Origin: an uncultured Spirochaetota bacterium
GTDB taxonomy: Bacteria; Spirochaetota; Brevinematia; Brevinematales; JAOACQ01
Length of the DNA stretch: 64,000 bases
Reading direction: 5' to 3'
Assembly: GCA_963835575.1 (NCBI GenBank)
Contig: CAWIGG010000004.1
Location: 544,001 to 608,000, forward strand
The position numbers and the translations under genes are program-made. How positions within the stretch are numbered: the stretch's first letter is position 1; every line of letters starts with the position of its first letter. Below, one piece after another: positions 1 through 64,000 of this stretch. Under the pieces are notes generated by a model, which was given only the letters and a program-made list of their open reading frames with translations, made no database searches and was not told where the DNA came from.

Positions 1-851
1 GAAAAAACGCTTTTTCCTACCAGAATATTTGTATTATAAGAATATTCATTTAGCAAATTGAGATTGCCGTCTTTATCATAAATATAATCAATTTTAGTCC
101 AATATTTCGGACTATAAGCGTATCTCACTTCTTCTTGTGCTATCCTGCCGCTATCATCATATATTTCTATGCGTCCTGCTTCATTTTCTACCGGCACACC
201 GGCTTTTTCGGACAGCGAGTGTTCTTCTTTTTTCTTTAGACGATTATTATTGTAATAATAACGGTATTTCTTATTATTAACTCCTACCAGACGGATTTCT
301 TCCTTTATTGAAAAATCATCATTATAGGTATATATGATTTTCTTGTCGGTATAATCAATAGTTCCATCCTTATTCATCCTGGTCCTGGCAACTTCCTGGC
401 ATAAATCCTTAGTATTATAAGTAAACGCATATTTTTCATGAATGTCAAAATGAGTAAAAAAACCAAATATATCCGACCAGCCAGCGCCGGTTTTATAATC
501 GATTTCAATTAAATTCCCTTTTTGATCATAGGAAAATAAATAATAGCCGTTTTTTGCAGATTCTCTTATTTTATTACCCTTTTGGTCAAACTCCATTTCC
601 AGATCCCATGGATAAGTTTTTTCAATATTCACTATTTTTCCTTCTCTTTCTTCGGCACGGAAATAGGCTTCATGAATAAGTTTGACATTTCCAATTAATT
701 TTTCGCTGTTCAAGCCGGGATTTGAGAGCGGGCCGGGAAGATTTAAATAATTGTCGATTGAGAACTCAGAAAATAGGGATGCGGAATGAGGATTAAAAAC
801 AGACATGGTTATAATTATCCAAAAACAAAAAGAGATTTTCCTTTTCTTCAA
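1..851 (-). CDS. exported YD/RHS-like repeat protein, 3' end outside window
   Basis: Hand translation from TTG at 851: hydrophobic N-terminus, then LIGNVK, FDQKGN, YDQKGN and YTYNDD motifs. It is absent from the ORF track, consistent with running off the window. Confidence 0.6.
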   Translation of the reverse strand, partial: MKKRKISFCFWIIITMSVFNPHSASLFSEFSIDNYLNLPGPLSNPGLNSEKLIGNVKLIHEAYFRAEEREGKIVNIEKTYPWDLEMEFDQKGNKIRESAKNGYYLFSYDQKGNLIEIDYKTGAGWSDIFGFFTHFDIHEKYAFTYNTKDLCQEVARTRMNKDGTIDYTDKKIIYTYNDDFSIKEEIRLVGVNNKKYRYYYNNNRLKKKEEHSLSEKAGVPVENEAGRIEIYDDSGRIAQEEVRYAYSPKYWTKIDYIYDKDGNLNLLNEYSYNTNILVGKSVF

Positions 852-915
852 ATTTTCTCTCTTAATTAAATTTCTGATATTATAATAACACTCTGTTCTA
901 TAATCAAAAAAAACA

Positions 916-2901
916 TTATAAATTTTTAAAATTGGAAAAAAATGTTGTTATTCCTTTTTTAAAACCATCCAGATCTTTAGATATCTTCGAGTAATCCAGA
1001 TCTTCCTGGGCTAAGATTTCCTTTGTCAGGTTATTGTCAATATTTAAATAATTTTCCAGTTTTAATATATGATTTATAAAATTTGCCTTATTATCAAGAT
1101 TCTCATGCCCTAATTCCTTTTTAAATTCAATTTCTTCAATGGGGGGAGCGATCGGCAGTGAAACCATTACATTCTGAATGTCTTTCAGATACTCAGCCGC
1201 TTTTTCCGGTTTATGATTGAGAGAATATTCTACCGTATAGAGAATAATCAAGCGGCAAACAAACCAATCTAAAAATTCCGGCAGGTGTTTTTTTTCCTCA
1301 GGAGAACAATAGTTAAAGTTATATTCCCTGTCATTGATCTCCCAGAAATCCTCCCTGGAATACTTCAATTCCCTGATCATAGTATAGATCCGCTCAAACC
1401 CGTTCGGGCGGTGCAGTTCTTCGAGCATATCAGAGTATATCTTTCTGGCCAGTTTGAATGCATCATTGGATTTTTCTTTAAGGTAATAAACGGCAAGCTG
1501 TATTTGAGCTTTACGGATTCCGCGGAGTGAGAGCTCCTTTTCACCCTCAATGGGCATATCAACAGTCAGGAATATATCCAGTATATCCGACCGTTTTTGC
1601 AATGAGCAGGCATAAGCCTTTTTATTGATATCGCACAGGTCATGGGCCGCTGTCTCCAGGATAAAGTCCATGCCCTTGGTTTCTTTAGCCAGAAGGCCGT
1701 AATATTTAAAATGGTTCACTACTTCGATGGAAAGGTTGTCTTCCTGCGCCTCAATGATTTTTTCAGTCAGTTTCCTGTATTGATTGAGAGTGTTAAAGCA
1801 GGTGCGGACATCGGATTCATTTATTGTCGCGCGCAGAAAGGTGTTGAAATACAAAATCATTTTCTTTAAAACAACAAGATTCTTTGTCTCCAGGGCCTTG
1901 CTGCCGAGTATGTAAAGCGAATTTGCTATATAGTTGCAGATTGTCCGGTCATTATTTATTGATGAGCGGAAGAGTGTTTCAAATTGCTTTAAAATCTTGT
2001 CCTCAACCCAATAACGGGAATTACCGACAGGCCCGCCGCTTTCTTCCGCAAAGGTTATAAAACTGACATCCATTTTTACTGAAATTGTTGGGACATGCCA
2101 TGATTCGGGAAGAGGCCGTATATGCTGAAGTTTGATATAATTCGCCAGTATATAGCGCAGTGATCGGAGGCATTCGATGGCGAGTATCTGGTCTTTGTTT
2201 TGGATGCAGTTGAGAGTTATATCGGTGAGCTGATTGATGCCGTTAATATAATTCTTATGCAGTTTTATTAAGAGACGCTCCTTTTTCCGGGCTGCCGGCT
2301 GTTTGAGTTGATAACCTTTTAAAATATTTATGAAAGTTTCTTTTTCTATATTGTAGATAATATTGCTGGGCTGGATAAAACGGAAAATAAAAACAAAATA
2401 AGGGAATATGCTGATCAGTAAAAGACTGACAAGTATGAATGATATAAAGAGGCTTATTTTAGGCATTATTTGCGCCGCATCGCCGATATAGAGCAGCATT
2501 ATGACGGAAACTGTTGTAACAGACGCGAATGTCATAAAAAAGAGATTGATCCGGTTGGCGATAAAAAGGTCGACGATTTTTGTTGTATACCTGTTGGCAG
2601 CCATCTGCACGACAAAAGCTACGACAGTCATGAGCAGAGCAATGACTCCGATCATCATGCCGCCGAACGCGTTTCCGAAAACATCTGAAAGAGTTTGATT
2701 ATTGGGATTTAAAAAGGCGGTCAAAATTTTATTAATACTAAATCCATCTGCCAGTATGATTATCAATACAAAAATAAAAAGGAATAAAATAGAAAGCGCG
2801 AAAGAGATTATGATAAACTTGAAATCAACCAGATTGAAAACATTTTTTTTATGATAAAAACCAAAGGACGCTTCGATGTTTTTTGAGGTATTGTGTTTCA
2901 T
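916..2901 (-). CDS. DUF2254-like predicted membrane protein
   Basis: 661 aa; four N-terminal TM segments (QMAANRYT motif) followed by a long helical soluble domain. Confidence 0.6.
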   Translation of the reverse strand: MKHNTSKNIEASFGFYHKKNVFNLVDFKFIIISFALSILFLFIFVLIIILADGFSINKILTAFLNPNNQTLSDVFGNAFGGMMIGVIALLMTVVAFVVQMAANRYTTKIVDLFIANRINLFFMTFASVTTVSVIMLLYIGDAAQIMPKISLFISFILVSLLLISIFPYFVFIFRFIQPSNIIYNIEKETFINILKGYQLKQPAARKKERLLIKLHKNYINGINQLTDITLNCIQNKDQILAIECLRSLRYILANYIKLQHIRPLPESWHVPTISVKMDVSFITFAEESGGPVGNSRYWVEDKILKQFETLFRSSINNDRTICNYIANSLYILGSKALETKNLVVLKKMILYFNTFLRATINESDVRTCFNTLNQYRKLTEKIIEAQEDNLSIEVVNHFKYYGLLAKETKGMDFILETAAHDLCDINKKAYACSLQKRSDILDIFLTVDMPIEGEKELSLRGIRKAQIQLAVYYLKEKSNDAFKLARKIYSDMLEELHRPNGFERIYTMIRELKYSREDFWEINDREYNFNYCSPEEKKHLPEFLDWFVCRLIILYTVEYSLNHKPEKAAEYLKDIQNVMVSLPIAPPIEEIEFKKELGHENLDNKANFINHILKLENYLNIDNNLTKEILAQEDLDYSKISKDLDGFKKGITTFFSNFKNL

Positions 2902-3207
2902 GCCGGCCTCTCGAGTTAATATGAAAACTTAGAATTATTAAGAATGATAGTTTTTAGAATATTTTTAATTCTTAGATATTATTATAGATAGAAGAACAGA
3001 CGCTGTAAAGAATTCTTTTATTGTATCAGAAAAAAGCCAAAATTGAGCGGTTTTTGTATAAGATTAATAAAAGTCTCAATTATATATGCTTTGGATAAAA
3101 AAACCGTTCAATTCAGGTAATAATATTTATGACAACTAATTAAAAATATATTGAATAATTTTTAATTTTAAATATAATAGAAAAGTAAAAAATAAGAGGA
3201 GGCATAT

Positions 3208-3720
3208 ATGGTGGAAATTATTTATTTGTTTGTCGCGCTTATTGTGGTTATTATTGTCGCGCTGCTTTTAATCCTTTTCATTACCGCGGTTATCAATACG
3301 CTGCTGATTAAGGAAAAGGGAATACTTGAAAAAAATAATGTAGCTGTGGCTGTTCTTACGGCTTCCATTATCATCTCAACAGCGATGCTTTGCTCCGATT
3401 CTCTGGCGACGGCCCTTTCTTCCATAAAGAACGCCATCATAGGCCATATGGGAAGCGCTTATATTATAAAAGCAAGCGTTATCGGCCTTATACTGCTTGT
3501 ATTGGCTGTTATATTTGCGCTGGTCATCGCGTTTTTATCGGTTAAGCTTTATGATTTTATGACCCCGAATACTGATGAAATGGATGAAATCGTAAAGAAG
3601 AGCAATGTGTCCTTCGGCATTTTGATGGGCACTATTGTCATAGCGTTAACTATTTTTATCCGGAGCCCGTTTACGGACCTGCTCCTGAGGATCGCCAGGC
3701 CGTTATTTGAGGGGAAATGA
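3208..3720 (+). CDS. DUF350-family membrane protein
   Basis: Four TM helices with repeated NvAVA/NVSFG motifs; GGAGG RBS. Confidence 0.7.
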   Translation: MVEIIYLFVALIVVIIVALLLILFITAVINTLLIKEKGILEKNNVAVAVLTASIIISTAMLCSDSLATALSSIKNAIIGHMGSAYIIKASVIGLILLVLAVIFALVIAFLSVKLYDFMTPNTDEMDEIVKKSNVSFGILMGTIVIALTIFIRSPFTDLLLRIARPLFEGK

Positions 3721-3776
3721 CACGGTCGTATTTAAATAAGACTTATTCAGGCTTTGGAAAGAATAAGGAGTCTGTT

Positions 3777-4433
3777 ATGAATAATATAATTAGAACAATA
3801 ATTTTTGCCGGGTTTATAATGCTTTGCGGCTTGATTTACGGCGCTCATAATGAAAACACTCAGGATTTCAGCGCAGTCGGCCCGGAAGGCATTCCCATGC
3901 TGATGGAGTTCGCGAAATACACCGATCCGAAAGATATTGACGCCCGGACAAAGGCGATAGCCAGGCTGGGTGAATTGAAGGCCGAAAAAGCCGTGCCGGT
4001 TATCATAGAAGCCCTTGGCGCCGGCCGTGAAACAATGGTTGAAGTCAAGGACCCTTTCTGGAGGGTGAGAATGAACGCCGCGACAGCCCTGGGTGATATC
4101 GGCACGGATGACGCGGTCATTCCTTTGAAGGACGCAGCCAGGCTTGACCGGAACGCGGTTGTTCAGCGCGCCGCCATACAGAGCCTCGGCAGGATGGGCG
4201 AAAAAGCGCGGACAAAGCTTGTTCTTGAGAATCTTTTTAAACTGCTGGAGCAGACCCAGGACAGCAGTCTGGCGAATGACATATGCTGGGCCCTGGGGAA
4301 AATCGGGGATAAAAAGGCTATGCCCTACCTCATGAAAGTGGACCAGCGGGAATATCTGCAGGTGGTCAAGCAGACGGCAAAAACCGCGATATCTGAATTG
4401 AAGTGGGACAAGGAGTCGGCGATTCCGGATTAA
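3777..4433 (+). CDS. exported HEAT-repeat protein
   Basis: Signal-like N-terminus after AAGGAG RBS; VRxNAAxALGxIG HEAT/PBS repeats. Confidence 0.8.
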   Translation: MNNIIRTIIFAGFIMLCGLIYGAHNENTQDFSAVGPEGIPMLMEFAKYTDPKDIDARTKAIARLGELKAEKAVPVIIEALGAGRETMVEVKDPFWRVRMNAATALGDIGTDDAVIPLKDAARLDRNAVVQRAAIQSLGRMGEKARTKLVLENLFKLLEQTQDSSLANDICWALGKIGDKKAMPYLMKVDQREYLQVVKQTAKTAISELKWDKESAIPD

Positions 4434-4463
4434 GCCCTTTATAATAAGATTCCTTTTTATAGC

Positions 4464-4515
4464 ATCCGATTATCCACGCGGATTGACGCGGATTAAGCGG
4501 ATTTTCGCAGATTTA
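4464..4515 (+). repeat. left arm of island 1 (CGGATT-periodic inverted repeat)
   Basis: atccgattatccacgcggattgacgcggattaagcggattttcgcagattta; inverted partner at 9016-9066. Confidence 0.85.
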
Positions 4516-4607
4516 TTTGTAATAGATCAAATAAATTGCTTTAAATCAACCGATAATAAATTTGGCATTTAATTAACTGCATGCTATATTACTTATAAGG
4601 ATAATAT

Positions 4608-5165
4608 ATGATACCTTATCAAAAAGAAAAAATTGACAATGCCATCTGTTATTTTGCTAAAGAGTATAAAACAAAAGCAAGAAGATATCTGCCGCAAACC
4701 ATGCTTTATAAATTGCTTGCTTTTCTTGATATGGAAAGTGTTAAGGAAATAGGAATGCCGGTGCTTGGTCTTGATTATCTTGCGATGGAACGAGGTCCTG
4801 TACCTCCTGAAATTTACAATAAAAAACAGGAAACCGCTCTATATAAATTTGTGCCTGTTGGAGACAAAAAGTACGATGTTATCTGCAAAGGCAAACCGAA
4901 TCTGGATTATTTCTCCGATTATGAATTAGAAAAGATGGAAAGATTGATATTCATTCATGCTAATGCGGCAGTTAATACAAAACTTACAAGCCAGGCCAGT
5001 CATGATGAATTACCGGCATGGAAAAAAGCTTATAAGAAAAAACCTGATAGTAAAATTGATTTTGAAGATATGTTTGAAGAGAATCTCAAAGATAAAAGTC
5101 CGGAAAAACTATCGGCCGCAGAAGAACATTTTTTAATTCAAAAAGCAATCCTTGGACATAGGTAA
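4608..5165 (+). CDS. Panacea (DUF4065/SocA-like) antitoxin
   Basis: KLLAFLD...GLDYLAMERGPVP...SHDELPAW motifs typical of DUF4065. Confidence 0.8.
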   Translation: MIPYQKEKIDNAICYFAKEYKTKARRYLPQTMLYKLLAFLDMESVKEIGMPVLGLDYLAMERGPVPPEIYNKKQETALYKFVPVGDKKYDVICKGKPNLDYFSDYELEKMERLIFIHANAAVNTKLTSQASHDELPAWKKAYKKKPDSKIDFEDMFEENLKDKSPEKLSAAEEHFLIQKAILGHR

Positions 5166-5606
5166 ATGCAGGCGGGAACTGTCTTAAAATGGATAGATTT
5201 TCCCGAACCAATAGATGGGGAAATAAAACCAAGATGGTTTGTTTGTCTGGGAAGATCCTCAAGTTTATTCCCACCAGTATGTTATTATATTTGTACTACC
5301 ACAACTCAGATTTATCATTATGAATCGGGCGGGGATAGAGCACATCATCAGAATATCAGATTTAGAAAAAATGAATTCGAATTTGAGGATGATTGTGTTC
5401 TTGATCTGGAAAGTTATTACTATAAATCTGAAGAGTCGATAAAATTGAATGAAAATAATATACAGATTAAAGGGCTTCTTGAAAGGCAAATAATGATTCA
5501 AATTTATAATAAGATACTTAAATCAAAATGTTATTCAAAGATAATCAAGCAGGATATTCATTTCTCTTTTAATGAAGCTGGAATTACCGGCTTAAAAACC
5601 CCGTAA
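5166..5606 (+). CDS. putative toxin, possible PemK/MazF-like fold
   Basis: Abuts the Panacea gene (TAA-ATG); KPRWFVCLG...ICTTTTQ resembles the PemK KxRPxlv...iTT pattern. Confidence 0.45.
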   Translation: MQAGTVLKWIDFPEPIDGEIKPRWFVCLGRSSSLFPPVCYYICTTTTQIYHYESGGDRAHHQNIRFRKNEFEFEDDCVLDLESYYYKSEESIKLNENNIQIKGLLERQIMIQIYNKILKSKCYSKIIKQDIHFSFNEAGITGLKTP

Positions 5607-5704
5607 ACATCTTATTTATTTTACCTTTATTGCGATTTTCCCGCCTATTAAATATAATTTCTTATCGATAAATAGGGGAATTGTATAAGTAAGCGATATA
5701 AAAA

Positions 5705-8700
5705 ATGTTGAAAGAATACGTTAAGAATCTATTTAAAACTTTTTCCCATGGCGACGCCAGAGAAGAAAGCTATTACGAGCACCTTGCCGGTCTATTGAGG
5801 ATTATCTCGGAAGAAAAGAAAATTAAAAATATAGATGTGACAATTTTGCCGAAAAAAACCGAAGCGGGAAATCCGGATTTCCGTGTTTGGGATGGAAAGA
5901 CCCGCATTACCGGTTATATCGAAGCCAAAGACCCTTCAAAAACAGACCTTGATTCAATTGAGGATTCGGAACAGTTGAAACGCTACCGAAATACATTTCC
6001 AAATGTCATTCTGACCAATTTTTTTGAATTCCGACTGTATCGGGATGGAATATTGATTGACAGTATAAATATTGCCAGACATAAAATCCCGTTTGAACTT
6101 GGCACGGCGCCTCCCGTTGAAAAGGAAGACAAATTCATCGAACTTCTGGATAAATTTTTCTCCTATTCAATTCCCAATGTCAGCAGCGCGAAATCACTGG
6201 CGGAGGAACTGGCGAAAAGGACAAGATTCCTCCGCGATGAGGTGATCGCGGTCGAACTGGAAGAAGAAGCGAAGAATGGGAAAAAGAACATATTCGGGTT
6301 TTATGAGGCATTTAAAAAATACCTGATCGGCGACAGCCTTACCATTCTGCAGTTCGCAGACCTGTATGCCCAGACGATCACATACGGCCTCTTCGCGGCG
6401 CGCACAAGGGCGGACGGCAGTTTCAACCGCGAACTCGCCTATAAATACATTCCGAAAACAATCGGCATATTAAAGGATATATTCAAATTTATATCGCTGG
6501 AAGAACCGCCGAAACCATTAGAGATCATCGTGGACGATATAGCTGAAATTCTTAATGTCACAGATGTCAAAAAGATTCTGCGGGATTATTACCGGGAAGG
6601 TAAAGGCGGCGACCCGGTGGTACATTTTTACGAGACCTTTCTTGCCGATTATGACCCGGCCATGCGCGAAAAACGGGGCGTTTATTATACGCCGGAACCG
6701 GTCGTTAAATACATAGTGCGTTCAGTCCATCAGATATTAAAGACGGAATTCGGCCTTAATGATGGATTGGCAAGCAGGGAAGTAACACTTCTTGATCCCG
6801 CGGCGGGGACTCTGACATTTCCCGCGGAAGCCCTAAAATGCGCGGTGGATGAATACGTTTCAAAATACGGGGCCGGTGGAAAAACAAACCTGATTAGAAA
6901 TCAAATACTTCCAAATTATTACGCCTTCGAGCTGATGATGGCCCCCTATGCCATCGGCCACCTGAAGATAAGCTTTCTGCTTGAGGAACTGGGTTACAGC
7001 CTCGGCGACGAGGAGCGGTTTAACCTGTACCTGACCAATACGCTTGAGACAAAAGAACTGGACGCGGCGAACCTGCCGGGATTGAGTTCTTTAAGCGAGG
7101 AAAGCCATCTGGCGGGGAAGATTAAAAAGGAACAGCCGATTTTAGTCATTATGGGAAACCCGCCTTACAGCGGAATATCGTCGAACATAAACGAATGGAC
7201 AGAAAAGCTTTTGAAGACGAATTTAGACGGCGCGCAAAGCTATTACGAAGTCGACGGGAAACCGCTCGGTGAGAAAAAAGTATGGCTTCAGGATGATTAC
7301 GTCAAATTCCTGCGCTTCGCGCAGTGGAAAATCCAGAAGGCCGGTTTCGGCATCGCCGGTATGATCACCAACCATAGCTATCTGGACAACCCCACGTTCC
7401 GGGGAATGCGCCAGAGCCTGATGAAAACCTTTAACGAAATTTATATTATTGACCTGCACGGCAACAGCCTGAAAAAAGAGGCATGTCCAGACGGCTCAAA
7501 AGACGAGAATGTGTTCGATATTAAGCAGGGCGTGGCCATAGCCCTCTTTGTGAAACAGAAAGATAAGAAAGGGTGCAAAGTATTTCATCTTGATCAATAC
7601 GGCTTGCGGGAAGAAAAATACAGCTGGCTGGAAAATACGGGGTTCAAACGTGGAAGCTATAAAGAAATTAAACCCGAATCACCATGGTATTTCTTTGTGC
7701 CCCGCGATACGGAAAAGATAGCCAATTTCCTTAAATGGGAAAAAATAAATGATATTTTTCCCGTAAATGTTACCGGTATAGTGACAGCAAGGGATAGTTT
7801 TGTAATTGATTTTGAAAAATATTCATTACAAAATAAAATAATGCAATTTAAAAACAAATCAATTTCAGATGATGAGATTAGGGAAGCATTTAAACTGAAA
7901 GATACACGTGGCTGGAAACTATCAAAAGCAAGAAAAGAGCTTTTCACTGATATAAAATGGGATAAGTATTTTCAAAAAATATTATATCGTCCCTTTGATA
8001 TTAGAGACATTTATTATACCCCAAATATGGTTGATTGGGGCCGCCCTGAATTCATGCGCCACATGCTTAAGGAAAATGTTGGTTTAATTATTCCTCGTCA
8101 ATTCAAAGAAGAACCTGGAGCTTTTATTACTGAACATATTATTGGGCATAAAACGGTTAGCGCTTATGATATCAATTATATATTTCCACTATATTTATAT
8201 AAAAAGGATGATTCTGATAACGGTTCCGAACAGGAGCTTACTTTTGACCAATCGGAAGAATACGACAGTCTGAACCGCAAGCCGAATATTTCAAACGGAA
8301 TTTACCGGAAGCTTGAAACGATTTATAAAACAAAACTTACGCCCGAAGATATCCTTTATTATATTTACGGGATATTTTACAGCAACACTTACCGGGAAAA
8401 GTATGCCGAGTTTCTCCGTATAGATTTCCCGCGGGTACCGTTCACGTCCGATTATAAGCTTTTTAAACAAATGTTTGGGTATGGACAAAGTCTTGCTGAA
8501 CTGCATCTTTTGAAAAGCAATATGCTGGATAACCCCGTCTCAAAATATCAGGGCACAGACGGCAGCGACAGAATTGAAAAAATCGCTTACGATGAAAAGA
8601 CGCGGCGGGTTTATATCAATCAGGATAAATATTTTGACGATATTTCACCGGAATTATGGAATTACCAAATCGGCGGCTATCAGGTGCTGGAGAAGTATTT

Positions 8701-8839
8701 AAAGGACCGAAAAGGCCGGATGATGAACAACCCGCGGTATTACTGCCTGATTGTATCAGCGATAAGTAAAACGATTGAAATACAGAAAAAGATTGACGGG
8801 ATTTATAACAGAGTGGAAGAGAAGTTGATAGAATTTTGA
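5705..8839 (+). CDS. single-polypeptide restriction-modification enzyme (Type IIG / Type ISP-like, no helicase)
   Basis: N-terminal PD-(D/E)xK (GNPDF...IEAK), GVYYTP, LDPAAGT, NPPY N6A methyltransferase, ISP-type C-terminal specificity region (FPRVP, YQIGGYQVLEKYLKDR). Confidence 0.85.
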   Translation: MLKEYVKNLFKTFSHGDAREESYYEHLAGLLRIISEEKKIKNIDVTILPKKTEAGNPDFRVWDGKTRITGYIEAKDPSKTDLDSIEDSEQLKRYRNTFPNVILTNFFEFRLYRDGILIDSINIARHKIPFELGTAPPVEKEDKFIELLDKFFSYSIPNVSSAKSLAEELAKRTRFLRDEVIAVELEEEAKNGKKNIFGFYEAFKKYLIGDSLTILQFADLYAQTITYGLFAARTRADGSFNRELAYKYIPKTIGILKDIFKFISLEEPPKPLEIIVDDIAEILNVTDVKKILRDYYREGKGGDPVVHFYETFLADYDPAMREKRGVYYTPEPVVKYIVRSVHQILKTEFGLNDGLASREVTLLDPAAGTLTFPAEALKCAVDEYVSKYGAGGKTNLIRNQILPNYYAFELMMAPYAIGHLKISFLLEELGYSLGDEERFNLYLTNTLETKELDAANLPGLSSLSEESHLAGKIKKEQPILVIMGNPPYSGISSNINEWTEKLLKTNLDGAQSYYEVDGKPLGEKKVWLQDDYVKFLRFAQWKIQKAGFGIAGMITNHSYLDNPTFRGMRQSLMKTFNEIYIIDLHGNSLKKEACPDGSKDENVFDIKQGVAIALFVKQKDKKGCKVFHLDQYGLREEKYSWLENTGFKRGSYKEIKPESPWYFFVPRDTEKIANFLKWEKINDIFPVNVTGIVTARDSFVIDFEKYSLQNKIMQFKNKSISDDEIREAFKLKDTRGWKLSKARKELFTDIKWDKYFQKILYRPFDIRDIYYTPNMVDWGRPEFMRHMLKENVGLIIPRQFKEEPGAFITEHIIGHKTVSAYDINYIFPLYLYKKDDSDNGSEQELTFDQSEEYDSLNRKPNISNGIYRKLETIYKTKLTPEDILYYIYGIFYSNTYREKYAEFLRIDFPRVPFTSDYKLFKQMFGYGQSLAELHLLKSNMLDNPVSKYQGTDGSDRIEKIAYDEKTRRVYINQDKYFDDISPELWNYQIGGYQVLEKYLKDRKGRMMNNPRYYCLIVSAISKTIEIQKKIDGIYNRVEEKLIEF

Positions 8840-8841
8840 AC

Positions 8842-8889
8842 AATCCTGAAAATCCTCTTAAATCCTGTCAATCCTGCTCAATTGGGTTC
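8842..8889 (-). repeat. AATCCT(G) variant right arm
   Basis: aatcctgaaaatcctcttaaatcctgtcaatcctgctcaattgggtt; same periodicity, and the same AATTGGG end as 17927-17980 and 60868-60908. Confidence 0.7.
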
Positions 8890-9015
8890 TACTAAACCGG
8901 TTCAATTATATTATCCGATATTCTTTATAAAAATCTTCTGTCTACCGGGTCCCTCGGAATCCTGCTCCTATAAGTCAAACACCGAGTAAATTAAAAAGGC
9001 AGCTTTGAGAAAAAC

Positions 9016-9066
9016 TAAATCCTATAAATCCGCTCAATCCGTGAAAAGCCGCGTGAAAAATCGGAT
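9016..9066 (-). repeat. right arm of island 1
   Basis: Reverse complement atccgatttttcacgcggcttttcacggattgagcggatttataggattta matches 4464-4515 and 33551-33602. Confidence 0.85.
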
Positions 9067-9215
9067 ATTATAAACAGGAATACTAATATACAATACTTTA
9101 ATATGATAATTAAGCATAATTGAACATCAATTCCTCCCACCTTTTTTAATACCGCGCTTGAATTTTATTTTAAGGTATTATATACTTCTATTCAATAGTA
9201 ATAGGTGGAATAAAT

Positions 9216-9572
9216 ATGGCTAAAGAACTCATAAAAATTCTAAAGGCCCTGGCGGACGAGAACAGGATACGGATTTTATGCCTGCTCAATCAAAAAGACT
9301 TATGTGTCTGTGAGATTGAAGAAGTATTAAAAATGAACCAGTCGAATGTATCGAGGCATCTCATTAAATTGAAGGAAGCCGATCTGATCGTTTCGGAAAA
9401 ACAGGCGCAATTTGTCTTTCATAGCTTGAATGATGAAATGATGAGCAGATATCCTTTCCTGAAACAGCTCTTATCGCAGGCTACTGAACTTGATAAATTC
9501 AAAAAGGATATCGAAGTTCTTAAGACCATGATTAAAGAAAATAAACTGACCTGCAGGACCTCGAGTACTTGA
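9216..9572 (+). CDS. arsR: ArsR/SmtB transcriptional repressor
   Basis: KALADENRIRIL, ELCVCE-like DLCVCE, SRHL. Confidence 0.9.
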   Translation: MAKELIKILKALADENRIRILCLLNQKDLCVCEIEEVLKMNQSNVSRHLIKLKEADLIVSEKQAQFVFHSLNDEMMSRYPFLKQLLSQATELDKFKKDIEVLKTMIKENKLTCRTSST

Positions 9573-9617
9573 CAAAACTATTTTTTTTAAATAATATATG
9601 AGTATATTTGAATATAT
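9569..9617 (+). promoter_or_regulatory. sigma70-type promoter with overlapping ArsR-like operator upstream of acr3
   Basis: TTGACA(9569)-N17-TAATAT; imperfect palindrome atatatgagtatatttgaatatat. Confidence 0.55.
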
Positions 9618-9649
9618 GTATTAGAGAATATGTTGCCGGGAGGATACCT

Positions 9650-10708
9650 ATGATTGATGCCGCTCAGAAAAAATTGAGTTTTGTTGATAAGTTCCTGACC
9701 TTATGGATATTTACCGCGATGGCCACCGGTGTCGCATTAGGTTATTTTTACCCGCCTTTTACGGCTTGGATCAGTAAATTTCAGGCTGGTACGACATCAA
9801 TTCCAATTGCCATAGGCTTGATACTGATGATGTACCCGCCGCTCGCGAAGGTAAAATATGAGGAAATGGGAACAACATTCAAAAACAAAAAACTGCTTTT
9901 TTTATCGCTCTTTCAAAACTGGCTGATCGGCCCTATGGTTATGTTTTTACTGGCAGTTCTTTTTTTGAGGGACAATCCCGGCTATATGATCGGAGTTATC
10001 CTGGTCGGCCTCGCGCGCTGTATCGCTATGGTCATCGTATGGAACGACCTTGCTAAGGGCGACAGGGAGCTGGGAGTGGGTATTGTCGCTTTTAACGCCG
10101 TGTTCCAGGTTTTATTTTACGCATTTTATATTTATTTGTTCATTACGGTTTTTCTGAACGCACTGGGCATTATAAAGGGACTGAATATCAATATCTCCAT
10201 TCTGGAATCTGCAAAAACCGTCATGATTTATCTGGGAATACCGTTCTTCGCAGGGCTGATTACACGATTCATATTGTTGAAAACAAAAGGCAAAGAATGG
10301 TTTGAAAGGGTGTTCTCCCCTTTTATCAGTCCCATTACTTTGATAGCATTGTTATTCACAATCATCATAATGTTTTCGCTGAAAGGGAAATTTATTGTTC
10401 AGGCCCCGTTCGATGTTGTTAGAGTAGCTATACCTTATATTATCTACTTTTTCGCCATGTGGTTCATTACTTTTTTTGCCGCGAAAAAAATGGGCGCGAA
10501 TTACGAACAGAGTGTTGCGGTGTCTTTTTCGGCAGCGTCCAATGATTTTGAGCTGGCGATTGCGGTGGCCATATCAATTTTTGGTATTGACTCGAATCAG
10601 GCTTTCGCAGCAGTGATCGGGCCGCTGATCGAGGTGCCGGTTATGATCATACTGGTTAATATAGCGTCAAGATTAAAGAAAAAATTCATTGCAAGAGGTA
10701 ATTTATGA
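9650..10708 (+). CDS. acr3: Acr3 arsenite efflux transporter
   Basis: [38 protein letters not shown]; start placed after the GGAGG RBS. Confidence 0.95.
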
Positions 10709-10944
10709 AAGTTCAGATTTTAGGTTCGGGATGTCCTAACTGCAAGCGGCTGGAAGCGAACGCGAAGGAAGCGGTTCAGGCTTCCGGCATCCAGGCTGAT
10801 ATAGAGAAAGTAACGGATATTGCAAAAATCATGGAATTCGGCGTAATGATGACCCCCGCGCTTGCCGTTAATGGTGTCGTTAAAAGCGCCGGCAGGGTTC
10901 TCAATAAAGACCAGATAATTCAGATTTTAAAGGGAGGAAAATAA
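10705..10944 (+). CDS. small redox-active disulfide protein (MTH895/thioredoxin-like)
   Basis: [16 protein letters not shown]. Confidence 0.9.
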
Positions 10945-10945
10945 A

Positions 10946-11311
10946 ATGGCTGAATGCTGCAGCTGCGGAAGCGGCGGGATCAAACTGATATACGCATGTT
11001 CCGGCGCCGCCAACACGGGATATTTAGCGGACGCAGCCGCGAGAAAGCTGATGAAAGACAACGCCGGTAAAATGACATGCCTTGCAGCGATGGGAGCGGA
11101 ACTTTCCGGGTTTATAGAATCCGCTAAATGCGCTGAAAAGAATATTGTTATTGACGGATGTCCGGTTTCCTGCGGGAAAAAGATATTTGAAAAGCTGGGT
11201 TTGCCATTTGAGCATTTTATCACGACTGATTTCGGGGTGGAGAAAGGGAAGACGGAAATTACCGCTGAAGTTATAGACAGAGTTGCAATGAGCGTGGCTG
11301 AGAGGTTATAG
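10946..11311 (+). CDS. DGC-domain putative zinc-binding protein
   Basis: ACSGAAN, IDGCPVSC. Confidence 0.85.
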   Translation: MAECCSCGSGGIKLIYACSGAANTGYLADAAARKLMKDNAGKMTCLAAMGAELSGFIESAKCAEKNIVIDGCPVSCGKKIFEKLGLPFEHFITTDFGVEKGKTEITAEVIDRVAMSVAERL

Positions 11312-11313
11312 GC

Positions 11314-12264
11314 ATGTGGAAAACTTTTGTCGACTGGCTGGTATATAAAATAATCGGACTTTCGCCGGAATCGCATATAGGGGCCGCGCTGAATTTCTTC
11401 GTTTACGACACGGTCAAGATTTTCTTTCTGCTTGCGGTCATTATTTTCGCGATAGCCATTATCAGAAGTTTTTTCCCGCCGGAAAAGACAAAGCAGATAC
11501 TGGAGAAAGTTCCGGAGTTCGTCGGGAATATTCTGGCATCCCTGCTCGGTATAGTGACACCTTTCTGTTCGTGTTCGGCAGTCCCGCTTTTCATCGGTTT
11601 CATCGAAGCGGGAATTCCTTTAGGGGTAACATTTTCTTTTCTGGTTTCTTCACCGATGGTCAATGAAGTCGCGCTGATTATGCTCTGGGGAATGTTTGGT
11701 TGGAAGGTGGCTGTTATTTATATTGCCAGTGGCATTGTGATCGCTATTCTCAGCGGGTTAGCCATCGGCAGAATGAAACTGGAAAAGCAGGTGCAGGATT
11801 ATGTTTATAAAATCAAATCCGGGAATGCGGAAATTGAAAAACAGACCTGGAAAGACCGGTTCCTTTATGCGCGCGATTATGTCGGCGAAATCATCGGCAA
11901 AGTCTGGCCTTATGTCCTTGTTGGCATAGCAATCGGCGGGTTTATGCACGGGTACGCTCCGGCTGATTTCCTGTCGAAAGTTGCCGGTCCCGGCAACTGG
12001 TTTGCCGTCCCGATAGCGGTCTTGATCGGCGTTCCGCTCTATTCCAACGCGGCGGGGGTCATCCCGATCGTGAAAGTTCTCATGGACAAAGGGATGGCAA
12101 TAGGGACGGCATTGGCCTTTATGATGGCTGTCACGGCCCTGTCGCTGCCGGAAGCAGTTATTCTCAAGAAGGTCCTTAAAACAAAACTGCTGGTTATCTA
12201 TTTCAGCGTTGTGGCTGCAGGAATAATGCTGACAGGGTATTTGTTTAACTGGATTTTAAAATAA
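11314..12264 (+). CDS. DUF318/ArsP-family permease
   Basis: TPFCSCS motif, ALSLPE, multiple TM helices. Confidence 0.9.
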   Translation: MWKTFVDWLVYKIIGLSPESHIGAALNFFVYDTVKIFFLLAVIIFAIAIIRSFFPPEKTKQILEKVPEFVGNILASLLGIVTPFCSCSAVPLFIGFIEAGIPLGVTFSFLVSSPMVNEVALIMLWGMFGWKVAVIYIASGIVIAILSGLAIGRMKLEKQVQDYVYKIKSGNAEIEKQTWKDRFLYARDYVGEIIGKVWPYVLVGIAIGGFMHGYAPADFLSKVAGPGNWFAVPIAVLIGVPLYSNAAGVIPIVKVLMDKGMAIGTALAFMMAVTALSLPEAVILKKVLKTKLLVIYFSVVAAGIMLTGYLFNWILK

Positions 12265-12276
12265 ATCGGGAGGATT

Positions 12277-12669
12277 TTGACAGTGACAAAAAAAGTATTT
12301 ATTTTTATTATGTTTACACTCATTCTGTTTTCAGCCTGCGCAAAAAAAAGCAAAGAATCCGTAGCGGCTGCACCGGATACCGCCGGATACAAGGTCACTT
12401 TTATTGAGCTTGGTTCCGTTAACTGTGTTCCCTGCAAAATGATGCAGCCGGTTATGGCGGAAATCGAAAAAGAATACGCCGGAAGGGTCAAAGTGGTGTT
12501 TTACGATGTATGGACTCAGGAAGGCCGGCCCTATGGCCAAAATTACAGGATCAGGGTTATTCCGACGCAGGTATTTTTAGAAAAAGATGGGAAAGAGTTT
12601 TTCCGGCATGAGGGTTATTTCCCGAAAGAAGATCTGGTCAAGGTATTGGAATCGCAGGGTGTTAAATAA
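12277..12669 (+). CDS. thioredoxin-family lipoprotein
   Basis: Lipobox-like FSAC; CVPC; IPTQVF. Confidence 0.85.
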   Translation: MTVTKKVFIFIMFTLILFSACAKKSKESVAAAPDTAGYKVTFIELGSVNCVPCKMMQPVMAEIEKEYAGRVKVVFYDVWTQEGRPYGQNYRIRVIPTQVFLEKDGKEFFRHEGYFPKEDLVKVLESQGVK

Positions 12670-13379
12670 TGGACTTTTTGATCCATCTTTTTGACTTTTT
12701 CACTAAAATGTTCCAGTCCAATCCCTGGACTGCTGTTTTAGCGGCTTTCGGCTGGGGAATACTCAGTATTGTTCTAAGCCCGTGCCATCTTTCCAGCATT
12801 CCGCTCGCGATTGGTTATATAAATGGGAAAGGCAAATTGAAAACTTCGAGGGCTTTCTTTCTGTCTTTGATGTTTTCCCTTGGCATTTTGATAACAATTT
12901 CGTTTATCGGGTTGATAACAGGTTTGGCAGGCCGGATGCTGGGCGATATTGGAAAAGCCGGGACAATTATTGTCGCTGTTGTTTTTGTGCTGGTGGGCAT
13001 CTGGTTGATGGATTTTATACCTATTCCGCTATTACAATCAATAAACCCCAATATGAGAGGAAAAGGCGGTATAGGTGCGTTTGTTTTAGGACTTTTGTTC
13101 GGGCTGGCACTCGGCCCATGTTCTTTCGGGTTTATGATGCCGCTGCTCCTGGTTGTATTTCAGACTGCTCAAAGTAATATTGCTTATTCAATTATTTTAC
13201 TTTCCTCATTCGCGCTGGGTCATATCGGAATGATCGTTTTAGCGGGGACTTTTGTCAATTGGGTGCAGAATTACCTGAACTGGACCGAAAAATCGAAAGG
13301 CGTTATGATTTTCCGCAGAATTTGCGGAGGATTGGTTATATTGACCGGAATTTATTTGATAATTGGGCAATTCAGATAA
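12669..13379 (+). CDS. ccdA: CcdA/DsbD-type disulfide transfer membrane protein
   Basis: LSPCHL and GPC motifs, six TM helices. Confidence 0.85.
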   Translation: MDFLIHLFDFFTKMFQSNPWTAVLAAFGWGILSIVLSPCHLSSIPLAIGYINGKGKLKTSRAFFLSLMFSLGILITISFIGLITGLAGRMLGDIGKAGTIIVAVVFVLVGIWLMDFIPIPLLQSINPNMRGKGGIGAFVLGLLFGLALGPCSFGFMMPLLLVVFQTAQSNIAYSIILLSSFALGHIGMIVLAGTFVNWVQNYLNWTEKSKGVMIFRRICGGLVILTGIYLIIGQFR

Positions 13380-13442
13380 ACATGATAAAAAATTAACATC
13401 AAATTAACAAAAATTGGTTATTATATTATGTGAGGTTATCTT

Positions 13443-13877
13443 ATGGAAAAAATAAAAGTATTGTTTGTCTGTGTTCACAATTCCGCCCGGAGCCAGATTG
13501 CCGAAGTTTTTTTAAACCTCTTGGGTGGGGAGCGTTTTATTGCCGAAAGTGCCGGGCTGGAACCGGGTGTGCTCAATCCAAATGTTGTTGAGGTCATGAA
13601 GGAAACCGGCATAGACATTTCCGGTAATAAAACGAAAAGCGTTTTTGGTTTCTTTAAACAGGGGAAGATTTACAATTATGTCATTACCGTCTGCAACGCC
13701 TCGGCCGGGGAAAGGTGCCCGGTTTTCCCCGGAAGAGTAACCCGCCTTCACTGGGAATTTGACGATCCCGCCGGTTTTCAAGGAACGCATGAGGAAATTC
13801 TGGCAAAGACAAGGATAGTACGGGATCAAATTAAAAATAAAATTGAAGAATTTATAAATAAAGTCAAATTCCAATAG
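13443..13877 (+). CDS. arsC: thioredoxin-dependent arsenate reductase (LMW-PTP family)
   Basis: [13 protein letters not shown]...ERCP, HWEFDDP. Confidence 0.9.
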
Positions 13878-13964
13878 ATGGAAATAATTGGAAAAGATCC
13901 AATGCTTTAAGAATACAGTTATCATATCCATTCAACGCACATCAAAAAATATTTTTTAAACTCC

Positions 13965-14011
13965 TTGACATACAGGCTTTTTGTTGTTAACATATAAACA
14001 ATAGTTTATAT
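13965..14011 (+). promoter_or_regulatory. sigma70 promoter plus palindromic ArsR-type operator
   Basis: TTGACA-N17-TAACAT followed by atataaac-aata-gtttatat. Confidence 0.65.
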
Positions 14012-14041
14012 ATATAATCGTTTATATAAAAGGATGTTTAT

Positions 14042-14380
14042 ATGGATGAAGCGGTAAAACTCCAGATTTATTTCCAGATCCTGGGGGATTCCAACAGGCT
14101 CAGGATCATCAAATACATAGGGGGCAGGGAATGTTCCGTTTCCGAAATAGTCGAAAACACAAAGCTTTCGCAGCCGCTTGTTTCGCACCATCTGCGAACC
14201 TTGAGAGAGAATCAGGTACTTGAAACAAAAAGAAAAGGCGCTTTTGTGTATTACAAATTGAAAGATGAAAGGCTTCTGAGCGCTCTTGGAATATTCCTCG
14301 AAATAGTCAACTCCCTGAATGAGGAGAAAATGGCTTCGCCGATGTTCTCCATTCCGGGATGGTGGAATATGTGTAAATAA
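14042..14380 (+). CDS. ArsR/SmtB transcriptional regulator
   Basis: LGDSNRLRII, SQPLVSHHL. Confidence 0.9.
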   Translation: MDEAVKLQIYFQILGDSNRLRIIKYIGGRECSVSEIVENTKLSQPLVSHHLRTLRENQVLETKRKGAFVYYKLKDERLLSALGIFLEIVNSLNEEKMASPMFSIPGWWNMCK

Positions 14381-14438
14381 GCTCTAAATGGCGGATTCGA
14401 GAAATCCAATCAAATATAAAAAGTCAGGAGGGCACTTT

Positions 14439-14948
14439 ATGGGTATTAAAGAAAAGATGATGGAAGGCATGATGGGCAAGATGTCGGCGGAGGAAAAAAA
14501 GGAAATGATGGATAAGATGATGGACAGCTTCTTTTCCGGCATGACCGCCGAAGAAAAGCAGAACATGATGAAGGATATGATGCCGAAGATGATGGGTTCG
14601 ATGATGGGCGGCGGCTCATCTATGGGCGATATGATGAGTACTATGATGGGAGAAGGCGGTGGGCCCATGGATATGTGCAAAAGTATGATGTCTTCAATTT
14701 CTAAAAGCTCGGATATGGCCAGTTTTGCCTTGCCGGAAGTCAGGGACCTTTTTGAGGAATGGATGATCCAGATCGAGGAGGAAATTATGAACCTGATGGC
14801 CGGGAAAAAGGAAATAACGCCTGAAGAAATCGCCAAGGAACTAAAAATTTCGAAAAAGAGCGCCATCTATTTCGCCTCGCGGCTGGCACAGAACGGCAAG
14901 ATTTCCCTGAAGATAAATAAAGAGGATGAACATGGTAATGAAAAATAA
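14439..14948 (+). CDS. methionine-rich protein with C-terminal winged-HTH-like segment
   Basis: Dense MM/MxxM repeats; C-terminal ITPEEIAKELKISKKSA; AGGAGG RBS. Confidence 0.65.
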   Translation: MGIKEKMMEGMMGKMSAEEKKEMMDKMMDSFFSGMTAEEKQNMMKDMMPKMMGSMMGGGSSMGDMMSTMMGEGGGPMDMCKSMMSSISKSSDMASFALPEVRDLFEEWMIQIEEEIMNLMAGKKEITPEEIAKELKISKKSAIYFASRLAQNGKISLKINKEDEHGNEK

Positions 14949-15729
14949 TATGCAGGAAAATAAAGCTTGTAATGGAAAAGAGTGCGATATTCTTGAATTT
15001 ATGGCGAAAGATGTGGGTATGACAGTGCTTCACCCTGGCGGGTTCAAGGCGACCGACAGGCTGATGAATTGGTGCGGGATCAATACGGACGCTCATGTAC
15101 TGGACATTGCTTGCGGAAAGGGGAGCGGTGCAGTTTATATTTCAAAAAAATCCGGCTGCCGGGTGACCGGTATTGACCTGGATCATGGTTTACTGGAAGA
15201 AGCGAAGAAGCAGATAAAAAAAGGAGAGGCGGGAAGTCGGCTTTCTTTTTATCTGGAAAATGCTGAGAATTTATCTTTCAAGGACAATACTTTTGATGTG
15301 ACGATTTTTCAGGCTGCCCTTGTTTTGATCGGAGATGTACAAAAAGCAATAAAAGAAGCGGTAAGGGTTACAAAGAGAGGCGGGAAAATCGGCCTCCTGG
15401 AATTGACTTGGCTTAAAAAACCGGCCGGGGAAGTTCTTGAATCGGCTGTAAAAGATATCTGCGCGGCCTGCATGACTCGGGCTCTTCCTCCGGAAGGCTG
15501 GATAAAGCTCCTGGAGAATAACGGCCTGGCTTTGAAGCATACTCAAAGTTTTAATATGGAATTCAAGAATATGATGGGGGACGAAGGCCCACTTAATATG
15601 GTTAAAATCATGAAAAACATACTTTTCAATTCTTCAGTCAGAAAGAGGGTCTTGAAAATTAATAAATTTTTCGAAAAATACAATTCCTACCTGGGTTATG
15701 GCATTTATGTCGCTGAAAAAATAGGATAA
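14926..15729 (+). CDS. class I SAM-dependent methyltransferase
   Basis: HPGG, VLDIACGKG, FDV, CAAC. Confidence 0.85.
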   Translation: MNMVMKNNMQENKACNGKECDILEFMAKDVGMTVLHPGGFKATDRLMNWCGINTDAHVLDIACGKGSGAVYISKKSGCRVTGIDLDHGLLEEAKKQIKKGEAGSRLSFYLENAENLSFKDNTFDVTIFQAALVLIGDVQKAIKEAVRVTKRGGKIGLLELTWLKKPAGEVLESAVKDICAACMTRALPPEGWIKLLENNGLALKHTQSFNMEFKNMMGDEGPLNMVKIMKNILFNSSVRKRVLKINKFFEKYNSYLGYGIYVAEKIG

Positions 15730-15772
15730 ATGAAATATTTCTCAAAAATAAAATCATTTTAAGGAGTTCATC

Positions 15773-15997
15773 ATGTGCGGATACGGTTTCGGACTGTTTA
15801 ATCCTTTCGGATGGGGCCTTTGCGGCATCTTTTTCTTTCTTTTTATGGCGGTTGTCATTTATTCCTTGATAAGGAATGCCGGCGGTCATTCCTGGAGAAT
15901 GCCGGGTTATGATACACCCCTGAATATTCTCAAGAAGCGTTATGCCAGGGGTGAGATCAGCAGGGAAGAGTTTGAAAAAATAAAAAAGGATATCTAA
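15773..15997 (+). CDS. SHOCT-domain membrane protein
   Basis: One TM helix plus ILKKRYARGEISREEFE. Confidence 0.9.
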   Translation: MCGYGFGLFNPFGWGLCGIFFFLFMAVVIYSLIRNAGGHSWRMPGYDTPLNILKKRYARGEISREEFEKIKKDI

Positions 15998-16037
15998 TTT
16001 TAGGAAAGCATGAATCAATTAATTGCTAAAAAAGCTA

Positions 16038-16096
16038 TTATATCAACCCCAATTCAACACGGATTAGCACGGATGAAACAGATTTATGCGGATTTA
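16038..16096 (+). repeat. left arm of island 2
   Basis: ttatatcaaccccaattcaacacggattagcacggatgaaacagatttatgcggattta; partner at 17927-17980. Confidence 0.85.
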
Positions 16097-16197
16097 GTCG
16101 TAATAGAAAATGAGATAAATTGCTTTTTATCGATTAAATAGTTGTAAATATATATAATTGTTTTAAAATAATATAATTAAATTAGTGGAAATATATT

Positions 16198-17370
16198 ATG
16201 CAGAGTCTTAATGTTTCAGTTAATCCAATAATATTAAAATGGGCTCGTGAAAGATTGGGGCTTTCTATTGACAGTGTTGCTAAATTTTTGAAAAAAGATC
16301 CATCAATTATTATTCAATGGGAAAATGGTGAGAGTAAACCTACCTATGTTCAACTTGAAAAACTATCTTATCAATTATATAAAAGGCCATTAGCGGTGTT
16401 TTTTTTCCCAACCCCGCCTGATGAGCCAGAAATTACTAAATCTTTTAGAACTTTACCTGACATTGAAATTCAAAATTTTATTCCAGACACATATCTGGCA
16501 TTAAGGCAAGCACAATCAATGCAATTGGCTTTAAAGGAATTGAGTAATGATATTAATAAATCGGAAAAAAAGATTTTCTCTGATATAATTGTAGAAAATT
16601 TAGAAGATGTTATTTCTATCTGCTCTGAGATTAGAAGCTATCTTAATATTTCTATTGAAGAACAAATAAAGTGGATGAATGTAGACACAGCTTTAAAAAA
16701 TTGGAGAAAATTACTTGAGGATTCCGGGATTTATATTTTTAAGCGTTCATTTAAACAAAAAGAAATTTCCGGATTTTGCTTAATTGATATAGAATTTCCA
16801 ATTATATATTTAAATAATAGCACATCACAAAACCGACAGATATTTACAATATTTCATGAATTAGCCCATATTTTATTAAAAGTAAATGGAATGACAAAAG
16901 CCGATGATTCATATATTAATATTTTGGCAGGTATGAATAGAAATATTGAATATTTCTGTAATCAATTTGCCGGAGAATTATTAGTACCGTCGCAACATTT
17001 TAACTTAAATATAAAACAATTTCATGAGTTCAATGATGCTGCAATATATAAATTGGCAGACATATATAAGGTTAGTCGTGAGGTTATACTAAGGAAATTA
17101 ATAGATCGTAAATTAGTTGATGGTAGTATTTATGAATCAAAAGCAAATATTTGGGCAAAAGAATTTGAAAATAATCGCAAAGGGAAAAAGGGTGGGGATT
17201 ATTATTCAACACAGATTACTTATCTTGGTGATAAATTTCTAAAACTGGTTTTCAGCAAATATTATGAGGGGAGCTTCTCTATCGATCAAGTGGCTGATTA
17301 TTGCAATTTAAAAGTTAATAATATTGATAATTTAGAACATTATTTCATGAATAAGATGGCCAATATATGA
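16198..17370 (+). CDS. XRE-HTH plus ImmA/IrrE metallopeptidase
   Basis: N-terminal HTH (LKWARE...WENGESKP), FHELAH, CNQFAGELLVP. Confidence 0.9.
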   Translation: MQSLNVSVNPIILKWARERLGLSIDSVAKFLKKDPSIIIQWENGESKPTYVQLEKLSYQLYKRPLAVFFFPTPPDEPEITKSFRTLPDIEIQNFIPDTYLALRQAQSMQLALKELSNDINKSEKKIFSDIIVENLEDVISICSEIRSYLNISIEEQIKWMNVDTALKNWRKLLEDSGIYIFKRSFKQKEISGFCLIDIEFPIIYLNNSTSQNRQIFTIFHELAHILLKVNGMTKADDSYINILAGMNRNIEYFCNQFAGELLVPSQHFNLNIKQFHEFNDAAIYKLADIYKVSREVILRKLIDRKLVDGSIYESKANIWAKEFENNRKGKKGGDYYSTQITYLGDKFLKLVFSKYYEGSFSIDQVADYCNLKVNNIDNLEHYFMNKMANI

Positions 17371-17837
17371 TTTATATTTTTGATACCGGAGCTTTTATTG
17401 TAATAAGTCACTATTTTCCAGAAAGATTCCCTTCATTCTGGACAAAATTGAATGATTATGTGGAAAAAGGTTCTATTATATCAGTAAGGGAAGTATATAA
17501 TGAATTAAGCAACCATGGGAACAAACCTTTTTTGAAGAATTGGCTTGATAAGAATAAAGATATTTTCAGGATGCCTTCCGAAGATGAAATTAACTTTTTA
17601 AGCGAAATATTTCAAATCAATCATTTTCGTCAATTGATTGGGCAGGAACAGATTTTAAAAGGTAAACCAGTTGCTGATCCTTTTGTTATAGCTTCCGCAA
17701 GGATTAATAAAGGGTGTGTAGTTACTGAAGAAAGCTTTAAGATTAATGCTGCTAAAATACCTAATGTGTGCCAACATTTTTCGATTGATTGCACAAATAT
17801 TGAAGCATTTATGGAACGTGAAAAGTGGACATTTTAA
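17367..17837 (+). CDS. DUF4411 PIN-like protein
   Basis: YIFDTG, FPSFW, ADPFVIA, VVTEE, KIPNVC; ATGA overlap with the upstream gene. Confidence 0.85.
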   Translation: MIYIFDTGAFIVISHYFPERFPSFWTKLNDYVEKGSIISVREVYNELSNHGNKPFLKNWLDKNKDIFRMPSEDEINFLSEIFQINHFRQLIGQEQILKGKPVADPFVIASARINKGCVVTEESFKINAAKIPNVCQHFSIDCTNIEAFMEREKWTF

Positions 17838-17926
17838 TTTAAATAATAATTTTATAGGTGATAAATGGGAAATAATATAGATGAATTAAAACAGGAAAGA
17901 AAGTCTATTATTTAATTAAATTAATT

Positions 17927-17980
17927 TTCCGTGAAAATCCGTTCAATCCGCAAAAATCCGCGTTGAATTGGGTTATATAA
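17927..17980 (-). repeat. right arm of island 2
   Basis: Reverse complement ttatataacccaattcaacgcggatttttgcggattgaacggattttcacgga. Confidence 0.85.
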
Positions 17981-18058
17981 ACCAAGCTTAATAAAACGAA
18001 CAAAGGATTTTAATCCAATTTATTTTGTGTTACAGGTGTAGCCTGCCACCCTTTTCCA

Positions 18059-18087
18059 TCCGTGTTCTTCTGTGTAATTCTGTGGCT
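18059..18087 (-). repeat. CACAGAG-family periodic arm
   Basis: tccgtgttcttctgtgtaattctgtggct, similar to 60990-61020 and 28734-28755. Confidence 0.55.
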
Positions 18088-18116
18088 CACCCATTTCTTC
18101 CCGCCTTCCTGTTGGT

Positions 18117-19316
18117 CTAATCCCCGATCTCACTCACCTTCACATCAGGAACGGGAAATTTCTCCATAATCATCTTCTGCGCCGTATAAACGCTTTTGCC
18201 GGATTCGAATTTATACCCCAGTTCTTTTAAAGCCAGTTCCATGGCCTGAAGCTCCACAATTATGTCCGATTTATCCACATAGCCCAGGTGGCCGAGGCGG
18301 AAAACCTTGCCCTTGACAGGGCCCTGTCCTCCGGCGATCGTTACGCCGTATTTATCCCGCATCAGGCCCGGTATTTTGCTTCCGTCAATGCCCGCGGGGG
18401 CCTTTACAGCGGTGAGAGTATCGGAAGGCCTGACATGCGGTATATCGGCAAGAATGGAAAGCCCGATCGACTGAACGGCCTTACGGAAAGTTTCAGCGAC
18501 CATCGCATGCCTTTTTATTATATTCTCAAGCCCTTCCTCCCGCATCATCTTTAAGGCATGATTGAGGCCGGTGAAGAGCGTGATGGCAGGGGTCCAGGCC
18601 GTTGTGTTCTTTTCCTGGCTTTTCTTTTCCTTCGCGAGATCAAAATAAAACTTCGGAAGGTCCGATCTTTTCATTAATTTTTCCGCTTTATCCGAGTAAG
18701 CGATAAACGACAGACCCGGAGGTATCATAAAGGATTTCTGCGAACCGGCTATGGCGGCATCGACGCCCCACTCGTCCATTTTGAATTCCATCGCCCCGAT
18801 GGCGGTAATCCCGTCGACAATGAGGATGGTGTCTGTTTTTTTAACAATGGAAGCGATATTTTTAATATCAAAAGCGACCCCGGTTGAAGTCTCGCTGTAT
18901 TCGGTATAAACCGCTTTTATATCCGGATTTTCCCTGAGGGCTTTTTCGACCCCATCCGCTTTTATATCTTTGCCGTATTCAGCCGTCAATTCAATCATTT
19001 CGGCGCCATATGTCCGGCCGATCTCTGCGAACCTCTCGCCGAATTTCCCGGCGGAAAGAACCAGCGCTTTATCGCCTTTTGAGAGAAAATTGGTAACAGA
19101 AGCTTCCATGGCCCCTGTTCCTGATGAAGTCAGTGTCAGAACGGGGTTTTTTGTCTGGAAAACATACTTGAGCAGCTCGCCGTTCTCCCTGACAATGTTT
19201 GAAAACTGAGGCGTCCTGTGGTGAATGAGCGGTTTTGACATTTCCGAAAGGATCTCCGCGGGTACGGCTGTCGGCCCGGGAGAGCACACAAATTTTTTAA
19301 TCAATGTCAGCTCCAA
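18117..19316 (-). CDS. class V PLP aminotransferase (serine-pyruvate/alanine-glyoxylate type)
   Basis: PGPT, SGTGAMEA, SETSTG, GSQKSFMIPPG. Confidence 0.9.
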   Translation of the reverse strand: MELTLIKKFVCSPGPTAVPAEILSEMSKPLIHHRTPQFSNIVRENGELLKYVFQTKNPVLTLTSSGTGAMEASVTNFLSKGDKALVLSAGKFGERFAEIGRTYGAEMIELTAEYGKDIKADGVEKALRENPDIKAVYTEYSETSTGVAFDIKNIASIVKKTDTILIVDGITAIGAMEFKMDEWGVDAAIAGSQKSFMIPPGLSFIAYSDKAEKLMKRSDLPKFYFDLAKEKKSQEKNTTAWTPAITLFTGLNHALKMMREEGLENIIKRHAMVAETFRKAVQSIGLSILADIPHVRPSDTLTAVKAPAGIDGSKIPGLMRDKYGVTIAGGQGPVKGKVFRLGHLGYVDKSDIIVELQAMELALKELGYKFESGKSVYTAQKMIMEKFPVPDVKVSEIGD

Positions 19317-19328
19317 TAAATATTTTAT

Positions 19329-20060
19329 TTAGCGGGAATTGTTATTATTTTTGTCTTTTACAAAAATGATGCTGATGATCGTCCCGACTTTATCGCTGTA
19401 CTGATTCAGGTTGTTCGGGTCCGCTTTCCATTCGTCATCAACAACAAAACAGTATGAATGAATTCCGGGCTTCAGTCGGATATTGACGGAAAATTCCCCT
19501 GCCCCTGAGTTTTTCAACGGAGTCGCGTATGGGTTCCAGTTATTAAAGTCGCCCACAAGGGAAACGTTCCTGGCCGATGTATTTTCATAATTAAATTGAT
19601 AAATATCCTTTTCGAGCCAGAGAGGATACGTGGCATGCGGGATAAAGTCTTCTTTTAATTCAAAATACGATACGGGCTGGCCGCTGTCATCTATGATAAC
19701 ATTGGTATTATAAGGATCGCTGATCCAGATATCGTCGACCATCAGCTTATATTTATAAATGCCTTTCGGAAGGCGTTCTTCCCAGACATACTGCCAGAAA
19801 TTCGTGTTTTTCTGGTCCATAAGAAGTTCGGGCTTCCAGTCGTTAAAATCGCCGCCTACCAGTATTTTACCGGCCTTTTCTTTATAAAAGAAAATGATGG
19901 CGTCATTAAGGATCCAGGGGGAATTTACCCAGTAGTCCTGTTGATTCGTGAGCTTTTGATATTCCGCTTCCTTACTTAAACGTTCTTTAAACTGTGAATG
20001 GAATTGTAAAGGAATGATAAGAAAAAATGCTGTCAGGACCATGAAATATATTTTCATCAT
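19329..20060 (-). CDS. exported protein with two glycogen-binding (CBM48/AMPK-like) domains
   Basis: Two GDFNxW...YxFxVDxxW..DP repeats; signal-like N-terminus. Confidence 0.8.
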   Translation of the reverse strand: MMKIYFMVLTAFFLIIPLQFHSQFKERLSKEAEYQKLTNQQDYWVNSPWILNDAIIFFYKEKAGKILVGGDFNDWKPELLMDQKNTNFWQYVWEERLPKGIYKYKLMVDDIWISDPYNTNVIIDDSGQPVSYFELKEDFIPHATYPLWLEKDIYQFNYENTSARNVSLVGDFNNWNPYATPLKNSGAGEFSVNIRLKPGIHSYCFVVDDEWKADPNNLNQYSDKVGTIISIIFVKDKNNNNSR

Positions 20061-20148
20061 ATCCCCCTCTTTATATTAAGGGCTGTTCTAAAAACCGACA
20101 AAATATTAAGGAATTTAGAACATCTTATTCTCTAAGTATAAGACTTTA

Positions 20149-20221
20149 GGCATTTCCATCCCTCACCAGTTTGATTGCTCCTCAGGTGTAGCCTGACAAA
20201 CTGGTGAGGGATGGAAATGCC
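20149..20221. repeat. 25-bp perfect-stem intergenic hairpin (REP-like)
   Basis: ggcatttccatccctcaccagtttg...caaactggtgagggatggaaatgcc; outer stem resembles 63529-63601. Confidence 0.7.
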
Positions 20222-20347
20222 CTTAATCTCCGCATTATTATAAAATGAAAAGACCCGGCAGGCAAAATAATAATAGAGATTATACGCGGGTGCTCCTGTT
20301 TATTTTTCGGATTTCTCAGCAGAATGAAAAGAAAGAATTGACAAATT

Positions 20348-22153
20348 TTATTTTCCGGATTTAATGTACTGGTTGTATTTCCCTCTTTTCGTATAATGCG
20401 TGTGCAGAAGTTCATGGGATTTAAGGCCGAGCGGTTCTATCAGGAACTCTTCATACAGAGCCGTGATAAAGGGGTTTTCGTGGGATTTTCTTTTGGGTTT
20501 CCCTTCGTCTTCCCTGTAAATGGCCTGGAGCCTTTTTTCCCGGACCTCATTATTTGTCGGCCTTGGCTGGCCGCCACCGCTGATACACCCGCCGGGACAG
20601 CCCATGACCTCTATAAAATGATAAGGCGATTTTCCCGCCGCGATCTGTTCCATCAATATTCTTGCTCCGACCAATCCGCTCGTAACGGCGATTTTGACTG
20701 TTATGCCGTCCAGAAAGCCGTATTCTTTCTTCGGATTTTCTATTTTTATTTCGGCTTCCTTGATTTTTTCAAAGCCGACAATGGGCGTGACATGCAGATT
20801 GGCGAAGGGCAGTTCCTTTCCCGTTACGATTTCATAAACGGTGCGGAGGGCCGCTTCCATCACGCCGCCTGTTACGCCGAAAATATCGGCCGCGCCGGTC
20901 GAATAACCCATGGGGTTATTGAACTGGCCTTCCGGCAGGGACCTGAAATTAACGCCGGCTTCCTTTATCATACGGGCCAGTTCCCGGGTTGTCAGGACGG
21001 CGTCCACATCTGGATAACCGCTGGCCCGCATTTCCGGCCTGGTTATCTCGAACTTCTTGGCGGTGCAGGGCATTATGGAAACAACAAAGATATCCTTCGG
21101 ATCTACGTTTATTTTTTTCGCGTAATAGGTTTTCGTCAGGACCCCGAGCATCATATGCGGCGATTTACAGGTCGAAAGATTATCCAGATGATCTGAAAAT
21201 TCATGCTCAATGTATTTGATCCAGCCGGGGCTGCAGCTTGTGATCATGGGAAGCTGCGGCTTTTTGGTTTTCCGGCCGCCTTTAAAAGTCTCCGTCAAAC
21301 GCTTGAGAAGTTCATGCCCTTCTTCGATGATCGTCAAATCGGCTGTAAAATTGGTGTCAAATACGTCGGAAAAGCCGATTTCCTTCAGGGCGCTGACCAT
21401 CTTGCCCGTGACAAGAGTGCCGGGTTCATAGCCGAATTCTTCGCCCAGAGCGGCGCGTATGGCGGGGGCCGTCTGAACGACAACCCTTTTCGTTTTATCG
21501 TAAAGGGCATTCCAGACTTTCTGCGTCGAATCATTCTCTTTCAGGGCATCCACAGGGCAGACAAGGGTGCATTGGCCGCAGTTCGAGCAGTTGACCGAAT
21601 TGAGGGGCAGTTCCGCGGCCGGGGCGATGATGGCGTTAAAACCCCGGTGCTGAAGACTGAGCACGCCGACGCCCTGTATTTCATTGCAGACTGTTACGCA
21701 CCTTCTGCAGGAAACGCATTTTGAGGCGTATCTGACAATGGCGGGGCTGGAATCGTCCAGGTAATCCTTGGACCTCTGGCCGTCAAAGCGGGAATCCTCG
21801 ATCTGTATTATCTCGCCCAGTTTCTGGAACTCGCAATTCTGATTTCTGACGCAGTTCAGGCAGTTCTTGGGATGATCGGAAAGAAGAAGCTCATAAATGA
21901 TTTTGACCGCCTTTTTAACTTTTTCCGATGTTGTGTAAACGGTCATTCCTTCCTTCACTTTTGTAACGCAGGAAGCCATCAGGCTTCTGGCCCCCTCCAC
22001 CTCGACCATACAGATCCGGCATGCCCCGGGGCCATGATTGCCTTCAAGATGGCAGAGGGTCGGTATGATAATATTATTCTGCTTTGCCGCTTCCAGTATG
22101 GTGGATTCTTCTTTTACAGCTATCTTTTTTCTATTAATCGTTAAATTAATCAT
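20348..22153 (-). CDS. hydA: [FeFe]-hydrogenase catalytic subunit (group A3-like)
   Basis: 2Fe-2S and 4Fe-4S domains; H-cluster motifs TSCSPGW, MPCTAKKFE, EVMGCPGGCISGGGQP. Confidence 0.95.
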   Translation of the reverse strand: MINLTINRKKIAVKEESTILEAAKQNNIIIPTLCHLEGNHGPGACRICMVEVEGARSLMASCVTKVKEGMTVYTTSEKVKKAVKIIYELLLSDHPKNCLNCVRNQNCEFQKLGEIIQIEDSRFDGQRSKDYLDDSSPAIVRYASKCVSCRRCVTVCNEIQGVGVLSLQHRGFNAIIAPAAELPLNSVNCSNCGQCTLVCPVDALKENDSTQKVWNALYDKTKRVVVQTAPAIRAALGEEFGYEPGTLVTGKMVSALKEIGFSDVFDTNFTADLTIIEEGHELLKRLTETFKGGRKTKKPQLPMITSCSPGWIKYIEHEFSDHLDNLSTCKSPHMMLGVLTKTYYAKKINVDPKDIFVVSIMPCTAKKFEITRPEMRASGYPDVDAVLTTRELARMIKEAGVNFRSLPEGQFNNPMGYSTGAADIFGVTGGVMEAALRTVYEIVTGKELPFANLHVTPIVGFEKIKEAEIKIENPKKEYGFLDGITVKIAVTSGLVGARILMEQIAAGKSPYHFIEVMGCPGGCISGGGQPRPTNNEVREKRLQAIYREDEGKPKRKSHENPFITALYEEFLIEPLGLKSHELLHTHYTKRGKYNQYIKSGK

Positions 22154-22154
22154 A

Positions 22155-25100
22155 TTACGCCCTCCTATCGCAGCGCAGGCAGCGCATGGATTCGGCTATG
22201 GCGTTCAGTTTGTGGAAACCGACAGACACTTCCTCGAAATTATTTTTCCTGTGCTCGGGGTCGATATATTTCATGGAAAATCTTTCATGCTCGATAATGG
22301 CTTTTTCCTCTGTCGCCTTCGGTATTTCAATGCCTTCGCCGGTATTGAGTGTCCCTTTGCCGCCGAGGTACCTGTCGATGGATTTAGCGGCGTTTTTCCC
22401 GTCGGCAATCGCCGTGATCACAATATCAGAGCCTCTGACAACATCGCCGCCGGCAAAAACACCCTTCAGGCGGGTCATATATGTAGCCTTATCCGTTACA
22501 AATGTGCCCCATTTTGTTACTTCGACCTCTTCTTTATTAATAAAGGGGAGATCGGAATACTGGCTGACCGCCAGTATGGCCGTATCGCAATCAATCATAA
22601 ATTCCGATCCTTCAATCGGAACAGGTTTTCTCCGGCCGCCGGAGTCATAACCTTTCAGTTCCATCTTGACGCACTCCATCTTTTCGAGTTTATCCTTTCC
22701 GATAAAGCGGACCGGAGCGGCTGATAGATATATTTTTATGCCTTCTTCAAGCGCATCATGGACTTCCCTGGGATCGGCCGGCATGGCTTCCATCTCGCGG
22801 CGGTAAAGAATAGTGACGTGCTTGGTGCCAAGCCTTATGATCACTCTTGCTGCGTCAATGGCCGTGTTTCCTCCGCCGACAACAATAACTTTTTCCCCTA
22901 TTTTTCCGAGTTTATTGAGATGAACATCTTTTAAAAAGTCCAGACCATGATAAACACCGCTCAATTCTTCCCCGGCTACGCCGATTTTATTGGAAAACTG
23001 CGTTCCTGTAGCCACATAAATCGCGTCATGCTTCTTCTGGAGATTGTTGAACTGCTTATCGGTATCAATCGCTGTGTTCAGATGGATCTTTACGCCGACA
23101 TGCTCTATTGCCGCTATTTCCCTTGCCAGTACTTTCTTAGGCAGACGGTATTCCGGTATGCCGAAGGCAAGTACGCCGCCGGCCACAGAAGCCGCCTCAT
23201 AAACATCCACATCATAGCCCAGCCTGGCCAGGTAATAACCGCAGGTCAAGCCTGATGGCCCGGCGCCGATGATGCCGACGCTTTTGCCCTTTTTCGGAAA
23301 GACAATATCGGTATAGGGCTCATCAACGCTCATGATCATATCCGCCACATAACGCTTGAGGTCCATAATGGCTATCGGTTCGTCCAGCTGCGCCCTTCTG
23401 CACTGGCTTTCGCATGGATGGGTACAGACCCGGCCGCAGACCGCCGGAAAGGGATTATCCCTGCGTATCAGATTATAGGCCTCGCGGATTTTTCCCACGG
23501 CCAGAAGCGCGATATAGCCGGGCACATTGACGCCGGCCGGGCATGCGTTCTGGCATGGCGATATGAAAAGGCTGCTGCAGACGCCGGCCCGGCAGTATTT
23601 CTTTTTGATATGTTCTTCGTATTCTTCCCTGAAGTATTTTATTGTGCTCAAGACCGGGTTCGGGCCGGTCTGGCCCAGACCGCAGACGGCGGTGTTTTTT
23701 ATCGTGTTGCCGAGTTCTTCAAGGAGCTCGATATCTCCTTCTTTACCTTCACCGCGTGTAATTCTTTCAAGTATTTCCAGCATTCTTTTGGTGCCTATCC
23801 GGCATGGCGTGCACTTGGAGCATGACTCGTCCTGCACAAAGTCCATGAAAAACCGCGCCACATCGACCATACAGGCGTCCTCGTTCATGATGATAAGGCC
23901 GCCTGAGCCCATAATCGTGCCGAGCTTGATCAGGTTGTCATAATCCAGCGGAACATTGAGATTTTCCGCGGTAATACAGCCGCCGGATGGGCCGCCGGTC
24001 TGCGCCGCCTTGAACTTTTTATTTTTAGGAATTCCGCCGCCGATGTCGAACACTATTTCTCCTAAAGTGACGCCGACAGGGACTTCCACAAGCCCTGTAT
24101 TCTGGATGTTGCCGGCCAGCGCGAACACTTTTGTACCCTTGCTGTTGCCGGCGCCGAATGTGGCGTACCACCTGCTGCCCTTGAGAAGTATCAGCGGGAT
24201 ATTCGCGAATGTCTCGACATTATTGATAATTGTGGGTTTTTTAAATAATCCTTCCTCAAAGGGGAAGGGCGGCTTCTGCCGCGGTTCGCCTCTTTTTCCT
24301 TCGATGGAGGCCATTAAGGCCGTTTCCTCGCCGCAGACAAAGGAGCCTGCGCCGATCCGGATCTCTATATCGAAATTGAAGCCGCTGCCGAGAATATTTT
24401 TTCCCAGAAGGCCGTAATCATGGGCCTGTTTGATGGCCAATTCCAGTCTTTCAACTGCCAGCGGATATTCGGCGCGGATGTAAACATATCCCTTCGAGGC
24501 CCCGATGGCGTAGCCTCCAATCAGCATGCCTTCGATGATCGAATGCGGGTCGCCCTCGATGACGCTTCTGTCCATAAAAGCGCCCGGGTCGCCTTCATCG
24601 GCATTGCAGACTATGTATTTCTGGCCCTTGGGGGCATTAAAACCGGCCTCCCACTTAACTCCTGTGGGAAATCCGCCGCCTCCGCGGCCGCGGAGCCCGG
24701 ATTCCTTAACTACCTTGATGACTTCTTCCGGCTTCATTTTATTCAGGACCTTTGAGGCCGCGAAATAACCGTCATTGGCGATATATTGAGACAGCGAAGA
24801 ATAGTCAATCTTGCCGCAGTTCCTGAGGACAACCTTGACCTGCTTTTTAAAGAAATCAATGTCCTCAATATAGGGAATGTATTTATTCGTTTTTTTATCA
24901 AAGTAAGTTTTTTCCTGCACCATCATTCCGGAAAGGAGATGGGAGGTGACGATCTTAGGAATATCCGAGGGTTCCAGTCTGGTGTAAAAGACGCTGTCCG
25001 GTTCGACGATCATGACAGGCCCGATGGCGCATGTGCCGATACAGCCGGTCAGCTTGACCAGAACGCTGTCCTGCAGGCCCTTTTCCTTTAATTCCCTGTC

Positions 25101-25247
25101 CAGCGCTTCCTTTACGGCCAGGCATTCCGAGGACACACAGCCGGCGCCTCCGCAGAGCTGGATTGTATATTTATATTTTCTGAGATGATCTATTGTCTGA
25201 TTCTTCAGATTAACCAGATCTTCCCCGGTTTGGATTTTTTTCTGCAT
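22155..25247 (-). CDS. hydB: HydB/NuoF-like flavin subunit fused to a GltD/NfnL-like oxidoreductase domain
   Basis: GRGGGGFPTG, NADEGDPGA, CGEET, then CGRVCTHPCE, GAGPSGL, GIPEYRLP, GGGNTAIDAAR, FAGGD. Confidence 0.9.
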   Translation of the reverse strand: MQKKIQTGEDLVNLKNQTIDHLRKYKYTIQLCGGAGCVSSECLAVKEALDRELKEKGLQDSVLVKLTGCIGTCAIGPVMIVEPDSVFYTRLEPSDIPKIVTSHLLSGMMVQEKTYFDKKTNKYIPYIEDIDFFKKQVKVVLRNCGKIDYSSLSQYIANDGYFAASKVLNKMKPEEVIKVVKESGLRGRGGGGFPTGVKWEAGFNAPKGQKYIVCNADEGDPGAFMDRSVIEGDPHSIIEGMLIGGYAIGASKGYVYIRAEYPLAVERLELAIKQAHDYGLLGKNILGSGFNFDIEIRIGAGSFVCGEETALMASIEGKRGEPRQKPPFPFEEGLFKKPTIINNVETFANIPLILLKGSRWYATFGAGNSKGTKVFALAGNIQNTGLVEVPVGVTLGEIVFDIGGGIPKNKKFKAAQTGGPSGGCITAENLNVPLDYDNLIKLGTIMGSGGLIIMNEDACMVDVARFFMDFVQDESCSKCTPCRIGTKRMLEILERITRGEGKEGDIELLEELGNTIKNTAVCGLGQTGPNPVLSTIKYFREEYEEHIKKKYCRAGVCSSLFISPCQNACPAGVNVPGYIALLAVGKIREAYNLIRRDNPFPAVCGRVCTHPCESQCRRAQLDEPIAIMDLKRYVADMIMSVDEPYTDIVFPKKGKSVGIIGAGPSGLTCGYYLARLGYDVDVYEAASVAGGVLAFGIPEYRLPKKVLAREIAAIEHVGVKIHLNTAIDTDKQFNNLQKKHDAIYVATGTQFSNKIGVAGEELSGVYHGLDFLKDVHLNKLGKIGEKVIVVGGGNTAIDAARVIIRLGTKHVTILYRREMEAMPADPREVHDALEEGIKIYLSAAPVRFIGKDKLEKMECVKMELKGYDSGGRRKPVPIEGSEFMIDCDTAILAVSQYSDLPFINKEEVEVTKWGTFVTDKATYMTRLKGVFAGGDVVRGSDIVITAIADGKNAAKSIDRYLGGKGTLNTGEGIEIPKATEEKAIIEHERFSMKYIDPEHRKNNFEEVSVGFHKLNAIAESMRCLRCDRRA

Positions 25248-25259
25248 GTTTATCCCCGC

Positions 25260-25757
25260 CTACTGAAAATTGACAAGCAGAGCTTTAAGCTTGTCAGGAT
25301 TGACCTGTTTATAAACCTTGTCGTTAATTGTAATAGCAGGCGCCAGTCCGCATGCCCCGATACAACGCATGACCTCAAACGAGAATTTGCCGTCCGGAGT
25401 TGTACTGCCGGGTTCAATTTCCAGGATTTCTTTCATTTTATCAACAATCTTTTTACCGCCCCGGACATAACATGCCGTTCCCATACAGATCTTTATCGTG
25501 TATTTGCCTCTGGGTTTTGTGGAAAAGAAAGAATAGAAAGTCGCTACGCCGTACACTTCCGACAGCGGTTTATTGAGCTTTTCCGCAATAAATTGCTGGA
25601 GTTCCAGCGGCAGGTAGCCGTAAATGCCCTGGGCGAGATGAAGTATTTGAATAAGACAGCCTTCTTTATTCTTATACTTTTCGATGACTTCGGCGATCCT
25701 GAGATATTTTTCCTCTTCTGTTTCCTGTGAGCAGACGCAGGGGGTTTTTTCCTTCAT
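25260..25757 (-). CDS. hydC: HydC/NuoE-like 2Fe-2S subunit
   Basis: VATFY, CMGTAC, RCIGACGLAP. Confidence 0.9.
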   Translation of the reverse strand: MKEKTPCVCSQETEEEKYLRIAEVIEKYKNKEGCLIQILHLAQGIYGYLPLELQQFIAEKLNKPLSEVYGVATFYSFFSTKPRGKYTIKICMGTACYVRGGKKIVDKMKEILEIEPGSTTPDGKFSFEVMRCIGACGLAPAITINDKVYKQVNPDKLKALLVNFQ

Positions 25758-25800
25758 AAACGTCCCTCCAATTTATGATATGAAATTAAGACATGAAAAT

Positions 25801-27207
25801 TTATTTTTTTAATTGGAGGTATTCGTCGATTGCTTTCGCGGCGGTCCTTCCGGCCCCCATTGCCGTGACGACTGTCGCGGCGCCGGTCACGATGTCGCCC
25901 CCGGCAAAAACGCCGGGCATGGCCGTGCGGCCTTTTTCATCGGCCTCAATTTCCCCATGTTTTTTAAATTTCAATTCTTTTGTTGTGCGCGCTATGATCG
26001 GGTTCGGCGTTGTCCCTATCGCGACGATGACTTCGTCCACTTCCATAATGAATTCGGAGCCTTTTATTTGGATCGGGCTCCTTCTTCCGGATTCGTCAGG
26101 TTCGCCCAGTTCCATTTTCTGGCATTCCATCGCTTTGACAATGCCGTTTTCATCGCTCAAATAGCGGAGCGGGTTATTAAGGGTCATAAACTCGATCCCT
26201 TCTTCATGCGCGTGATGGATTTCCTCAATCCTGGCCGGCATTTCATTTTCGGTACGCCGGTAAACGAGATAGACATGTTCCGCTTTAAGCCTTTTGGCGG
26301 TCCGCGCCGCGTCCATGGCGACATTGCCGCCGCCGATGACGGCCACATTACGGCCATGCTTCACCGGAGTATCATACTCATCGGGAAGATAAGCTTTCAT
26401 GAGGTTGACGCGGGTCAGGAATTCATTGGCTGAGTAAACCCCGTTCAAATTCTCGCCGGGGATGTTCATAAACTTCGGCAGTCCGGCCCCGGTGCCGATA
26501 AAGACGGCTTCATAGCCTTCCTGAAAGAGATCGTTTATAGTCAGCGCCCTTCCGATCAATACGTTTGTCACAAAACGGACGCCCAGCTTCTCAAGTAGGT
26601 CAATATCGCTTTTAACTATGGCTTTTGGAAGGCGGAATTCCGGGATCCCATAAACGAGCACGCCTCCCAGCATATGATAGCCTTCGAAGACGGTCGTTTC
26701 ATATCCCATTTTTACCAGGTCCGCGGCGCAGCTTAGACCGGCCGGCCCTGACCCGACAACGGCCACTTTTTTGCCTTTAGACGGCGCCTTTTCTTTTGTC
26801 AATTTATCAGTTCCGGTGTTTTTTCTATTATTGATCTCCCAATCGGAAACAAATCGTTCCAGGCGTCCTATCGAAATAGGCTCGCCGACCTTGCCGACAA
26901 GGCAGACGGCCTGGCACTGTTCCTCCTGCGGGCAGACCCTGCCTGTCACAGCGGGCAGAGCGTCGCTTTCATGGATGATATCGATTGCTTTTTGAAAATC
27001 CTTTTCTCTGATCGAGAGTATAAAAGCGGGAATATCTATTAAAACGGGACATCCGGCAATACATGGCTTATTTTTACACTGCAGACAGCGGCTCGCTTCC
27101 CGTATTGCCTCTTCTTCCGAATAGCCGTACGGCACTTCGTTGAAATTCTTTATCCTTTCCTGCGGGGGCTGTTCCCTCATTTTAACCGCTTCTTTAGCGA
27201 CTGCCAT
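25801..27207 (-). CDS. nfnB: NfnB (NfnL) large subunit / GltD-like NADPH oxidoreductase
   Basis: RCLQC, GRVCPQEEQC, GSGPAG, GGGNVAMD; paired with nfnA. Confidence 0.85.
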   Translation of the reverse strand: MAVAKEAVKMREQPPQERIKNFNEVPYGYSEEEAIREASRCLQCKNKPCIAGCPVLIDIPAFILSIREKDFQKAIDIIHESDALPAVTGRVCPQEEQCQAVCLVGKVGEPISIGRLERFVSDWEINNRKNTGTDKLTKEKAPSKGKKVAVVGSGPAGLSCAADLVKMGYETTVFEGYHMLGGVLVYGIPEFRLPKAIVKSDIDLLEKLGVRFVTNVLIGRALTINDLFQEGYEAVFIGTGAGLPKFMNIPGENLNGVYSANEFLTRVNLMKAYLPDEYDTPVKHGRNVAVIGGGNVAMDAARTAKRLKAEHVYLVYRRTENEMPARIEEIHHAHEEGIEFMTLNNPLRYLSDENGIVKAMECQKMELGEPDESGRRSPIQIKGSEFIMEVDEVIVAIGTTPNPIIARTTKELKFKKHGEIEADEKGRTAMPGVFAGGDIVTGAATVVTAMGAGRTAAKAIDEYLQLKK

Positions 27208-28036
27208 CTGAGCACTCCTTATGCCATCTGTCAAGGCAGGTTTTTTCCTCATGTTTATAAGAATCGAGGCGTTTCATTAATTCGGGGAAATCCACCTGGT
27301 GGCCGTCGAAATCCGGACCGTCCATGCAGGTGAAGTAAGTCTTTTGATTGACTGTGACACGGCAGGCGCCGCACATGCCCATGCCGCAGACCATGAGGGA
27401 ATTCAGGCTGACAATTGTCTTGATCTTATGTTCCCTGGTCATATCGGCGACCGCTTTCATCATAACGGCGGGGCCGATGGCGAAAATCCGGTCTATTTTT
27501 TCTTTTTTATCTATCAGCTCTTTCAGCATATCGGTCACAAAACCTTTTTTGCCGTAAGAACCGTCATTTGTCGCGACGATAAGCCTGTTCGAGACATTTT
27601 TCATCCTGTCTTCCCAGAAAACGAAGTCTTTGGAACGGTACCCGATGATCGCGGTGACATTATTGCCGGCTTCCTTTAAACGGCGCGCCAGCGGATAAAC
27701 CGGGGCGATGCCGATCCCGCCGCCGATGACGACGGCATTGCCGAAATTCTCTATTTCGGTCGGGTTGCCCTGCGGCCCGAGCAGGTCCAGCAGGTGATCG
27801 CCCGCATTCAGCCTGCCGAGCTGTGTTGTTGATTTTCCCAGTTCCTGGAAAACAAGGGTGATCGTTCCGTTTTTTCTGTCATAATCGGCGATGGTGAGAG
27901 GCACACGCTCGCCCTTTTCAGAGCCGCGCACAATGACAAACTGGCCGGCTTCGGCCTTTCTCGCGATAAGAGGGGCTTCGACTAAGGTATATTGTATTTT
28001 AGGAGCCATTGTATATTTTTCTTTTATTTTAAACAT
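27194..28036 (-). CDS. nfnA: NfnA (NfnS) small subunit, FAD/NAD and 2Fe-2S
   Basis: GERVPLTI, GGGIG, MVCGMGMCGAC...CMDGP. Confidence 0.85.
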   Translation of the reverse strand: MFKIKEKYTMAPKIQYTLVEAPLIARKAEAGQFVIVRGSEKGERVPLTIADYDRKNGTITLVFQELGKSTTQLGRLNAGDHLLDLLGPQGNPTEIENFGNAVVIGGGIGIAPVYPLARRLKEAGNNVTAIIGYRSKDFVFWEDRMKNVSNRLIVATNDGSYGKKGFVTDMLKELIDKKEKIDRIFAIGPAVMMKAVADMTREHKIKTIVSLNSLMVCGMGMCGACRVTVNQKTYFTCMDGPDFDGHQVDFPELMKRLDSYKHEEKTCLDRWHKECSDGSR

Positions 28037-28153
28037 GCTAATTCCCCATCTTTCAAGATGTATAGTCAAACACTAATTATACACTTGTTTGAATTAATAA
28101 TAAAGAAAATAAATAATTTATATTTTTGAATAAATGACTTGTATTAAATAAAG

Positions 28154-28180
28154 ACGGAGAGAGGCAAACAGCCTCTCCGT
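28154..28180 (-). terminator. rho-independent terminator after tRNA-Ala
   Basis: ACGGAGAGGC...GCCTCTCTCCGT followed by a T-rich tract on the minus strand. Confidence 0.65.
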
Positions 28181-28182
28181 AT

Positions 28183-28255
28183 TGGAGATGATGGGAATTG
28201 AACCCACGGCCCCTACAATGCCATTGTAGTGCTCTCCCAACTGAGCTACATCCCC
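28183..28255 (-). tRNA. tRNA-Ala(GGC)
   Basis: GGGGATGTAGCTCAGTTGGGAGAGCACTACAATGGCATTGTAGGGGCCGTGGGTTCAATTCCCATCATCTCCA; cloverleaf, G3:U70, CCA not encoded. Confidence 0.95.
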
Positions 28256-28260
28256 ATAAC

Positions 28261-28293
28261 AGCTGAAAGCTTAAAGCAGAAAGCTAAAAGCTT
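28261..28293. repeat. 7-bp tandem repeat AGCTGAA, 4-5 copies
   Basis: agctgaa agcttaa agcagaa agctaaa agctt, directly 5' of the tRNA. Confidence 0.6.
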
Positions 28294-28391
28294 ATAAACT
28301 CTATTTTTTATTGAATGATATTATATAAATGAGATGATAAAAATACAAATTATTACAAGAATTCTAAATCCGGAGATCAATAACTACCGCT

Positions 28392-28565
28392 TTATTTATA
28401 ACGGTAATACTTCTGAAGGCTTTTCCATGACCGGTCGTATGTTTTTTCACCCTCAGGGGTGAAAAAACAGGCGGGAAATTCGCCGCTGTCCCTGTGGTAA
28501 GCGATGCAGGCTTTGCAGTTTCCATGCCTCTCGCAGTCCGGGTATGTGCACCGGCAGGTGTCCAT
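28392..28565 (-). CDS. small Cys-rich protein (DUF6485-like), 57 aa
   Basis: Hand translation after AAGGAG RBS: MDTCRCTYPDCERHGNCKACIAYHRDSGEFPACFFTPEGEKTYDRSW... Confidence 0.75.
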   Translation of the reverse strand: MDTCRCTYPDCERHGNCKACIAYHRDSGEFPACFFTPEGEKTYDRSWKSLQKYYRYK

Positions 28566-28582
28566 ATTAACACTCCTTTATT

Positions 28583-28935
28583 TTAACCGCCAAAACACAA
28601 AGAACACAAAGAAACACCAACGGGGGTAGCCACAGAAATACAAGAGAGGTGAGGAGAAAGTTTCTTTTCAAATATAATAAACAATTAATTTAATAAAAAT
28701 TTTATAAATATTTTACACCAAACCTTTATAGATCTCTGTGGTCCTTGGTGGTTAATTATATATTACTATTAATATCAATCATCGAAACCATGATAATGAA
28801 GAACCATTAATTAACCAGACACCCAATGAATCCTCCTTTCCATGGTCTTAAGTTTCATTCAGTGGTTAACCTCCGTACACCCTTCCCGCCTTGTTAATTT
28901 TACCGCATTCGCGCTAATTCGCGTGTATTCGCGGA
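28583..28935. repeat. cluster of periodic repeat arms with no gene
   Basis: ttaaccgccaaaacacaaagaacacaaag paired with ctctgtggtccttggtggttaa; also gcattcgcgctaattcgcgtgtattcgcgg. Confidence 0.6.
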
Positions 28936-28964
28936 ATACCCGGTGTATAGAAATTCGGTTTTCT

Positions 28965-29444
28965 TTATTCCGAGGTGTTTTCACATTTAATAAATAAATC
29001 TATTAATTCATCAGCGCATTGCCTGACTTCTTTTGAGAGTATTTCACCCATATGTATATGAGCTTGCTGGACCCCGAGATAGAAAACGGGAGCCTTTGTG
29101 TCTTTTGAAAGGATTTTAGCGAGGGCCTTTATCGGGAAAGTATGGGTTGAGAGGATGGTATCGGGAATATTGTCTTCCAGGAGAAGCCGGGCCTCGCCCG
29201 ATCTTCCGCCGAAATCGGCCGCGTCGATTATCAGTATCTTTTCCGGTTTATATTGGACTGCTTTGTCGATGATGTTTTCGGGCTTGTTTTCCGCGTTGAG
29301 GAGTAAATAATTGGAGGATTTCAGCTTTTCAGCTATATATATCCCGACGCCGTCGTCAGACCTGTAAGTATTGCCTACTGTGATAATGAGCGTTTTTTTT
29401 GAGAGGACGGCTTTTATCTCCTTTTTCAGCTCATCGGTTAACAA
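28965..29444 (-). CDS. hydrogenase maturation endopeptidase (HycI-like)
   Basis: VGNTYRSDDGVG, IIDAADFG, STH; start reset to the TTG after GGAGG. Confidence 0.85.
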   Translation of the reverse strand: MLTDELKKEIKAVLSKKTLIITVGNTYRSDDGVGIYIAEKLKSSNYLLLNAENKPENIIDKAVQYKPEKILIIDAADFGGRSGEARLLLEDNIPDTILSTHTFPIKALAKILSKDTKAPVFYLGVQQAHIHMGEILSKEVRQCADELIDLFIKCENTSE

Positions 29445-30759
29445 ACCTGACCTCCAGGAAATGAGCCGAGCATGAAATGCATGGGTCATAGGCCCTGACA
29501 AGCATTTCCAGGGCGAGTGTGATTTCCTCGTCTTTTTTATCCAGGATTTCCGGGACAAGTTTTTTCATATCGTGTTCAATATTATTAACGTTCTGGGATG
29601 TGGGAATAATGCAATTGGCATTCAGGATCTTTCCGTTTTCATCCACTTCATAATTATGGAAGAGAATCCCCCTGGGGACTTCCACCGCTCCCACGCCGTT
29701 TCCGGCCTTGACGGGAATATTCTTCAGTTCATTGACGCCCACGACGATTACTTCGTCATAATTGATGCCGTTTTTTCTCAGGCTTTCAATCACCTGGATG
29801 GAATCTTCCAGACAATGGACGCATTCGATGACCTGCGCCGCCGTATTGAGGTAAGGGTTGGTTACTTTCGGTTTGAGCTTGAGTATCTTAGCCGTGTCTT
29901 TTGCCTTGCTGTTCAATTTATCATAATTCAGGTTGAACCTGGCGAGAGCTCCGGTAAAATAAGACTCTCGTGAAAGTTTGGCGTGTTTTGCGCTGGAATG
30001 GTGGACAATGAATTCATTTGTTATTTTGCGGTAATCTTTCTTATTCATCCTGACGCCGTCGGTTGAGCCGATATCTCCTTCCAGAAGGGGATAGTCCGCA
30101 TCATCGGAAACCAGCCCTACATATTCCGTATCCCTTTCGAACTGGGGAAATGGAAAAGATGAGGCGAGCTGAATTGTCGCTTCCATATCCGGCCGCATCC
30201 CTTTTAGAAGAGAGAGCATCAGATCGAGGTCTTTTTCTTTCGGAAGCTTTGTAAAACCTCCGACAATGCATGAAATCGGGTGGACATGGCGGCCGACGAG
30301 GATTTCGCAGATATCGTTGCAGGTCTTTTTCATCCGGAGCGCGCGCCGAACGATAGTATTATGTGTATCGATCAGCGGGACAAAGCTCTTTACACCGAGC
30401 ATATCCGGGGCGACCAGCAGGTAGATATGCAGGAGGTGGCTGTCCAGGATCTCCATATTGAGGAGAAGGCGCCTGAGCGTTTTTGTCTGGGGAGACGGGG
30501 TAAAGCCGATGGCGTCCTCCGCCGCCTGGACCGAAGCGAGCGTATGCCCGCAGGCGCAGATGCCGCAGATGCGGGAAGTGATGTGCTGGGCCTCGAATAT
30601 CGACCGGCCGCGCAGCATTCCTTCAAAAAAGCGGGGAGCCTCGACGATATCCAGTTCGCATTTTTCCAGCTTTCCGTCCGCGACATCGACGACTATATTG
30701 CCATGACCCTCGACGCGGGTCAGATATTCGACATTGACTTTAACGTTCCTTTCACTCAT
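29431..30759 (-). CDS. [NiFe]-hydrogenase group 3b large (alpha) subunit
   Basis: TRVEGHG, RICGIC (L1), DPCISCSAH (L2) with a cleavable tail. Confidence 0.95.
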   Translation of the reverse strand: MSERNVKVNVEYLTRVEGHGNIVVDVADGKLEKCELDIVEAPRFFEGMLRGRSIFEAQHITSRICGICACGHTLASVQAAEDAIGFTPSPQTKTLRRLLLNMEILDSHLLHIYLLVAPDMLGVKSFVPLIDTHNTIVRRALRMKKTCNDICEILVGRHVHPISCIVGGFTKLPKEKDLDLMLSLLKGMRPDMEATIQLASSFPFPQFERDTEYVGLVSDDADYPLLEGDIGSTDGVRMNKKDYRKITNEFIVHHSSAKHAKLSRESYFTGALARFNLNYDKLNSKAKDTAKILKLKPKVTNPYLNTAAQVIECVHCLEDSIQVIESLRKNGINYDEVIVVGVNELKNIPVKAGNGVGAVEVPRGILFHNYEVDENGKILNANCIIPTSQNVNNIEHDMKKLVPEILDKKDEEITLALEMLVRAYDPCISCSAHFLEVRFVNR

Positions 30760-31501
30760 GCCTGTCTTTCTCCCTGCATTTATTGTACATATCCACTTTT
30801 TTTATAATAAACTCCAGAGGGATTTCATAAGTTTCAAGGACTTCCTTGAAGGCGTTCTGGTTCGGGTTTGTGACCATTCCCCTGCAGGCGTAGCATATAT
30901 TCCCGTTGTTGATGCACCAGGAGTTGCAGCCCGCGCGCGTTATCGGGCCGGCGCAAGCGATGCCGCGCTCGTACATGCAGACGTTTTCGTTGAACTTGCA
31001 TTCCACGCAGACGGCCTTGTCAGGCACATGGTAAGGAAGGCCGGCCAGCGCGGCTTTTAAAACCTCGATAAATTCCGGCGGATAGATGGGACAGCCATGC
31101 ACGAAATAGTCGACCTGTACGACCTGATGGACAGGCATTGTTTCCACGGTCTCGAAAAAGGCGTAATCCTTCCCGTAAACATATTTCCGTATTTCATCCA
31201 GATTGAAATTATTTTTCATCCCGTTCACACCGCCTATGGTGGCGCACGAGCCGTAAGCAATGATGGTTTTGGAGCGGCCCCTTACTTCCTTGATTAATTC
31301 CACGGCATGCGGCGTCGTTATGCTCCCTTCGATGATGGCGACGTCATAACTCTGGTCCCATTTTTCCGACATGACTTCGCGGAACTCAACCACTTCAACG
31401 GCATCCAGGATGTCCAGCAGTTTTTCGCCCATATTCGCCACCTGAAGCTGGCAGCCCTCGCAGCATGCGAAGTCGAAAAAAGCGACTTTCGGTCTCTTCA
31501 T
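30752..31501 (-). CDS. [NiFe]-hydrogenase group 3b small (delta) subunit
   Basis: CCEGCQ, GSCA, GCP. Confidence 0.9.
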   Translation of the reverse strand: MKRPKVAFFDFACCEGCQLQVANMGEKLLDILDAVEVVEFREVMSEKWDQSYDVAIIEGSITTPHAVELIKEVRGRSKTIIAYGSCATIGGVNGMKNNFNLDEIRKYVYGKDYAFFETVETMPVHQVVQVDYFVHGCPIYPPEFIEVLKAALAGLPYHVPDKAVCVECKFNENVCMYERGIACAGPITRAGCNSWCINNGNICYACRGMVTNPNQNAFKEVLETYEIPLEFIIKKVDMYNKCREKDRHE

Positions 31502-31502
31502 A

Positions 31503-32348
31503 TCAGATCGCCCCTTTTATGGTTTTAATTTTATCATAGGTGAAAACCGGCCCGTCCTGACAGCAGTAAATGCTGTGTATCTGACAGTGGCCGCACTTTC
31601 CCAGTCCGCACTTCATATGCCTTTCCAGCGAAACGAGTATCTGGTTTTCCGGTATCTTTTTTGAGAGAAGCTCTTTTATAACGAACCTGTACATAACCGG
31701 CGGGCCGACAACGGTGGCGAATGTCCTGTCGGGAATGATATCCACGCCGGGAATAAGCGACGTGATAAGACCGACGTTCCCGGCCCATTCGGGAGACGCC
31801 TGGTCGACCGAGCAGTTGAAATTCACGTCCATCCTTTTGGACCATTCAGCCACTTCATCCCCGAAAAGCATGTTCTGCGGGGTTTTACAGCCCAGCAGTA
31901 TATCCACTTTTCCGAAATCCCGGCGGTTGTCCATAACAAAGTGGATAAGCGAGCGGAGAGGGGCTATGCCCAGCCCGCCCGCGATCAGAAGAAGGTCCTT
32001 GCCGAATAGAACGCGGACGGGGAATCCCTTGCCGAAAGGCCCGCGGATGCCGATCTCGTCCCCTACGTCCAGCCGGTGCATGGCGCCGGTAAACTTGCCG
32101 ATGGCCCTGACGCAGAGGTCGAATGAGTCCCTCTGGGTCGGCGAGGAAGCGATGGAAATGGGGGCTTCCCCGGCCCCGAAAAGCGACGCCTCGACAAACT
32201 GTCCGGGCTCATGGTCAAGGCTTTCGCCGTTAAATAAAGACACTTCGAAAAGTTTTTCCGTTTCCGTCAGTTTTTTTGACTTGATGATCTTCGCGCGCTT
32301 GATCTCATAGCCGGAATTATTTATCGTGATCTTCATAAAGCCTGGCAC
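31503..32348 (-). CDS. group 3b hydrogenase gamma subunit (FAD/NAD(P), 2Fe-2S)
   Basis: PGQF, GGLGIAPLRS, MKCGLGKCGHC. Confidence 0.9.
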   Translation of the reverse strand: MPGFMKITINNSGYEIKRAKIIKSKKLTETEKLFEVSLFNGESLDHEPGQFVEASLFGAGEAPISIASSPTQRDSFDLCVRAIGKFTGAMHRLDVGDEIGIRGPFGKGFPVRVLFGKDLLLIAGGLGIAPLRSLIHFVMDNRRDFGKVDILLGCKTPQNMLFGDEVAEWSKRMDVNFNCSVDQASPEWAGNVGLITSLIPGVDIIPDRTFATVVGPPVMYRFVIKELLSKKIPENQILVSLERHMKCGLGKCGHCQIHSIYCCQDGPVFTYDKIKTIKGAI

Positions 32349-33373
32349 TCCTGATAGAGCTGTTTTATTGTTTCCTTGAGATTAATACAGGCCATGCATG
32401 TCCTGCTGCAGCGCCCGCAGCCGGTGCAGAAAAAGTGGTTATACCGGTCGACCGGATATTTAAACTTCCGGTTGAAGCGGTGCCTTTTTCTGTCGCTCCG
32501 CTCTTTCCTGAAGCTCTCGCCGCCAGCAATCTTCGCGAAAGGCTCGCTCTGGCATGAATCCCAGACGCGGATGCGCTTGCCTGTCTTCAGGTCGAGGTTC
32601 GGCACATCGTCCACGTCAAAACAGTAGCAGGTCGGGCAGACATTGGTGCAGTTCCCGCATGATAGACAGCGGTTCCCGATGTCTGTCCATACTTTGGCCT
32701 CAAAGCCCTTGACGAAAAGGTCCGGAATTATACTTCTATCGATCCCGACTTCGTTTTTAAACAGCGTCTTTTTTTTCTGCCGGAGGGCCTCCAGGTCCTT
32801 CAGGTGAGACGCCTTTGCTTCTTCGAAAAAACCTATTTTTTTTACGATATCGTCGCCGTCCAGCGTGTGCGCCTGCACGACAAAATAATCCCCCAGGTCG
32901 GTAAAGAAAAGGTCATAACCGCCGCTCGGAAGTTGGTTGTCCATCATGGCGCAGTTGGCGAATTCGTCGCAGTATTCATTGCATTCTATCCCGATGAGGG
33001 TGATCTCGTTCCTGCGGATGAGGTAATTCAAATCCTTCGGCCTGTCTGAAAAGATGATATCCAGGCATTGGATCCCCGCCAGGTCGCAGGTATGGACTCC
33101 GAAAAGCACCATTTTGTCGTATTCCACGACAGCCTGCATCTTCTGTCCGACTTTTGTGTCGTATTCAATAAGGGTTTCATGCTGGGGCATAAAGTATTTC
33201 TTGGGGGGAAGTATGGTCGGGATGTGCTTCAGCGATATGTTTTTGGAGTTTTTCACTTCCTCAAAACTATAGCTGTTAAAACCCTTCCGGACCGGGGCCA
33301 CAACCTTCATTTTAGCGGCAAGGGCTGTCACAAAATTGTCCAGGTTAGTTTTCTGCAATATGAGATATTCCAT
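32333..33373 (-). CDS. group 3b hydrogenase beta subunit (4Fe-4S)
   Basis: CLSCGNCTNVCPTCYCF, CTGCGRC. Confidence 0.9.
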   Translation of the reverse strand: MEYLILQKTNLDNFVTALAAKMKVVAPVRKGFNSYSFEEVKNSKNISLKHIPTILPPKKYFMPQHETLIEYDTKVGQKMQAVVEYDKMVLFGVHTCDLAGIQCLDIIFSDRPKDLNYLIRRNEITLIGIECNEYCDEFANCAMMDNQLPSGGYDLFFTDLGDYFVVQAHTLDGDDIVKKIGFFEEAKASHLKDLEALRQKKKTLFKNEVGIDRSIIPDLFVKGFEAKVWTDIGNRCLSCGNCTNVCPTCYCFDVDDVPNLDLKTGKRIRVWDSCQSEPFAKIAGGESFRKERSDRKRHRFNRKFKYPVDRYNHFFCTGCGRCSRTCMACINLKETIKQLYQECQAL

Positions 33374-33452
33374 AACTTAATTCCTCGGAATTATTTATAA
33401 CATATTCTACGGAAAAGTCAATATGGCAGAGGGATGATGATAAGGATTGTAT

Positions 33453-33480
33453 TCACGCAAAGTCGCAAAGAACACAAAGG
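33453..33480 (+). repeat. CACAAAG/CGCAAAG periodic arm
   Basis: tcacgcaaagtcgcaaagaacacaaagg, about 70 bp outside the island 3 left arm. Confidence 0.55.
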
Positions 33481-33550
33481 ACGGGGATAAAGATTTAATA
33501 CTGAAGCTTTTGAACAATTATGGATTTTATAAAAGAATTCTTTTTGTAAT

Positions 33551-33602
33551 ATCCGATTGTTCACGCGGATTTTCACGGATTTGGGTGGATTTTGAGGATT
33601 TA
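33551..33602 (+). repeat. left arm of island 3
   Basis: atccgattgttcacgcggattttcacggatttgggtggattttgaggattta. Confidence 0.85.
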
Positions 33603-33763
33603 GTTATTATTTAAGATAGTTGGGTCAGTAAAATTATTATTTTAATACAGAGGCGCTGAGAACGGGTAGAATGGTATTTAAGGTGATTTAAAACAGGGCA
33701 AATTAAGGGAAATTTGGTAGTGATTGTAATTTTGTTTGTAATTAGTTTAATGAAAATAAGAAA

Positions 33764-33791
33764 TTGACTTATCAAACCGATATTATATAAT
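33764..33791 (+). promoter_or_regulatory. sigma70 promoter, likely leaderless transcript
   Basis: TTGACT-N16-TATAAT ending 6 nt before ATG 33798; no SD sequence. Confidence 0.55.
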
Positions 33792-33797
33792 AAATGT

Positions 33798-34535
33798 ATG
33801 AAAGATTTAAATATTATTCTTGAAGGTGAAGACATTCGTCTTGAAAAAACAGAACCTAATGATGTTCTTATAATACTATTTAATACAGTAAAACTGATGG
33901 ATTTGATTAAAAATAATTTTGATTACGGTGATTACTATATAACATCTTTGAAAACTGGGTCAATCGCCGCTTCCATATCTTGTCCGCCTGATTATACTGA
34001 AATGCTTTCTTTTATTCAGATGAATATTAAATCGGGATTTGAAAAAATAAAAAATTATCTTGAACCACTTCAAGAAATGAAAAAAATTGCACATAAATAT
34101 AATGCTGTGTTTTCTTTCAAAGAAAACACAAGATCTATTTTATCCATAGACAAAGATTTAGAGTTTTCAAGTATTGATTCTATAATAAATGTGATTCTTT
34201 CTGAATTTGGAATTATTGAGCGAATTGGTGGAGCTGAACCATCCATGGTTTTTAAAAATAGACATTCAGAGAGGTTTTCGATCCCTCTTTCTCAAGAAGA
34301 AGCAGTAAATTACAGTGGTCTTCTTTATAAAGAAGTAAAAGTAAAACTGGCCTGTAAAATGGATTTTACAACTAAAAAAATAATTCAGTGCGGACTTACC
34401 GATTTAACTAAATTAGAAGATAATCAAACCATTGAAAATTTTAATAATATTACTAATTCTATAAAAACAAAAATAAAAGGGATAAAAAATCCCTCCGATT
34501 TTATTCATAATCAGCGCCATGAGGAAGATGAATGA
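33798..34535 (+). CDS. hypothetical protein, putative partner of the PIN toxin
   Basis: 245-aa AT-rich ORF; ATGA overlap with the PIN gene. Confidence 0.7.
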   Translation: MKDLNIILEGEDIRLEKTEPNDVLIILFNTVKLMDLIKNNFDYGDYYITSLKTGSIAASISCPPDYTEMLSFIQMNIKSGFEKIKNYLEPLQEMKKIAHKYNAVFSFKENTRSILSIDKDLEFSSIDSIINVILSEFGIIERIGGAEPSMVFKNRHSERFSIPLSQEEAVNYSGLLYKEVKVKLACKMDFTTKKIIQCGLTDLTKLEDNQTIENFNNITNSIKTKIKGIKNPSDFIHNQRHEEDE

Positions 34536-34999
34536 AAAAATCAGTTATATTTTTAGATACGGATATAATCAGTTATTTTCTCTCTGATGATGAAGGATTG
34601 GATGATGATGCTAAAAAAGCAAAGAAAAATGTTTTTAAAATAATAGAGCATATCATTGAAGAAAAATCCCATAATTTTGCAGTTTCTGCCCTATCATACA
34701 GTGAGTTATCAGTAATTTCAGATATAGAAGAAAGCCTGAATAAAGTTTTTTCTTTTTTTCAGATTGTTGATTATGATTTTCAATGCGCTAATTATTATAC
34801 TAAACTACACAGGCAGTATGATAATAGAAGACTTAAAACTGATAGGATGATTTTAGCAACAGCGGCAAGATATGGAGCCGCTTATTTTATTACCAATAAT
34901 ATAAAAGATTATAGTAATTATGATATCAAACCTACTACAATCCTATCATTAGACCAGGCCATGGAAGTATTTGGATTATCTCAAACCCTTTTTGAATAG
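34532..34999 (+). CDS. PIN-domain (VapC-like) protein
   Basis: FLDTDII, SELS, DRMILATA, FITNNIKDY. Confidence 0.85.
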   Translation: MKKSVIFLDTDIISYFLSDDEGLDDDAKKAKKNVFKIIEHIIEEKSHNFAVSALSYSELSVISDIEESLNKVFSFFQIVDYDFQCANYYTKLHRQYDNRRLKTDRMILATAARYGAAYFITNNIKDYSNYDIKPTTILSLDQAMEVFGLSQTLFE

Positions 35000-35199
35000 G
35001 GTTACAAAAATAGTTTACTTTACTACATCGACAAGCTAGATAAAAATAAACGCAAATCATGTCTATGTTTTAATTAATAAGGAAAATAGCTCAAATTAGA
35101 TATTCTTATACACCGGACGTAGCCCCAAAACTCCTTCCACAAACGTTCTATAACATTTTCTACATCAAGAAATAGTTAAAGGCAGCTTCCAATAATGTG

Positions 35200-35243
35200 A
35201 AATCCTATTAAATCCGTCTTAATCTGTGCAAATCAGTTCTTCA
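35200..35243 (-). repeat. degenerate right arm of island 3
   Basis: aaatcctattaaatccgtcttaatctgtgcaaatcag; preceded by aaaggcagctt-N11 exactly as at the island 1 right arm. Confidence 0.7.
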
Positions 35244-35302
35244 ACAACAGTGCCGTTCGATACATAAATGGCTTTGCGGTCTGATTAATTATAAGGCTTT
35301 TG

Positions 35303-36550
35303 TTATCGGTTCAATTCCAAAAACTTTTTAGCATAATTCCGGATAATAGCTTTTGTGCCGGCGTCGGTATCATAAACGCTGTACCAGCCCTGGTTTTCGT
35401 GCGGCGGGTCTCCAATCCACGGATCGCCGGCCTTCCAAATTTTACCGGAAGCCGGGTTTGCCCTTCCTTCGCCTCCCCAGGCCCAAAAGTTTACGCCGCA
35501 AGCCTTTAATCCTTGTACTGCGGCCTTATAGACCTTATCAAATACTGATTCATAAAACTTATCCCTGGTAGTGGTCAGTGAAGATGGGTCCAGGCTGTTG
35601 CCTTCTCTGGCCAACCCAAATTCCTCAAGTACCAAGGGCTTGCCGAGTTCATCGGCCTTCTTGATGTGGTCTTCTATATACGAAAGTCCTTTGTTTAGAC
35701 CGGTAATATAGCTGGCCGGAACGGCGGGATCATACAAACCCCAATTTTGTATCCAAAGATGGGCCGTCATATAGTCAATCGCGGCATAAGAATGGTTCAA
35801 TTTAAAATCCAGCCCGCAGAATCCAGGGTCAAGGGTTTCTCCCTCACAGCCCGTGGCAACAAGGTGGTTTGCATCCAGGTCTTTAATGGCTTTCGATGTT
35901 TCATCAAGCCAATTGTTAAATTCAAGGGTATGCTTTATTCCTCTCGGCTCATTAGCGAGCTGCCAGGACATGATCGCCGGATCATCCTTGTAAAATAAAC
36001 CTGTGTAAGGATTTTTACGATTGATGATGAACCGGATATGGTCCAGAAACCATTGTTTCGCTTGAGCAGATTTATAAAACCTGGAAACATAATGCTGAAA
36101 TTTGTTCCAATCCCTGCTGTCACAGGGATAGGGAATGGTAGTGCCTTCAGCCCAGGCGACATACTGTGCCATGCCTCCCGACCATTCCCAGAAGTTGTTC
36201 AGACACATAACGGCCGTCATTCCCCGCTGGTTCATCTCGGAAAGAAGGTAATCCAAACCATCCAGAACATCGGGATTGTATTTACCCGGCGCCGTCTGCA
36301 ATGAGGGCGCCATACGCCATGGCTCAGTGTCTGGTCCCTCTGATCCGGCCATAATACGAAGGTTCATAACGGCTAAAGATTTTAAATGGTCAAGTTCCCG
36401 GATGAGCCTGGCCCGGTCTCCGCCGGGGCCTTTTGAACCAAGGTTAATGCCGTACCAAAAATTAGTTCCCAGATAATAATAGGATTTACCGTTGCGAACA
36501 AACCGTTCGTTTTCAATCTCTACAAACATTTTTTGATCCATTATGCTCAA
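35303..36550 (-). CDS. GH5 beta-mannanase/mannosidase
   Basis: WSGGM, WQLANEPR (acid/base), LEEFG (nucleophile), DPPHExQGWYSVY. Confidence 0.9.
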   Translation of the reverse strand: MSIMDQKMFVEIENERFVRNGKSYYYLGTNFWYGINLGSKGPGGDRARLIRELDHLKSLAVMNLRIMAGSEGPDTEPWRMAPSLQTAPGKYNPDVLDGLDYLLSEMNQRGMTAVMCLNNFWEWSGGMAQYVAWAEGTTIPYPCDSRDWNKFQHYVSRFYKSAQAKQWFLDHIRFIINRKNPYTGLFYKDDPAIMSWQLANEPRGIKHTLEFNNWLDETSKAIKDLDANHLVATGCEGETLDPGFCGLDFKLNHSYAAIDYMTAHLWIQNWGLYDPAVPASYITGLNKGLSYIEDHIKKADELGKPLVLEEFGLAREGNSLDPSSLTTTRDKFYESVFDKVYKAAVQGLKACGVNFWAWGGEGRANPASGKIWKAGDPWIGDPPHENQGWYSVYDTDAGTKAIIRNYAKKFLELNR

Positions 36551-36571
36551 GGTTTACTCCCCTTCCGCGGC

Positions 36572-37858
36572 TTACTTAAAACACTTTTCTATCTCATTCA
36601 ATGCCTTCACGCTGCAGAATTCCCCGCACATCGTGCAGAACTCTTTCGCCCCCGCGCCGCTTTCCGCCCTTTTCCGGCGGGCGTTTTCAGGGTCGACGGA
36701 CAGCCGGCACATGGTTTCCCAGTCCAGTTTTTTCCGGGCCTGTGACATTTCATTGTCGATATTTCGGTATTTCGCGCCGTATTTCACCATATCGGCTGCG
36801 TGGGCGGCGATGCGCGAGGCGATGACGCCCTGTTTGACATCGTCGGCGGTCGGCAGGGAGAGATGTTCGGCCGGCGTGACATAACAGAGGAAATCCGCGC
36901 CGGCGGAAGCGGCCAGCGCCCCGCCGATGGCCCCGGCTATATGGTCGTAGCCGGAGGCGATGTCCGTCACGAGCGGGCCTAATATATAGAAGGGTGCGCC
37001 GTCGCAGAGGGCTTTTTCCATCTGCATATTGGAAACAACCTGGTCCAGGGGCACATGACCCGGTCCTTCGATCATCACCTGAACGCCGGCCTCCCGCGCC
37101 CTGCGGGCCAGTTGGCCGAGCGTGATGAGTTCCTCTATCTGGGCGCTGTCGGAAGCGTCGGCTGTGGCGCCGGGACGCATACCATCGCCCAGGCTGACTG
37201 TCATATCGAAGCGGCGGCAAATCTCCAGTATTTTATCAAAATGGGAATAAAGCGGGTTTTCCTCATGGTTGTGCTCCATCCAGAGGCAGAGCATGGAGCC
37301 GCCCCGGCTGACAACGTCCAGAATACGGCTTCTTTTTTTGATATAATCCCAGGCTTTTAAAGTTACGCCGGAGTGGATGGTGACAAAATCAACTCCTTCC
37401 TTCCCCTGGGATTCAAGTACGGATAAAAAATCCTCAATTGTGAGTTCCTGGATTTTCTTTTTCTTCCGCGACAGCTCGAAACCGGCCTGGTAAATGGGAA
37501 CAGTCCCGATGGGGACTGCCGCTTTTTCGAGTATTTTATTTCTGACCTCGTTTAGTATAGCGCCCAGGCTCAGGTCCATCACAGTATCCGCGCCGTATTT
37601 TTCTGAAACGGCCAGTTTATTCAGTTCTTCGTTTAAATCCATTTTTTCCGGCGATGTGCCGATGTTCGCGTTTATTTTTGTCCGCAGGCCGGCGCCGACT
37701 CCGACAGGTTTGACTGAATGGCCTGTGTTTTTTAATATGACGGCTTTTCCGAGCGCAATATTTTCGAGAAGAGTTTCCGGGGAGACTTTTTCCTCCGCGG
37801 CAATTGTTTTCATTTCCGGCGTCAGAATTCCTTTCCTTGCCGATTCTATCTGGGTCAT
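36572..37858 (-). CDS. thiC: phosphomethylpyrimidine synthase
   Basis: TKINANIGTS, SRGG, EGPGHVP, CYVTPAEH, CTMCGEFC. Confidence 0.95.
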   Translation of the reverse strand: MTQIESARKGILTPEMKTIAAEEKVSPETLLENIALGKAVILKNTGHSVKPVGVGAGLRTKINANIGTSPEKMDLNEELNKLAVSEKYGADTVMDLSLGAILNEVRNKILEKAAVPIGTVPIYQAGFELSRKKKKIQELTIEDFLSVLESQGKEGVDFVTIHSGVTLKAWDYIKKRSRILDVVSRGGSMLCLWMEHNHEENPLYSHFDKILEICRRFDMTVSLGDGMRPGATADASDSAQIEELITLGQLARRAREAGVQVMIEGPGHVPLDQVVSNMQMEKALCDGAPFYILGPLVTDIASGYDHIAGAIGGALAASAGADFLCYVTPAEHLSLPTADDVKQGVIASRIAAHAADMVKYGAKYRNIDNEMSQARKKLDWETMCRLSVDPENARRKRAESGAGAKEFCTMCGEFCSVKALNEIEKCFK

Positions 37859-37905
37859 ATCTTATCTCCTGTTTTAAGTTTGTCGAAATATAACGATTAA
37901 ATCTT

Positions 37906-38078
37906 CCGCGAAGTCACGCTAATACACACTAATAATCCCTGTTTTTTTAAATTTATTTCCAATTTATTAATCTTTAGTGGAAATCAACTAAATTTAAATG
38001 AATATATTAATTCAACCCGGAGAATCGCAAATAAAATCCTTTTTCCCTATTTCGCGTATATTCGCGTGAATTAGCGGA
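37906..38078. repeat. empty inverted pair of CGCGAAT-periodic arms
   Basis: ccgcgaagtcacgctaatacacactaat vs reverse complement of 38049-38077 ccgctaattcacgcgaatatacgcgaaat. Confidence 0.7.
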
Positions 38079-38102
38079 TTATCTGTTCCCAGTATTTTGC
38101 CC

Positions 38103-38906
38103 TCAGTTTCTGATTAAGTAATGCGGCAAAGCGCCGTTCCCTTTTCCTATTTTATGCCTGGCCGCGAGCTTAATCAATTGAAACACATAATCAACGGCAA
38201 GATATACGGCCCTTTTTATTTTTTCGCCGCGCGCCAGATAAGCGGTTATGGCGGAGGAAAGCGTACAGCCTGTTCCGTGGGTATTGACTGTCTTAATGCG
38301 GGGATGCGGAAAATTATAATTATTAATTGCTTTCCCTTCTTTAATAAGAAGCGTATCTGTAACAGTCTTTTCTTCTTCCTCAATATGCCCGCCTTTAACC
38401 AGTAATGCTCTGAGATGATCATATTTTTCCAACAGGGCCTGACCGGCTTCCAGGGGATTTTTATATTTCATATCAGTTAATCTCATCAGTTCATGATAAT
38501 TAGGCGTCAGGATAGTGGATTGAGCTATAATATGCTTTTTTAACGCCTCGACGGCCTTGTCTTGAAGAAGGGGCTTGCCGCTTTTTGAGACCATCACCGG
38601 GTCGCAGATTATAAAATAGCCCTTGACGGCTTTTCCGGCAGCTTCCGCAGTCTCGGCGTTCCCCAGCATGCCTGTTTTTATATAGGAGATGTCAATGTCT
38701 TCCAGGACCGTTTGAATCTGTTCCTTTACAAATTGAGGCGGGAGATATAATACATCTTTCACATTCCGCGTGTTCTGGACCGTCAGGCCGGTGATGACGG
38801 CGCTTCCGTAAACACCAAGCGATGTAAAGGTTTTTAAATCGGCCTGAATGCCGGCCCCTCCGGAGGGGTCCGAGCCGGCGATGGCCAGGACTTTTTTATA
38901 TTTCAT
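38103..38906 (-). CDS. thiD: HMP/HMP-P kinase
   Basis: IAGSDPSGGAGIQADLKT, DPVM, HGTGCTLS. Confidence 0.95.
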   Translation of the reverse strand: MKYKKVLAIAGSDPSGGAGIQADLKTFTSLGVYGSAVITGLTVQNTRNVKDVLYLPPQFVKEQIQTVLEDIDISYIKTGMLGNAETAEAAGKAVKGYFIICDPVMVSKSGKPLLQDKAVEALKKHIIAQSTILTPNYHELMRLTDMKYKNPLEAGQALLEKYDHLRALLVKGGHIEEEEKTVTDTLLIKEGKAINNYNFPHPRIKTVNTHGTGCTLSSAITAYLARGEKIKRAVYLAVDYVFQLIKLAARHKIGKGNGALPHYLIRN

Positions 38907-38916
38907 TAAAATAAAC

Positions 38917-39900
38917 CTATTTCGTAAAAATGATCTCCGAATCAGGCCCGACGTTAAATTCCTTGGGCGACTCGGATAAATAAGAATTATCGCCGATTAG
39001 AGAGCTGTCCAGAATCGTATTTTCGACTATTGTTTCGATGCCGATGATGGAATTGGTGATCACGGCGTTCTTGACGCATGAACCCTCGGAGATAGAGACA
39101 TACGGGCCTATGATCGAATTCTCTATTGTTGTGTCATTTCCTATAAAAACCGGCGGGACAATAATACTGCCGGGGATCTTATCATTCGTTGCGTGCCTCT
39201 CCAGCATGATTTTATTTGTCTGGAGAAGGGTTTCTTTTTCCCCGCAGTCGTACCATTCCGGGACATTAAAGACCTTGAATTTATCACCCCTGTACATCAT
39301 TGTTTTCATGGCGTCAGTCAGCTGGTACTCATCGCGGGTCTTGATTTTTTCATCTATGATATGCTTTATGGAATCAAAAAGCTTGTAAGCGCTTGTGAAA
39401 TAATAAATACCGGCTATCGCCAGGTTGCTCGGCGGCGTTTCAGGCTTTTCTATCATGTTTGTGACATATCCGTTCTTGTCAACCATGACAATGCCGTATT
39501 TACGGGGATCGTCCGGTGTCATGGTGCCGATCATATTGGTTTCCGAATTAATAATGCCGCCGATATCGGCGGAGAATATAATATCGCCGAGGAGGATCAG
39601 CACCGGCTCATCCTGAGTAAATTCGCCTTTAGCCTGGTCTATGGCATGCCCCAGCCCATTATAATCCGTCTGGCGTATGAATTTCATGGGGCTGTGATAG
39701 GTTGCCCGGAGATAGCTTTTTATCTGGTCGCCCAGGTGGCCGATGATAAAAATTATTTCTGAAAAATCAATGTTCTGCACCTGTTCCATGATGTAACCGA
39801 TGATCGGTTTGCCGGCAACACGGATAAGAGACTTCGGGATCACATGGGTGTGAGGCCTGAGCCTTGTCCCTTTTCCGGCTATCGGCATGATGATTTTCAT
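38917..39900 (-). CDS. sugar-phosphate nucleotidyltransferase (glucose-1-P thymidylyltransferase-like, long form)
   Basis: AGKGTRLRPHT, EKP, C-terminal hexapeptide repeats. Confidence 0.85.
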   Translation of the reverse strand: MKIIMPIAGKGTRLRPHTHVIPKSLIRVAGKPIIGYIMEQVQNIDFSEIIFIIGHLGDQIKSYLRATYHSPMKFIRQTDYNGLGHAIDQAKGEFTQDEPVLILLGDIIFSADIGGIINSETNMIGTMTPDDPRKYGIVMVDKNGYVTNMIEKPETPPSNLAIAGIYYFTSAYKLFDSIKHIIDEKIKTRDEYQLTDAMKTMMYRGDKFKVFNVPEWYDCGEKETLLQTNKIMLERHATNDKIPGSIIVPPVFIGNDTTIENSIIGPYVSISEGSCVKNAVITNSIIGIETIVENTILDSSLIGDNSYLSESPKEFNVGPDSEIIFTK

Positions 39901-40095
39901 TCTGTTCCTCCGTTGTTTCTGACAGGTTTATTATAATTAAAAAAAGGGGAGATGTAAACAGAATAACCCTGTTGTTTTCAAAATCCGGGAAATGACGCCG
40001 CAATGGCAAAAAAAAGTAATTCAATTGAGTTGACGAAAACCCCGCCGCCCTTTAAAATAAATATCTTTTTTTTTTAAGTACCCATGAGAGGATTT

Positions 40096-41784
40096 ATGGA
40101 CGAGAACAAGGTTATTACGATACAATCAGATAAAACCATCCTGCTTGACACGCATCATCCTCAATTTGAAGAAGTTAGAAAAAAGCTGGTCAATTTTTCA
40201 GAGCTTGTCAAGACGCCCGAGCACATTCATTTTTACCGTATTACGCCCATTTCTCTCTGGAATTCCGCCGCTAACGGCGTTCCGCTCGATGATATTCTGA
40301 ATACTCTGGACATCTATAAAAAATATGATATACCCAGGAATGTTTTTGAATATGTCAAACGGCATTACACGATTTACGGTAAAATTTTATTTGAAAGTGT
40401 TGATAATGAAAAGATGATGATCCGCATTGAAGAAGATAAAATTTTTGAAAGGGTCAAAAGCCTGATTGAGAAATACATCATTGAGGAAAAAGCGGATAGG
40501 GTCCTGATCGTCGAGAAGAAATGGCGCGGCAGCATCAAGACGGAACTGATCAAGCATCTGATGCCCGTAAAGGACGTGGCCGGTTTTGACAGCGGCAATA
40601 AGATGGAATTTGATCTCAGAAAGCAGAGCCTTGAAGAAAAGGATTTTGCCATGAGGTATTATCAATCGGAAGCGGTTTACAGTTTTTCAAAATGGAAGGA
40701 AGGCAGCGGCATCATAGTACTCCCATGCGGCGCGGGGAAAACGATAGTCGGTATCGGGATTATGCGCGATATCAGCGAATATACCCTGATTATCACGACC
40801 AGCGTCGAAGCCATCAGGCAGTGGAAAAGGGAGATCCTCGATAAAACGTCGCTTTCGGAGGATGATGTCGGCGAATTTACAGCCCAGGTCAAGGATATCA
40901 AACCGGTCACCATTACAACCTATAATATGCTGATCCATAAGAGCAATAAAAGCGAGGAGATGCGCAACATCAATATCTTTACAGATAAAAACTGGGGTCT
41001 CATCATTTATGACGAGGTCCATATCCTTCCGGCGCCGATTTTCCGTATGACAACCATCATACAGAGTAAGCGCAGGCTCGGCCTGACGGCCACTCTGGTG
41101 CGTGAGGATAACCTGGAAAGCGAAGTCTTTACCCTGATCGGGCCCAAGATTTATGAATATCCATGGAAGGCCCTTGAAAAAGAGGGCTGGATAGCGCAGG
41201 CCATCTGTTATGAGATTAAAGTCCCTCTCAGCGAAAAGGATTATAATGAATATATCAATTCCAATCAGCGGTATAAGTTCCGCATAGCTTCCGAGAATTT
41301 ACGTAAGGATATTATTGTTAAAAAGCTGATGGAAAAATATAAAGACAACCATATTCTGATCATCGGGCATTATATATCCCAGCTTGAACAGTTATCGAGG
41401 ATGCTTAAAATCCCTCTGATCACCGGCGAAACCCCGAACCAGGACCGGGAAAAGATGTACAGGGATTTCCGAAAGGGTAATATTCCCGCGCTGGCCATTT
41501 CGAGAGTGGGTAATTTTTCCATAGACCTTCCTGTCGCGGATGTGGCCATCCAGGTTTCGGGAATATTCGGTTCAAGGCAGGAGGAAGCCCAGAGGCTCGG
41601 CAGGATACTGCGGCCGCAGGTCGGGAAATCCTATTTTTATACCCTGGTATCAAAGGATACTCTCGAAGAAGAATTTGCGAAAAAAAGGCAGATGTTCCTT
41701 CTGGAACAGGGATATCAATATAACATTATAAACACAAGCGAAAGGGACCATCTGACGGAATTAAAGGAAATGGCTTTCGGATAA
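40096..41784 (+). CDS. bacterial XPB/Rad25-family DNA helicase
   Basis: VLPCGAGKT, DEVH, LGLTATLVRED, QRLGRILR. Confidence 0.9.
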   Translation: MDENKVITIQSDKTILLDTHHPQFEEVRKKLVNFSELVKTPEHIHFYRITPISLWNSAANGVPLDDILNTLDIYKKYDIPRNVFEYVKRHYTIYGKILFESVDNEKMMIRIEEDKIFERVKSLIEKYIIEEKADRVLIVEKKWRGSIKTELIKHLMPVKDVAGFDSGNKMEFDLRKQSLEEKDFAMRYYQSEAVYSFSKWKEGSGIIVLPCGAGKTIVGIGIMRDISEYTLIITTSVEAIRQWKREILDKTSLSEDDVGEFTAQVKDIKPVTITTYNMLIHKSNKSEEMRNINIFTDKNWGLIIYDEVHILPAPIFRMTTIIQSKRRLGLTATLVREDNLESEVFTLIGPKIYEYPWKALEKEGWIAQAICYEIKVPLSEKDYNEYINSNQRYKFRIASENLRKDIIVKKLMEKYKDNHILIIGHYISQLEQLSRMLKIPLITGETPNQDREKMYRDFRKGNIPALAISRVGNFSIDLPVADVAIQVSGIFGSRQEEAQRLGRILRPQVGKSYFYTLVSKDTLEEEFAKKRQMFLLEQGYQYNIINTSERDHLTELKEMAFG

Positions 41785-41797
41785 AGGGGGACATGCT

Positions 41798-43531
41798 ATG
41801 TTTCAGGGAGAAACCAGCGCGTTATCAAGCAAAGCGGTGAAGGATTGGTTAATAAAAGAAGAACCCAAACTCATTAAAAAAATATATGATTTTTATTTTA
41901 AAACTGAAGAAGAGCTTTCCTTTGACAGCGCGGAAAATTCAAAGAGGCTTGAGAAAGTATCGGATTATTTATCGCAGAACGCCGCTGTCATTTACTCGGG
42001 TTTGAATCAATACGAAAAACTGCTGCTCTATATCATGAAAAGCGGTTTCGGCTGGATTGTTTATGAAAATATTGAGTCGACTTTAAAAATTATATCAAAG
42101 ATCTTTCATTTTGACTATGATGATCTGTCAAAAGCGATGGAATCGCTCTTTAAAAAATTCCTTATTTTTAAATTTGAAAGGTTGAAAAATTACAGCTTTT
42201 TCTTTTCCCCGCCCGTTTTCCTGAGGAATATCGACAATACCATGAATAAAGAGGAAATTTTCGGGGAAGAAGATTCCCCGCAGTTTTCCAAAGACCTGTT
42301 AAGCCACCAGTACATACCGCTCATAGCGGGATTAATATCCTATGTCGTGACGTATTCCCCCCGGAGTTCTGAAACAAATGAAATTCATAAAATCGACCTG
42401 GCAAAAATGCTTGAGTTTTTTGAGGATTTTTCAGAAAAGGAATATCTGGAGCAGGTGATAAAAAAGCTGACACGCTTCGGTTTCTTCCAGAAGTTCAACA
42501 ACAGGATCATCATCAACAAGTCGCTTTTTGACGCCATTATCAATTTATCCATCAATGAACAGCTCTTTATCATTTTTCTTTATGAATTTATGGATAAATT
42601 TGATTTCAGGAAAAGCGCTTTTATGACGCTTAAAATACTCGCCGTTCAGACATTTACTAAAAAGACCGGGATGCCGCTCCGTGAGCTTTTCTTCCATTAT
42701 CTGAATAATGAGATATATATTTCATTGAAAAATGAGCCGAAGAACCTCAAATTCCTTCTCAAGCAGGAAGAACTGAAATTCATGTATTTTGTCAAAAGCC
42801 TGGAATTGGAAAATATCGCCGTGCTGAAAAGACAGTATCCCGATGTCATTTCGATTGCCACCGATTATATCATTATGAACGAGCCGCATACATCACTCCT
42901 GAATAATATTGATTTTTCACACAAATTCGTGGAAGAGAAATTCATTGTGGAAACCAATTATGAGACGATAGTGGAGCCATATCTCAGACCGGATATTCTC
43001 TTCAGGCTTGCTTTGATTTCCGAGCCGCTGACCATACAGACGATTTCCATGTTCCGGATAACAAAAGAATCCATATACCGCTCTTTTGCTTACGGGATTA
43101 AAAAAGAAGAAATACTCGAATTTCTGAACATGTATTCCAAGCATCCGGTGCCGGCGATCGTCAGCGAGGGCATCAGAAGTTTTGTCGGCAGCCTGACGCC
43201 TGAAAATATGAACACCTATAAAATCATCCAGGTCAGCGCGCATTTCTCTTCATTAATTAAAGATCATTTCAAAAATCAAATCATCGAAGTGGAGCCGCAT
43301 ACATTTCTCGTTTTTGAGGCGGAGCTGTTAAAAAGAATAGAGGCATACTGCAAGAGCCAGCGTATTACCATCCGCTTTATCAATGATTTTTTAAACGAGA
43401 AATACAGCGCGTCTCTCATACAGAACATGTTCTCGCATAATATTAAACATCTCCATACGATGAAGGACTTTTTCGATTATTACGGTAATGAGCCGATGGG
43501 CGTGAATTTAAAGATCGATAACGGCATTTGA
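41798..43531 (+). CDS. XPB-associated protein with a helicase-associated (Helicase_C_3-like) domain
   Basis: IVETNYE...FRITKESIYRS...ILEFL..SKHPVP, similar to the XPB N-terminus. Confidence 0.65.
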   Translation: MFQGETSALSSKAVKDWLIKEEPKLIKKIYDFYFKTEEELSFDSAENSKRLEKVSDYLSQNAAVIYSGLNQYEKLLLYIMKSGFGWIVYENIESTLKIISKIFHFDYDDLSKAMESLFKKFLIFKFERLKNYSFFFSPPVFLRNIDNTMNKEEIFGEEDSPQFSKDLLSHQYIPLIAGLISYVVTYSPRSSETNEIHKIDLAKMLEFFEDFSEKEYLEQVIKKLTRFGFFQKFNNRIIINKSLFDAIINLSINEQLFIIFLYEFMDKFDFRKSAFMTLKILAVQTFTKKTGMPLRELFFHYLNNEIYISLKNEPKNLKFLLKQEELKFMYFVKSLELENIAVLKRQYPDVISIATDYIIMNEPHTSLLNNIDFSHKFVEEKFIVETNYETIVEPYLRPDILFRLALISEPLTIQTISMFRITKESIYRSFAYGIKKEEILEFLNMYSKHPVPAIVSEGIRSFVGSLTPENMNTYKIIQVSAHFSSLIKDHFKNQIIEVEPHTFLVFEAELLKRIEAYCKSQRITIRFINDFLNEKYSASLIQNMFSHNIKHLHTMKDFFDYYGNEPMGVNLKIDNGI

Positions 43532-43735
43532 CCGGAACCGGGTTGTGCTGTAATTATATTGTTCGTTTTTTATAAACCGGCTTGATTTTTTAATTTGTAA
43601 TTTATACCCCGGAGAGGGTATCAAAAAATCTTACTTTGATATAAATTCGGTAAAAATTTGTTATTTGCTTTTTATTTCATTATAATACTTTGTGGAATTG
43701 AGACTGGGGCTTTTTCCCTGAGAAGGAGGAAAAAT

Positions 43736-44203
43736 ATGAGATTGTCTGAGTTATTAAAACAGGAATATGTAAAAATAGGATTGAATGGAAAGATAAAAGA
43801 CGAGCTCCTGCAGGAAATTGCGGGATTTATTTCACAGGCCCATCCGGCCATAGAGAAGAAAGACGCCTATAAAGCGATTTCCGAGAGGGAAAAGAAGGGT
43901 TCTACAGGCCTGGGCAACGGGCTTGCGATTCCGCATGGAAGAAGCGCCAAAGTCGACGGCATGCATCTTGTTGTTATTTACGACGCGGATGGAAAGGATT
44001 TTGAGGCATATGATAAAAAACCGTCGCATCTCTTTTTTGCGGCAGTCACTTCAGAGGACTACAGTCCCCATGAACAGCTTGAAATCCTGCGTATTATCGC
44101 TGAAATTTATGAAAAAACAGATATCGGAACCGCCATTTCCAAAGTTAAAAACACAATGGATGTTTATAACCTCCTTATGAAAAAGGAAGATGAGATATCC
44201 TGA
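43736..44203 (+). CDS. PTS IIA (Fru/Ntr-type) domain protein
   Basis: EREKKGSTGLGNGLAIPHGR. Confidence 0.85.
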   Translation: MRLSELLKQEYVKIGLNGKIKDELLQEIAGFISQAHPAIEKKDAYKAISEREKKGSTGLGNGLAIPHGRSAKVDGMHLVVIYDADGKDFEAYDKKPSHLFFAAVTSEDYSPHEQLEILRIIAEIYEKTDIGTAISKVKNTMDVYNLLMKKEDEIS

Positions 44204-44215
44204 GGGGCTTAAATA

Positions 44216-44926
44216 ATGCCTCAGAAAAGAAGAAGAAAAAGAAGTAAATTCGCGCCGCTGGTCTGGATCCTGACTGCGGCTGTAATAGCTTTTTTTGTCG
44301 CCTTTTCCAATACGTATAAATCAATCCCTTTCTTTCAAAAAAGTCCTCAAACAAACGCTCAGGCGCCGGTTTTTAATTTAACCAATCTTCTGCCCGGGAT
44401 AACGCCGGTCCAGAATGTTTCTTCAAGTATATCCTCTCAAGGCGAATCTTCGAAGATAAGCATTATTGCTCCCACAAATATCGTGACAAATACGGGTCAG
44501 CCAGTTGTCAGGGTAAAAATATACCTGGCCAAGCAGGGGGCTTCCGATATCAGCCTGGTGGAAAAAATAGTGGAAATACCGAGGACTCAGGCCCTTTTAA
44601 AAGATACGCTCCAGACATTGATCGGTTATAATGATGAAAAGCTTCTTAACCTTGTTCCCATTCATACTAAAATCAGAAAGATCTGGATCAAAGACGGGAT
44701 CGCCCATATTGATTTGAGCGATGAATTTTCATACAATTCGAACGGCCCTGTCGGCTATAAAGTGCAGGTTTATCAGATAGTCTATACCGCGGCGCAGTTC
44801 GCGTCCGTCAAGGCTGTGACATTTTATATCGAAGGTAAACTCGCTCAATATCTGGGAGGGGACGGATATCCTCTGAACAATCCTATTTATCCCTATTCTT
44901 ATCTGCCTAAATTCCCTCTGCAGTAG
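44216..44926 (+). CDS. GerMN-domain membrane-anchored protein
   Basis: N-terminal TM helix; IDLSDEF, QIVYTAAQFASVKAVTFYIEG. Confidence 0.85.
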   Translation: MPQKRRRKRSKFAPLVWILTAAVIAFFVAFSNTYKSIPFFQKSPQTNAQAPVFNLTNLLPGITPVQNVSSSISSQGESSKISIIAPTNIVTNTGQPVVRVKIYLAKQGASDISLVEKIVEIPRTQALLKDTLQTLIGYNDEKLLNLVPIHTKIRKIWIKDGIAHIDLSDEFSYNSNGPVGYKVQVYQIVYTAAQFASVKAVTFYIEGKLAQYLGGDGYPLNNPIYPYSYLPKFPLQ

Positions 44927-44956
44927 AGACAATGCACTGCATTGTCTCTACTGCAG
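44918..44956. repeat. GTAG-type REP-like palindrome
   Basis: ctgcaGTAGAGACAATGCA-c-TGCATTGTCTCTACtgcag between convergent genes. Confidence 0.7.
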
Positions 44957-44995
44957 ATTACCATCCCACCATTCTGTAATTTGAGGGTTCTAAGT

Positions 44996-46420
44996 TTATT
45001 TTCCTGTTTTTATTGTCAGCACGCTGGTTTTTACTGCTCTTTCATTATAAATACCTGGCAGTTGTTTCCTGACCATCGCGGCAAGCTCATCTTCAGAAAT
45101 AGCTGTTATGCGGCCTTCCTCATACTCTTTCTGGACCCAGGAATATATCTCCTTAACGGAAGCGTTGTCCTTATGGATTTCTTTTGACTTGTCCAGATTA
45201 AAATAGACATTAATCCACGCGCATATCCCGGCGGTCCCGGATTTATCCGTAATGATGACTTCCGGCTGTCTGTCCAGTATTTTTTTTGTATCGAAAATAT
45301 TATAGATTTCCTCGTCTTTTAAAAGCCCCCCCGCTCTTGTCGTGTTAAAATCCTTGCCGACAAACGGCATATTGCCGGGGATCAGCGTATTTGTATAAGT
45401 TTCCAGGAAATTGCGGATTTTGGTTATGACGTTTAAGTCCATGCCGTTTGTTGATCCGAAAAGCTGTGCATATTCAACTGCCATGCCTTCAAGCGGAGTA
45501 TTGCCCGTTCTTTCCCCGAAACCGAGGATGGTGGTATTGACCGCGCAGCAGCCGTAAAGCCAGGCCGTCGACGCGTTGACCAGCGCTTTGTAAAAATCAT
45601 TATGGCCGTGCCATTCCAGCTGTTCGGACGGCACGCCTCCGTATTCCTTCAGGCCGTAAATGATCCCCTGTACCGAACGGGGCAGGGATGAGCCCGGATA
45701 TGTAACGCCGAGGCCCAGCGTATCGCAGGCGCGGATCTTTATGGGGACTTTCGCTTCCGCGGCCAGCTTCATCAGCTCCGCGGCAAAGGGCACGACAAAG
45801 CCGTAAAAATCTGCGCGGGTAATGTCCTCAAAATGGCACCTTGGGGTGACGCCGGCCGCCAGCGCGTCTTTCACGATGCCCAGGTACTGGTCAAGGACCT
45901 TTCCGCGGGAGAGCTTCATCTTTTTAAAAATATGATAATCGGAAACGGAAGTGAGGATCCCTGTTTCCTTCATGCCTATTTTTTTAACCAGTTCAAAATC
46001 TGATTTATTCGCCCGGACCCAGGAAGTGATTTCCGGGTATTTATAGTCAAGCGCCATGCATTTTTCCATGGCTTCCCGGTCCCTTTTGCTGTATATGAAA
46101 AACTCGGTCTGGCGGATCATGCCCTTTTTCCCGCCCAGCTGTTTGAGAAATTTAAAGATCTGCACAATATGCCCGGTTTCATAAGGCGGGTGCGCCTGCT
46201 GGCCGTCGCGGAATGAAGTGTCGGTTATCCAGACTTCCGGAGGCGTCTGCATCGGGACAAAACGCTCGTTGAAAGGTATTTTAGGTATTTCAGTATAGGG
46301 AAAAATATTACGGTAATACTGGCCTTCATCTGTATCGACAAGATGGTAAGTGTCCGGAACGGCGCGCAGTCTGCCGGTCCTGTCCGATTTAAAAAGCGGT
46401 TTATCTAAATCGAATTCCAT
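44996..46420 (-). CDS. Re-citrate synthase-like DRE-TIM (LeuA family) enzyme
   Basis: ITDTSFRDGQQ, HFEDITRAD, EWHGHND, GERTGN; the GIHADG motif is reduced to GG. Confidence 0.8.
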   Translation of the reverse strand: MEFDLDKPLFKSDRTGRLRAVPDTYHLVDTDEGQYYRNIFPYTEIPKIPFNERFVPMQTPPEVWITDTSFRDGQQAHPPYETGHIVQIFKFLKQLGGKKGMIRQTEFFIYSKRDREAMEKCMALDYKYPEITSWVRANKSDFELVKKIGMKETGILTSVSDYHIFKKMKLSRGKVLDQYLGIVKDALAAGVTPRCHFEDITRADFYGFVVPFAAELMKLAAEAKVPIKIRACDTLGLGVTYPGSSLPRSVQGIIYGLKEYGGVPSEQLEWHGHNDFYKALVNASTAWLYGCCAVNTTILGFGERTGNTPLEGMAVEYAQLFGSTNGMDLNVITKIRNFLETYTNTLIPGNMPFVGKDFNTTRAGGLLKDEEIYNIFDTKKILDRQPEVIITDKSGTAGICAWINVYFNLDKSKEIHKDNASVKEIYSWVQKEYEEGRITAISEDELAAMVRKQLPGIYNERAVKTSVLTIKTGK

Positions 46421-46489
46421 AATATGCCCCCGCATGGATTTATTAAAAAACCGGCAATTATTATAAAGTATGAAATAAAAAAAAACAAT

Positions 46490-46551
46490 GCCTCACCCCC
46501 GTCCCCGTCCCCTCTCCAAATTTGGAGAGGGGACGGGGACGGGGGTGAGGC
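46490..46551. repeat. 62-bp perfect GC-rich palindrome (CCTCTCC/GGAGAGG REP-like)
   Basis: gcctcacccccgtccccgtcccctctccaaa|tttggagaggggacggggacgggggtgaggc. Confidence 0.75.
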
Positions 46552-46616
46552 GGGGTGAAGTATTTTGCCAAAATCACTGCTTCGGTTTAAAATATAAGCT
46601 TGTATAAGGAGCACAA

Positions 46617-47294
46617 ATGAAAGCATTACTCTTTGACATTGACGGGACTCTTTTAAATTCCCATGGCCTCGGACGCAAGGCGTTTGAGTCGGCTATAGAA
46701 GAAGCTCTGGGAATTCCTGCCGATCTGAGCGGAATAGATTGGTTTGGACGGACGGACCATGATATCCTCTCAAAATTTTTTGAGTTAAAGGGGATAAAAG
46801 ATAATCGGGCTGAAAAGATGCGGACGGTTTTCAGTATTTTTATCAAGCGCTTTGAAGATTTTGCCGGACAAAACCCTGCCGGTTTCACGCTTCTGCCCGG
46901 AGTAAAATCCCTGCTGGAATCCTTGAAAGGAAGTTGTCTGGGCCTTGTGACCGGAAATGTCATGGAAGCGGCCTATGTCAAGCTGAAGATGGCCGGCATA
47001 GCGGATTATTTTCCTTACGGCGTCGGCGGCTTCGGCAATGAGGCCGGGGACAGGTGTAGTTTATTACCTATCGCTGTTGACAGGATGAAAGGATATTATA
47101 AAGTTGGGAAATTTGATAAAGTTTACATCATCGGCGATTCGCCGCGGGATATAGAATGCGCCCATGCGAACGGGGCGCTGTGCCTTGCCGTTGCCACGGG
47201 AAAAATGAAGCCCGCCGAACTCGGTTCGTACCGGCCTGATTTTTTATTTGAGAATTTCAATGACATTCAGGCTGTTTCGGCCGTTCTGAAATAA
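46617..47294 (+). CDS. HAD-superfamily hydrolase
   Basis: FDIDGTL, VTGN, IGDSPRD. Confidence 0.9.
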   Translation: MKALLFDIDGTLLNSHGLGRKAFESAIEEALGIPADLSGIDWFGRTDHDILSKFFELKGIKDNRAEKMRTVFSIFIKRFEDFAGQNPAGFTLLPGVKSLLESLKGSCLGLVTGNVMEAAYVKLKMAGIADYFPYGVGGFGNEAGDRCSLLPIAVDRMKGYYKVGKFDKVYIIGDSPRDIECAHANGALCLAVATGKMKPAELGSYRPDFLFENFNDIQAVSAVLK

Positions 47295-47319
47295 GCCCGT
47301 CCCCTTCAGGGGACGGGCT
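47294..47319. terminator. hairpin terminator between convergent genes
   Basis: agcccgtcccc-ttca-ggggacgggct. Confidence 0.65.
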
Positions 47320-47362
47320 ATTTAAAAGCCTTTAAATGAATGACACAGTTTTTGAACTGTTT

Positions 47363-47833
47363 TTATTCCTTGACCTGCGTTGTCAGGAAAACAGGAAGGC
47401 CCATATGCCCGATCTGGTCCTGCAGGTTTTCAATATCGTCTATATGCCGGTCCTCATCCTTGAGGATCATTTCGAGGATTTCGCGCGTGGCGAAGTCCTT
47501 CACGTCCCCGGCGAGTTTAATCGCGTCATTATAAGATTTGATCGCGCCGTCTTCCAGCGAATGGTCGTTTTCAAGCTGTTTGGGTATTTCGGCCCCTATA
47601 GTGATCTTCCCATAATTTGAAACAACCGGAATGCCTTCCAGAAAGATAATCCTTCCTATGAGTTTCTCCGCATGCTTCATTTCATCGATCGCGCGTTTTT
47701 CAAAATGCTCATGAAGCTTCGCGTATCCCCAGTTTTCAGCGATTTCCGCGTGCACAATATACTGGTTGATGGCGGTCAATTCGTCCGACAGCAGTGAATT
47801 TAGGGTTTCGATTAATTCCTTGTTTCCTTTCAT
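47363..47833 (-). CDS. bfr: bacterioferritin
   Basis: ELTAINQY, DEMKHA, DEDRHID ferroxidase motifs. Confidence 0.95.
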   Translation of the reverse strand: MKGNKELIETLNSLLSDELTAINQYIVHAEIAENWGYAKLHEHFEKRAIDEMKHAEKLIGRIIFLEGIPVVSNYGKITIGAEIPKQLENDHSLEDGAIKSYNDAIKLAGDVKDFATREILEMILKDEDRHIDDIENLQDQIGHMGLPVFLTTQVKE

Positions 47834-47927
47834 GATTTATTCCTCCTATATAATTATAAATAAATATTATAGAAACTCATTGTGTAAAAAGGCCGGTTTT
47901 TTTAAACCGGACCGGTCAAAGTCCGGA

Positions 47928-48341
47928 TTATCTCCATACCGCCAATATTATTCCGATAACCAGCGCTCCGACCGCCTGATATCCCCCTTCGATAAGGAAC
48001 AGGACCGGCTTATTCTTGAAAAACAATGTGCCGGAGTTGATGGGAAAAACGAATAATATTATTGTCAACAGCGCTGTTTTAACGCCGATCCAGATCCCGG
48101 GTTTACCGGTCAGCTGTATTATAACAGCGATGCCGATAGCGAATAAAATGGCTGATACAAACTGGCCGATCATCGGCAGGACCGCCGGGTTCTGCGGTTT
48201 TTTGCCGTCCATTTTTAAGCCTATTTCCCTGCCCCAGGCGGTCCCGAATAGAGACCGGCTGTACCAGAAAGCGCCGATCGCAAAATATACGATGGAGGAG
48301 ACGATCACCGCCAGGTAATTGAGATTTAAAAAGGTTGTCAT
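47928..48341 (-). CDS. DUF1761 membrane protein
   Basis: NYLAV...IGAFWYS..LFGxAW. Confidence 0.8.
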   Translation of the reverse strand: MTTFLNLNYLAVIVSSIVYFAIGAFWYSRSLFGTAWGREIGLKMDGKKPQNPAVLPMIGQFVSAILFAIGIAVIIQLTGKPGIWIGVKTALLTIILFVFPINSGTLFFKNKPVLFLIEGGYQAVGALVIGIILAVWR

Positions 48342-48553
48342 AAAACCTCCAATATTTATTAATATCTTCAATAGAATATATTGAATGCCGGCGGTATCGG
48401 CAAGTCTATTTCAACTATTATTCATTAAACCGGAAGTTTATTAATAAAACTCAAATTTATTCGGGCGGGAATTTCTTTCGGATGTTTCGGCGGAAACTTT
48501 CCCGTGTGATAACCTGGAGGCTTTGCACAAATTAATGCTGTAAAATCCCGGCC

Positions 48554-48582
48554 TTGACATTTCAATACCGCTTTATTAAAAT
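48554..48582 (+). promoter_or_regulatory. sigma70 promoter related to the island promoters
   Basis: TTGACA-N17-TAAAAT; flanks resemble 55115-55160. Confidence 0.65.
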
Positions 48583-48657
48583 GATGAATGGAAGTTCGGA
48601 TATTATGCGACGCGTCGATGAAACATTTAAAATTACAGTTTGCCTAAAGGATATAAC

Positions 48658-49413
48658 ATGAATAAATCTTACAAATCATTAGCCGGATATTATGACTTAA
48701 TTTTCCAGCAAAAAAATTATGAAAAAGAAGCAGACTTTATTTATCAGATTAAATCCAGGTATAAACAAGACGCGGCAAAAATACTCGATGTGGGGTGCGG
48801 GACAGGCGAACATTTAAATTTACTAAAGGATAAATTTGAAATACTCCAGGGTGTCGATTTAAATAAAGAAATTATAAAAGCCGCAAAGAAAAAATCCTCA
48901 AAAATAAAATATGCCGTTGCCGGGATGGCAGATTTTAAATTCAATCAAAAGTTTGATATTATCACATGCCTTTATTCGGTATTTAATTATAATTTAACTC
49001 TTGAAGAGGCTGATAGAACTATAAAGAATTTTAAGGAACATTTGGCTGCAGGCGGCATTTTAATAATTGCCTTATATAAACCAATGAATACTAAAAAAGA
49101 GATTAGTATCCATACCGGCAAAAAAAACAATATAGAAGTTGCCAAGATCAATCAATTTTCTATAGATAATGAAACAAATATAGAAACTTCTGATTTTATA
49201 GTTCTGATAAAGAAAAATGGTAAAGTGGATTTTTCAATAGAAAACGGTCATAAAATGAAAATATTTCAATTAGAGGAATTTTCAGAACTTTTAAGAACGA
49301 ATAAATTTGAAGATATATCTGTTTATGACAATTTTACAGATACTTATGCTGTAAGTGAATCAAAGTATCCGGTTTTTGTAGCGCGAAAAAGTTTGCATCA
49401 GCGCACGGCATAG
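48658..49413 (+). CDS. class I SAM-dependent methyltransferase
   Basis: YYD, ILDVGCGTGEH, FDIITCL; AT-rich. Confidence 0.85.
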   Translation: MNKSYKSLAGYYDLIFQQKNYEKEADFIYQIKSRYKQDAAKILDVGCGTGEHLNLLKDKFEILQGVDLNKEIIKAAKKKSSKIKYAVAGMADFKFNQKFDIITCLYSVFNYNLTLEEADRTIKNFKEHLAAGGILIIALYKPMNTKKEISIHTGKKNNIEVAKINQFSIDNETNIETSDFIVLIKKNGKVDFSIENGHKMKIFQLEEFSELLRTNKFEDISVYDNFTDTYAVSESKYPVFVARKSLHQRTA

Positions 49414-49458
49414 CAAAGCTCTAAGCCTCGCGGATTTCGTAAAGTCCGGACGTTATGC
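49408..49458 (+). other. degenerate attC-like site
   Basis: GCATAGC (overlapping the stop codon)...internal hairpin...GTTATGC. Confidence 0.4.
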
Positions 49459-49518
49459 GGCATACTGCCGAGAGATATTTACAGATTTTCAAAATTACTA
49501 TAAGGGAGAAATAAAAAA

Positions 49519-50705
49519 ATACTGAAATCTTTAAAAAGAGTCAATTATCAGGTTAATAATCTTGATACAGCCAGGAAATGGTATACAAATATGTTAAATA
49601 TGCGGCCGTTTTTTGATATGCCGTATTGTGTTATTTATAAAATCGGCGGCACGTTTTTATCTCTTCTTCCCGGCACACAGGCGCCGGCGGCCGATAGCGA
49701 GAGGTCCGCGATTTACTGGGAGGTTGATAAAATTGAAGAGGCTTATCAGCGTCTGATTGAACTGGGAGCGTCCCCCTATCTGGAAATTAAAACCTTATTT
49801 AATATAAAAATCGCGCAGGTCATTGATCCATTCGGCAATACAATTGGTTTGACCAGCGATGTCAAAGATGCCAAATCGAGTATAAACCGTCGGAAACTGC
49901 TATAAACACCGCTCTCTGCCGCGCATTGGCGTATCATGAAGAGAGATTGGAAATAAAAGTGGCGGACAATCTGGCCGAACTGTTTTTAACTAAAGAACAA
50001 AAGAAGTATTTAAAAGACCGCTTGTCAAGAGAGCGGTTAATAGCGAAGTTATTAGGCCCGCAATTATACGGATTTATTATTGCCCGTACGGCTTTTATCG
50101 ACAATATCTTTGAACAGGCGGTCCGGGACAATATTCCTCAAATAGTATTTTTCGGCGCCGGTTATGATACCAGACCTTACCGTTTCAGCGGCTTGATTAA
50201 ACAGACAAAAATTTATGAGCTGGATGTCCCGGCAACACAAAAGAGCAAAAAGGATATATTAGAGAAATCAAAAGTTATGATCCCGCCCCAGCTTTCTTAT
50301 GTCGAAATAAACTTTGAAAGTGATAAACTTGAAGAAATCCTGTTCCGGAGAGGATATGATAAAAATAAAAAAACACTCTTTATCTGGGAAGGAGTCATTT
50401 ATTATCTGAATAAAACAGCGGTTGAAAGGACATTGGAATTCGTAAAATCAAATTCGGCGGCTGGAAGCGCCATTGTCTTTGATTATATGAAAGAAAAAAT
50501 GATTTCCATGGTTTCCAGCGAACCTGTTTAATTCTGGATTAATGATAGTGAGATAAAAGCTTTCTTGTCAGGACATGGTTTTTTCATTAAAGAGCAGCTA
50601 ACTGCTCCGGAAATTGAAAAAAGGTATCTGACTCAGAACGATGGTTCATTATTGATAAACTTTCTCCCTTATTTCAGCTTTTTATATGCCGCAGTTTCTG
50701 AATAA
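49519..50705 (+). pseudogene. VOC/glyoxalase plus TIGR00027-like SAM methyltransferase fusion, inactivated
   Basis: ATA where a start is expected after the GGGAG RBS; frameshift near 49885 (KPSETAINTALCRALA); in-frame TAA at 50529 with the frame open to 50705. Confidence 0.7.
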
Positions 50706-51070
50706 TGGCAGTAATTGGCGAAAGAAAAGTCTGTATCAGCGGTTTTATTTGAAAGGCAGCCGCTATCCATTCTGGCATGAATTTGGAAGTTAGAAAGAAT
50801 TTTACTTTTGTTGGCATGTCCAATGGAAAGCAATATGATTTTAAGTCTCTAGACCGGAATTTTTGAGTTGTTGTTTGCGGTGAAGGGGGATAATGGACGG
50901 TGGTTATAAACCATTGCCTTTTTTGTTGGGGGGAAAGAAGGTCATTCTGAGGAATTTTAATTAGACGAAGTGATTATGAATGCTTATATTAGAAATAGCA
51001 TATAATCTGTTAGGGAACAACATTATTCATGCCCATGTGAAAAAACATCACAATCAGGAGGAATAATTAT

Positions 51071-52489
51071 ATGAAAAGCAGAGGGCAAAAAACAATCCTC
51101 CTCGTTGAGGATGAAGCATATATCGGCATGGCTGAATCAATGGAATTGAAAGACTATGGATATGATGTTATCCATGTGCTGAATGGCCTGAAAGCGATTG
51201 ATGCTGTCAGAAATGATAAAACTGTCATTGATCTTATTCTCATGGACATAAACCTCGGTCATGGAATAGACGGCACTGAAACAGCTAATATAATACTTAA
51301 AGAACACGATATCCCTGTTCTATTCCTTTCAAGCCATACAGAACGTGAAATTGTGGATAAAACAGTGGACATAACTTCCTATGGATATGTTGTTAAGGAT
51401 TCAGGTATTACCGTACTTGACGCCTCAATTAAAATGGCATTTAAACTTCATGAATCTTATCTGAAGTTAAAAAATCAGAAGGCTGAAATTGCAGGCAAAG
51501 AGAAAGAACTGCGGTTTTATGAAAAACGGTACCGCAGGCTTTTTGAGTCCGCCAGAGACGGGATATTGATCCTTAACGCCGATACCGGAATGATTGTTGA
51601 CGTTAATCCATATTTAATTGAAATGCTGGGTTATTCCAAAGAACAGTTTATTAAAAAAAATATCTGGGATATCGGTGCTTTCAAAAATATTGATTATTCA
51701 AAGCAATTGTTTAAGGAATTACAGGATAAAGAGTATGTCCGCTATGAGGATTTGCCTCTGGAAACCTATGATGGCAAACTGGTACATGTTGAATTTGTGA
51801 GCAATGTTTATTTAGTCGACAAAGAAAAGGTTATTCAATGCAATATTCGTGATATCACAAAACGAGTGAAATATGAAAAAACACTCACCAATAATATTGA
51901 TGAAAAGGAAGCTCTATTTAAAGAATTACAGCACCGGACGAAAAACAGTTTTAATATGATAACGAGTTTAATCAATCTCAGATCCAGCGCCGCCGATTCA
52001 AAAGAAACAAAAAACACACTCAGGGAACTGACTTTAAGAGTAAATTCAATTTCCGATCTCTATTCATTATTATATGAAACCGGTTCAATTAATGAGGTCC
52101 GGCTTAAGACATATTGTAAAAAAGTAATCGAATCAACGGTTAAACTTTCGGAAAATATTGCGATAAATAAAACTATTGAAGAAATTACCGTTTCCGCCAA
52201 AGACGCTGCTACCATCGGTATGATCCTTGTCGAACTATTATCCAATTCGATTAAATACGCGTTTCCCAAATCCCGGAAAGGAACAATCGATATTGAACTG
52301 AAAAAAATAAAATCTAAAATAATGTTATCTGTCGTGGATAACGGTGTCGGTTTACCAAAGGATTTCGATATCGATAATACTAAAACCCTCGGGCTTCATC
52401 TGGTAAATTTAATGGCCAGCCAGCTTAATGGAAGTATGAAGTTCATTTCGGAAAAAGGGACGAAAATCATTGTTGAATGTAAGTTATGA
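51071..52489 (+). CDS. hybrid REC-PAS-HisKA_2 histidine kinase
   Basis: LLVED, LMDINL, PAS (YRRLFE...RDIT), ELQHRTKN, ELLSNSIKYAF, DNGVG. Confidence 0.9.
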   Translation: MKSRGQKTILLVEDEAYIGMAESMELKDYGYDVIHVLNGLKAIDAVRNDKTVIDLILMDINLGHGIDGTETANIILKEHDIPVLFLSSHTEREIVDKTVDITSYGYVVKDSGITVLDASIKMAFKLHESYLKLKNQKAEIAGKEKELRFYEKRYRRLFESARDGILILNADTGMIVDVNPYLIEMLGYSKEQFIKKNIWDIGAFKNIDYSKQLFKELQDKEYVRYEDLPLETYDGKLVHVEFVSNVYLVDKEKVIQCNIRDITKRVKYEKTLTNNIDEKEALFKELQHRTKNSFNMITSLINLRSSAADSKETKNTLRELTLRVNSISDLYSLLYETGSINEVRLKTYCKKVIESTVKLSENIAINKTIEEITVSAKDAATIGMILVELLSNSIKYAFPKSRKGTIDIELKKIKSKIMLSVVDNGVGLPKDFDIDNTKTLGLHLVNLMASQLNGSMKFISEKGTKIIVECKL

Positions 52490-52562
52490 AATACCTGCCT
52501 GACTTTGTGCCCGGACACCGAGCATAGGTGTCATTTCCACTACCAGGTATAAAAGACGGGGT

Positions 52563-52590
52563 TTAGCCACAGTCACAGAAGGACACAGAG
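52563..52590 (+). repeat. CACAGAG-family left arm of island 4
   Basis: ttagccacagtcacagaaggacacagag; inverted partner at 60990-61020. Confidence 0.65.
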
Positions 52591-52656
52591 TTTATATTTA
52601 TAAATCAATGCCTTAAAGAATGATTAAAAACTCAAATAATGCTACTTGATTGTACT

Positions 52657-52816
52657 GATCCGATTCTGCACGCGGATGACGCGGATTATTCGGATTCGCG
52701 CGGATCGGCTGATTGCTTCCGTTATCATAAAGTCAGCGCATCAGATTTTTTTTAAAAATAACGGTCTTGACAGTAAAACATTAATTTTTAAAATGATTGT
52801 AATAAATTTCGTATAT
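52657..52816 (+). repeat. left arm plus promoter module, copy 1
   Basis: gatccgattctgcacgcggatgacgcggattattcggattcgcgcggat, then ~110 bp incl. TTGACA-N16-TAAAAT; direct repeat at 55011-55172. Confidence 0.85.
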
Positions 52817-52959
52817 TTTATAAAAAACGAAATGTTTTTTTTTGGAGTTAGCTGCCAAACCCATTTTTATATCTTAAATCATTAATAAACGATTCTTGAT
52901 TTCTCCTCAGTTATATTATAGAATTAACTAAAATTATTAAAGGATTTTTCGTACCTGAA

Positions 52960-54355
52960 GAGTTTTTGTCAAATGTTGTGTATGACATACCCTCTCATTT
53001 TTTTATGCTGCCTTTTTTACAAGCTCTCCGTTCTCAAAAACAGCGCCTTCCAATACAAGGCTAATCTTTTCATAACCTCTTAATTTTCTCCATCGCCTGG
53101 ATGCCTTATCCAGTAATTTATAGACCATTATTAGAATCGTTTCCCTGGTTCCGCAGCCTCTCATCTTTTTAGTTCTTAATCGAACTGTAGAGAAGGTAGA
53201 TTCTATTACGTTTGTCGTACGGATATGTACCCAATGTTCCGCCGGACAGTTATAAAATTCGATCATAAGCTCCCAATCCTTTTCTAAACATTCGACAGCT
53301 GCTGGATATTTAGGATTAAAAACCGCCTGGAATAATTCAAAAGCTTTGATAGCATTATCCTTATCAGGAGCATTGCATATCTCATGAAGCATCTCTTTTG
53401 CCTTTGACTGTAATACTTTGGGCAGCTTGTTTAGAATGTTCTTTATCTTATGAACCCAGCATCTCTGCCATCTGGATTCAGGATATACTTCTTTGGCTGC
53501 TTTCCAGAATCCAAGGCTTCCGTCTCCGATAAAAAGAATAGGACCTTTCAAACCTTTTTCTTTTAGGTTTCTTAATATCCCTAACCAAGTCTCGGAATTC
53601 TCTCTGTAACCTTCTTCAACAAGAATAATCTCCTTTTCACCATTCTCATTGGCTCCGATCATTACAAGAGTGCATAAACGGTCTTCGCTGCCCTGTACAT
53701 TGAAGTAAATGCCGTCAACCCATATATAGCAATACTTTTTATCGCTTAAATCGGATGTCCGCCACTCATCATATTCTTTACCCCATCCTTGTTTCATTCT
53801 GCTTATACTTGAGGCTGATAATCCTTTCGCTTCTTCACCAAGCAATCCTCTCAAGGCATTCTCCATATCCATCTCTGAGACTCCATAGAGATACAACAAT
53901 GGAATGGCTTCCTCAATTCTCAGGCTTTTTCTCATATACGGCGGTACTATTAGGCTTTGAAAATTGTCGCCTCCGAGTCGGTTCCTTGTTCTCGGAATAC
54001 ATACATCAATAGCCCCTCCACCAATGAGAATCTGACGGGCTTTATGATACCCATTTCTTACTATTGCCTTTCTCCCGTCTTCGATAGTTAAATGCTCTCT
54101 CTCCTGAAGAAACCCATTAATTTCATCTTCCAGAGCCTTCTTGATTATTTCCCTGGCCCCGATCCTTGCCAATTCTTCAAGACATAAAAATTCTACTGTT
54201 TCATCTTGATTAAAAGCCTGTAAGAGCTTAAAATCTTCGTTGTGCTTCGGCATATGGCGTATTCCTCCTTTTGTTTATTGTCGTAAATAAATTATAGAGG
54301 GTACGCCATCTTTTTTATAATATTTATTCCTATACACAACTTTCTATTATAACTC
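52960..54355 (-). mobile_element. IS256-family insertion sequence, copy 1 (1396 bp)
   Basis: Imperfect TIRs GAGTT...GTTGTGTAT; 8-bp TSD TACCTGAA at 52952-52959 and 54356-54363. Confidence 0.95.
53003..54253 (-). CDS. IS256-family transposase
   Basis: RNGY, WVDGIY, IGDG, QRCWVHK, RTTNVIES. Confidence 0.95.
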   Translation of the reverse strand: MPKHNEDFKLLQAFNQDETVEFLCLEELARIGAREIIKKALEDEINGFLQEREHLTIEDGRKAIVRNGYHKARQILIGGGAIDVCIPRTRNRLGGDNFQSLIVPPYMRKSLRIEEAIPLLYLYGVSEMDMENALRGLLGEEAKGLSASSISRMKQGWGKEYDEWRTSDLSDKKYCYIWVDGIYFNVQGSEDRLCTLVMIGANENGEKEIILVEEGYRENSETWLGILRNLKEKGLKGPILFIGDGSLGFWKAAKEVYPESRWQRCWVHKIKNILNKLPKVLQSKAKEMLHEICNAPDKDNAIKAFELFQAVFNPKYPAAVECLEKDWELMIEFYNCPAEHWVHIRTTNVIESTFSTVRLRTKKMRGCGTRETILIMVYKLLDKASRRWRKLRGYEKISLVLEGAVFENGELVKKAA

Positions 54356-54660
54356 TACCTGAAAGAGATTATATTATATTCATTAATGAAGTCACTCGTT
54401 TGTATATCTATTTTAATTATAATAGAACTGAATTATTGAATTTTGTTGTTAAATTAGAGATAATATATTTAAATAAATGGACTGAGATTGAACGTTATGA
54501 CTGCTATCATGACATTGTCCATAAGGACATTTTAAATAAAAAAGGGAAGAAAATTAAATCCATTCGTTTTCCTCTGGTTGATAGAAAAGCAGGTGTTAAT
54601 TTTGCCGTTAATGATTTTAGAGAAAATTTTGAATTGTATGTCTGGAGGTTCTTAAAATGA
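54356..54660 (+). pseudogene. small RYDxxH..H putative toxin (DUF7718/TumE-like), 5' end hit by IS256
   Basis: Frame open from the TSD (PERDYIIF...ERYDCYHDIVHKD); the AAAGGA RBS is left on the other side of the IS. Confidence 0.55.
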
Positions 54661-54830
54661 AAAAAAATAAAAGAACTGAAGTCGAACAGGTCATAGAATA
54701 TCTTGAAAAAGAGGGATTCAGAGAAATCAAGCCTGAAGAACGAAACCTGCCGGAATTTCGAGATTCCATAAAAGAAACCCGCAAATTAATTAAAGAAATG
54801 AATTCTAAAAAAAAGAAAGTTAAAATATAA
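54657..54830 (+). CDS. 57-aa putative antitoxin/partner
   Basis: Hand translation MKKNKRTEVEQVIEYLEKEGFREIKPEE...; GGAGG RBS; ATGA overlap. Confidence 0.55.
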   Translation: MKKNKRTEVEQVIEYLEKEGFREIKPEERNLPEFRDSIKETRKLIKEMNSKKKKVKI

Positions 54831-55010
54831 ATCTGCGTTTAAACAATTTTTCTAATTGGTTCCGGGCACGGCATCTTATACGACGTTTGACGCTGTGCTC
54901 CCCGGCCTTCGCAAAGCCGCGGCCTGCGGCGCTCGTGTTCGCCCTGCCGCGGGTAGGCAGGAAATTATTATATTCACAAGCCTTTTTAACTAAAACATAA
55001 GCATGTTCTA

Positions 55011-55172
55011 ATATCCGATTGTTCACGCGGATCAGCACGGATAGGACGGATTTGCGCAGAGCAGCCTGATTGTTTCCAGCATTATAAAGTCAACACATCA
55101 GATTTTTAAAAAAATACCGGTCTTGACAGTAAAGTATTGCTTTATTAAGATGAATGAAATAAATTTCATATA
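55011..55172 (+). repeat. left arm plus promoter module, copy 2
   Basis: atatccgattgttcacgcggatcagcacggataggacggatttgcgcaga, then TTGACA(55123)-N17-TAAGAT. Confidence 0.85.
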
Positions 55173-56820
55173 TAAAGAGTTGAATAAAGAGGAGATTAAT
55201 TATGAATAAGACAAATCAGGCTGTTATTAAAATAGATCTGTGTGGTTCTAAAAAATATTACGAAAAAAACAAATATTCCGAACCAAATATTACTCAAATA
55301 ACTTTAGATAAACTTTTATCCGTTGTTAAAGAAATATTTCCATATTCAAATTTAGATTTTCCAAAAGGTAGTTTATATGCAAGGCAAGGTGATTGTGTTT
55401 ATATAATTTTAGATAAAGCCACAATTGCATTACGATCATCAATAGAGTTTATGAAAAAATGGTTTAGTATTTTACCAAGTTTACCAGATTGTAGAGCAAT
55501 AATTGATTATGGTGAAATATCAATTGATGATAGTAGACCTAGAATTGAACTTATTTCAGAATGTTTTGAGAACATTAGTGTAATAGAAAAATCTTACGGC
55601 GCTGGAGAAATTGGTGTCACGGAGGCATTAAAAAATAATTCCGATAATACATTAGTCCAATTTATTAAAAAAAAGAAAATTGATATAACAGAAGGTAGAT
55701 TTGTTAATGTTTTTCAAGCCAATTATGAAGACCCTCGATTATTTCAAGATAGTAGTTTAATTCATTCATTATTCGTGGCTTCATCGGACACAAGTAATGC
55801 AAGAGAAATGGCTATTGAAGCCCTAATTCTCGAATGTTTAATTGAAAGAATCAACAAACCGATTTCATTAATAGATTTAAATTACTGGTTAAAATATAAA
55901 AATTGCCCTCAAATTGATCAATTATTAATAGATGGTATTATACAAAAATCAAAGTACATATCGAAAGATAAGGAAAATAACATTGTTTTTAAAAGTTCAG
56001 ATACAATTAAGGAGTTAAATGTTATTAAAGAAGATTTTGAAGCACAACGTGATGATACTATTAAAAAAATAGCTTTATATTTAAGCGATGGTTTGGGTTT
56101 GGACACCTCGATAGTGAATAAAGAATTAAACTTGACTGATCTTGTTGAGAAATATTTATGCGCTGTATTTTTAGAAATTCGTTTTATGGCAAATTACTTC
56201 AAATCCACACAACTATTGTTTGAAAAATTATCTTCTGATGAAGATTTTGATTATATAATAAAATCGCATTTATCAAATAGTAATTCCATAGGTATAGAGC
56301 AATTTGCATTATTAAAGAAATTATTTCTTGATGCATTGACAAATGTAGCAACAAAAAACAATAAATATATTGCATCAATATTCCATAATATACTTATGAT
56401 ATATTATTTAAACCGCAGTGAAAAATATATCCACTCTCAATTAGAAATAATGAAACAAAAGGAAATTTATATTGATACAAATGTTCTTTATTCAATAAAA
56501 TGTAAATATAGTCAATATCATGATATGCTGACATATATAATTGATAATTTAAACAGACTTGGAGCTCAGATATTTGTTTTTGAAAAAAGTGTGGCTGAAT
56601 ATAATGATTCATTAACTACAACTTTTAAAAAATATAAAAATGATACACTCAATTTTTTACATCAAGAGAAAAAACCTTGGATATGGTATGAATATGAAAA
56701 TAATATTAATTCATACCAAAATAGTTTTGAATATTGCATTTCTTTGCATCATATACCAATAAATACAAATAATTCAATTGATGATAGTTTCGAAGAAGCC
56801 AGAAAAGAATTATCTCAAAG

Positions 56821-58216
56821 GAGTTATAATAGAAAGTTGTGTATAGGAATAAATATTATAAAAAAGATGGCGTACCCTCTATAATTTATTTACGACAATA
56901 AACAAAAGGAGGAATACGCCATATGCCGAAGCACAACGAAGATTTTAAGCTCTTACAGGCTTTTAATCAAGATGAAACAGTAGAATTTTTATGTCTTGAA
57001 GAATTGGCAAGGATCGGGGCCAGGGAAATAATCAAGAAGGCTCTGGAAGATGAAATTAATGGGTTTCTTCAGGAGAGAGAGCATTTAACTATCGAAGACG
57101 GGAGAAAGGCAATAGTAAGAAATGGGTATCATAAAGCCCGTCAGATTCTCATTGGTGGAGGGGCTATTGATGTATGTATTCCGAGAACAAGGAACCGACT
57201 CGGAGGCGACAATTTTCAAAGCCTAATAGTACCGCCGTATATGAGAAAAAGCCTGAGAATTGAGGAAGCCATTCCATTGTTGTATCTCTATGGAGTCTCA
57301 GAGATGGATATGGAGAATGCCTTGAGAGGATTGCTTGGTGAAGAAGCGAAAGGATTATCAGCCTCAAGTATAAGCAGAATGAAACAAGGATGGGGTAAAG
57401 AATATGATGAGTGGCGGACATCCGATTTAAGCGATAAAAAGTATTGCTATATATGGGTTGACGGCATTTACTTCAATGTACAGGGCAGCGAAGACCGTTT
57501 ATGCACTCTTGTAATGATCGGAGCCAATGAGAATGGTGAAAAGGAGATTATTCTTGTTGAAGAAGGTTACAGAGAGAATTCCGAGACTTGGTTAGGGATA
57601 TTAAGAAACCTAAAAGAAAAAGGTTTGAAAGGTCCTATTCTTTTTATCGGAGACGGAAGCCTTGGATTCTGGAAAGCAGCCAAAGAAGTATATCCTGAAT
57701 CCAGATGGCAGAGATGCTGGGTTCATAAGATAAAGAACATTCTAAACAAGCTGCCCAAAGTATTACAGTCAAAGGCAAAAGAGATGCTTCATGAGATATG
57801 CAATGCTCCTGATAAGGATAATGCTATCAAAGCTTTTGAATTATTCCAGGCGGTTTTTAATCCTAAATATCCAGCAGCTGTCGAATGTTTAGAAAAGGAT
57901 TGGGAGCTTATGATCGAATTTTATAACTGTCCGGCGGAACATTGGGTACATATCCGTACGACAAACGTAATAGAATCTACCTTCTCTACAGTTCGATTAA
58001 GAACTAAAAAGATGAGAGGCTGCGGAACCAGGGAAACGATTCTAATAATGGTCTATAAATTACTGGATAAGGCATCCAGGCGATGGAGAAAATTAAGAGG
58101 TTATGAAAAGATTAGCCTTGTATTGGAAGGCGCTGTTTTTGAGAACGGAGAGCTTGTAAAAAAGGCAGCATAAAAAAATGAGAGGGTATGTCATACACAA
58201 CATTTGACAAAAACTC
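56821..58216 (+). mobile_element. IS256-family insertion sequence, copy 2 (1396 bp)
   Basis: Same ends and same transposase as copy 1; 9-bp TSD ATCTCAAAG at 56812-56820 and 58217-58225. Confidence 0.95.
56923..58173 (+). CDS. IS256-family transposase
   Basis: Protein identical to 53003-54253. Confidence 0.95.
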   Translation: MPKHNEDFKLLQAFNQDETVEFLCLEELARIGAREIIKKALEDEINGFLQEREHLTIEDGRKAIVRNGYHKARQILIGGGAIDVCIPRTRNRLGGDNFQSLIVPPYMRKSLRIEEAIPLLYLYGVSEMDMENALRGLLGEEAKGLSASSISRMKQGWGKEYDEWRTSDLSDKKYCYIWVDGIYFNVQGSEDRLCTLVMIGANENGEKEIILVEEGYRENSETWLGILRNLKEKGLKGPILFIGDGSLGFWKAAKEVYPESRWQRCWVHKIKNILNKLPKVLQSKAKEMLHEICNAPDKDNAIKAFELFQAVFNPKYPAAVECLEKDWELMIEFYNCPAEHWVHIRTTNVIESTFSTVRLRTKKMRGCGTRETILIMVYKLLDKASRRWRKLRGYEKISLVLEGAVFENGELVKKAA

Positions 58217-59015
58217 ATCTCAAAGTAAAATACATTTAGTAAAATTAGAACCTTATTTAGATGAAAATTCCTTAAAGAATGTATTCAACTTAGTTTATAA
58301 TGCTAAGAAAGATTATAAATCTGAATTTGACCTCTATGGTGTTCCATATGATTCGGAATTTTATAAAATGAAGGTTTTACATGACTCAAATTGTTTATAT
58401 AAATTGAAATCAAAAGCGTCAAACCCCTTTGAAGCCAAACAATTATTTGTCACATGTGATTATCATTTAACTAAGGTCCGAAAAATTGAAAGAAATGAAT
58501 ATGAATTTTTAGTAGCAATAACTGAATTCTACGAATTTATATTACCTTATTTATTTCTATCAGATTCTGTAACTGCAAATCCAATCGAGATGCCTAATTT
58601 TTTATTAGCATCTGCACTTTCTATTGATCTATCAAATATTTTAGATTTAGACTCAATGATTGGTAGATATTTAATTCACGATAAAAATATTAACCAAAGA
58701 CATGAAATAATATCGAAATTAAAAGAAACAGAAAGATTTAATTCAATAAAGAAAAAACATGAAACTTTATTTAAACAAAAAAATGATGTAATTACAAAAG
58801 AAGAAATTAGTGATTTCATTTTTGAAGTTAATAATTTATCAAAAGATTATAAACAAGAAGTAAAAAATCAACTTGTAAAAAACATTACACAAAAAACAAT
58901 TTTTGATAAAGATAGTCAGATTTCTCAGCTAAAAGAAGTAAATGAAGCTTTACTTCTTGAACTTGAAAAATATAAGAAAAAAGAAAAAGGTACTAATTAT
59001 TACTTTAAGATGATG

Positions 59016-60690
59016 TTGCCTGTCGGTTTTTATAACATGCTTCATGGACATACGGCAGGGTTCCCGTTAAAATAAAACGGGAGAAAAAGATGGCAAGATT
59101 TGAAAAGAACAGCCTGGAGCAGGGTGAGTTCCTCGCGATCAATATAGGCGAGCAGTTTGATGAGAATTCCAGAGAATTTATACTAAAAGAATTCATCAAA
59201 AACCGTATTAAACTGGAGGATTTCGCGGCTTACTATAAGAACGACCATAGAGGCAGAGAGATTAAAAATCCTCGGGATGTGATCTGTGCGGTACTCTACG
59301 GTTACATTACGGGAAATCGTATCAGCCGAAAGATAGAAGATTTGCTGAAAAAACACATTGGGTTTATGTATGTTTCAAACCGGCTGAAAATTGACCATTC
59401 GGTAATTTGCGAGTTCAAGGTACTTTTTCAGGAAAAGATCGAGGAGTTGTTCAGCCAGCTTTTATATATACTCAACGAAATGGGGTCTATAGATTGGGAC
59501 ATGGTAGTGGGTGACGGCACAAAGATCAAGGCCTACGCGAGTAAGAATAAGAATGTGGGAAAGAAACATACCCGGAAGCTGATGGACACTTACCAGAAGA
59601 TGGCGGAAAAGATTGTGAAACAAGACCTGGAACTGGAAGAATCTTACCGGGAAGGCAAGCTGGAGCAGCCTTATTACGAAGCGGAGAAGAAGCGGGTATC
59701 AAGGCGGAAAAAGATTTACGATAGTGTTTTGAACCAAATCGATGAATACAAAAAACAGGTAGAGAGAGGGGAAAAGACAGACGAAGAATTCACCAACCTG
59801 ACTGATCCCGAAAGCAAGCTGATGTCTGGAAATCCGCATAGTGTGTTTATACAGGGATATAATTCGGCGATGATGGTCAGTAATAATGATGTGATTATAG
59901 ATTTTGAAGCAATCACAACACCGGAAAAACAGCATACGGAAGAAATGGTAAAGAGGGTGGAACAGAAAAAAGCGGAATTAAAAGTTGATAAGGCTAGCAA
60001 ATACCTTTTTGATTCGGGTTTTCAGGACATGGAAGAGACAATCCGGATGGTGGAGGAAGGAAAAGACCTTTATGTGGATACGAAAGAGCGGGATTTCAGT
60101 GATAAATCACAGAAGCGAAGAGACTTTAAACTGGAAAAGATTGATGACGAATATATCCTGGGATGCCGGGGCGGCCGTAAGGAAAATGGGTATTTAGATC
60201 GAAATAACCAAAGATATACATTTTTGTATTCACGGAAGGGCTGTGAAAGATGTCCATTTTTCAGTGAGTGTTATAAAAACATCAAACCGAAAACACAGCA
60301 AAAGACAGTAATTTTCAGTGAGTTTGAATTGAATAATCGGTCTAAGATTGATGCTTATTTAACAAAACTTTACAGCGAAGAAGGGCAAAAGATATACAAC
60401 CGCAGGATAGGTAAAGAACACGTATTTTCAAACATCAAAACACAGAAGGGTTATGTTCAGACAGTTTACAGAGGTCAACGGAAAGTGAATTTGGAGCTAT
60501 GCTGGGTATCCCTTGCGCATAATTTTATGAAATATGCCCAATATTTGAGAAAATAGAGAGGATTTTGTATAGTCTGAGTATCGATTATTCGAAATTTATT
60601 ATTAAAATCAGCTAAGCTGACAAAATTTTTATTTGCCCGCTTATTGTAAGGGGCTGGTTTGACTCCGAAAATGAAATAACCGACAGGCAA
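59016..60690 (+). mobile_element. IS1182-family insertion sequence (1675 bp)
   Basis: 13-bp TIR TTGCCTGTCGGTT/AACCGACAGGCAA; 4-bp TSD GATG. Confidence 0.85.
59090..60556 (+). CDS. IS1182-family transposase
   Basis: LYGY..G.RISRKIE, GDGTKIKAYAS, TDPESKLM, QGYN, DSGF, EHVFSNIK, AHN. Confidence 0.85.
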   Translation: MARFEKNSLEQGEFLAINIGEQFDENSREFILKEFIKNRIKLEDFAAYYKNDHRGREIKNPRDVICAVLYGYITGNRISRKIEDLLKKHIGFMYVSNRLKIDHSVICEFKVLFQEKIEELFSQLLYILNEMGSIDWDMVVGDGTKIKAYASKNKNVGKKHTRKLMDTYQKMAEKIVKQDLELEESYREGKLEQPYYEAEKKRVSRRKKIYDSVLNQIDEYKKQVERGEKTDEEFTNLTDPESKLMSGNPHSVFIQGYNSAMMVSNNDVIIDFEAITTPEKQHTEEMVKRVEQKKAELKVDKASKYLFDSGFQDMEETIRMVEEGKDLYVDTKERDFSDKSQKRRDFKLEKIDDEYILGCRGGRKENGYLDRNNQRYTFLYSRKGCERCPFFSECYKNIKPKTQQKTVIFSEFELNNRSKIDAYLTKLYSEEGQKIYNRRIGKEHVFSNIKTQKGYVQTVYRGQRKVNLELCWVSLAHNFMKYAQYLRK

Positions 60691-60867
60691 GATGGAAAAA
60701 AGAAATAAAAGAAATAAAAAATAATACACCATCTGTAGTTTTCCTTTAAAGCAAGTTTCGGCCCCTCACAGTAGATTCTTTTGTAGAACCTAATTTTTAA
60801 TGACGGCAATACGGCTTTGACACTTGCTTATAAAGCCGGAGCTAAATAAATTAGAAATGTCTTGCGA

Positions 60868-60908
60868 TAAATCCCGAACAATCCTGTTAATCCTGCAAAA
60901 TTGGGGTC
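60868..60908 (-). repeat. AATCCT(G) variant right arm
   Basis: aaatcccgaacaatcctgttaatcctgcaaaattggggt. Confidence 0.6.
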
Positions 60909-60989
60909 AGTACAATAGTTTCAATCAAATAAAAAAGGACATTTGTATTAAAATATTTTGTCTATCGGTCGTAGCCTATATCTTCACCT

Positions 60990-61020
60990 CCTCCGTGCCT
61001 TCAGTGAACTCTGTGGTTAA
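60990..61020 (-). repeat. CACAGAG-family right arm of island 4
   Basis: Reverse complement ttaaccacagagttcactgaaggcacggag. Confidence 0.65.
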
Positions 61021-61085
61021 TTTAAAACGTATATCAGATATAACCCAGTCACGAATTGAACTAAAAAGCAGTTCGGCATAAAATA

Positions 61086-61136
61086 AAATCCGTGCAAATC
61101 CGCCTCATCCGTGTTATCCGTGTGCTGAATCGGATC
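61086..61136 (-). repeat. right arm of island 4
   Basis: Reverse complement gatccgattcagcacacggataacacggatgaggcggatttgcacggattt aligns to 52657-52705. Confidence 0.85.
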
Positions 61137-61226
61137 GATACCATAGCTTCAATCAAAAAAACAGTTTAAATCACATTTTACAAACCCCGATTAATTATAT
61201 ATAATAGACGGTATTGGAGATTTAAA

Positions 61227-61631
61227 ATGCAGGAAATCATTGAAATCAGAACAACCGCGGCCGAAGGGCTTTATGATATCACGGAAAAGGTCAGATCGCT
61301 TGTTCTGAAAAGCAAAATCCAACAGGGCCTTGTCAATGTCTATGTCAGGGGAGCGACGGCCGCCGTTATGATACAGGAAAACTGGGACGCGAGCGTCCAG
61401 ACGGATGTCATCACCCTGCTGCGGAAGCTCATCCCGCCCGGCGTCTGGCAGCATGACGCGCAGGACAATAACGGCGACGCCCATTTAAAATCCGGCCTGA
61501 TCGGCCCGAGCCAAACAATCCCTCTTATGGACAATAAACTCTTGCTTTCCACTTGGCAGAACATCTTTCTCTGCGAGTTCGACGGGCCGAGGGAAAAGAG
61601 GGAAATCGTCGTAACTATAATGGAGATGTAA
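61227..61631 (+). CDS. yjbQ: YjbQ/UPF0047 family protein
   Basis: ATAAVMIQEN, NGDAHLKS, TWQNIFLCEFDGPR. Confidence 0.9.
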   Translation: MQEIIEIRTTAAEGLYDITEKVRSLVLKSKIQQGLVNVYVRGATAAVMIQENWDASVQTDVITLLRKLIPPGVWQHDAQDNNGDAHLKSGLIGPSQTIPLMDNKLLLSTWQNIFLCEFDGPREKREIVVTIMEM

Positions 61632-61640
61632 TAAACATAA

Positions 61641-61677
61641 AAAAAAGCCGGAGATATATAAATTCCCCGGCTTTTTT
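61641..61677. terminator. bidirectional terminator
   Basis: aaaaaagccgg...ccggctttttt between convergent genes. Confidence 0.65.
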
Positions 61678-61695
61678 ATTAACTATATAGGAAGA

Positions 61696-62127
61696 TTATA
61701 GTGTTTGAAGTTCTTTTAATTTACTCTGCGCTTCCTCTTTGACGGACTTCGGGGCCGTGTCATTGCCGATTATATCTTTCAGCCTGGACTGGGCTTTATC
61801 TTTGGCATCGCTTACCAGGAAAGTGATATCTTCATCGCTCATGCCTGATTTCTGCACTTTTTCCTTGTCCGTATGAATGAACTTGATCAGTAGAATATAA
61901 GCTTTGGCCGTATTGAGCTTTGTTGTGGAATCGTTATTCGATTTTTCCGCGTCCAGGGATTCCTTTAAAACTGCCATTACATTTTCAAAAGCCGTATCAT
62001 TCATTTTATCGTAAGCCGGCTTTTTGACTTCCTGGACATCCTGTTTTACCGTCGTTTTTTCGCCGCAGGAAACTAACAGGCCCGCAGCCAGAAAACCGAA
62101 TATAATAACAACTGAAATTCTTTTCAT
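61696..62127 (-). CDS. hypothetical lipoprotein
   Basis: Lipobox LVSC; AGGAGG RBS. Confidence 0.75.
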   Translation of the reverse strand: MKRISVVIIFGFLAAGLLVSCGEKTTVKQDVQEVKKPAYDKMNDTAFENVMAVLKESLDAEKSNNDSTTKLNTAKAYILLIKFIHTDKEKVQKSGMSDEDITFLVSDAKDKAQSRLKDIIGNDTAPKSVKEEAQSKLKELQTL

Positions 62128-62151
62128 AATAAAACCTCCTTTAACTTTAAA

Positions 62152-62598
62152 CTACCACCGGATATTTTTCATCGCGTTCCAGGCTTCTTTAATTGTCGCG
62201 TCCCTGTGCCTTTTTGAATAAAGAACTATTCTCAGCAGAGCCGGGAAGCACTTCTGGCTCCCGTTTTTACCCATTATTTTAACCAGTTCCTCTGCGATAA
62301 CATCATCATAGTATTGTCCCTGGTCATTTTCCTTAAAATTAGGGATATCATAGTTATAGATCAGCACATCAGCGATGATTCCTACAACCCTCTCTTCTTT
62401 ATAATTATCTTTTAATACTTTGAGCACGCCTTTCTTTTCATCATAGTTCCCGTTTTTTATCAGGATTCTATGCGCCTTGTTTATTTCTTCCTCAACTGAA
62501 GTATTATGAATTGAAAATACCGAAGAACTCGACGCGGAATCTTCCCCAAAACAGAAGCCGGCTAAGAAAAAAATCAATAATACAATGATTTTCTTCAT
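62152..62598 (-). CDS. exported HEAT-like protein, paralog of its neighbour
   Basis: Signal peptide; the C-terminus aligns with 62603-63346. Confidence 0.7.
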   Translation of the reverse strand: MKKIIVLLIFFLAGFCFGEDSASSSSVFSIHNTSVEEEINKAHRILIKNGNYDEKKGVLKVLKDNYKEERVVGIIADVLIYNYDIPNFKENDQGQYYDDVIAEELVKIMGKNGSQKCFPALLRIVLYSKRHRDATIKEAWNAMKNIRW

Positions 62599-62602
62599 AA
62601 AA

Positions 62603-63346
62603 TTACCATTTCAGCTTCTTCATGGCTTCCCATCCGGCTTTTATTGTTTCATCCCTGTGGGTTTCCGGGCTCATAACCGTGCGGAGCAGAACTGAAAAAG
62701 CCCTCGGGTCCCCGATATCCCCAAGCGATTCAATAATAGCCTGAGCAACTTTATCATCGTCAAATCTCTTCTGGTCCCCTTCGCTGAATTTGGCCCTGCT
62801 CGCGCCGTATTGGTTTTTCAGAAGATCAACCATTTTAGGCAGTATTAAATTGGGATCGCCTAAAGCCGGGAGGGCCTTCGCGGCCGCCATTCTGGGCTTT
62901 AAGACATCGTCCCTTTCAATAATCATCAGCATAACCGGAATATAAGCCGAATTTGAGCTTTCGCTTAAAGCCTTTATGGCCAATACTCTCGCGTCGGGAG
63001 ACACAATAATAATCTTGTTTTCAGTTTGCTTTGCGGTTCTTACATCCCATTTGACAACTTCTTCCAGAAAATCATATTTTTTTGCGGAATTATTGGTGAT
63101 CTTCGTTGTCAGAAGAACAATCTTGAACTGGGTGTCAAAGGCGGCGTCTTTTCCGATTGAATTATTAAACTCCGCTTTTAAATACGGCAATACCACATCC
63201 GGAAGCATTAAATCCTTCGGGATCTGCTCAACCGGCATATTCGGACTGATCAGCGGCCCCAGTTCTTCAGCGGTAACCCCCTTGGCTGACTGCAGAAAGC
63301 TGAATAGAAAAAGAAAAAGTGCAATAAAAAAGAAATTCCTTTTCAT
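62603..63346 (-). CDS. exported HEAT-repeat protein
   Basis: Signal peptide; RMAAAKAL, SLGDIGDPRAF. Confidence 0.75.
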   Translation of the reverse strand: MKRNFFFIALFLFLFSFLQSAKGVTAEELGPLISPNMPVEQIPKDLMLPDVVLPYLKAEFNNSIGKDAAFDTQFKIVLLTTKITNNSAKKYDFLEEVVKWDVRTAKQTENKIIIVSPDARVLAIKALSESSNSAYIPVMLMIIERDDVLKPRMAAAKALPALGDPNLILPKMVDLLKNQYGASRAKFSEGDQKRFDDDKVAQAIIESLGDIGDPRAFSVLLRTVMSPETHRDETIKAGWEAMKKLKW

Positions 63347-63528
63347 AAAACTTACTCCTCCACTACATTTTCAGCAATGCCGGAAAATTAATAGGCAATT
63401 TTTCCGCATTGCTGTTAAGTCATTTTAACTTAATCTCATTAAAAGTCAATAGAAAAAAATAAATTGCTGTGAAAAACAAATACCAGATCTAAATGATTAA
63501 TTTTTATATATCTTTAGCGTATTTATTT

Positions 63529-63601
63529 GCAGATTTCCACCCCGCGCCGGTTCCTGAGTAGCCCGATAGGGCGTATCGAAGGACGCGGGATGGAAATCTG
63601 C
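63529..63601. repeat. compound REP-like hairpin
   Basis: gcagatttccaccccgcg...cctgagtagcccgatagggcgtatcgaagg...cgcgggatggaaatctgc. Confidence 0.6.
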
Positions 63602-63763
63602 CTATTATAAAGCTTTTGTTAAACAAATCACTTGGCTTAGGAAAGATTGAATTTTTCATACTGAATATTCAACTAAGCAGAACAATATAATAGAAAAGGG
63701 CTGTTCCAAAAAAAATGTTTTTTGAAACAGCCCTTTATTAAATTGCCGTTTTGCAGATTATTC

Positions 63764-64000
63764 CTACCAGAGTTGATGAACGGAAGGTTTTATATATTTC
63801 TCATAAACCGCGTAGACCGCTTTCATCTGTCCTGCAGAGAGCGGTTTAATATTTCCGGCTTTGATATTTTCAAGCACCTGCTCCGGCCTCGAGGCGCCGG
63901 GTATGACGCATGATACTTCTTTAAACATCAATATCCACCGGATGGCCCATAGGGCGAGCGCGGTATCGCCCTTAAAAACCGTCTTCAGTTCCTCGACAGC
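63764..64000 (-). CDS. aldo/keto reductase, C-terminal part
   Basis: Hand translation ALWAIRWILMFKEVSCVIPGASRPEQVLEN...VHQLW*. Confidence 0.8.
   Translation of the reverse strand, partial: AVEELKTVFKGDTALALWAIRWILMFKEVSCVIPGASRPEQVLENIKAGNIKPLSAGQMKAVYAVYEKYIKPSVHQLW

Follow-up and report, generated by a model that had tools for sequence, protein, structure and literature searches.

Mirror-image arrays of a helically phased short word bracket AT-rich accessory genes in a Brevinematales-like spirochaete: a putative non-autonomous cassette family

Mobile insertion cassettes of the MIC231 type are non-autonomous elements with terminal inverted repeats that at times carry passenger genes. Sedentary chromosomal integrons hold small AT-rich attC cassettes in which toxin-antitoxin genes and unknown genes abound, while the intervening sequences of 23S rRNA carry an S23p (four-helix-bundle) ORF and are removed by RNase III. 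One protein binds an array of short sites cooperatively at multi-site transposon ends (Tn7, Mu, and the subterminal repeats of plant Ac and En/Spm) and at the heptad operators of ribbon-helix-helix repressors, of which the omega protein of pSM19035 is an example. MITEs and Tn3-derived TIMEs are likewise non-autonomous elements that have terminal inverted repeats and sometimes passenger genes (PMC3913671, PMC4133298). REP/REPIN elements with a RAYT transposase, and the GTAG- or CGTC-tagged REP superfamilies, form a further group (PMC3733652).

We analyzed a stretch of 64,000 nucleotides from an uncultured Spirochaetota bacterium (hereafter the window), for which a preliminary description had listed inverted, CGGATT-periodic arms around defence-like genes. 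All 11 arm sites were present at the positions given when we read the sequence, and the same 11 were recovered by profiles. A leader followed by periodic words was read on the + strand at 4464, 16038, 33551, 52657 and 55011, and on the - strand at 9016, 17927, 35200 and 61086, with two AATCCT variants at 8842 and 60868. The features are as follows, each with its source.

4452..4520, + strand: cassette 1 left arm, class 1 (ATCCGATT leader and CGGAT words); nhmmer E<1e-3, sequence read
4608-5165, + strand: cargo 1, Panacea/SocA-like antitoxin; Pfam
5166-5606, + strand: cargo 1, 146-aa ORF, no family; Pfam
5705-8839, + strand: cargo 1, Type ISP/IIG restriction-modification enzyme; Pfam, PADLOC REase_MTase_IIG E=9e-258
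8839..8899, - strand: class 2 arm, inner part of the cassette 1 composite right end; profile, sequence read
8900..9010, - strand: conserved non-coding module ending in a terminator-like hairpin; alignment of 26 candidates
9011..9078, - strand: cassette 1 right arm, class 1; profile, sequence read
16036..16100, + strand: cassette 2 left arm, CCCAATT leader with CGGAT words; profile
16198-17370, + strand: cargo 2, HTH-ImmA/IrrE metallopeptidase; Pfam, with a PADLOC RmrA/CapP-like hit in cargo 2
17367-17837, + strand: cargo 2, DUF4411; Pfam
17927..17981, - strand: cassette 2 right arm; profile
33540..33607, + strand: cassette 3 left arm, class 1, followed by a conserved type B inner extension; profile
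33798..34999, + strand: cargo 3, 245-aa ORF (no family) and PIN (VapC-like) protein; Pfam, NCBIfam VapC hint
35194..35237, - strand: cassette 3 right arm, degenerate, with altered leader; profile
52645..52709, + strand: left arm, class 1 GATCCGATTC subtype, followed by an inward sigma-70-like promoter (type C extension); profile
53003..54253, - strand: IS256-family insertion sequence (Mutator-type transposase); Pfam
54400..54660, + strand: DUF7718 ORF; Pfam
55004..55060, + strand: second left arm, class 1, type C promoter extension; profile
55202-56884, + strand: cargo, 560-aa ORF; no family at threshold
56923-58173: IS256 copy lying between the 560-aa and 295-aa ORFs
58188-59075, + strand: cargo, 295-aa ORF; no family at threshold
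59090..60556, + strand: IS1182/IS5-like transposase (DDE_Tnp_1_6, DUF772); Pfam
60853..60918, - strand: class 2 arm, inner part of a composite right end; profile
61079..61141, - strand: right arm, class 1 GATCCGATTC subtype, the subtype seen at 52645; profile

Each arm is 55-70 bp long and consists of a conserved leader of ~20 bp followed by mostly four GGAT-type words. Class 1 arms join the ATCCGATT leader to CGGAT words and include the GATCCGATTC subtype; class 2 arms join a CCCAATT leader to CAGGAT words. The preliminary description had put the unit at ~9-10 bp with four units per arm, which holds across the genome: of 350 word-to-word intervals, 338 measured 9 or 10 bp (mean 9.4-9.5 bp), and the modal number of words was 4. 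In the profiles, conserved positions return at the word period and the spacers are variable, with T-rich spacers coming after the words at a spacing of one helical turn. The string CGGATT-N3-4-CGGATT occurs 8 times in the window versus an expectation of 0.06 (at most 1 in 100 shuffles), and the window holds 11 arms versus 2.26 expected at the genome-wide density (Poisson P=2.5e-5). Leader types frequently differ between partner arms and right ends are frequently composite; a simple transposon model predicts neither. Three inner extensions are conserved with the arms, namely the module, type B, and the promoter-bearing type C. The module, ~110-130 nt, is flanked by a class 1 arm on one side and a class 2 arm on the other and has at least 18 copies in the genome, and neither a common ORF nor a consensus fold was found in 18 copies. 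Many class 2 arms come after a terminator-like hairpin, and behind some class 1 arms lies an inward-facing promoter.

To scan the whole 4.39-Mb genome, as the preliminary description had proposed, we built two profiles from 65 and 26 seed arms and ran them with nhmmer (E<1e-3). We obtained 155 arms, 111 of CGGAT type and 44 of CAGGAT type, and the arm midpoint fell outside called ORFs in 134 of them. The proposed inward-facing pairing was evident: 32 of 45 inward neighbour pairs lay within 6 kb, versus 7 of 46 outward pairs (one-sided binomial P=3.5e-5). The 32 inward pairs comprised 13 empty hairpins (≤300 bp, loops 16-300 bp), whose predicted folds are long hairpins, and 19 pairs enclosing 0.3-6 kb, a size range in which 6 pairs faced outward. 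Paired units are spread across 5 contigs, and the genes flanking the 19 filled pairs are convergent in 11 cases, tandem in 8, and divergent in none.

The family shares with MIC231, MITEs and TIMEs its inverted ends, passengers unrelated to transposition, empty miniature forms, lack of an internal transposase, and intergenic location. Unlike for those elements, no autonomous partner with matching ends was found, and no target duplication was detected around it; its ends are word arrays with free spacers rather than a fixed inverted repeat, and its copies are far from identical. Identity between arms exceeded 90% in one pair only and was ≤87% in all others. The arms are thus old and diverged while the IS256 copies are 99.5-100% identical, so we see no sign of current activity. 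Flanking direct repeats were not above chance across 30 pairs (longest common string 7.2, versus 6.9 in controls), at a resolution that does not reach duplications of 2-5 bp because congeners are only ~70% identical. A recurrent transposase or recombinase was absent between the arms. With REP/REPIN elements the family has in common that it is species-specific, abundant, intergenic, able to form hairpins as inverted doublets, and presumably served by one enzyme in trans. The present arms differ from REPs in being longer and periodic, in having neither a GTAG nor a CGTC tag, and in enclosing cargo of kilobase size. This genome has one RAYT-like gene, which lies between GTAG hairpins of its own and not between the present arms.

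We then consider what lies between the arms. Pfam verified the named cargo: Panacea with the Type ISP/IIG enzyme, ImmA/IrrE with DUF4411, a hypothetical ORF with PIN, and IS256-type and IS1182-type insertions. The label "cyclase-PIN" for the 560-aa ORF did not hold up, with PIN_3 below threshold (E=0.033) and a weak language-model lead to guanylate cyclase (score 0.80). This ORF and the 295-aa ORF may once have been a single gene. The IS256 insertion at 53003 is one of many copies that are 99.5-100% identical by all-against-all BLAST of cargo proteins. GC content is 0.39 in cargo 1 (4608..8839), 0.285 in cargo 2 (16198..17837), 0.29 in cargo 3, and 0.34 in the block 55202..59075; promoter-like sites precede cargo 1 (4562-4590) and cargo 3 (33764-33791, matching at 11 of 12 positions). 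The enclosed DNA is AT-rich genome-wide as well: in all 19 filled pairs the inner GC was lower than that of the flanks (means of 0.325 inside and 0.451 outside; Wilcoxon P=1.3e-4). The claim that no core gene is bracketed stands for the window and not for the genome as a whole, where 2 of 4 spans of ~9 kb contain housekeeping-like genes, the arms of these spans probably being chance neighbours. Genome-wide cargo includes toxin-antitoxin pairs, restriction-modification enzymes, kinases, and TIR-like and cyclase-like genes. The expected enrichment for defence genes was weak and not clear, raw PADLOC hits being 16 of 83 cargo proteins versus 7 of 67 flank proteins. Insertion sequences are common inside brackets. 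Among 84 cargo proteins, all-against-all BLAST found relatedness in three sets alone: the IS copies, the two Type ISP restriction-modification enzymes, at 38.6% identity, and small or unannotated ORFs, with three weak pairings. Around cargo 2 homologues at 9 other Spirochaetota loci, the arms were absent.

Small, promoter-poor, AT-rich cargo that is rich in toxin-antitoxin genes, combined with a species-uniform repeat, recalls the sedentary chromosomal integrons, in which the site-like repeat is likewise missing from cargo homologues elsewhere. The arms could on this basis be attC-like sites of an integron-like tyrosine recombinase, and the units dispersed integron-type cassettes. We consider this very improbable. 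Each unit has two inverted arms rather than one attC, and cargo sits inside inverted pairs (19 inward versus 6 outward at 0.3-6 kb), not in co-oriented single-site arrays. The units are dispersed over 5 contigs, the arm consensus lacks the GTTRRRY/RYYYAAC cores, and no integrase is adjacent: of 23 tyrosine-recombinase matches, only two Xer-like genes have an arm within ~20 kb.

Another reading would make the arms architectural or silencing boundaries that selection, not mobility, keeps in place: the phased words would insulate or silence AT-rich foreign genes by bending the DNA or by serving as sites for a nucleoid protein. The one-turn spacing with T-rich spacers behind the words, the constant bordering of AT-rich DNA by arms, and the terminator-like hairpins and inward promoters all fit such a role. 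It fails to explain why a single species has identical arms around unrelated insertions at dozens of places, or the empty hairpins, or matching arms around a nuclease gene in another organism (below), and we regard it as improbable.

The preliminary description had called for comparison with related genomes, and at four orthologous loci of same-genus genomes both the cargo and the arms were missing. The cassette 3 locus (33386-36576) measures 3190 bp here and 114, 133 and 193 bp in three same-genus genomes; a fourth has 687 bp of different DNA instead. The polA|dprA cassette is missing from all four same-genus genomes, the MBL|dnaN gap is 1338 bp here versus 18-352 bp in same-genus genomes, and the purE|epimerase gap is 23 bp in one of them. 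Synteny with the four genomes begins directly to the right of cassette 2, at ~18114. By strict-pattern counts, the expansion of the arm family is limited to this species: the class 1 pattern occurs 26 times here, never in the four same-genus genomes, and once each in 3 of 26 further relatives, while the class 2 pattern, found 21 times here, is absent from the 400 other genomes of the phylum that were scanned. Across 185,579 species genomes, an arm-pattern scan yielded 25 single matches; six of these were read and three judged convincing arms, all in spirochaete records.

Two mechanisms had been put forward for the arms, arrays of protein-binding sites and long-range pairing stems. Partner arms were not more alike than background, with identities of 0.663 versus 0.685 in class 1 (n=17) and 0.643 versus 0.653 in class 2 (n=7); it is therefore the word itself that is conserved. 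Over 32 pairs, the predicted arm-arm duplex was -48.5 kcal/mol for partners, -45.1 for non-partners, and -20.9 for shuffled arms. Protein-binding arrays fit these values better than partner-specific stems do, partners being no more alike and their duplexes hardly stabler. Conservation of the word in the absence of partner similarity speaks more for a protein that recognizes the arms than for pairing of RNA. The arms resemble the arrays of Tn7, Mu, Ac, En/Spm and omega in having a phased short word, a conserved word with a free spacer, and direct and inverted sets. Unlike those arrays, the present arms have no known binding protein, and the resemblance concerns how they may work, not membership.

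Stable duplexes also suggest an RNA-level element, whose arms would pair in a read-through transcript so that the stem is cut (e.g., by RNase III) and the cassette removed in the manner of 23S rRNA intervening sequences. Those are likewise inserted units closed by a long stem of inverted ends, and the four-helix-bundle genes they carry are related to the wider class described below; the present units lie outside rRNA. The gain in duplex stability over shuffled arms, the long hairpins predicted for empty elements, and the position of cassettes 3' of genes or between co-directional genes, never between divergent ones, are in keeping with this idea. We nevertheless hold it to be unlikely. Non-partner arms pair nearly as well, and partners show no excess similarity. 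If pairing were all that is selected for, compensatory changes specific to each pair of partners should be seen, not a fixed word across 155 arms. The units have promoter-like sites of their own inside the left arm, so that an mRNA begun there would not contain the 5' arm. An RNA-level role could hold alongside a DNA-level one.

The preliminary description mentioned similar periodic repeats near GxxExxY and four-helix-bundle genes, and such repeats do occur, both here and in other organisms. Each of the 10 GxxExxY or four-helix-bundle genes (PF13366 / PF05635) of this genome has inverted word arrays made of other words, and in relatives arrays lie on both sides of 7 of 9 such genes and on one side of 2. 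On a metagenome contig, a matching leader and CGGAT words flank a 138-aa GxxExxY gene on both sides, and a 40-nt direct repeat bounds the whole armed unit. No cognate GxxExxY protein was found here; among the nine in this genome, the best identity to the arm-bearing metagenome protein is 50%. These word-armed cassettes resemble the present ones in their inverted word arrays, in forming a small unit between host genes, and in having empty hairpin copies. The present arms differ in a period of 9-10 bp, not 7-8 bp, in the conserved leader, and in numbering ~155 in one species, and their cargo, rather than being the small nuclease, spans 0.6-6 kb and consists of toxin-antitoxin, restriction-modification and other accessory genes. 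We found no literature description of word-armed GxxExxY/four-helix-bundle cassettes, and the wider class is apparently undescribed.

It could still be that the basic element is the empty hairpin, a MITE- or REPIN-like repeat serving only as a landing pad, with foreign DNA and IS later splitting its centre and the filled units immobile. The 13 empty hairpins, the frequency of insertion sequences within brackets, the occurrence of cargo homologues elsewhere without arms, and the foreign look of the cargo between old arms would all agree with this. Congeners do not discriminate between landing pads and cassettes because the hairpins are missing there too. We think this rather unlikely, as we know of no mechanism that puts promoter-bearing, recombinase-less gene units precisely into the centre of a hairpin. 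The metagenome arms directly abut the GxxExxY gene and a 40-nt direct repeat bounds the whole, which thus behaves as one unit, and the module, type B and type C extensions travel with the arms.

We put at roughly one in two the probability that this is a DNA-level, non-autonomous cassette family served in trans, with the arms as its inverted ends. The observation in the preliminary description is confirmed, and its interpretation is partly supported. In this cassette model, a word-specific protein, itself supplied in trans, would bind the array of about four CGGAT or CAGGAT words, and the cassettes would be mobile or would capture DNA; a GxxExxY-family nuclease would be the first candidate for the enzyme. 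The family would belong to the wider word-armed class, whose native passenger appears to be a small GxxExxY (PD-(D/E)XK) nuclease or four-helix-bundle gene. In this Brevinematales-like lineage it would have expanded to ~155 arms, some present as empty hairpins (two arms with a short loop) and others bracketing foreign AT-rich units with their own promoter-like sites. We think that the cargo was gained between arms within this lineage, not imported with them. We found no literature description of this packaging of foreign AT-rich genes between mirror-image, helically periodic arms.

The eleven arm sites named in a preliminary description of the window proved, when their sequences were read, to be built alike, with an outer leader followed by words spaced 9-10 bp apart. 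Two leader types occurred across the eleven, the ATCCGATT type of class 1 or a CCCAATT type. Class 1 arms repeat the word CGGAT; class 2 arms repeat CAGGAT, which corresponds to what had been called an AATCCT variant. The pattern CGGATT-N3-4-CGGATT occurred 8 times in the window, compared to 0.06 occurrences expected. Two profiles, seeded with 65 arms of class 1 and 26 of class 2, were scanned at E<1e-3, as that description had proposed, across the whole genome under study (G000; 4.39 Mb, 7 contigs, ~42% GC), and this yielded 155 arms, 111 of class 1 and 44 of class 2. The window occupies positions 544001-608000 of contig C4. The window held 11 profile matches where 2.26 were expected (P=2.5e-5); these were exactly the eleven sites already named, and we judge the earlier account of the repeat system to be correct. 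The armed repeats are a real, statistically solid and unusual system. The units of the window, together with two neighboring features, are as follows.

4452..9078: cassette 1
9216-15729: ars block between cassettes 1 and 2, with outward-facing arms on both sides (ArsR, ACR3-type SBF, DGC, ArsP permease, thioredoxin, DsbD-like, LMW phosphatase, second ArsR, methyltransferase)
16036..17981: cassette 2
33445-33480: isolated array built on a different word (CGCAAAG/CACAAAG type); the left arm of cassette 3 lies ~70 bp downstream
33540..35237: cassette 3
52645..61141: further armed stretch

Four was the commonest number of words per arm, and 338 of 350 word intervals measured 9 or 10 bp. Outward of the leader core, ~14 nt were still conserved before conservation faded. 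Arm midpoints lay outside called ORFs in 134 of 155 cases, as judged with a crude ORF caller. A composite end recurred in which a class 1 arm is followed by a conserved non-coding module of ~130 nt and then a class 2 arm, and this is reflected in neighboring arms of the same direction, which were often 110-160 bp apart. We considered this module as a small RNA or peptide gene and rejected it as either, since its 18 copies had neither a common ORF nor a consensus structure beyond a 4-bp mini-hairpin. At the Rfam gathering threshold, the window gave one tRNA and no other match. An inward sigma-70-like promoter was, by eye, conserved in six class 1 arms, and in cassettes 1-3 promoter-like sites followed the left arm and preceded the first ORF.

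Neighboring arms formed 45 inward-facing and 46 outward-facing pairs. The inward pairing bias anticipated in the preliminary description was borne out, with 32 of the 45 inward pairs lying within 6 kb, compared to 7 of the 46 outward pairs (binomial 3.5e-5). Thirteen of the close inward pairs were at most 300 bp apart and 19 were separated by 0.3-6 kb. We listed 36 candidate units, of which 14 had no ORF of 60 aa or more and 22 had ORFs, 4 of the latter within the window; four spans of ~9 kb in this list are doubtful, and two of them hold housekeeping-like genes. The enclosed DNA was foreign to its surroundings, with GC content lower inside than in the flanks for all 19 inward pairs at 0.3-6 kb (means 0.325 vs 0.451; P=1.3e-4). 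The genes flanking these 19 pairs were convergent in 11 cases, tandem in 8 and divergent in none. One alternative reading is that the arms serve as an architectural or silencing boundary around such DNA.

All-against-all comparison of 84 cargo proteins showed that no gene family recurs between arms; the only related proteins were IS copies, two Type ISP enzymes (38.6% identity) and small or unannotated ORFs in three weak pairings. Searches against Pfam and PADLOC identified Panacea with a Type ISP/IIG restriction-modification enzyme, ImmA/IrrE with DUF4411, a family-less ORF with PIN, HicA, HTH with Gp49, an AriA-like ATPase with a second IIG enzyme, two PD-T4-6-type Ser/Thr kinases, a PycC-like cyclase, a DNA methyltransferase (MTase_II) and DUF2971 (PDC-S31). 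Toxin-antitoxin domains assigned by Pfam were Panacea, ImmA/IrrE with DUF4411, PIN, HicA, and HTH with Gp49. About half of the cargo ORFs had no family at all. A language model linked a 560-aa ORF to a cyclase-like fold and one single-gene cargo to a TIR-like fold, both as leads only.

The preliminary description had expected the cargo to be enriched for defense genes. Such enrichment over flanking genes is suggestive and not demonstrated, because the raw PADLOC counts at E<=1e-5 were 16 of 83 cargo proteins and 7 of 67 flank proteins. The cargo matches included two full-length IIG enzymes, two PD-T4-6-type kinases and the PycC-like, AriA-like, PDC-S31 and MTase_II proteins, while those in the flanks were housekeeping relatives (ABC ATPase, DprA, ThiF, histidine kinase and similar).

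To determine what stands at these loci in other genomes of the genus, we used four same-genus genomes (congeners) whose core genes are ~70% identical to those of G000. The interval from the Fe-S gene to thiC that contains cassette 3 was 3190 bp in G000 and 114, 133, 193 and 687 bp in the congeners, and the three congener intervals that were read, out of four, contained no arms. The polA/dprA cassette was absent in all four congeners; in the two that were read, the stop codons were 26-55 bp apart with no arm between them. Arms and cargo were jointly absent in the congeners. By gap lengths only, the space between the MBL gene and dnaN was 1338 bp in G000 vs 18, 26, 72 and 352 bp in the congeners. 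The L009 cassette, at response-regulator/histidine-kinase genes, is uninformative on empty sites because the congeners do not keep the flanking gene pair. Directly to the right of the arm of cassette 2, synteny with the congeners resumed, and the ars operon on its left sits elsewhere in them. Because parts of the ars block map elsewhere in same-genus genomes, window ~4450-17980 is probably a single composite accessory region.

The purE/epimerase spacer was 23 bp in one congener, held an arm cassette in G000, and in G001, G002 and G004 (loci L051-L053) held 1.4-6 kb of other, unrelated DNA, so that it is a recurrent insertion spot. The one congener insert that was read had no arms. The insert of G001 is a 386-aa ORF that, at a guess, encodes a secreted repeat protein. 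A second alternative reading would make the hairpin repeats landing pads only.

As a repeat family, the arms were restricted to the species. By strict pattern, class 1 arms numbered 26 in G000 and zero in the four congeners, and three further relatives had one apiece; class 2 arms by strict pattern numbered 21 in G000, and 400 other genomes of the phylum had none. An exact-pattern scan of one genome per species across 185,579 species gave 25 single matches, and of the six that were read, three were convincing arms (two Brevinematales records and one Spirochaetota record). Viral contigs gave two single matches, an array of only two words and one of 3-4 words whose reading is ambiguous. Homologues of the ImmA/IrrE cargo at 9 other loci of the phylum had no such arms by a word-array detector, with three of these loci read by eye; the negative result rests on those three, because the detector is weak on homologue flanks and overlooked the known left arm of cassette 2. 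On a metagenome contig other than locus L088, described below, the arms adjoined a VapBC-like pair. One DNA run compared with window 16001-36000 gave only short contigs of low depth. Their sequences were identical to the window, some fell within cassettes 2 and 3 and none spanned an arm, and they have no bearing on excision or expression.

We then asked what constrains the arms. Partner arms were no more alike than random arms of their class, with identities of 0.663 vs 0.685 in class 1 and 0.643 vs 0.653 in class 2. The predicted duplex was -48.5 kcal/mol for partner arms, -45.1 for non-partners and -20.9 for shuffled arms. What is conserved in these sequences is the word and its phase, not partner complementarity. 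This speaks for a protein that recognizes the word, and against a constraint from RNA pairing alone or a fixed repeat that spread in a recent burst. An RNA-level stem resembling an intervening sequence may still hold alongside a role in DNA; in the rRNA type the sequence is cut out of the transcript at its stem by RNase III, and the arm stems here are predicted to be stable. The arm family is old, because a single arm pair in G000 exceeded 90% identity (97%) and all others were at most 87% identical, whereas IS256 copies were 99.5-100% identical.

The near-identical pair, at C2:307050-307375 and C4:940345-940525 (contigs of G000), is 95.6% identical over 182 bp and sits in a longer unit beginning with TGTCCAAAT. 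It provides no clean ends, because the shared unit begins at a different motif and is cut short in the C4 copy. In the C2 copy, a 12-nt direct repeat, TGCTGTCCAAAT, lies on both sides of ~310 bp that contain a complete hairpin. Direct repeats in the 90-bp flanks of 30 pairs did not exceed chance (longest shared string 7.2 vs 6.9 in controls), a comparison in which duplications of 2-5 bp are below resolution. A search for exact ends through uninterrupted paralogous sites in G000 was set aside, since whatever matched the flanks was either an IS copy or another arm, and the best candidate was two IS copies adjoining paralogous genes. In locus L016 (C4:900183-914619), two RlmL-like methyltransferase genes at 9773-10891 and 11957-13096 are 95.9% identical over 1133 bp and enclose a composite arm end with the HTH/Gp49 toxin-antitoxin pair; by their sequence they are a recent duplication that included the arm.

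Compared with known systems, the armed cassettes in their working most resemble mobile insertion cassettes or MITEs with repeated end-proximal protein-binding sites. They share with the MITE/MIC/TIME group the inverted repeats at both ends, here inward arms with a conserved leader. They match neither an autonomous, transposase-encoding element with the same ends nor the many near-identical copies left by recent bursts. Dispersed integron cassettes are a further alternative, which failed on every integron feature tested: an integron cassette has a single attC with RYYYAAC/GTTRRRY cores, and here there are two inverted arms whose consensus, by eye, lacks those cores; integron arrays are co-oriented beside an integrase with attI, and the armed units are dispersed over 5 contigs. 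There were 23 PF00589 matches in G000, and only two Xer-like genes had an arm within ~20 kb. REP/REPIN elements are GTAG- or CGTC-tagged palindromes of 20-40 bp, whereas the arms are 55-70 bp, periodic and untagged; nor is a RAYT gene flanked by these arms in the way that RAYT genes are flanked by their own repeats.

No autonomous element with the same ends was found in the genome, metagenome or viral scans. The transposases between arms were IS256, IS5/IS1182, IS21 and IS481 copies only, and we take these elements to have ends of their own, because near-identical IS copies lie between non-identical arms. The sole RAYT-like ORF of G000 (182 aa, Y1_Tnp 27.8 bits; C2:500550-501100, equivalent to L059:3050-3598, minus strand) was rejected as a cognate enzyme, as its flanks carry a different type of hairpin, tagged with GTAG, instead of arms. 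These tagged hairpins lie upstream of, within and downstream of the gene, and four different word arrays are stacked just upstream. An intact small GIY-YIG gene (99-aa frame, C4:1026468) was rejected as well, having another repeat family on its flanks. G000 has two more PF01541 matches. At C2:667037-667489, an inward arm pair surrounds a truncated GIY-YIG remnant (51-aa frame, 3 stops) that sits behind the conserved inner extension designated type B and a CAGAG-word array. On contig C5 (L058 3850-7473) there is a 1207-aa Eco57I/TaqI-type restriction-modification enzyme with an internal IS200-like Y1 match (E=1.9e-8) and two arms 0.5-2 kb downstream.

The preliminary description had mentioned periodic repeats near GxxExxY and four-helix-bundle genes of other genomes, and this was confirmed. 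All 10 such genes in G000 lay between inverted arrays of other words, and among 9 in relatives the arrays were on both sides of 7 and on one side of 2. Like these GxxExxY cassettes, the armed units are bounded on either side by an inverted array of a single short word. In L088, a metagenome contig, class 1-type arms complete with leader flank a 138-aa GxxExxY (PF13366) gene on both sides; within G000, no GxxExxY or four-helix-bundle passenger was found inside CGGAT/CAGGAT arms. The GxxExxY genes of G000 were at most 50% identical to the arm-carrying gene of L088 and were rejected as the cognate of the arms. At L088 5929-7131, the GxxExxY cassette, 576 bp long, occurs twice in tandem. A 40-nt direct repeat of the host gene 3' end stands between the two copies and on either side of them, three times in all, and the cassette supplies the host ORF with a stop codon again. 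Papers found on GxxExxY/PF13366/PF05635, the intervening-sequence protein, mobile insertion cassettes and toxin-antitoxin genes with repeats contained, at the level of titles and abstracts, no description of such arms.

Different word-array families were frequently stacked side by side in G000. At C6:1960-2720, the single four-helix-bundle (PF05635) gene of G000 has about ten tandem 14-nt units of the GCTAACAGCCAGAA type upstream, and shorter arrays of the same and related words downstream. A GC-rich motif of ~25 nt (core GGCAGGCTCACCACAAG) was present at 23 places (for example C2:481005, C2:1037571, C3:118097 and C5:320260), lying between two words inside arrays of at least four word families, as if inserted.

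The reading best supported by these data is that the armed units would be a non-autonomous cassette family acting at the level of DNA. The inverted arms would be arrays of putative binding sites for a word-specific protein supplied in trans, and the cargo would have been captured between them within the lineage of G000. The anatomy, the inward pairing, the foreign cargo, the joint absence from congeners, the species restriction and the GxxExxY link are observed; protein binding, movement and the enzyme are what we infer. A broader proposal, to which we give only about three chances in ten, is that short-word arrays, with one word per helical turn and arranged as inverted arms, are the recognition ends of a widespread, undescribed bacterial gene-capture and mobility system run by GxxExxY (PF13366) nucleases, perhaps also by the four-helix-bundle family, that packages and disperses whole defense and toxin-antitoxin modules and not only its own small gene.

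Were the arms decayed MITE ends, they would constitute an ordinary repeat family, though an unusually cargo-rich one. If the broader proposal is true, a capture system with word arms would be a dispersed counterpart of the integron. Arms that are protein-recognized ends would give a testable function to two very large and unexplained families of small genes, GxxExxY and four-helix-bundle, and would reveal a route by which toxin-antitoxin and defense genes that lack their own integrase or transposase are packaged and come to lie between housekeeping genes. Such arms would also provide another system, alongside integrons, for studying how genes gain recombination or packaging sites. For practical purposes, the arm profile delimits the accessory units of the G000 lineage at single-gene resolution.

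Follow-up and report, generated by a model that had tools for sequence, protein, structure and literature searches.

The window is a stretch of 64,000 nucleotides from an uncultured Spirochaetota bacterium. Between positions 55202 and 60724 it carries one gene in three pieces, separated by two insertion elements. The features are the following.

52649..52705, dispersed REP-like repeat, with further copies at about 55020-55060 and 61088-61144
52960..54355, minus strand, second, identical IS256 copy with an 8-bp target duplication, inserted at the 5' end of the DUF7718 gene, either inside it or immediately ahead of it
54400..54830, plus strand, DUF7718 ORF (54400-54660) and an overlapping 57-aa ORF (54657-54830)
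55123..55151, plus strand, sigma-70-like promoter site TTGACA-17-TAAGAT, by consensus match only
55189..55194, plus strand, putative ribosome-binding site GAGGAG, 7 nt before the ATG, read from the sequence
55202..56820, plus strand, gene piece 1, codons 1-540 (cyclase, winged helix, helical region, first half of PIN)
55217..55732, plus strand, class III nucleotidyl-cyclase domain, about aa 6-177, fold from homologue P0003
55787..56017, plus strand, winged-helix domain, about aa 196-272, from residues 30-106 of homologue P0002
56018..56458, plus strand, all-helical region, about aa 273-419, with the conserved motif FHNVLxxYYLNR
56459..56820, plus strand, first half of the PIN domain, with D425 of DTN and E466
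56821..58216, plus strand, IS256-family element of 1396 bp (transposase 56923-58173), which splits the PIN domain
58226..59015, plus strand, gene piece 2, codons 540-803 (second half of PIN, helical region, coiled coil)
58226 to about 58523, plus strand, second half of the PIN domain inside gene piece 2, with H592, D593, T616 and D618
59016..60690, plus strand, IS1182-like element of 1675 bp (transposase 59090-60556)
60695..60724, plus strand, gene piece 3, the last 9 codons (basic tail) and the stop

Once the IS256 and IS1182-like elements are removed, a single open frame of exactly 812 codons runs from 55202 to the stop ending at 60724. It contains all seven motifs quoted in the first-pass annotation, which had proposed a hidden single gene across two insertions, and the proposal is confirmed. 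The intact homologues that it advised looking for were found (58 matches, most of 770-842 aa), which excludes chance and bears out the single-chain architecture of cyclase plus PIN. The two large pieces match successive parts of the same intact proteins, and P0002, 83% identical, is continuous through the IS256 junction. An origin of the fragments as separate genes was rejected, since homologues of about 800 aa are intact and the pieces are collinear on them. The GC content is 26% for piece 1 and 24% for piece 2, compared with 42%. According to the structure models, the chain runs from a class III cyclase through a winged helix, a helical region and a PIN domain to a coiled coil.

The IS256 element is flanked by an exact 9-bp target duplication, ATCTCAAAG, at 56812-56820 and 58217-58225. 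Its assignment combines the transposase profile (NF033543, E 3.7e-92, above the cut-off), the terminal repeats and a target duplication of the 8-9 bp usual in the family. The IS1182-like element has terminal inverted repeats and an exact 4-bp duplication, GATG, at 59012-59015 and 60691-60694; its transposase matches NF033551 best and over its full length (E 8.2e-63), with 213 bits, below the 270 cut-off. The genome contains 32 full-length copies of the former and 24 of the latter. Piece 1 is now a truncated ORF of 560 aa that ends at 56884. The description of the gene as knocked out twice is an overstatement: IS256 clearly inactivates it, but the IS1182-like element enters after codon 803 of 812 and only exchanges the last 9 residues for 19. 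An in-frame ATG lies at 58188, inside the IS256 end. A split protein functioning from two pieces through this codon is unlikely.

The near-consensus promoter reported before is present, with a match of 10/12, but it is one of 44 such sites against 29 in shuffles. It belongs to a unit of about 95 nt with about 10 similar copies in the genome. The idea of a repeat-bracketed island does not hold. The bracketing repeat belongs to a dispersed family with 37 BLAST matches in the genome, and these repeats were rejected as island-specific ends. Four relatives have in common only the genes at 61.7-63.3 kb, from which the island ends cannot be fixed. Upstream, the DUF7718 ORF pair is separate cargo, without sign of partnership with the cyclase-PIN gene; DUF7718 occurs also at locus L024. 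No plus-strand ORF of at least 60 aa is found between 54830 and 55202, where a VapB-like antitoxin would sit.

None of the four profile libraries searched names the family: NCBIfam gives no match, PADLOC no match for the core, and Pfam only a sub-threshold PIN for the window gene and no Guanylate_cyc match for the cyclase domain. The ESM Atlas returns only leads below 0.9. The gene is carried by 0 of 400 other genomes of the host phylum, and viral contigs, plasmids and phage records contain no relative. Intact relatives are rare and apparently undescribed. A copy with a stop or frameshift occurs in 13 of 50 clusters, some of them probably sequencing errors.

The class III fold predicted for the N-terminal domain is borne out by the structure model (match to VIA with Z 20.3, rmsd 2.2 Å over 159 residues), while GGDEF domains reach Z 12.4 or less against it. 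The best structural matches are the adenylyl/guanylyl cyclases Ma1120, Rv1264 and Cya2 (Z 19-20, rmsd about 2.2-2.4 Å). The window copy has K10, D12, S16, K17, G63, D64, R98, E123, E129 and K130. We counted these positions in the 75 stand-alone database proteins whose first-Asp column aligned, in P0003 numbering. D9, S13, G60, D61 and E126 occur in 75/75, R/K95 in 75/75, K127 in 73/75, R28 in 72/75 and K14 in 71/75. The claim that both metal-binding Asp residues are present is confirmed (D12 and D64 in the window, both Asp in all 75), and the phosphate-binding Arg position is kept as in Ma1120, Rv1264 and Cya2. The window copy has T31 at the near-invariant position of Arg28.

The differences from Ma1120, Rv1264 and Cya2 concern the rest of the site. 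Lys replaces Phe two residues before the first Asp. The transition-state Asn position is Glu or Asp in 71/75 (Glu123 in the window), and the transition-state Arg position is variable, with Val in 38/75 and Lys in 12/75 (Val127 in the window). Neither the window copy nor the family has the transition-state Asn plus Arg that characterizes class III cyclases. Here no sensor or membrane domain accompanies the cyclase. Going by the alignment, the domain keeps both metal aspartates, and another conserved set replaces the transition-state Asn/Arg. According to the available text of PMC4886424, loss of the Asn has precedent and the Arg is normally kept. It is variable here, so catalysis is not assured.

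The positions -4 and -2 before the second Asp differ by clade (SxQGD, KxEGD, KxDGD, RxEGD). They coincide with base-selecting positions of EaPycC, given as R142, Q144 and D146 in the accessible part of PMC11224242. The homodimer model, which supports an active site at the interface, scores 0.89 against 0.00 for the best of 3 controls, although likeness to solved class III dimers may drive this score; the mark is reached by 20/30 solved pairs and 1/23 single chains. Its runs agree in at least 97% of contacts with pLDDT of at least 88, and the conserved K14 and E120 (P0003 numbering) touch across the interface. The domain very probably binds metal-NTP, and synthesis of a cyclic nucleotide is slightly more likely than not.

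The domain resembles the cyclases of Pycsar (PycC plus PycTM or PycTIR) and Pucsar in its class III fold, its two metal aspartates, its predicted head-to-tail dimer, its variable base-selecting positions and its repeated pairing with PycTM (PF18967). Nevertheless, the cyclase-PIN protein is not a PycC. PADLOC gives no PycC match, either for the window pieces at E 1 or for 5 intact homologues at E 0.01, and neighbouring PycC-like proteins reach a profile-profile probability of 38% with the family. The N-terminal helix, a PycC hallmark in the accessible part of PMC11224242, is missing; in the model, strand 1 already begins at residue 2. In structure, ordinary adenylyl cyclases match the domain better (Z 19.6) than PycC does (Z 12.6-15.8), and the family has E-N-I-S-V-I-E-K where PycC has A-N-x-A-S-K-L. 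Moreover, the cyclase is fused to a PIN core of 630 aa, and PycTM is missing beside most copies.

The core behind the cyclase begins with the winged helix, for which the P0002 model gives generic winged-helix matches with Z up to 8.3, near the chance range of the tool. The PIN fold is supported by structural matches of many VapC/PIN chains to model residues 254-473 (Z 6.7-8.0, middling and near the chance range), by the invariant D-E-HD-TxD residues and by weak Pfam PIN matches. In P0003 numbering, D421, E462, H576, D577, T600 and D602 are invariant in the 59-65 proteins that reach them. The four acidic residues are D425, E466, D593 and D618 in the window frame, split by IS256. Pfam PIN_3 is above the cut-off only in the distant relatives P0166 and P0191, the remaining PIN matches being sub-threshold. 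Foldseek gives 1y82 with probability 0.98 but E 0.19, and for the cyclase-less part it finds no match at E 0.001. Among the matches listed, no solved structure spans the whole core. VapC/PIN ribonucleases share the fold, the four acidic residues and the Thr. In contrast, here the PIN has about 220 residues with large insertions inside a multidomain chain, and no VapB-like gene was found, unlike in VapBC.

Cyclase-less relatives of the PIN core exist, some with Mrr fused behind them. For one such protein, the search recovered no locus but its own, where inspection by eye showed no clear defence gene nearby. In other relatives, PNP, alpha/beta-hydrolase, metallophosphoesterase or GT4-conflict domains are fused ahead of dead cyclases. 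The cyclase active-site residues are all lost when another enzyme is fused in front, and the PIN site of these members is intact. The core, whose PIN site is invariant, is an older module found also in proteins that lack a cyclase. The first-pass annotation had missed the winged-helix/helical middle, the Asn/Arg loss and the cyclase-less and dead-cyclase relatives. In their available text, the conflict systems of Kaur et al. 2020 (PMC7159879) and the 'immune clade 1' cyclases of the Pucsar preprint also include inactive cyclase versions, with cyclase, nucleoside phosphorylase, alpha/beta-hydrolase and glycosyltransferase interchangeable. They differ in their vWA/MoxR, STAND or caspase cores, which are missing here. 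The accessible text of these two sources does not describe the winged helix-helical-PIN-coiled coil module.

Of 50 independent loci, 7 have a gene for PycTM, the membrane effector of Pycsar, at a distance of no more than 2.3 kb. The near flanks, 203 kb in all, contain 7 PycTM genes and the far flanks, 271 kb in all, contain none (P 0.003). The background of PycTM is 20 of 301 genomes of the host phylum, and all 3 PycTM genes among 19 host genomes adjoin the cyclase-PIN gene, in a six-frame scan with a profile built from the 7 genes already found. At two loci, L012 (8-nt overlap) and L024 (30-nt gap), PycTM is paired with the gene and 22 kb of sequence shows no further cyclase; at L012 there is an in-frame stop near codon 326. 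A complete PycC of their own is present at the other 5 of the 7 loci, and these may therefore be independent systems placed side by side. A quick tree of 38 of the loci plus 11 proteins places PycTM-linked members in both main clades. The linkage is 7/32 for active-site members and 0/7 for others, which is not significant (Fisher p 0.31).

PycTM is absent from 16 of the 19 host genomes (MAGs, incomplete), and none was found in the window's own genome, 94% complete. Therefore, no receptor is known for most copies, and the chain itself shows no cyclic-nucleotide-binding domain. TIR domains of the PycTIR type occur in 3 of 20 genomes, none adjacent, the nearest at about 55 kb. Recognisable defence neighbours occur in 14 of 37 scanned loci, by the author's count and with no matched control. 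In an all-against-all comparison, PycC and PycTM are the only recurrent specific neighbours. The PycTM/PycC and other defence neighbours support the proposed anti-phage role independently of the window sequence, and we regard a defence role as likely. Since its intact relatives are rare, seemingly undescribed and often beside a known virus-defence gene, the gene probably represents a new form of anti-virus signalling in bacteria.

We propose, at roughly even confidence, a one-gene abortive-infection system whose cyclase can optionally fire PycTM. The core would sense infection, and the PIN would cut RNA so that the infected cell stops. The cyclase would occupy a swappable N-terminal enzyme slot as a head-to-tail dimer, with metal-NTP bound through D12/D64. 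When the core is triggered, a cyclic nucleotide would be made, with K17 and K130 in place of the missing Arg. The signal would open a second, membrane-damaging output where PycTM is adjacent, as in Pycsar, and direct activation of that PycTM could equally be true or false. In genomes without PycTM, which are the majority, the PIN arm would act alone.

The same residues would also fit a pseudo-cyclase that binds metal-NTP without cyclising, a dimer switch freeing the PIN RNase when phage infection changes the nucleotide pools and PycTM being an independent defence gene that travels with it. Its metal and triphosphate ligands are kept and both transition-state residues are lost. In the 16 of 19 host genomes without PycTM the stand-alone members keep the aspartates, and Pycsar shares operons with independent systems (available part of PMC13069673). 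But L012 and L024 have PycTM-only two-gene arrangements, the base-selecting positions vary by clade as in signal-making cyclases, and Lys is at a PycC-like position in 12/75. We consider this sensor fairly unlikely. The many broken homologues (13/50 clusters), expected of a costly gene, suit instead a guard in which a cyclic nucleotide made constantly keeps the PIN core inactive until it is triggered by phage enzymes or sponges that destroy Pycsar signals. The Panoptes system has guard logic of this kind. A guard also accounts for the tight linkage to complete Pycsar operons (5 loci) and for catalytic residues kept without an outside receptor. Nevertheless, it is improbable: dead-cyclase members keep an intact PIN site and cyclase-less cores exist, therefore the PIN needs no repressing signal, and no ligand pocket was identified.

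Animal cyclases form a C1/C2 heterodimer, and the domain could likewise pair with a neighbouring PycC and contribute the half that bears the aspartates, coupling Pycsar to the PIN core. The aspartates without Asn/Arg and the adjacent PycC in 5 loci agree with this. However, the neighbouring PycC-like proteins have complete sites themselves, the homodimer scores far above its controls (0.89 against 0.00) and most loci lack PycC, which makes a partner subunit very improbable. We give equally little credence to a gene outside defence, one that is selfish and toxin-antitoxin-like or serves stress signalling and simply ends up in variable regions. In favour of this, 23 of the 37 loci scanned lack a clear defence neighbour, toxin-antitoxin pairs commonly include PIN domains, and a DUF7718 pair lies upstream. 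Against it, no conserved antitoxin neighbour appears in the all-against-all comparison (genes of at least 100 aa), the recurrent neighbours are PycC and PycTM, and the domain swapping is of effector type.

For the abortive-infection system itself, its copy in the window's own genome is most likely dead, because IS256 halves the PIN site and no PycTM was found there. That the window gene belongs to a rare one-gene anti-phage system that moves horizontally, and was inactivated recently, has about an even chance. A bolder reading, which we hold to be unlikely, is that the rewired cyclase (the Lys/Glu set) makes a signal new to Pycsar and Pucsar, controls its own PIN and fires PycTM in trans, maybe as an anti-Pycsar guard, and that the cyclase-less PIN core is a wider undescribed defence family. 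The family bears on the question of what triggers Pycsar-type cyclases. Its cyclase is wired to a large core that exists also alone, and it is therefore a natural way to ask how a sensor turns on a cyclase. The conserved non-canonical site could reveal a new cyclisation route, a new signal or a cyclase turned sensor. The intact one-gene and two-gene (L024) versions are small enough for direct study.

The cyclase-PIN gene (window 55202-60724) is one gene in three pieces, interrupted by two insertion elements.

56821-58216: IS256 element of 1396 bp, with a 9-bp duplication
59016-60690: IS1182-like element of 1675 bp, with a 4-bp duplication

With both removed, the frame is open over exactly 812 codons, the length proposed in the first-pass annotation, and every motif quoted there is found. 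The gene is real and the reconstruction is correct. The same annotation considered the gene knocked out twice. This holds for IS256, the true knock-out, which enters at codon 540 and separates the first two from the last two PIN acids. It does not hold for the IS1182-like element, inserted after codon 803, whose sole effect is to replace a 9-residue basic tail. Beyond the two insertions, the gene carries no further stop or frameshift, so its inactivation is recent. The system is most likely dead in this genome. Both elements are part of a recent burst, with 32 (IS256) and 24 (IS1182-like) full-length near-identical copies in the genome (identity 99.7-100%). Some copies have non-matching flanks, which suggests recombination between copies. 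A second IS256 copy (window 52960-54355) lies within or just 5' of the start of a DUF7718 gene (54400-54660). Since the DUF7718 frame is continuous through this insertion site, the small region has taken three IS hits. At window 58204-58231, the IS256 end contributes TTGACA to an 11-of-12 hybrid promoter directed into the second gene piece.

The first piece retrieves 58 homologues, the majority of 770-842 aa and unnamed. The second corresponds to the C-terminal region of these proteins, with 44% identity to the intact homologue P0003. The proposed single chain is therefore borne out by intact homologues of about 800 aa that align with both pieces. A family profile of 42 full-length members finds 287 representatives at E 0.001, and the best 150 of the 287 comprise three kinds. 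Stand-alone proteins have about 800 aa. Fused proteins, several of them fragments, carry an additional enzyme at the N-terminus (nucleoside phosphorylase, alpha/beta-hydrolase, metallophosphoesterase or GT4-conflict glycosyltransferase). Cyclase-less proteins (620-750 aa) are homologous over the whole core, the part behind the cyclase (probability 100%, 502 columns), and in some the C-terminus is formed by an Mrr nuclease or by predicted membrane helices. The cyclase-less winged helix-helical-PIN proteins (P0142, P0153, P0159-P0191; locus L085, 6001-7974) form an apparently large family, named in no profile library searched. A quick tree, with an unsure root and long branches, puts them outside the cyclase-PIN family and shows fusion with cyclase decay at two separate places. 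Members come from scattered host lineages (Thermodesulfobacteriota, Acidobacteriota, Spirochaetota, Planctomycetota, Zixibacteria, Gammaproteobacteria), and no member was found in the viral contigs, plasmids or phage records searched. In 13 of 50 homologue clusters (L007, L012, L014/L015, L025, L026, L035, L044, L050, L052, L053, L054, L062, L065), a stop or frameshift interrupts at least one copy; the cause may be a costly gene or sequencing error.

The P0003 model (pLDDT 85, pTM 0.82; its numbering is used here) has a class III cyclase fold at residues 1-173 (Z 20.3 to Ma1120), as first read from the sequence. Ordinary cyclases rank above structures of PycC, the Pycsar cyclase (Z 15.8, 15.4, 15.2, 12.6), and GGDEF (12.4 or less). 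The modelled chain terminates in an 89-residue helix. The model of the cyclase-less part of the homologue P0002 (pLDDT 89) shows a winged helix as well as an enlarged PIN domain, both with middling Z-scores of 7-8. D421, E462, H576, D577, T600 and D602 are invariant in all 59-65 proteins reaching them. The predicted PIN domain, recognized earlier from motifs, rests on this fold match plus these residues. The constant part is a winged helix-helical-PIN-coiled coil core with its predicted nuclease site intact.

Cyclase conservation was assessed in 75 database proteins with the first-Asp column aligned, leaving out fused forms and removing P0075 by hand. Both metal aspartates, already noted in the first reading, are invariant together with S13, G60 and E126; K7, K14, R28, R95 and K127 are nearly so. 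The canonical transition-state Asn is replaced by Glu or Asp, and the canonical Arg position is variable. Passages of PMC4886424 describe the roles of both residues and a precedent for Asn loss. K14 or K127 could substitute for the missing Arg. Two positions matching those that select the base in EaPycC (according to sections of PMC11224242) differ by clade. Modelled as two copies with ATP and Mg, residues 1-180 score 0.89, and the best of three controls scores 0.00; at least 97% of contacts agree between runs, with pLDDT at least 88. Of 30 solved pairs, 20 attain the mark applied, as does 1 of 23 single chains. Resemblance to solved dimers of cyclases may be the reason why the model passes. 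K14 and E120 are in contact across the modelled interface. In fused forms nearly the whole cyclase residue set is gone and the PIN site is retained; therefore, the cyclase site is selected only where the cyclase itself forms the N-terminal enzyme.

We scanned 148 of the 200 ORFs of at least 100 aa within 3.5 kb of the gene, plus one farther ORF, at 37 loci. PycTM, the Pycsar membrane effector, is present in seven loci (L008, L010, L012, L021, L023, L024, L045), five of which also hold PycC-like cyclases. A six-frame scan of all loci, using a profile built from these seven genes, gave no further PycTM. After clustering at 90% identity, PycTM occurs in 7 of 50 loci, or in 6 of the 27 that have 1 kb or more of flank on each side. 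All seven lie at most 2.3 kb from the gene; the 271 kb of more distant flank contain none (P 0.003). Across the host phylum as background, PycTM is present in 20 of 301 genomes. The 19 gene-carrying genomes have only three PycTM genes, all adjacent; 16 have none, and none was found in the genome of the window. PycTM is upstream, downstream or divergent, and linked members belong to both main clades of the quick tree. The link with this effector is strong. Among the other neighbours are type I restriction-modification, Mrr, Druantia E-like, PDC-S11, Schlafen and PNP-EAD7 genes, with a defence neighbour at 14 of 37 loci in a manual count without matched control. The following features lie near homologues.

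L021 2165-7453: PycTM, AGS-C-type PycC, second PycC-like cyclase and cyclase-PIN gene, all on the same strand; one effector for three cyclases
L010 14661-16454: 598-aa protein lying downstream of PycC and PycTM, with a class III cyclase domain at the N-terminus and the C-terminal region unannotated
L008 8108-8857, L010 12496-13302, L021 4067-4942, L045 11717-12460: PycC-like cyclases with weak PADLOC PycC matches (best E 1e-16 to 1e-30), possibly one subclade
L005 883-2142: PNP-EAD7 fusion gene
L070 4063-5536: DprA-like and phosphoribosyltransferase-like pair (by eye), with type I restriction-like genes

The core with its PIN domain would sense infection and cut RNA, and the cyclase, once dimerised, would produce a cyclic nucleotide and thereby activate PycTM where this effector is present. 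We give this reading about an even chance. Enzymes at either end of the core are swappable, a trait shared with conflict systems, of which it is typical according to parts of PMC7159879. The chief problem is that no receptor is known for most copies, although they retain the cyclase site. It speaks for two other roles of the cyclase domain: an NTP sensor, which we regard as unlikely, and a guard, which seems less probable still. According to sections of PMC13069673, independent systems can also occur in the same operon as Pycsar, and this could account for five of the seven linked loci. However, it does not easily explain L012 and L024, where PycTM is paired directly with the cyclase-PIN gene (in-frame stop in L012, intact in L024) and no other cyclase is found within 22 kb.

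The protein works in part like Pycsar, yet it is not a PycC, because it has no PycC profile match, lacks the hallmark N-terminal helix and has a different catalytic helix. The conserved cyclase site of this family is unusual, and the family is rare and apparently undescribed. Literature searches, whose coverage leaves out most subscription papers, returned nothing relevant to the system. The Pucsar preprint (10.64898/2026.08.12.744502) surveys immune cyclases; the word PIN is absent from its main text, and its Figure 1 and supplements could hold the architecture.

The gene is AT-rich (GC 26% and 24% vs 42%), and GC this low occurs in just 3 of 2737 genome windows. It was found in none of the 400 other genomes sampled across the phylum, of which 4 belong to the same genus. 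The repeat-bracketed island described at first does not stand. The flanking repeat (37 matches in the genome) and the promoter unit upstream of the gene (about 10 similar units) are dispersed families, and therefore define no island. Recurring copies of the promoter unit (~60-95 nt) are located as follows.

Window: 55085-55180, 52728-52816, 48542-48588
Genome of the window (G000): C4:914886, C4:914110, C4:893333, C2:1055500, C6:171670

The unit may mark gene-acquisition hot spots. It often adjoins a REP-like repeat and sits ahead of varied genes, several with low GC. At window 40084-43531, an XPB-type helicase gene precedes a 577-aa gene that weakly matches the XPB N-terminal region.
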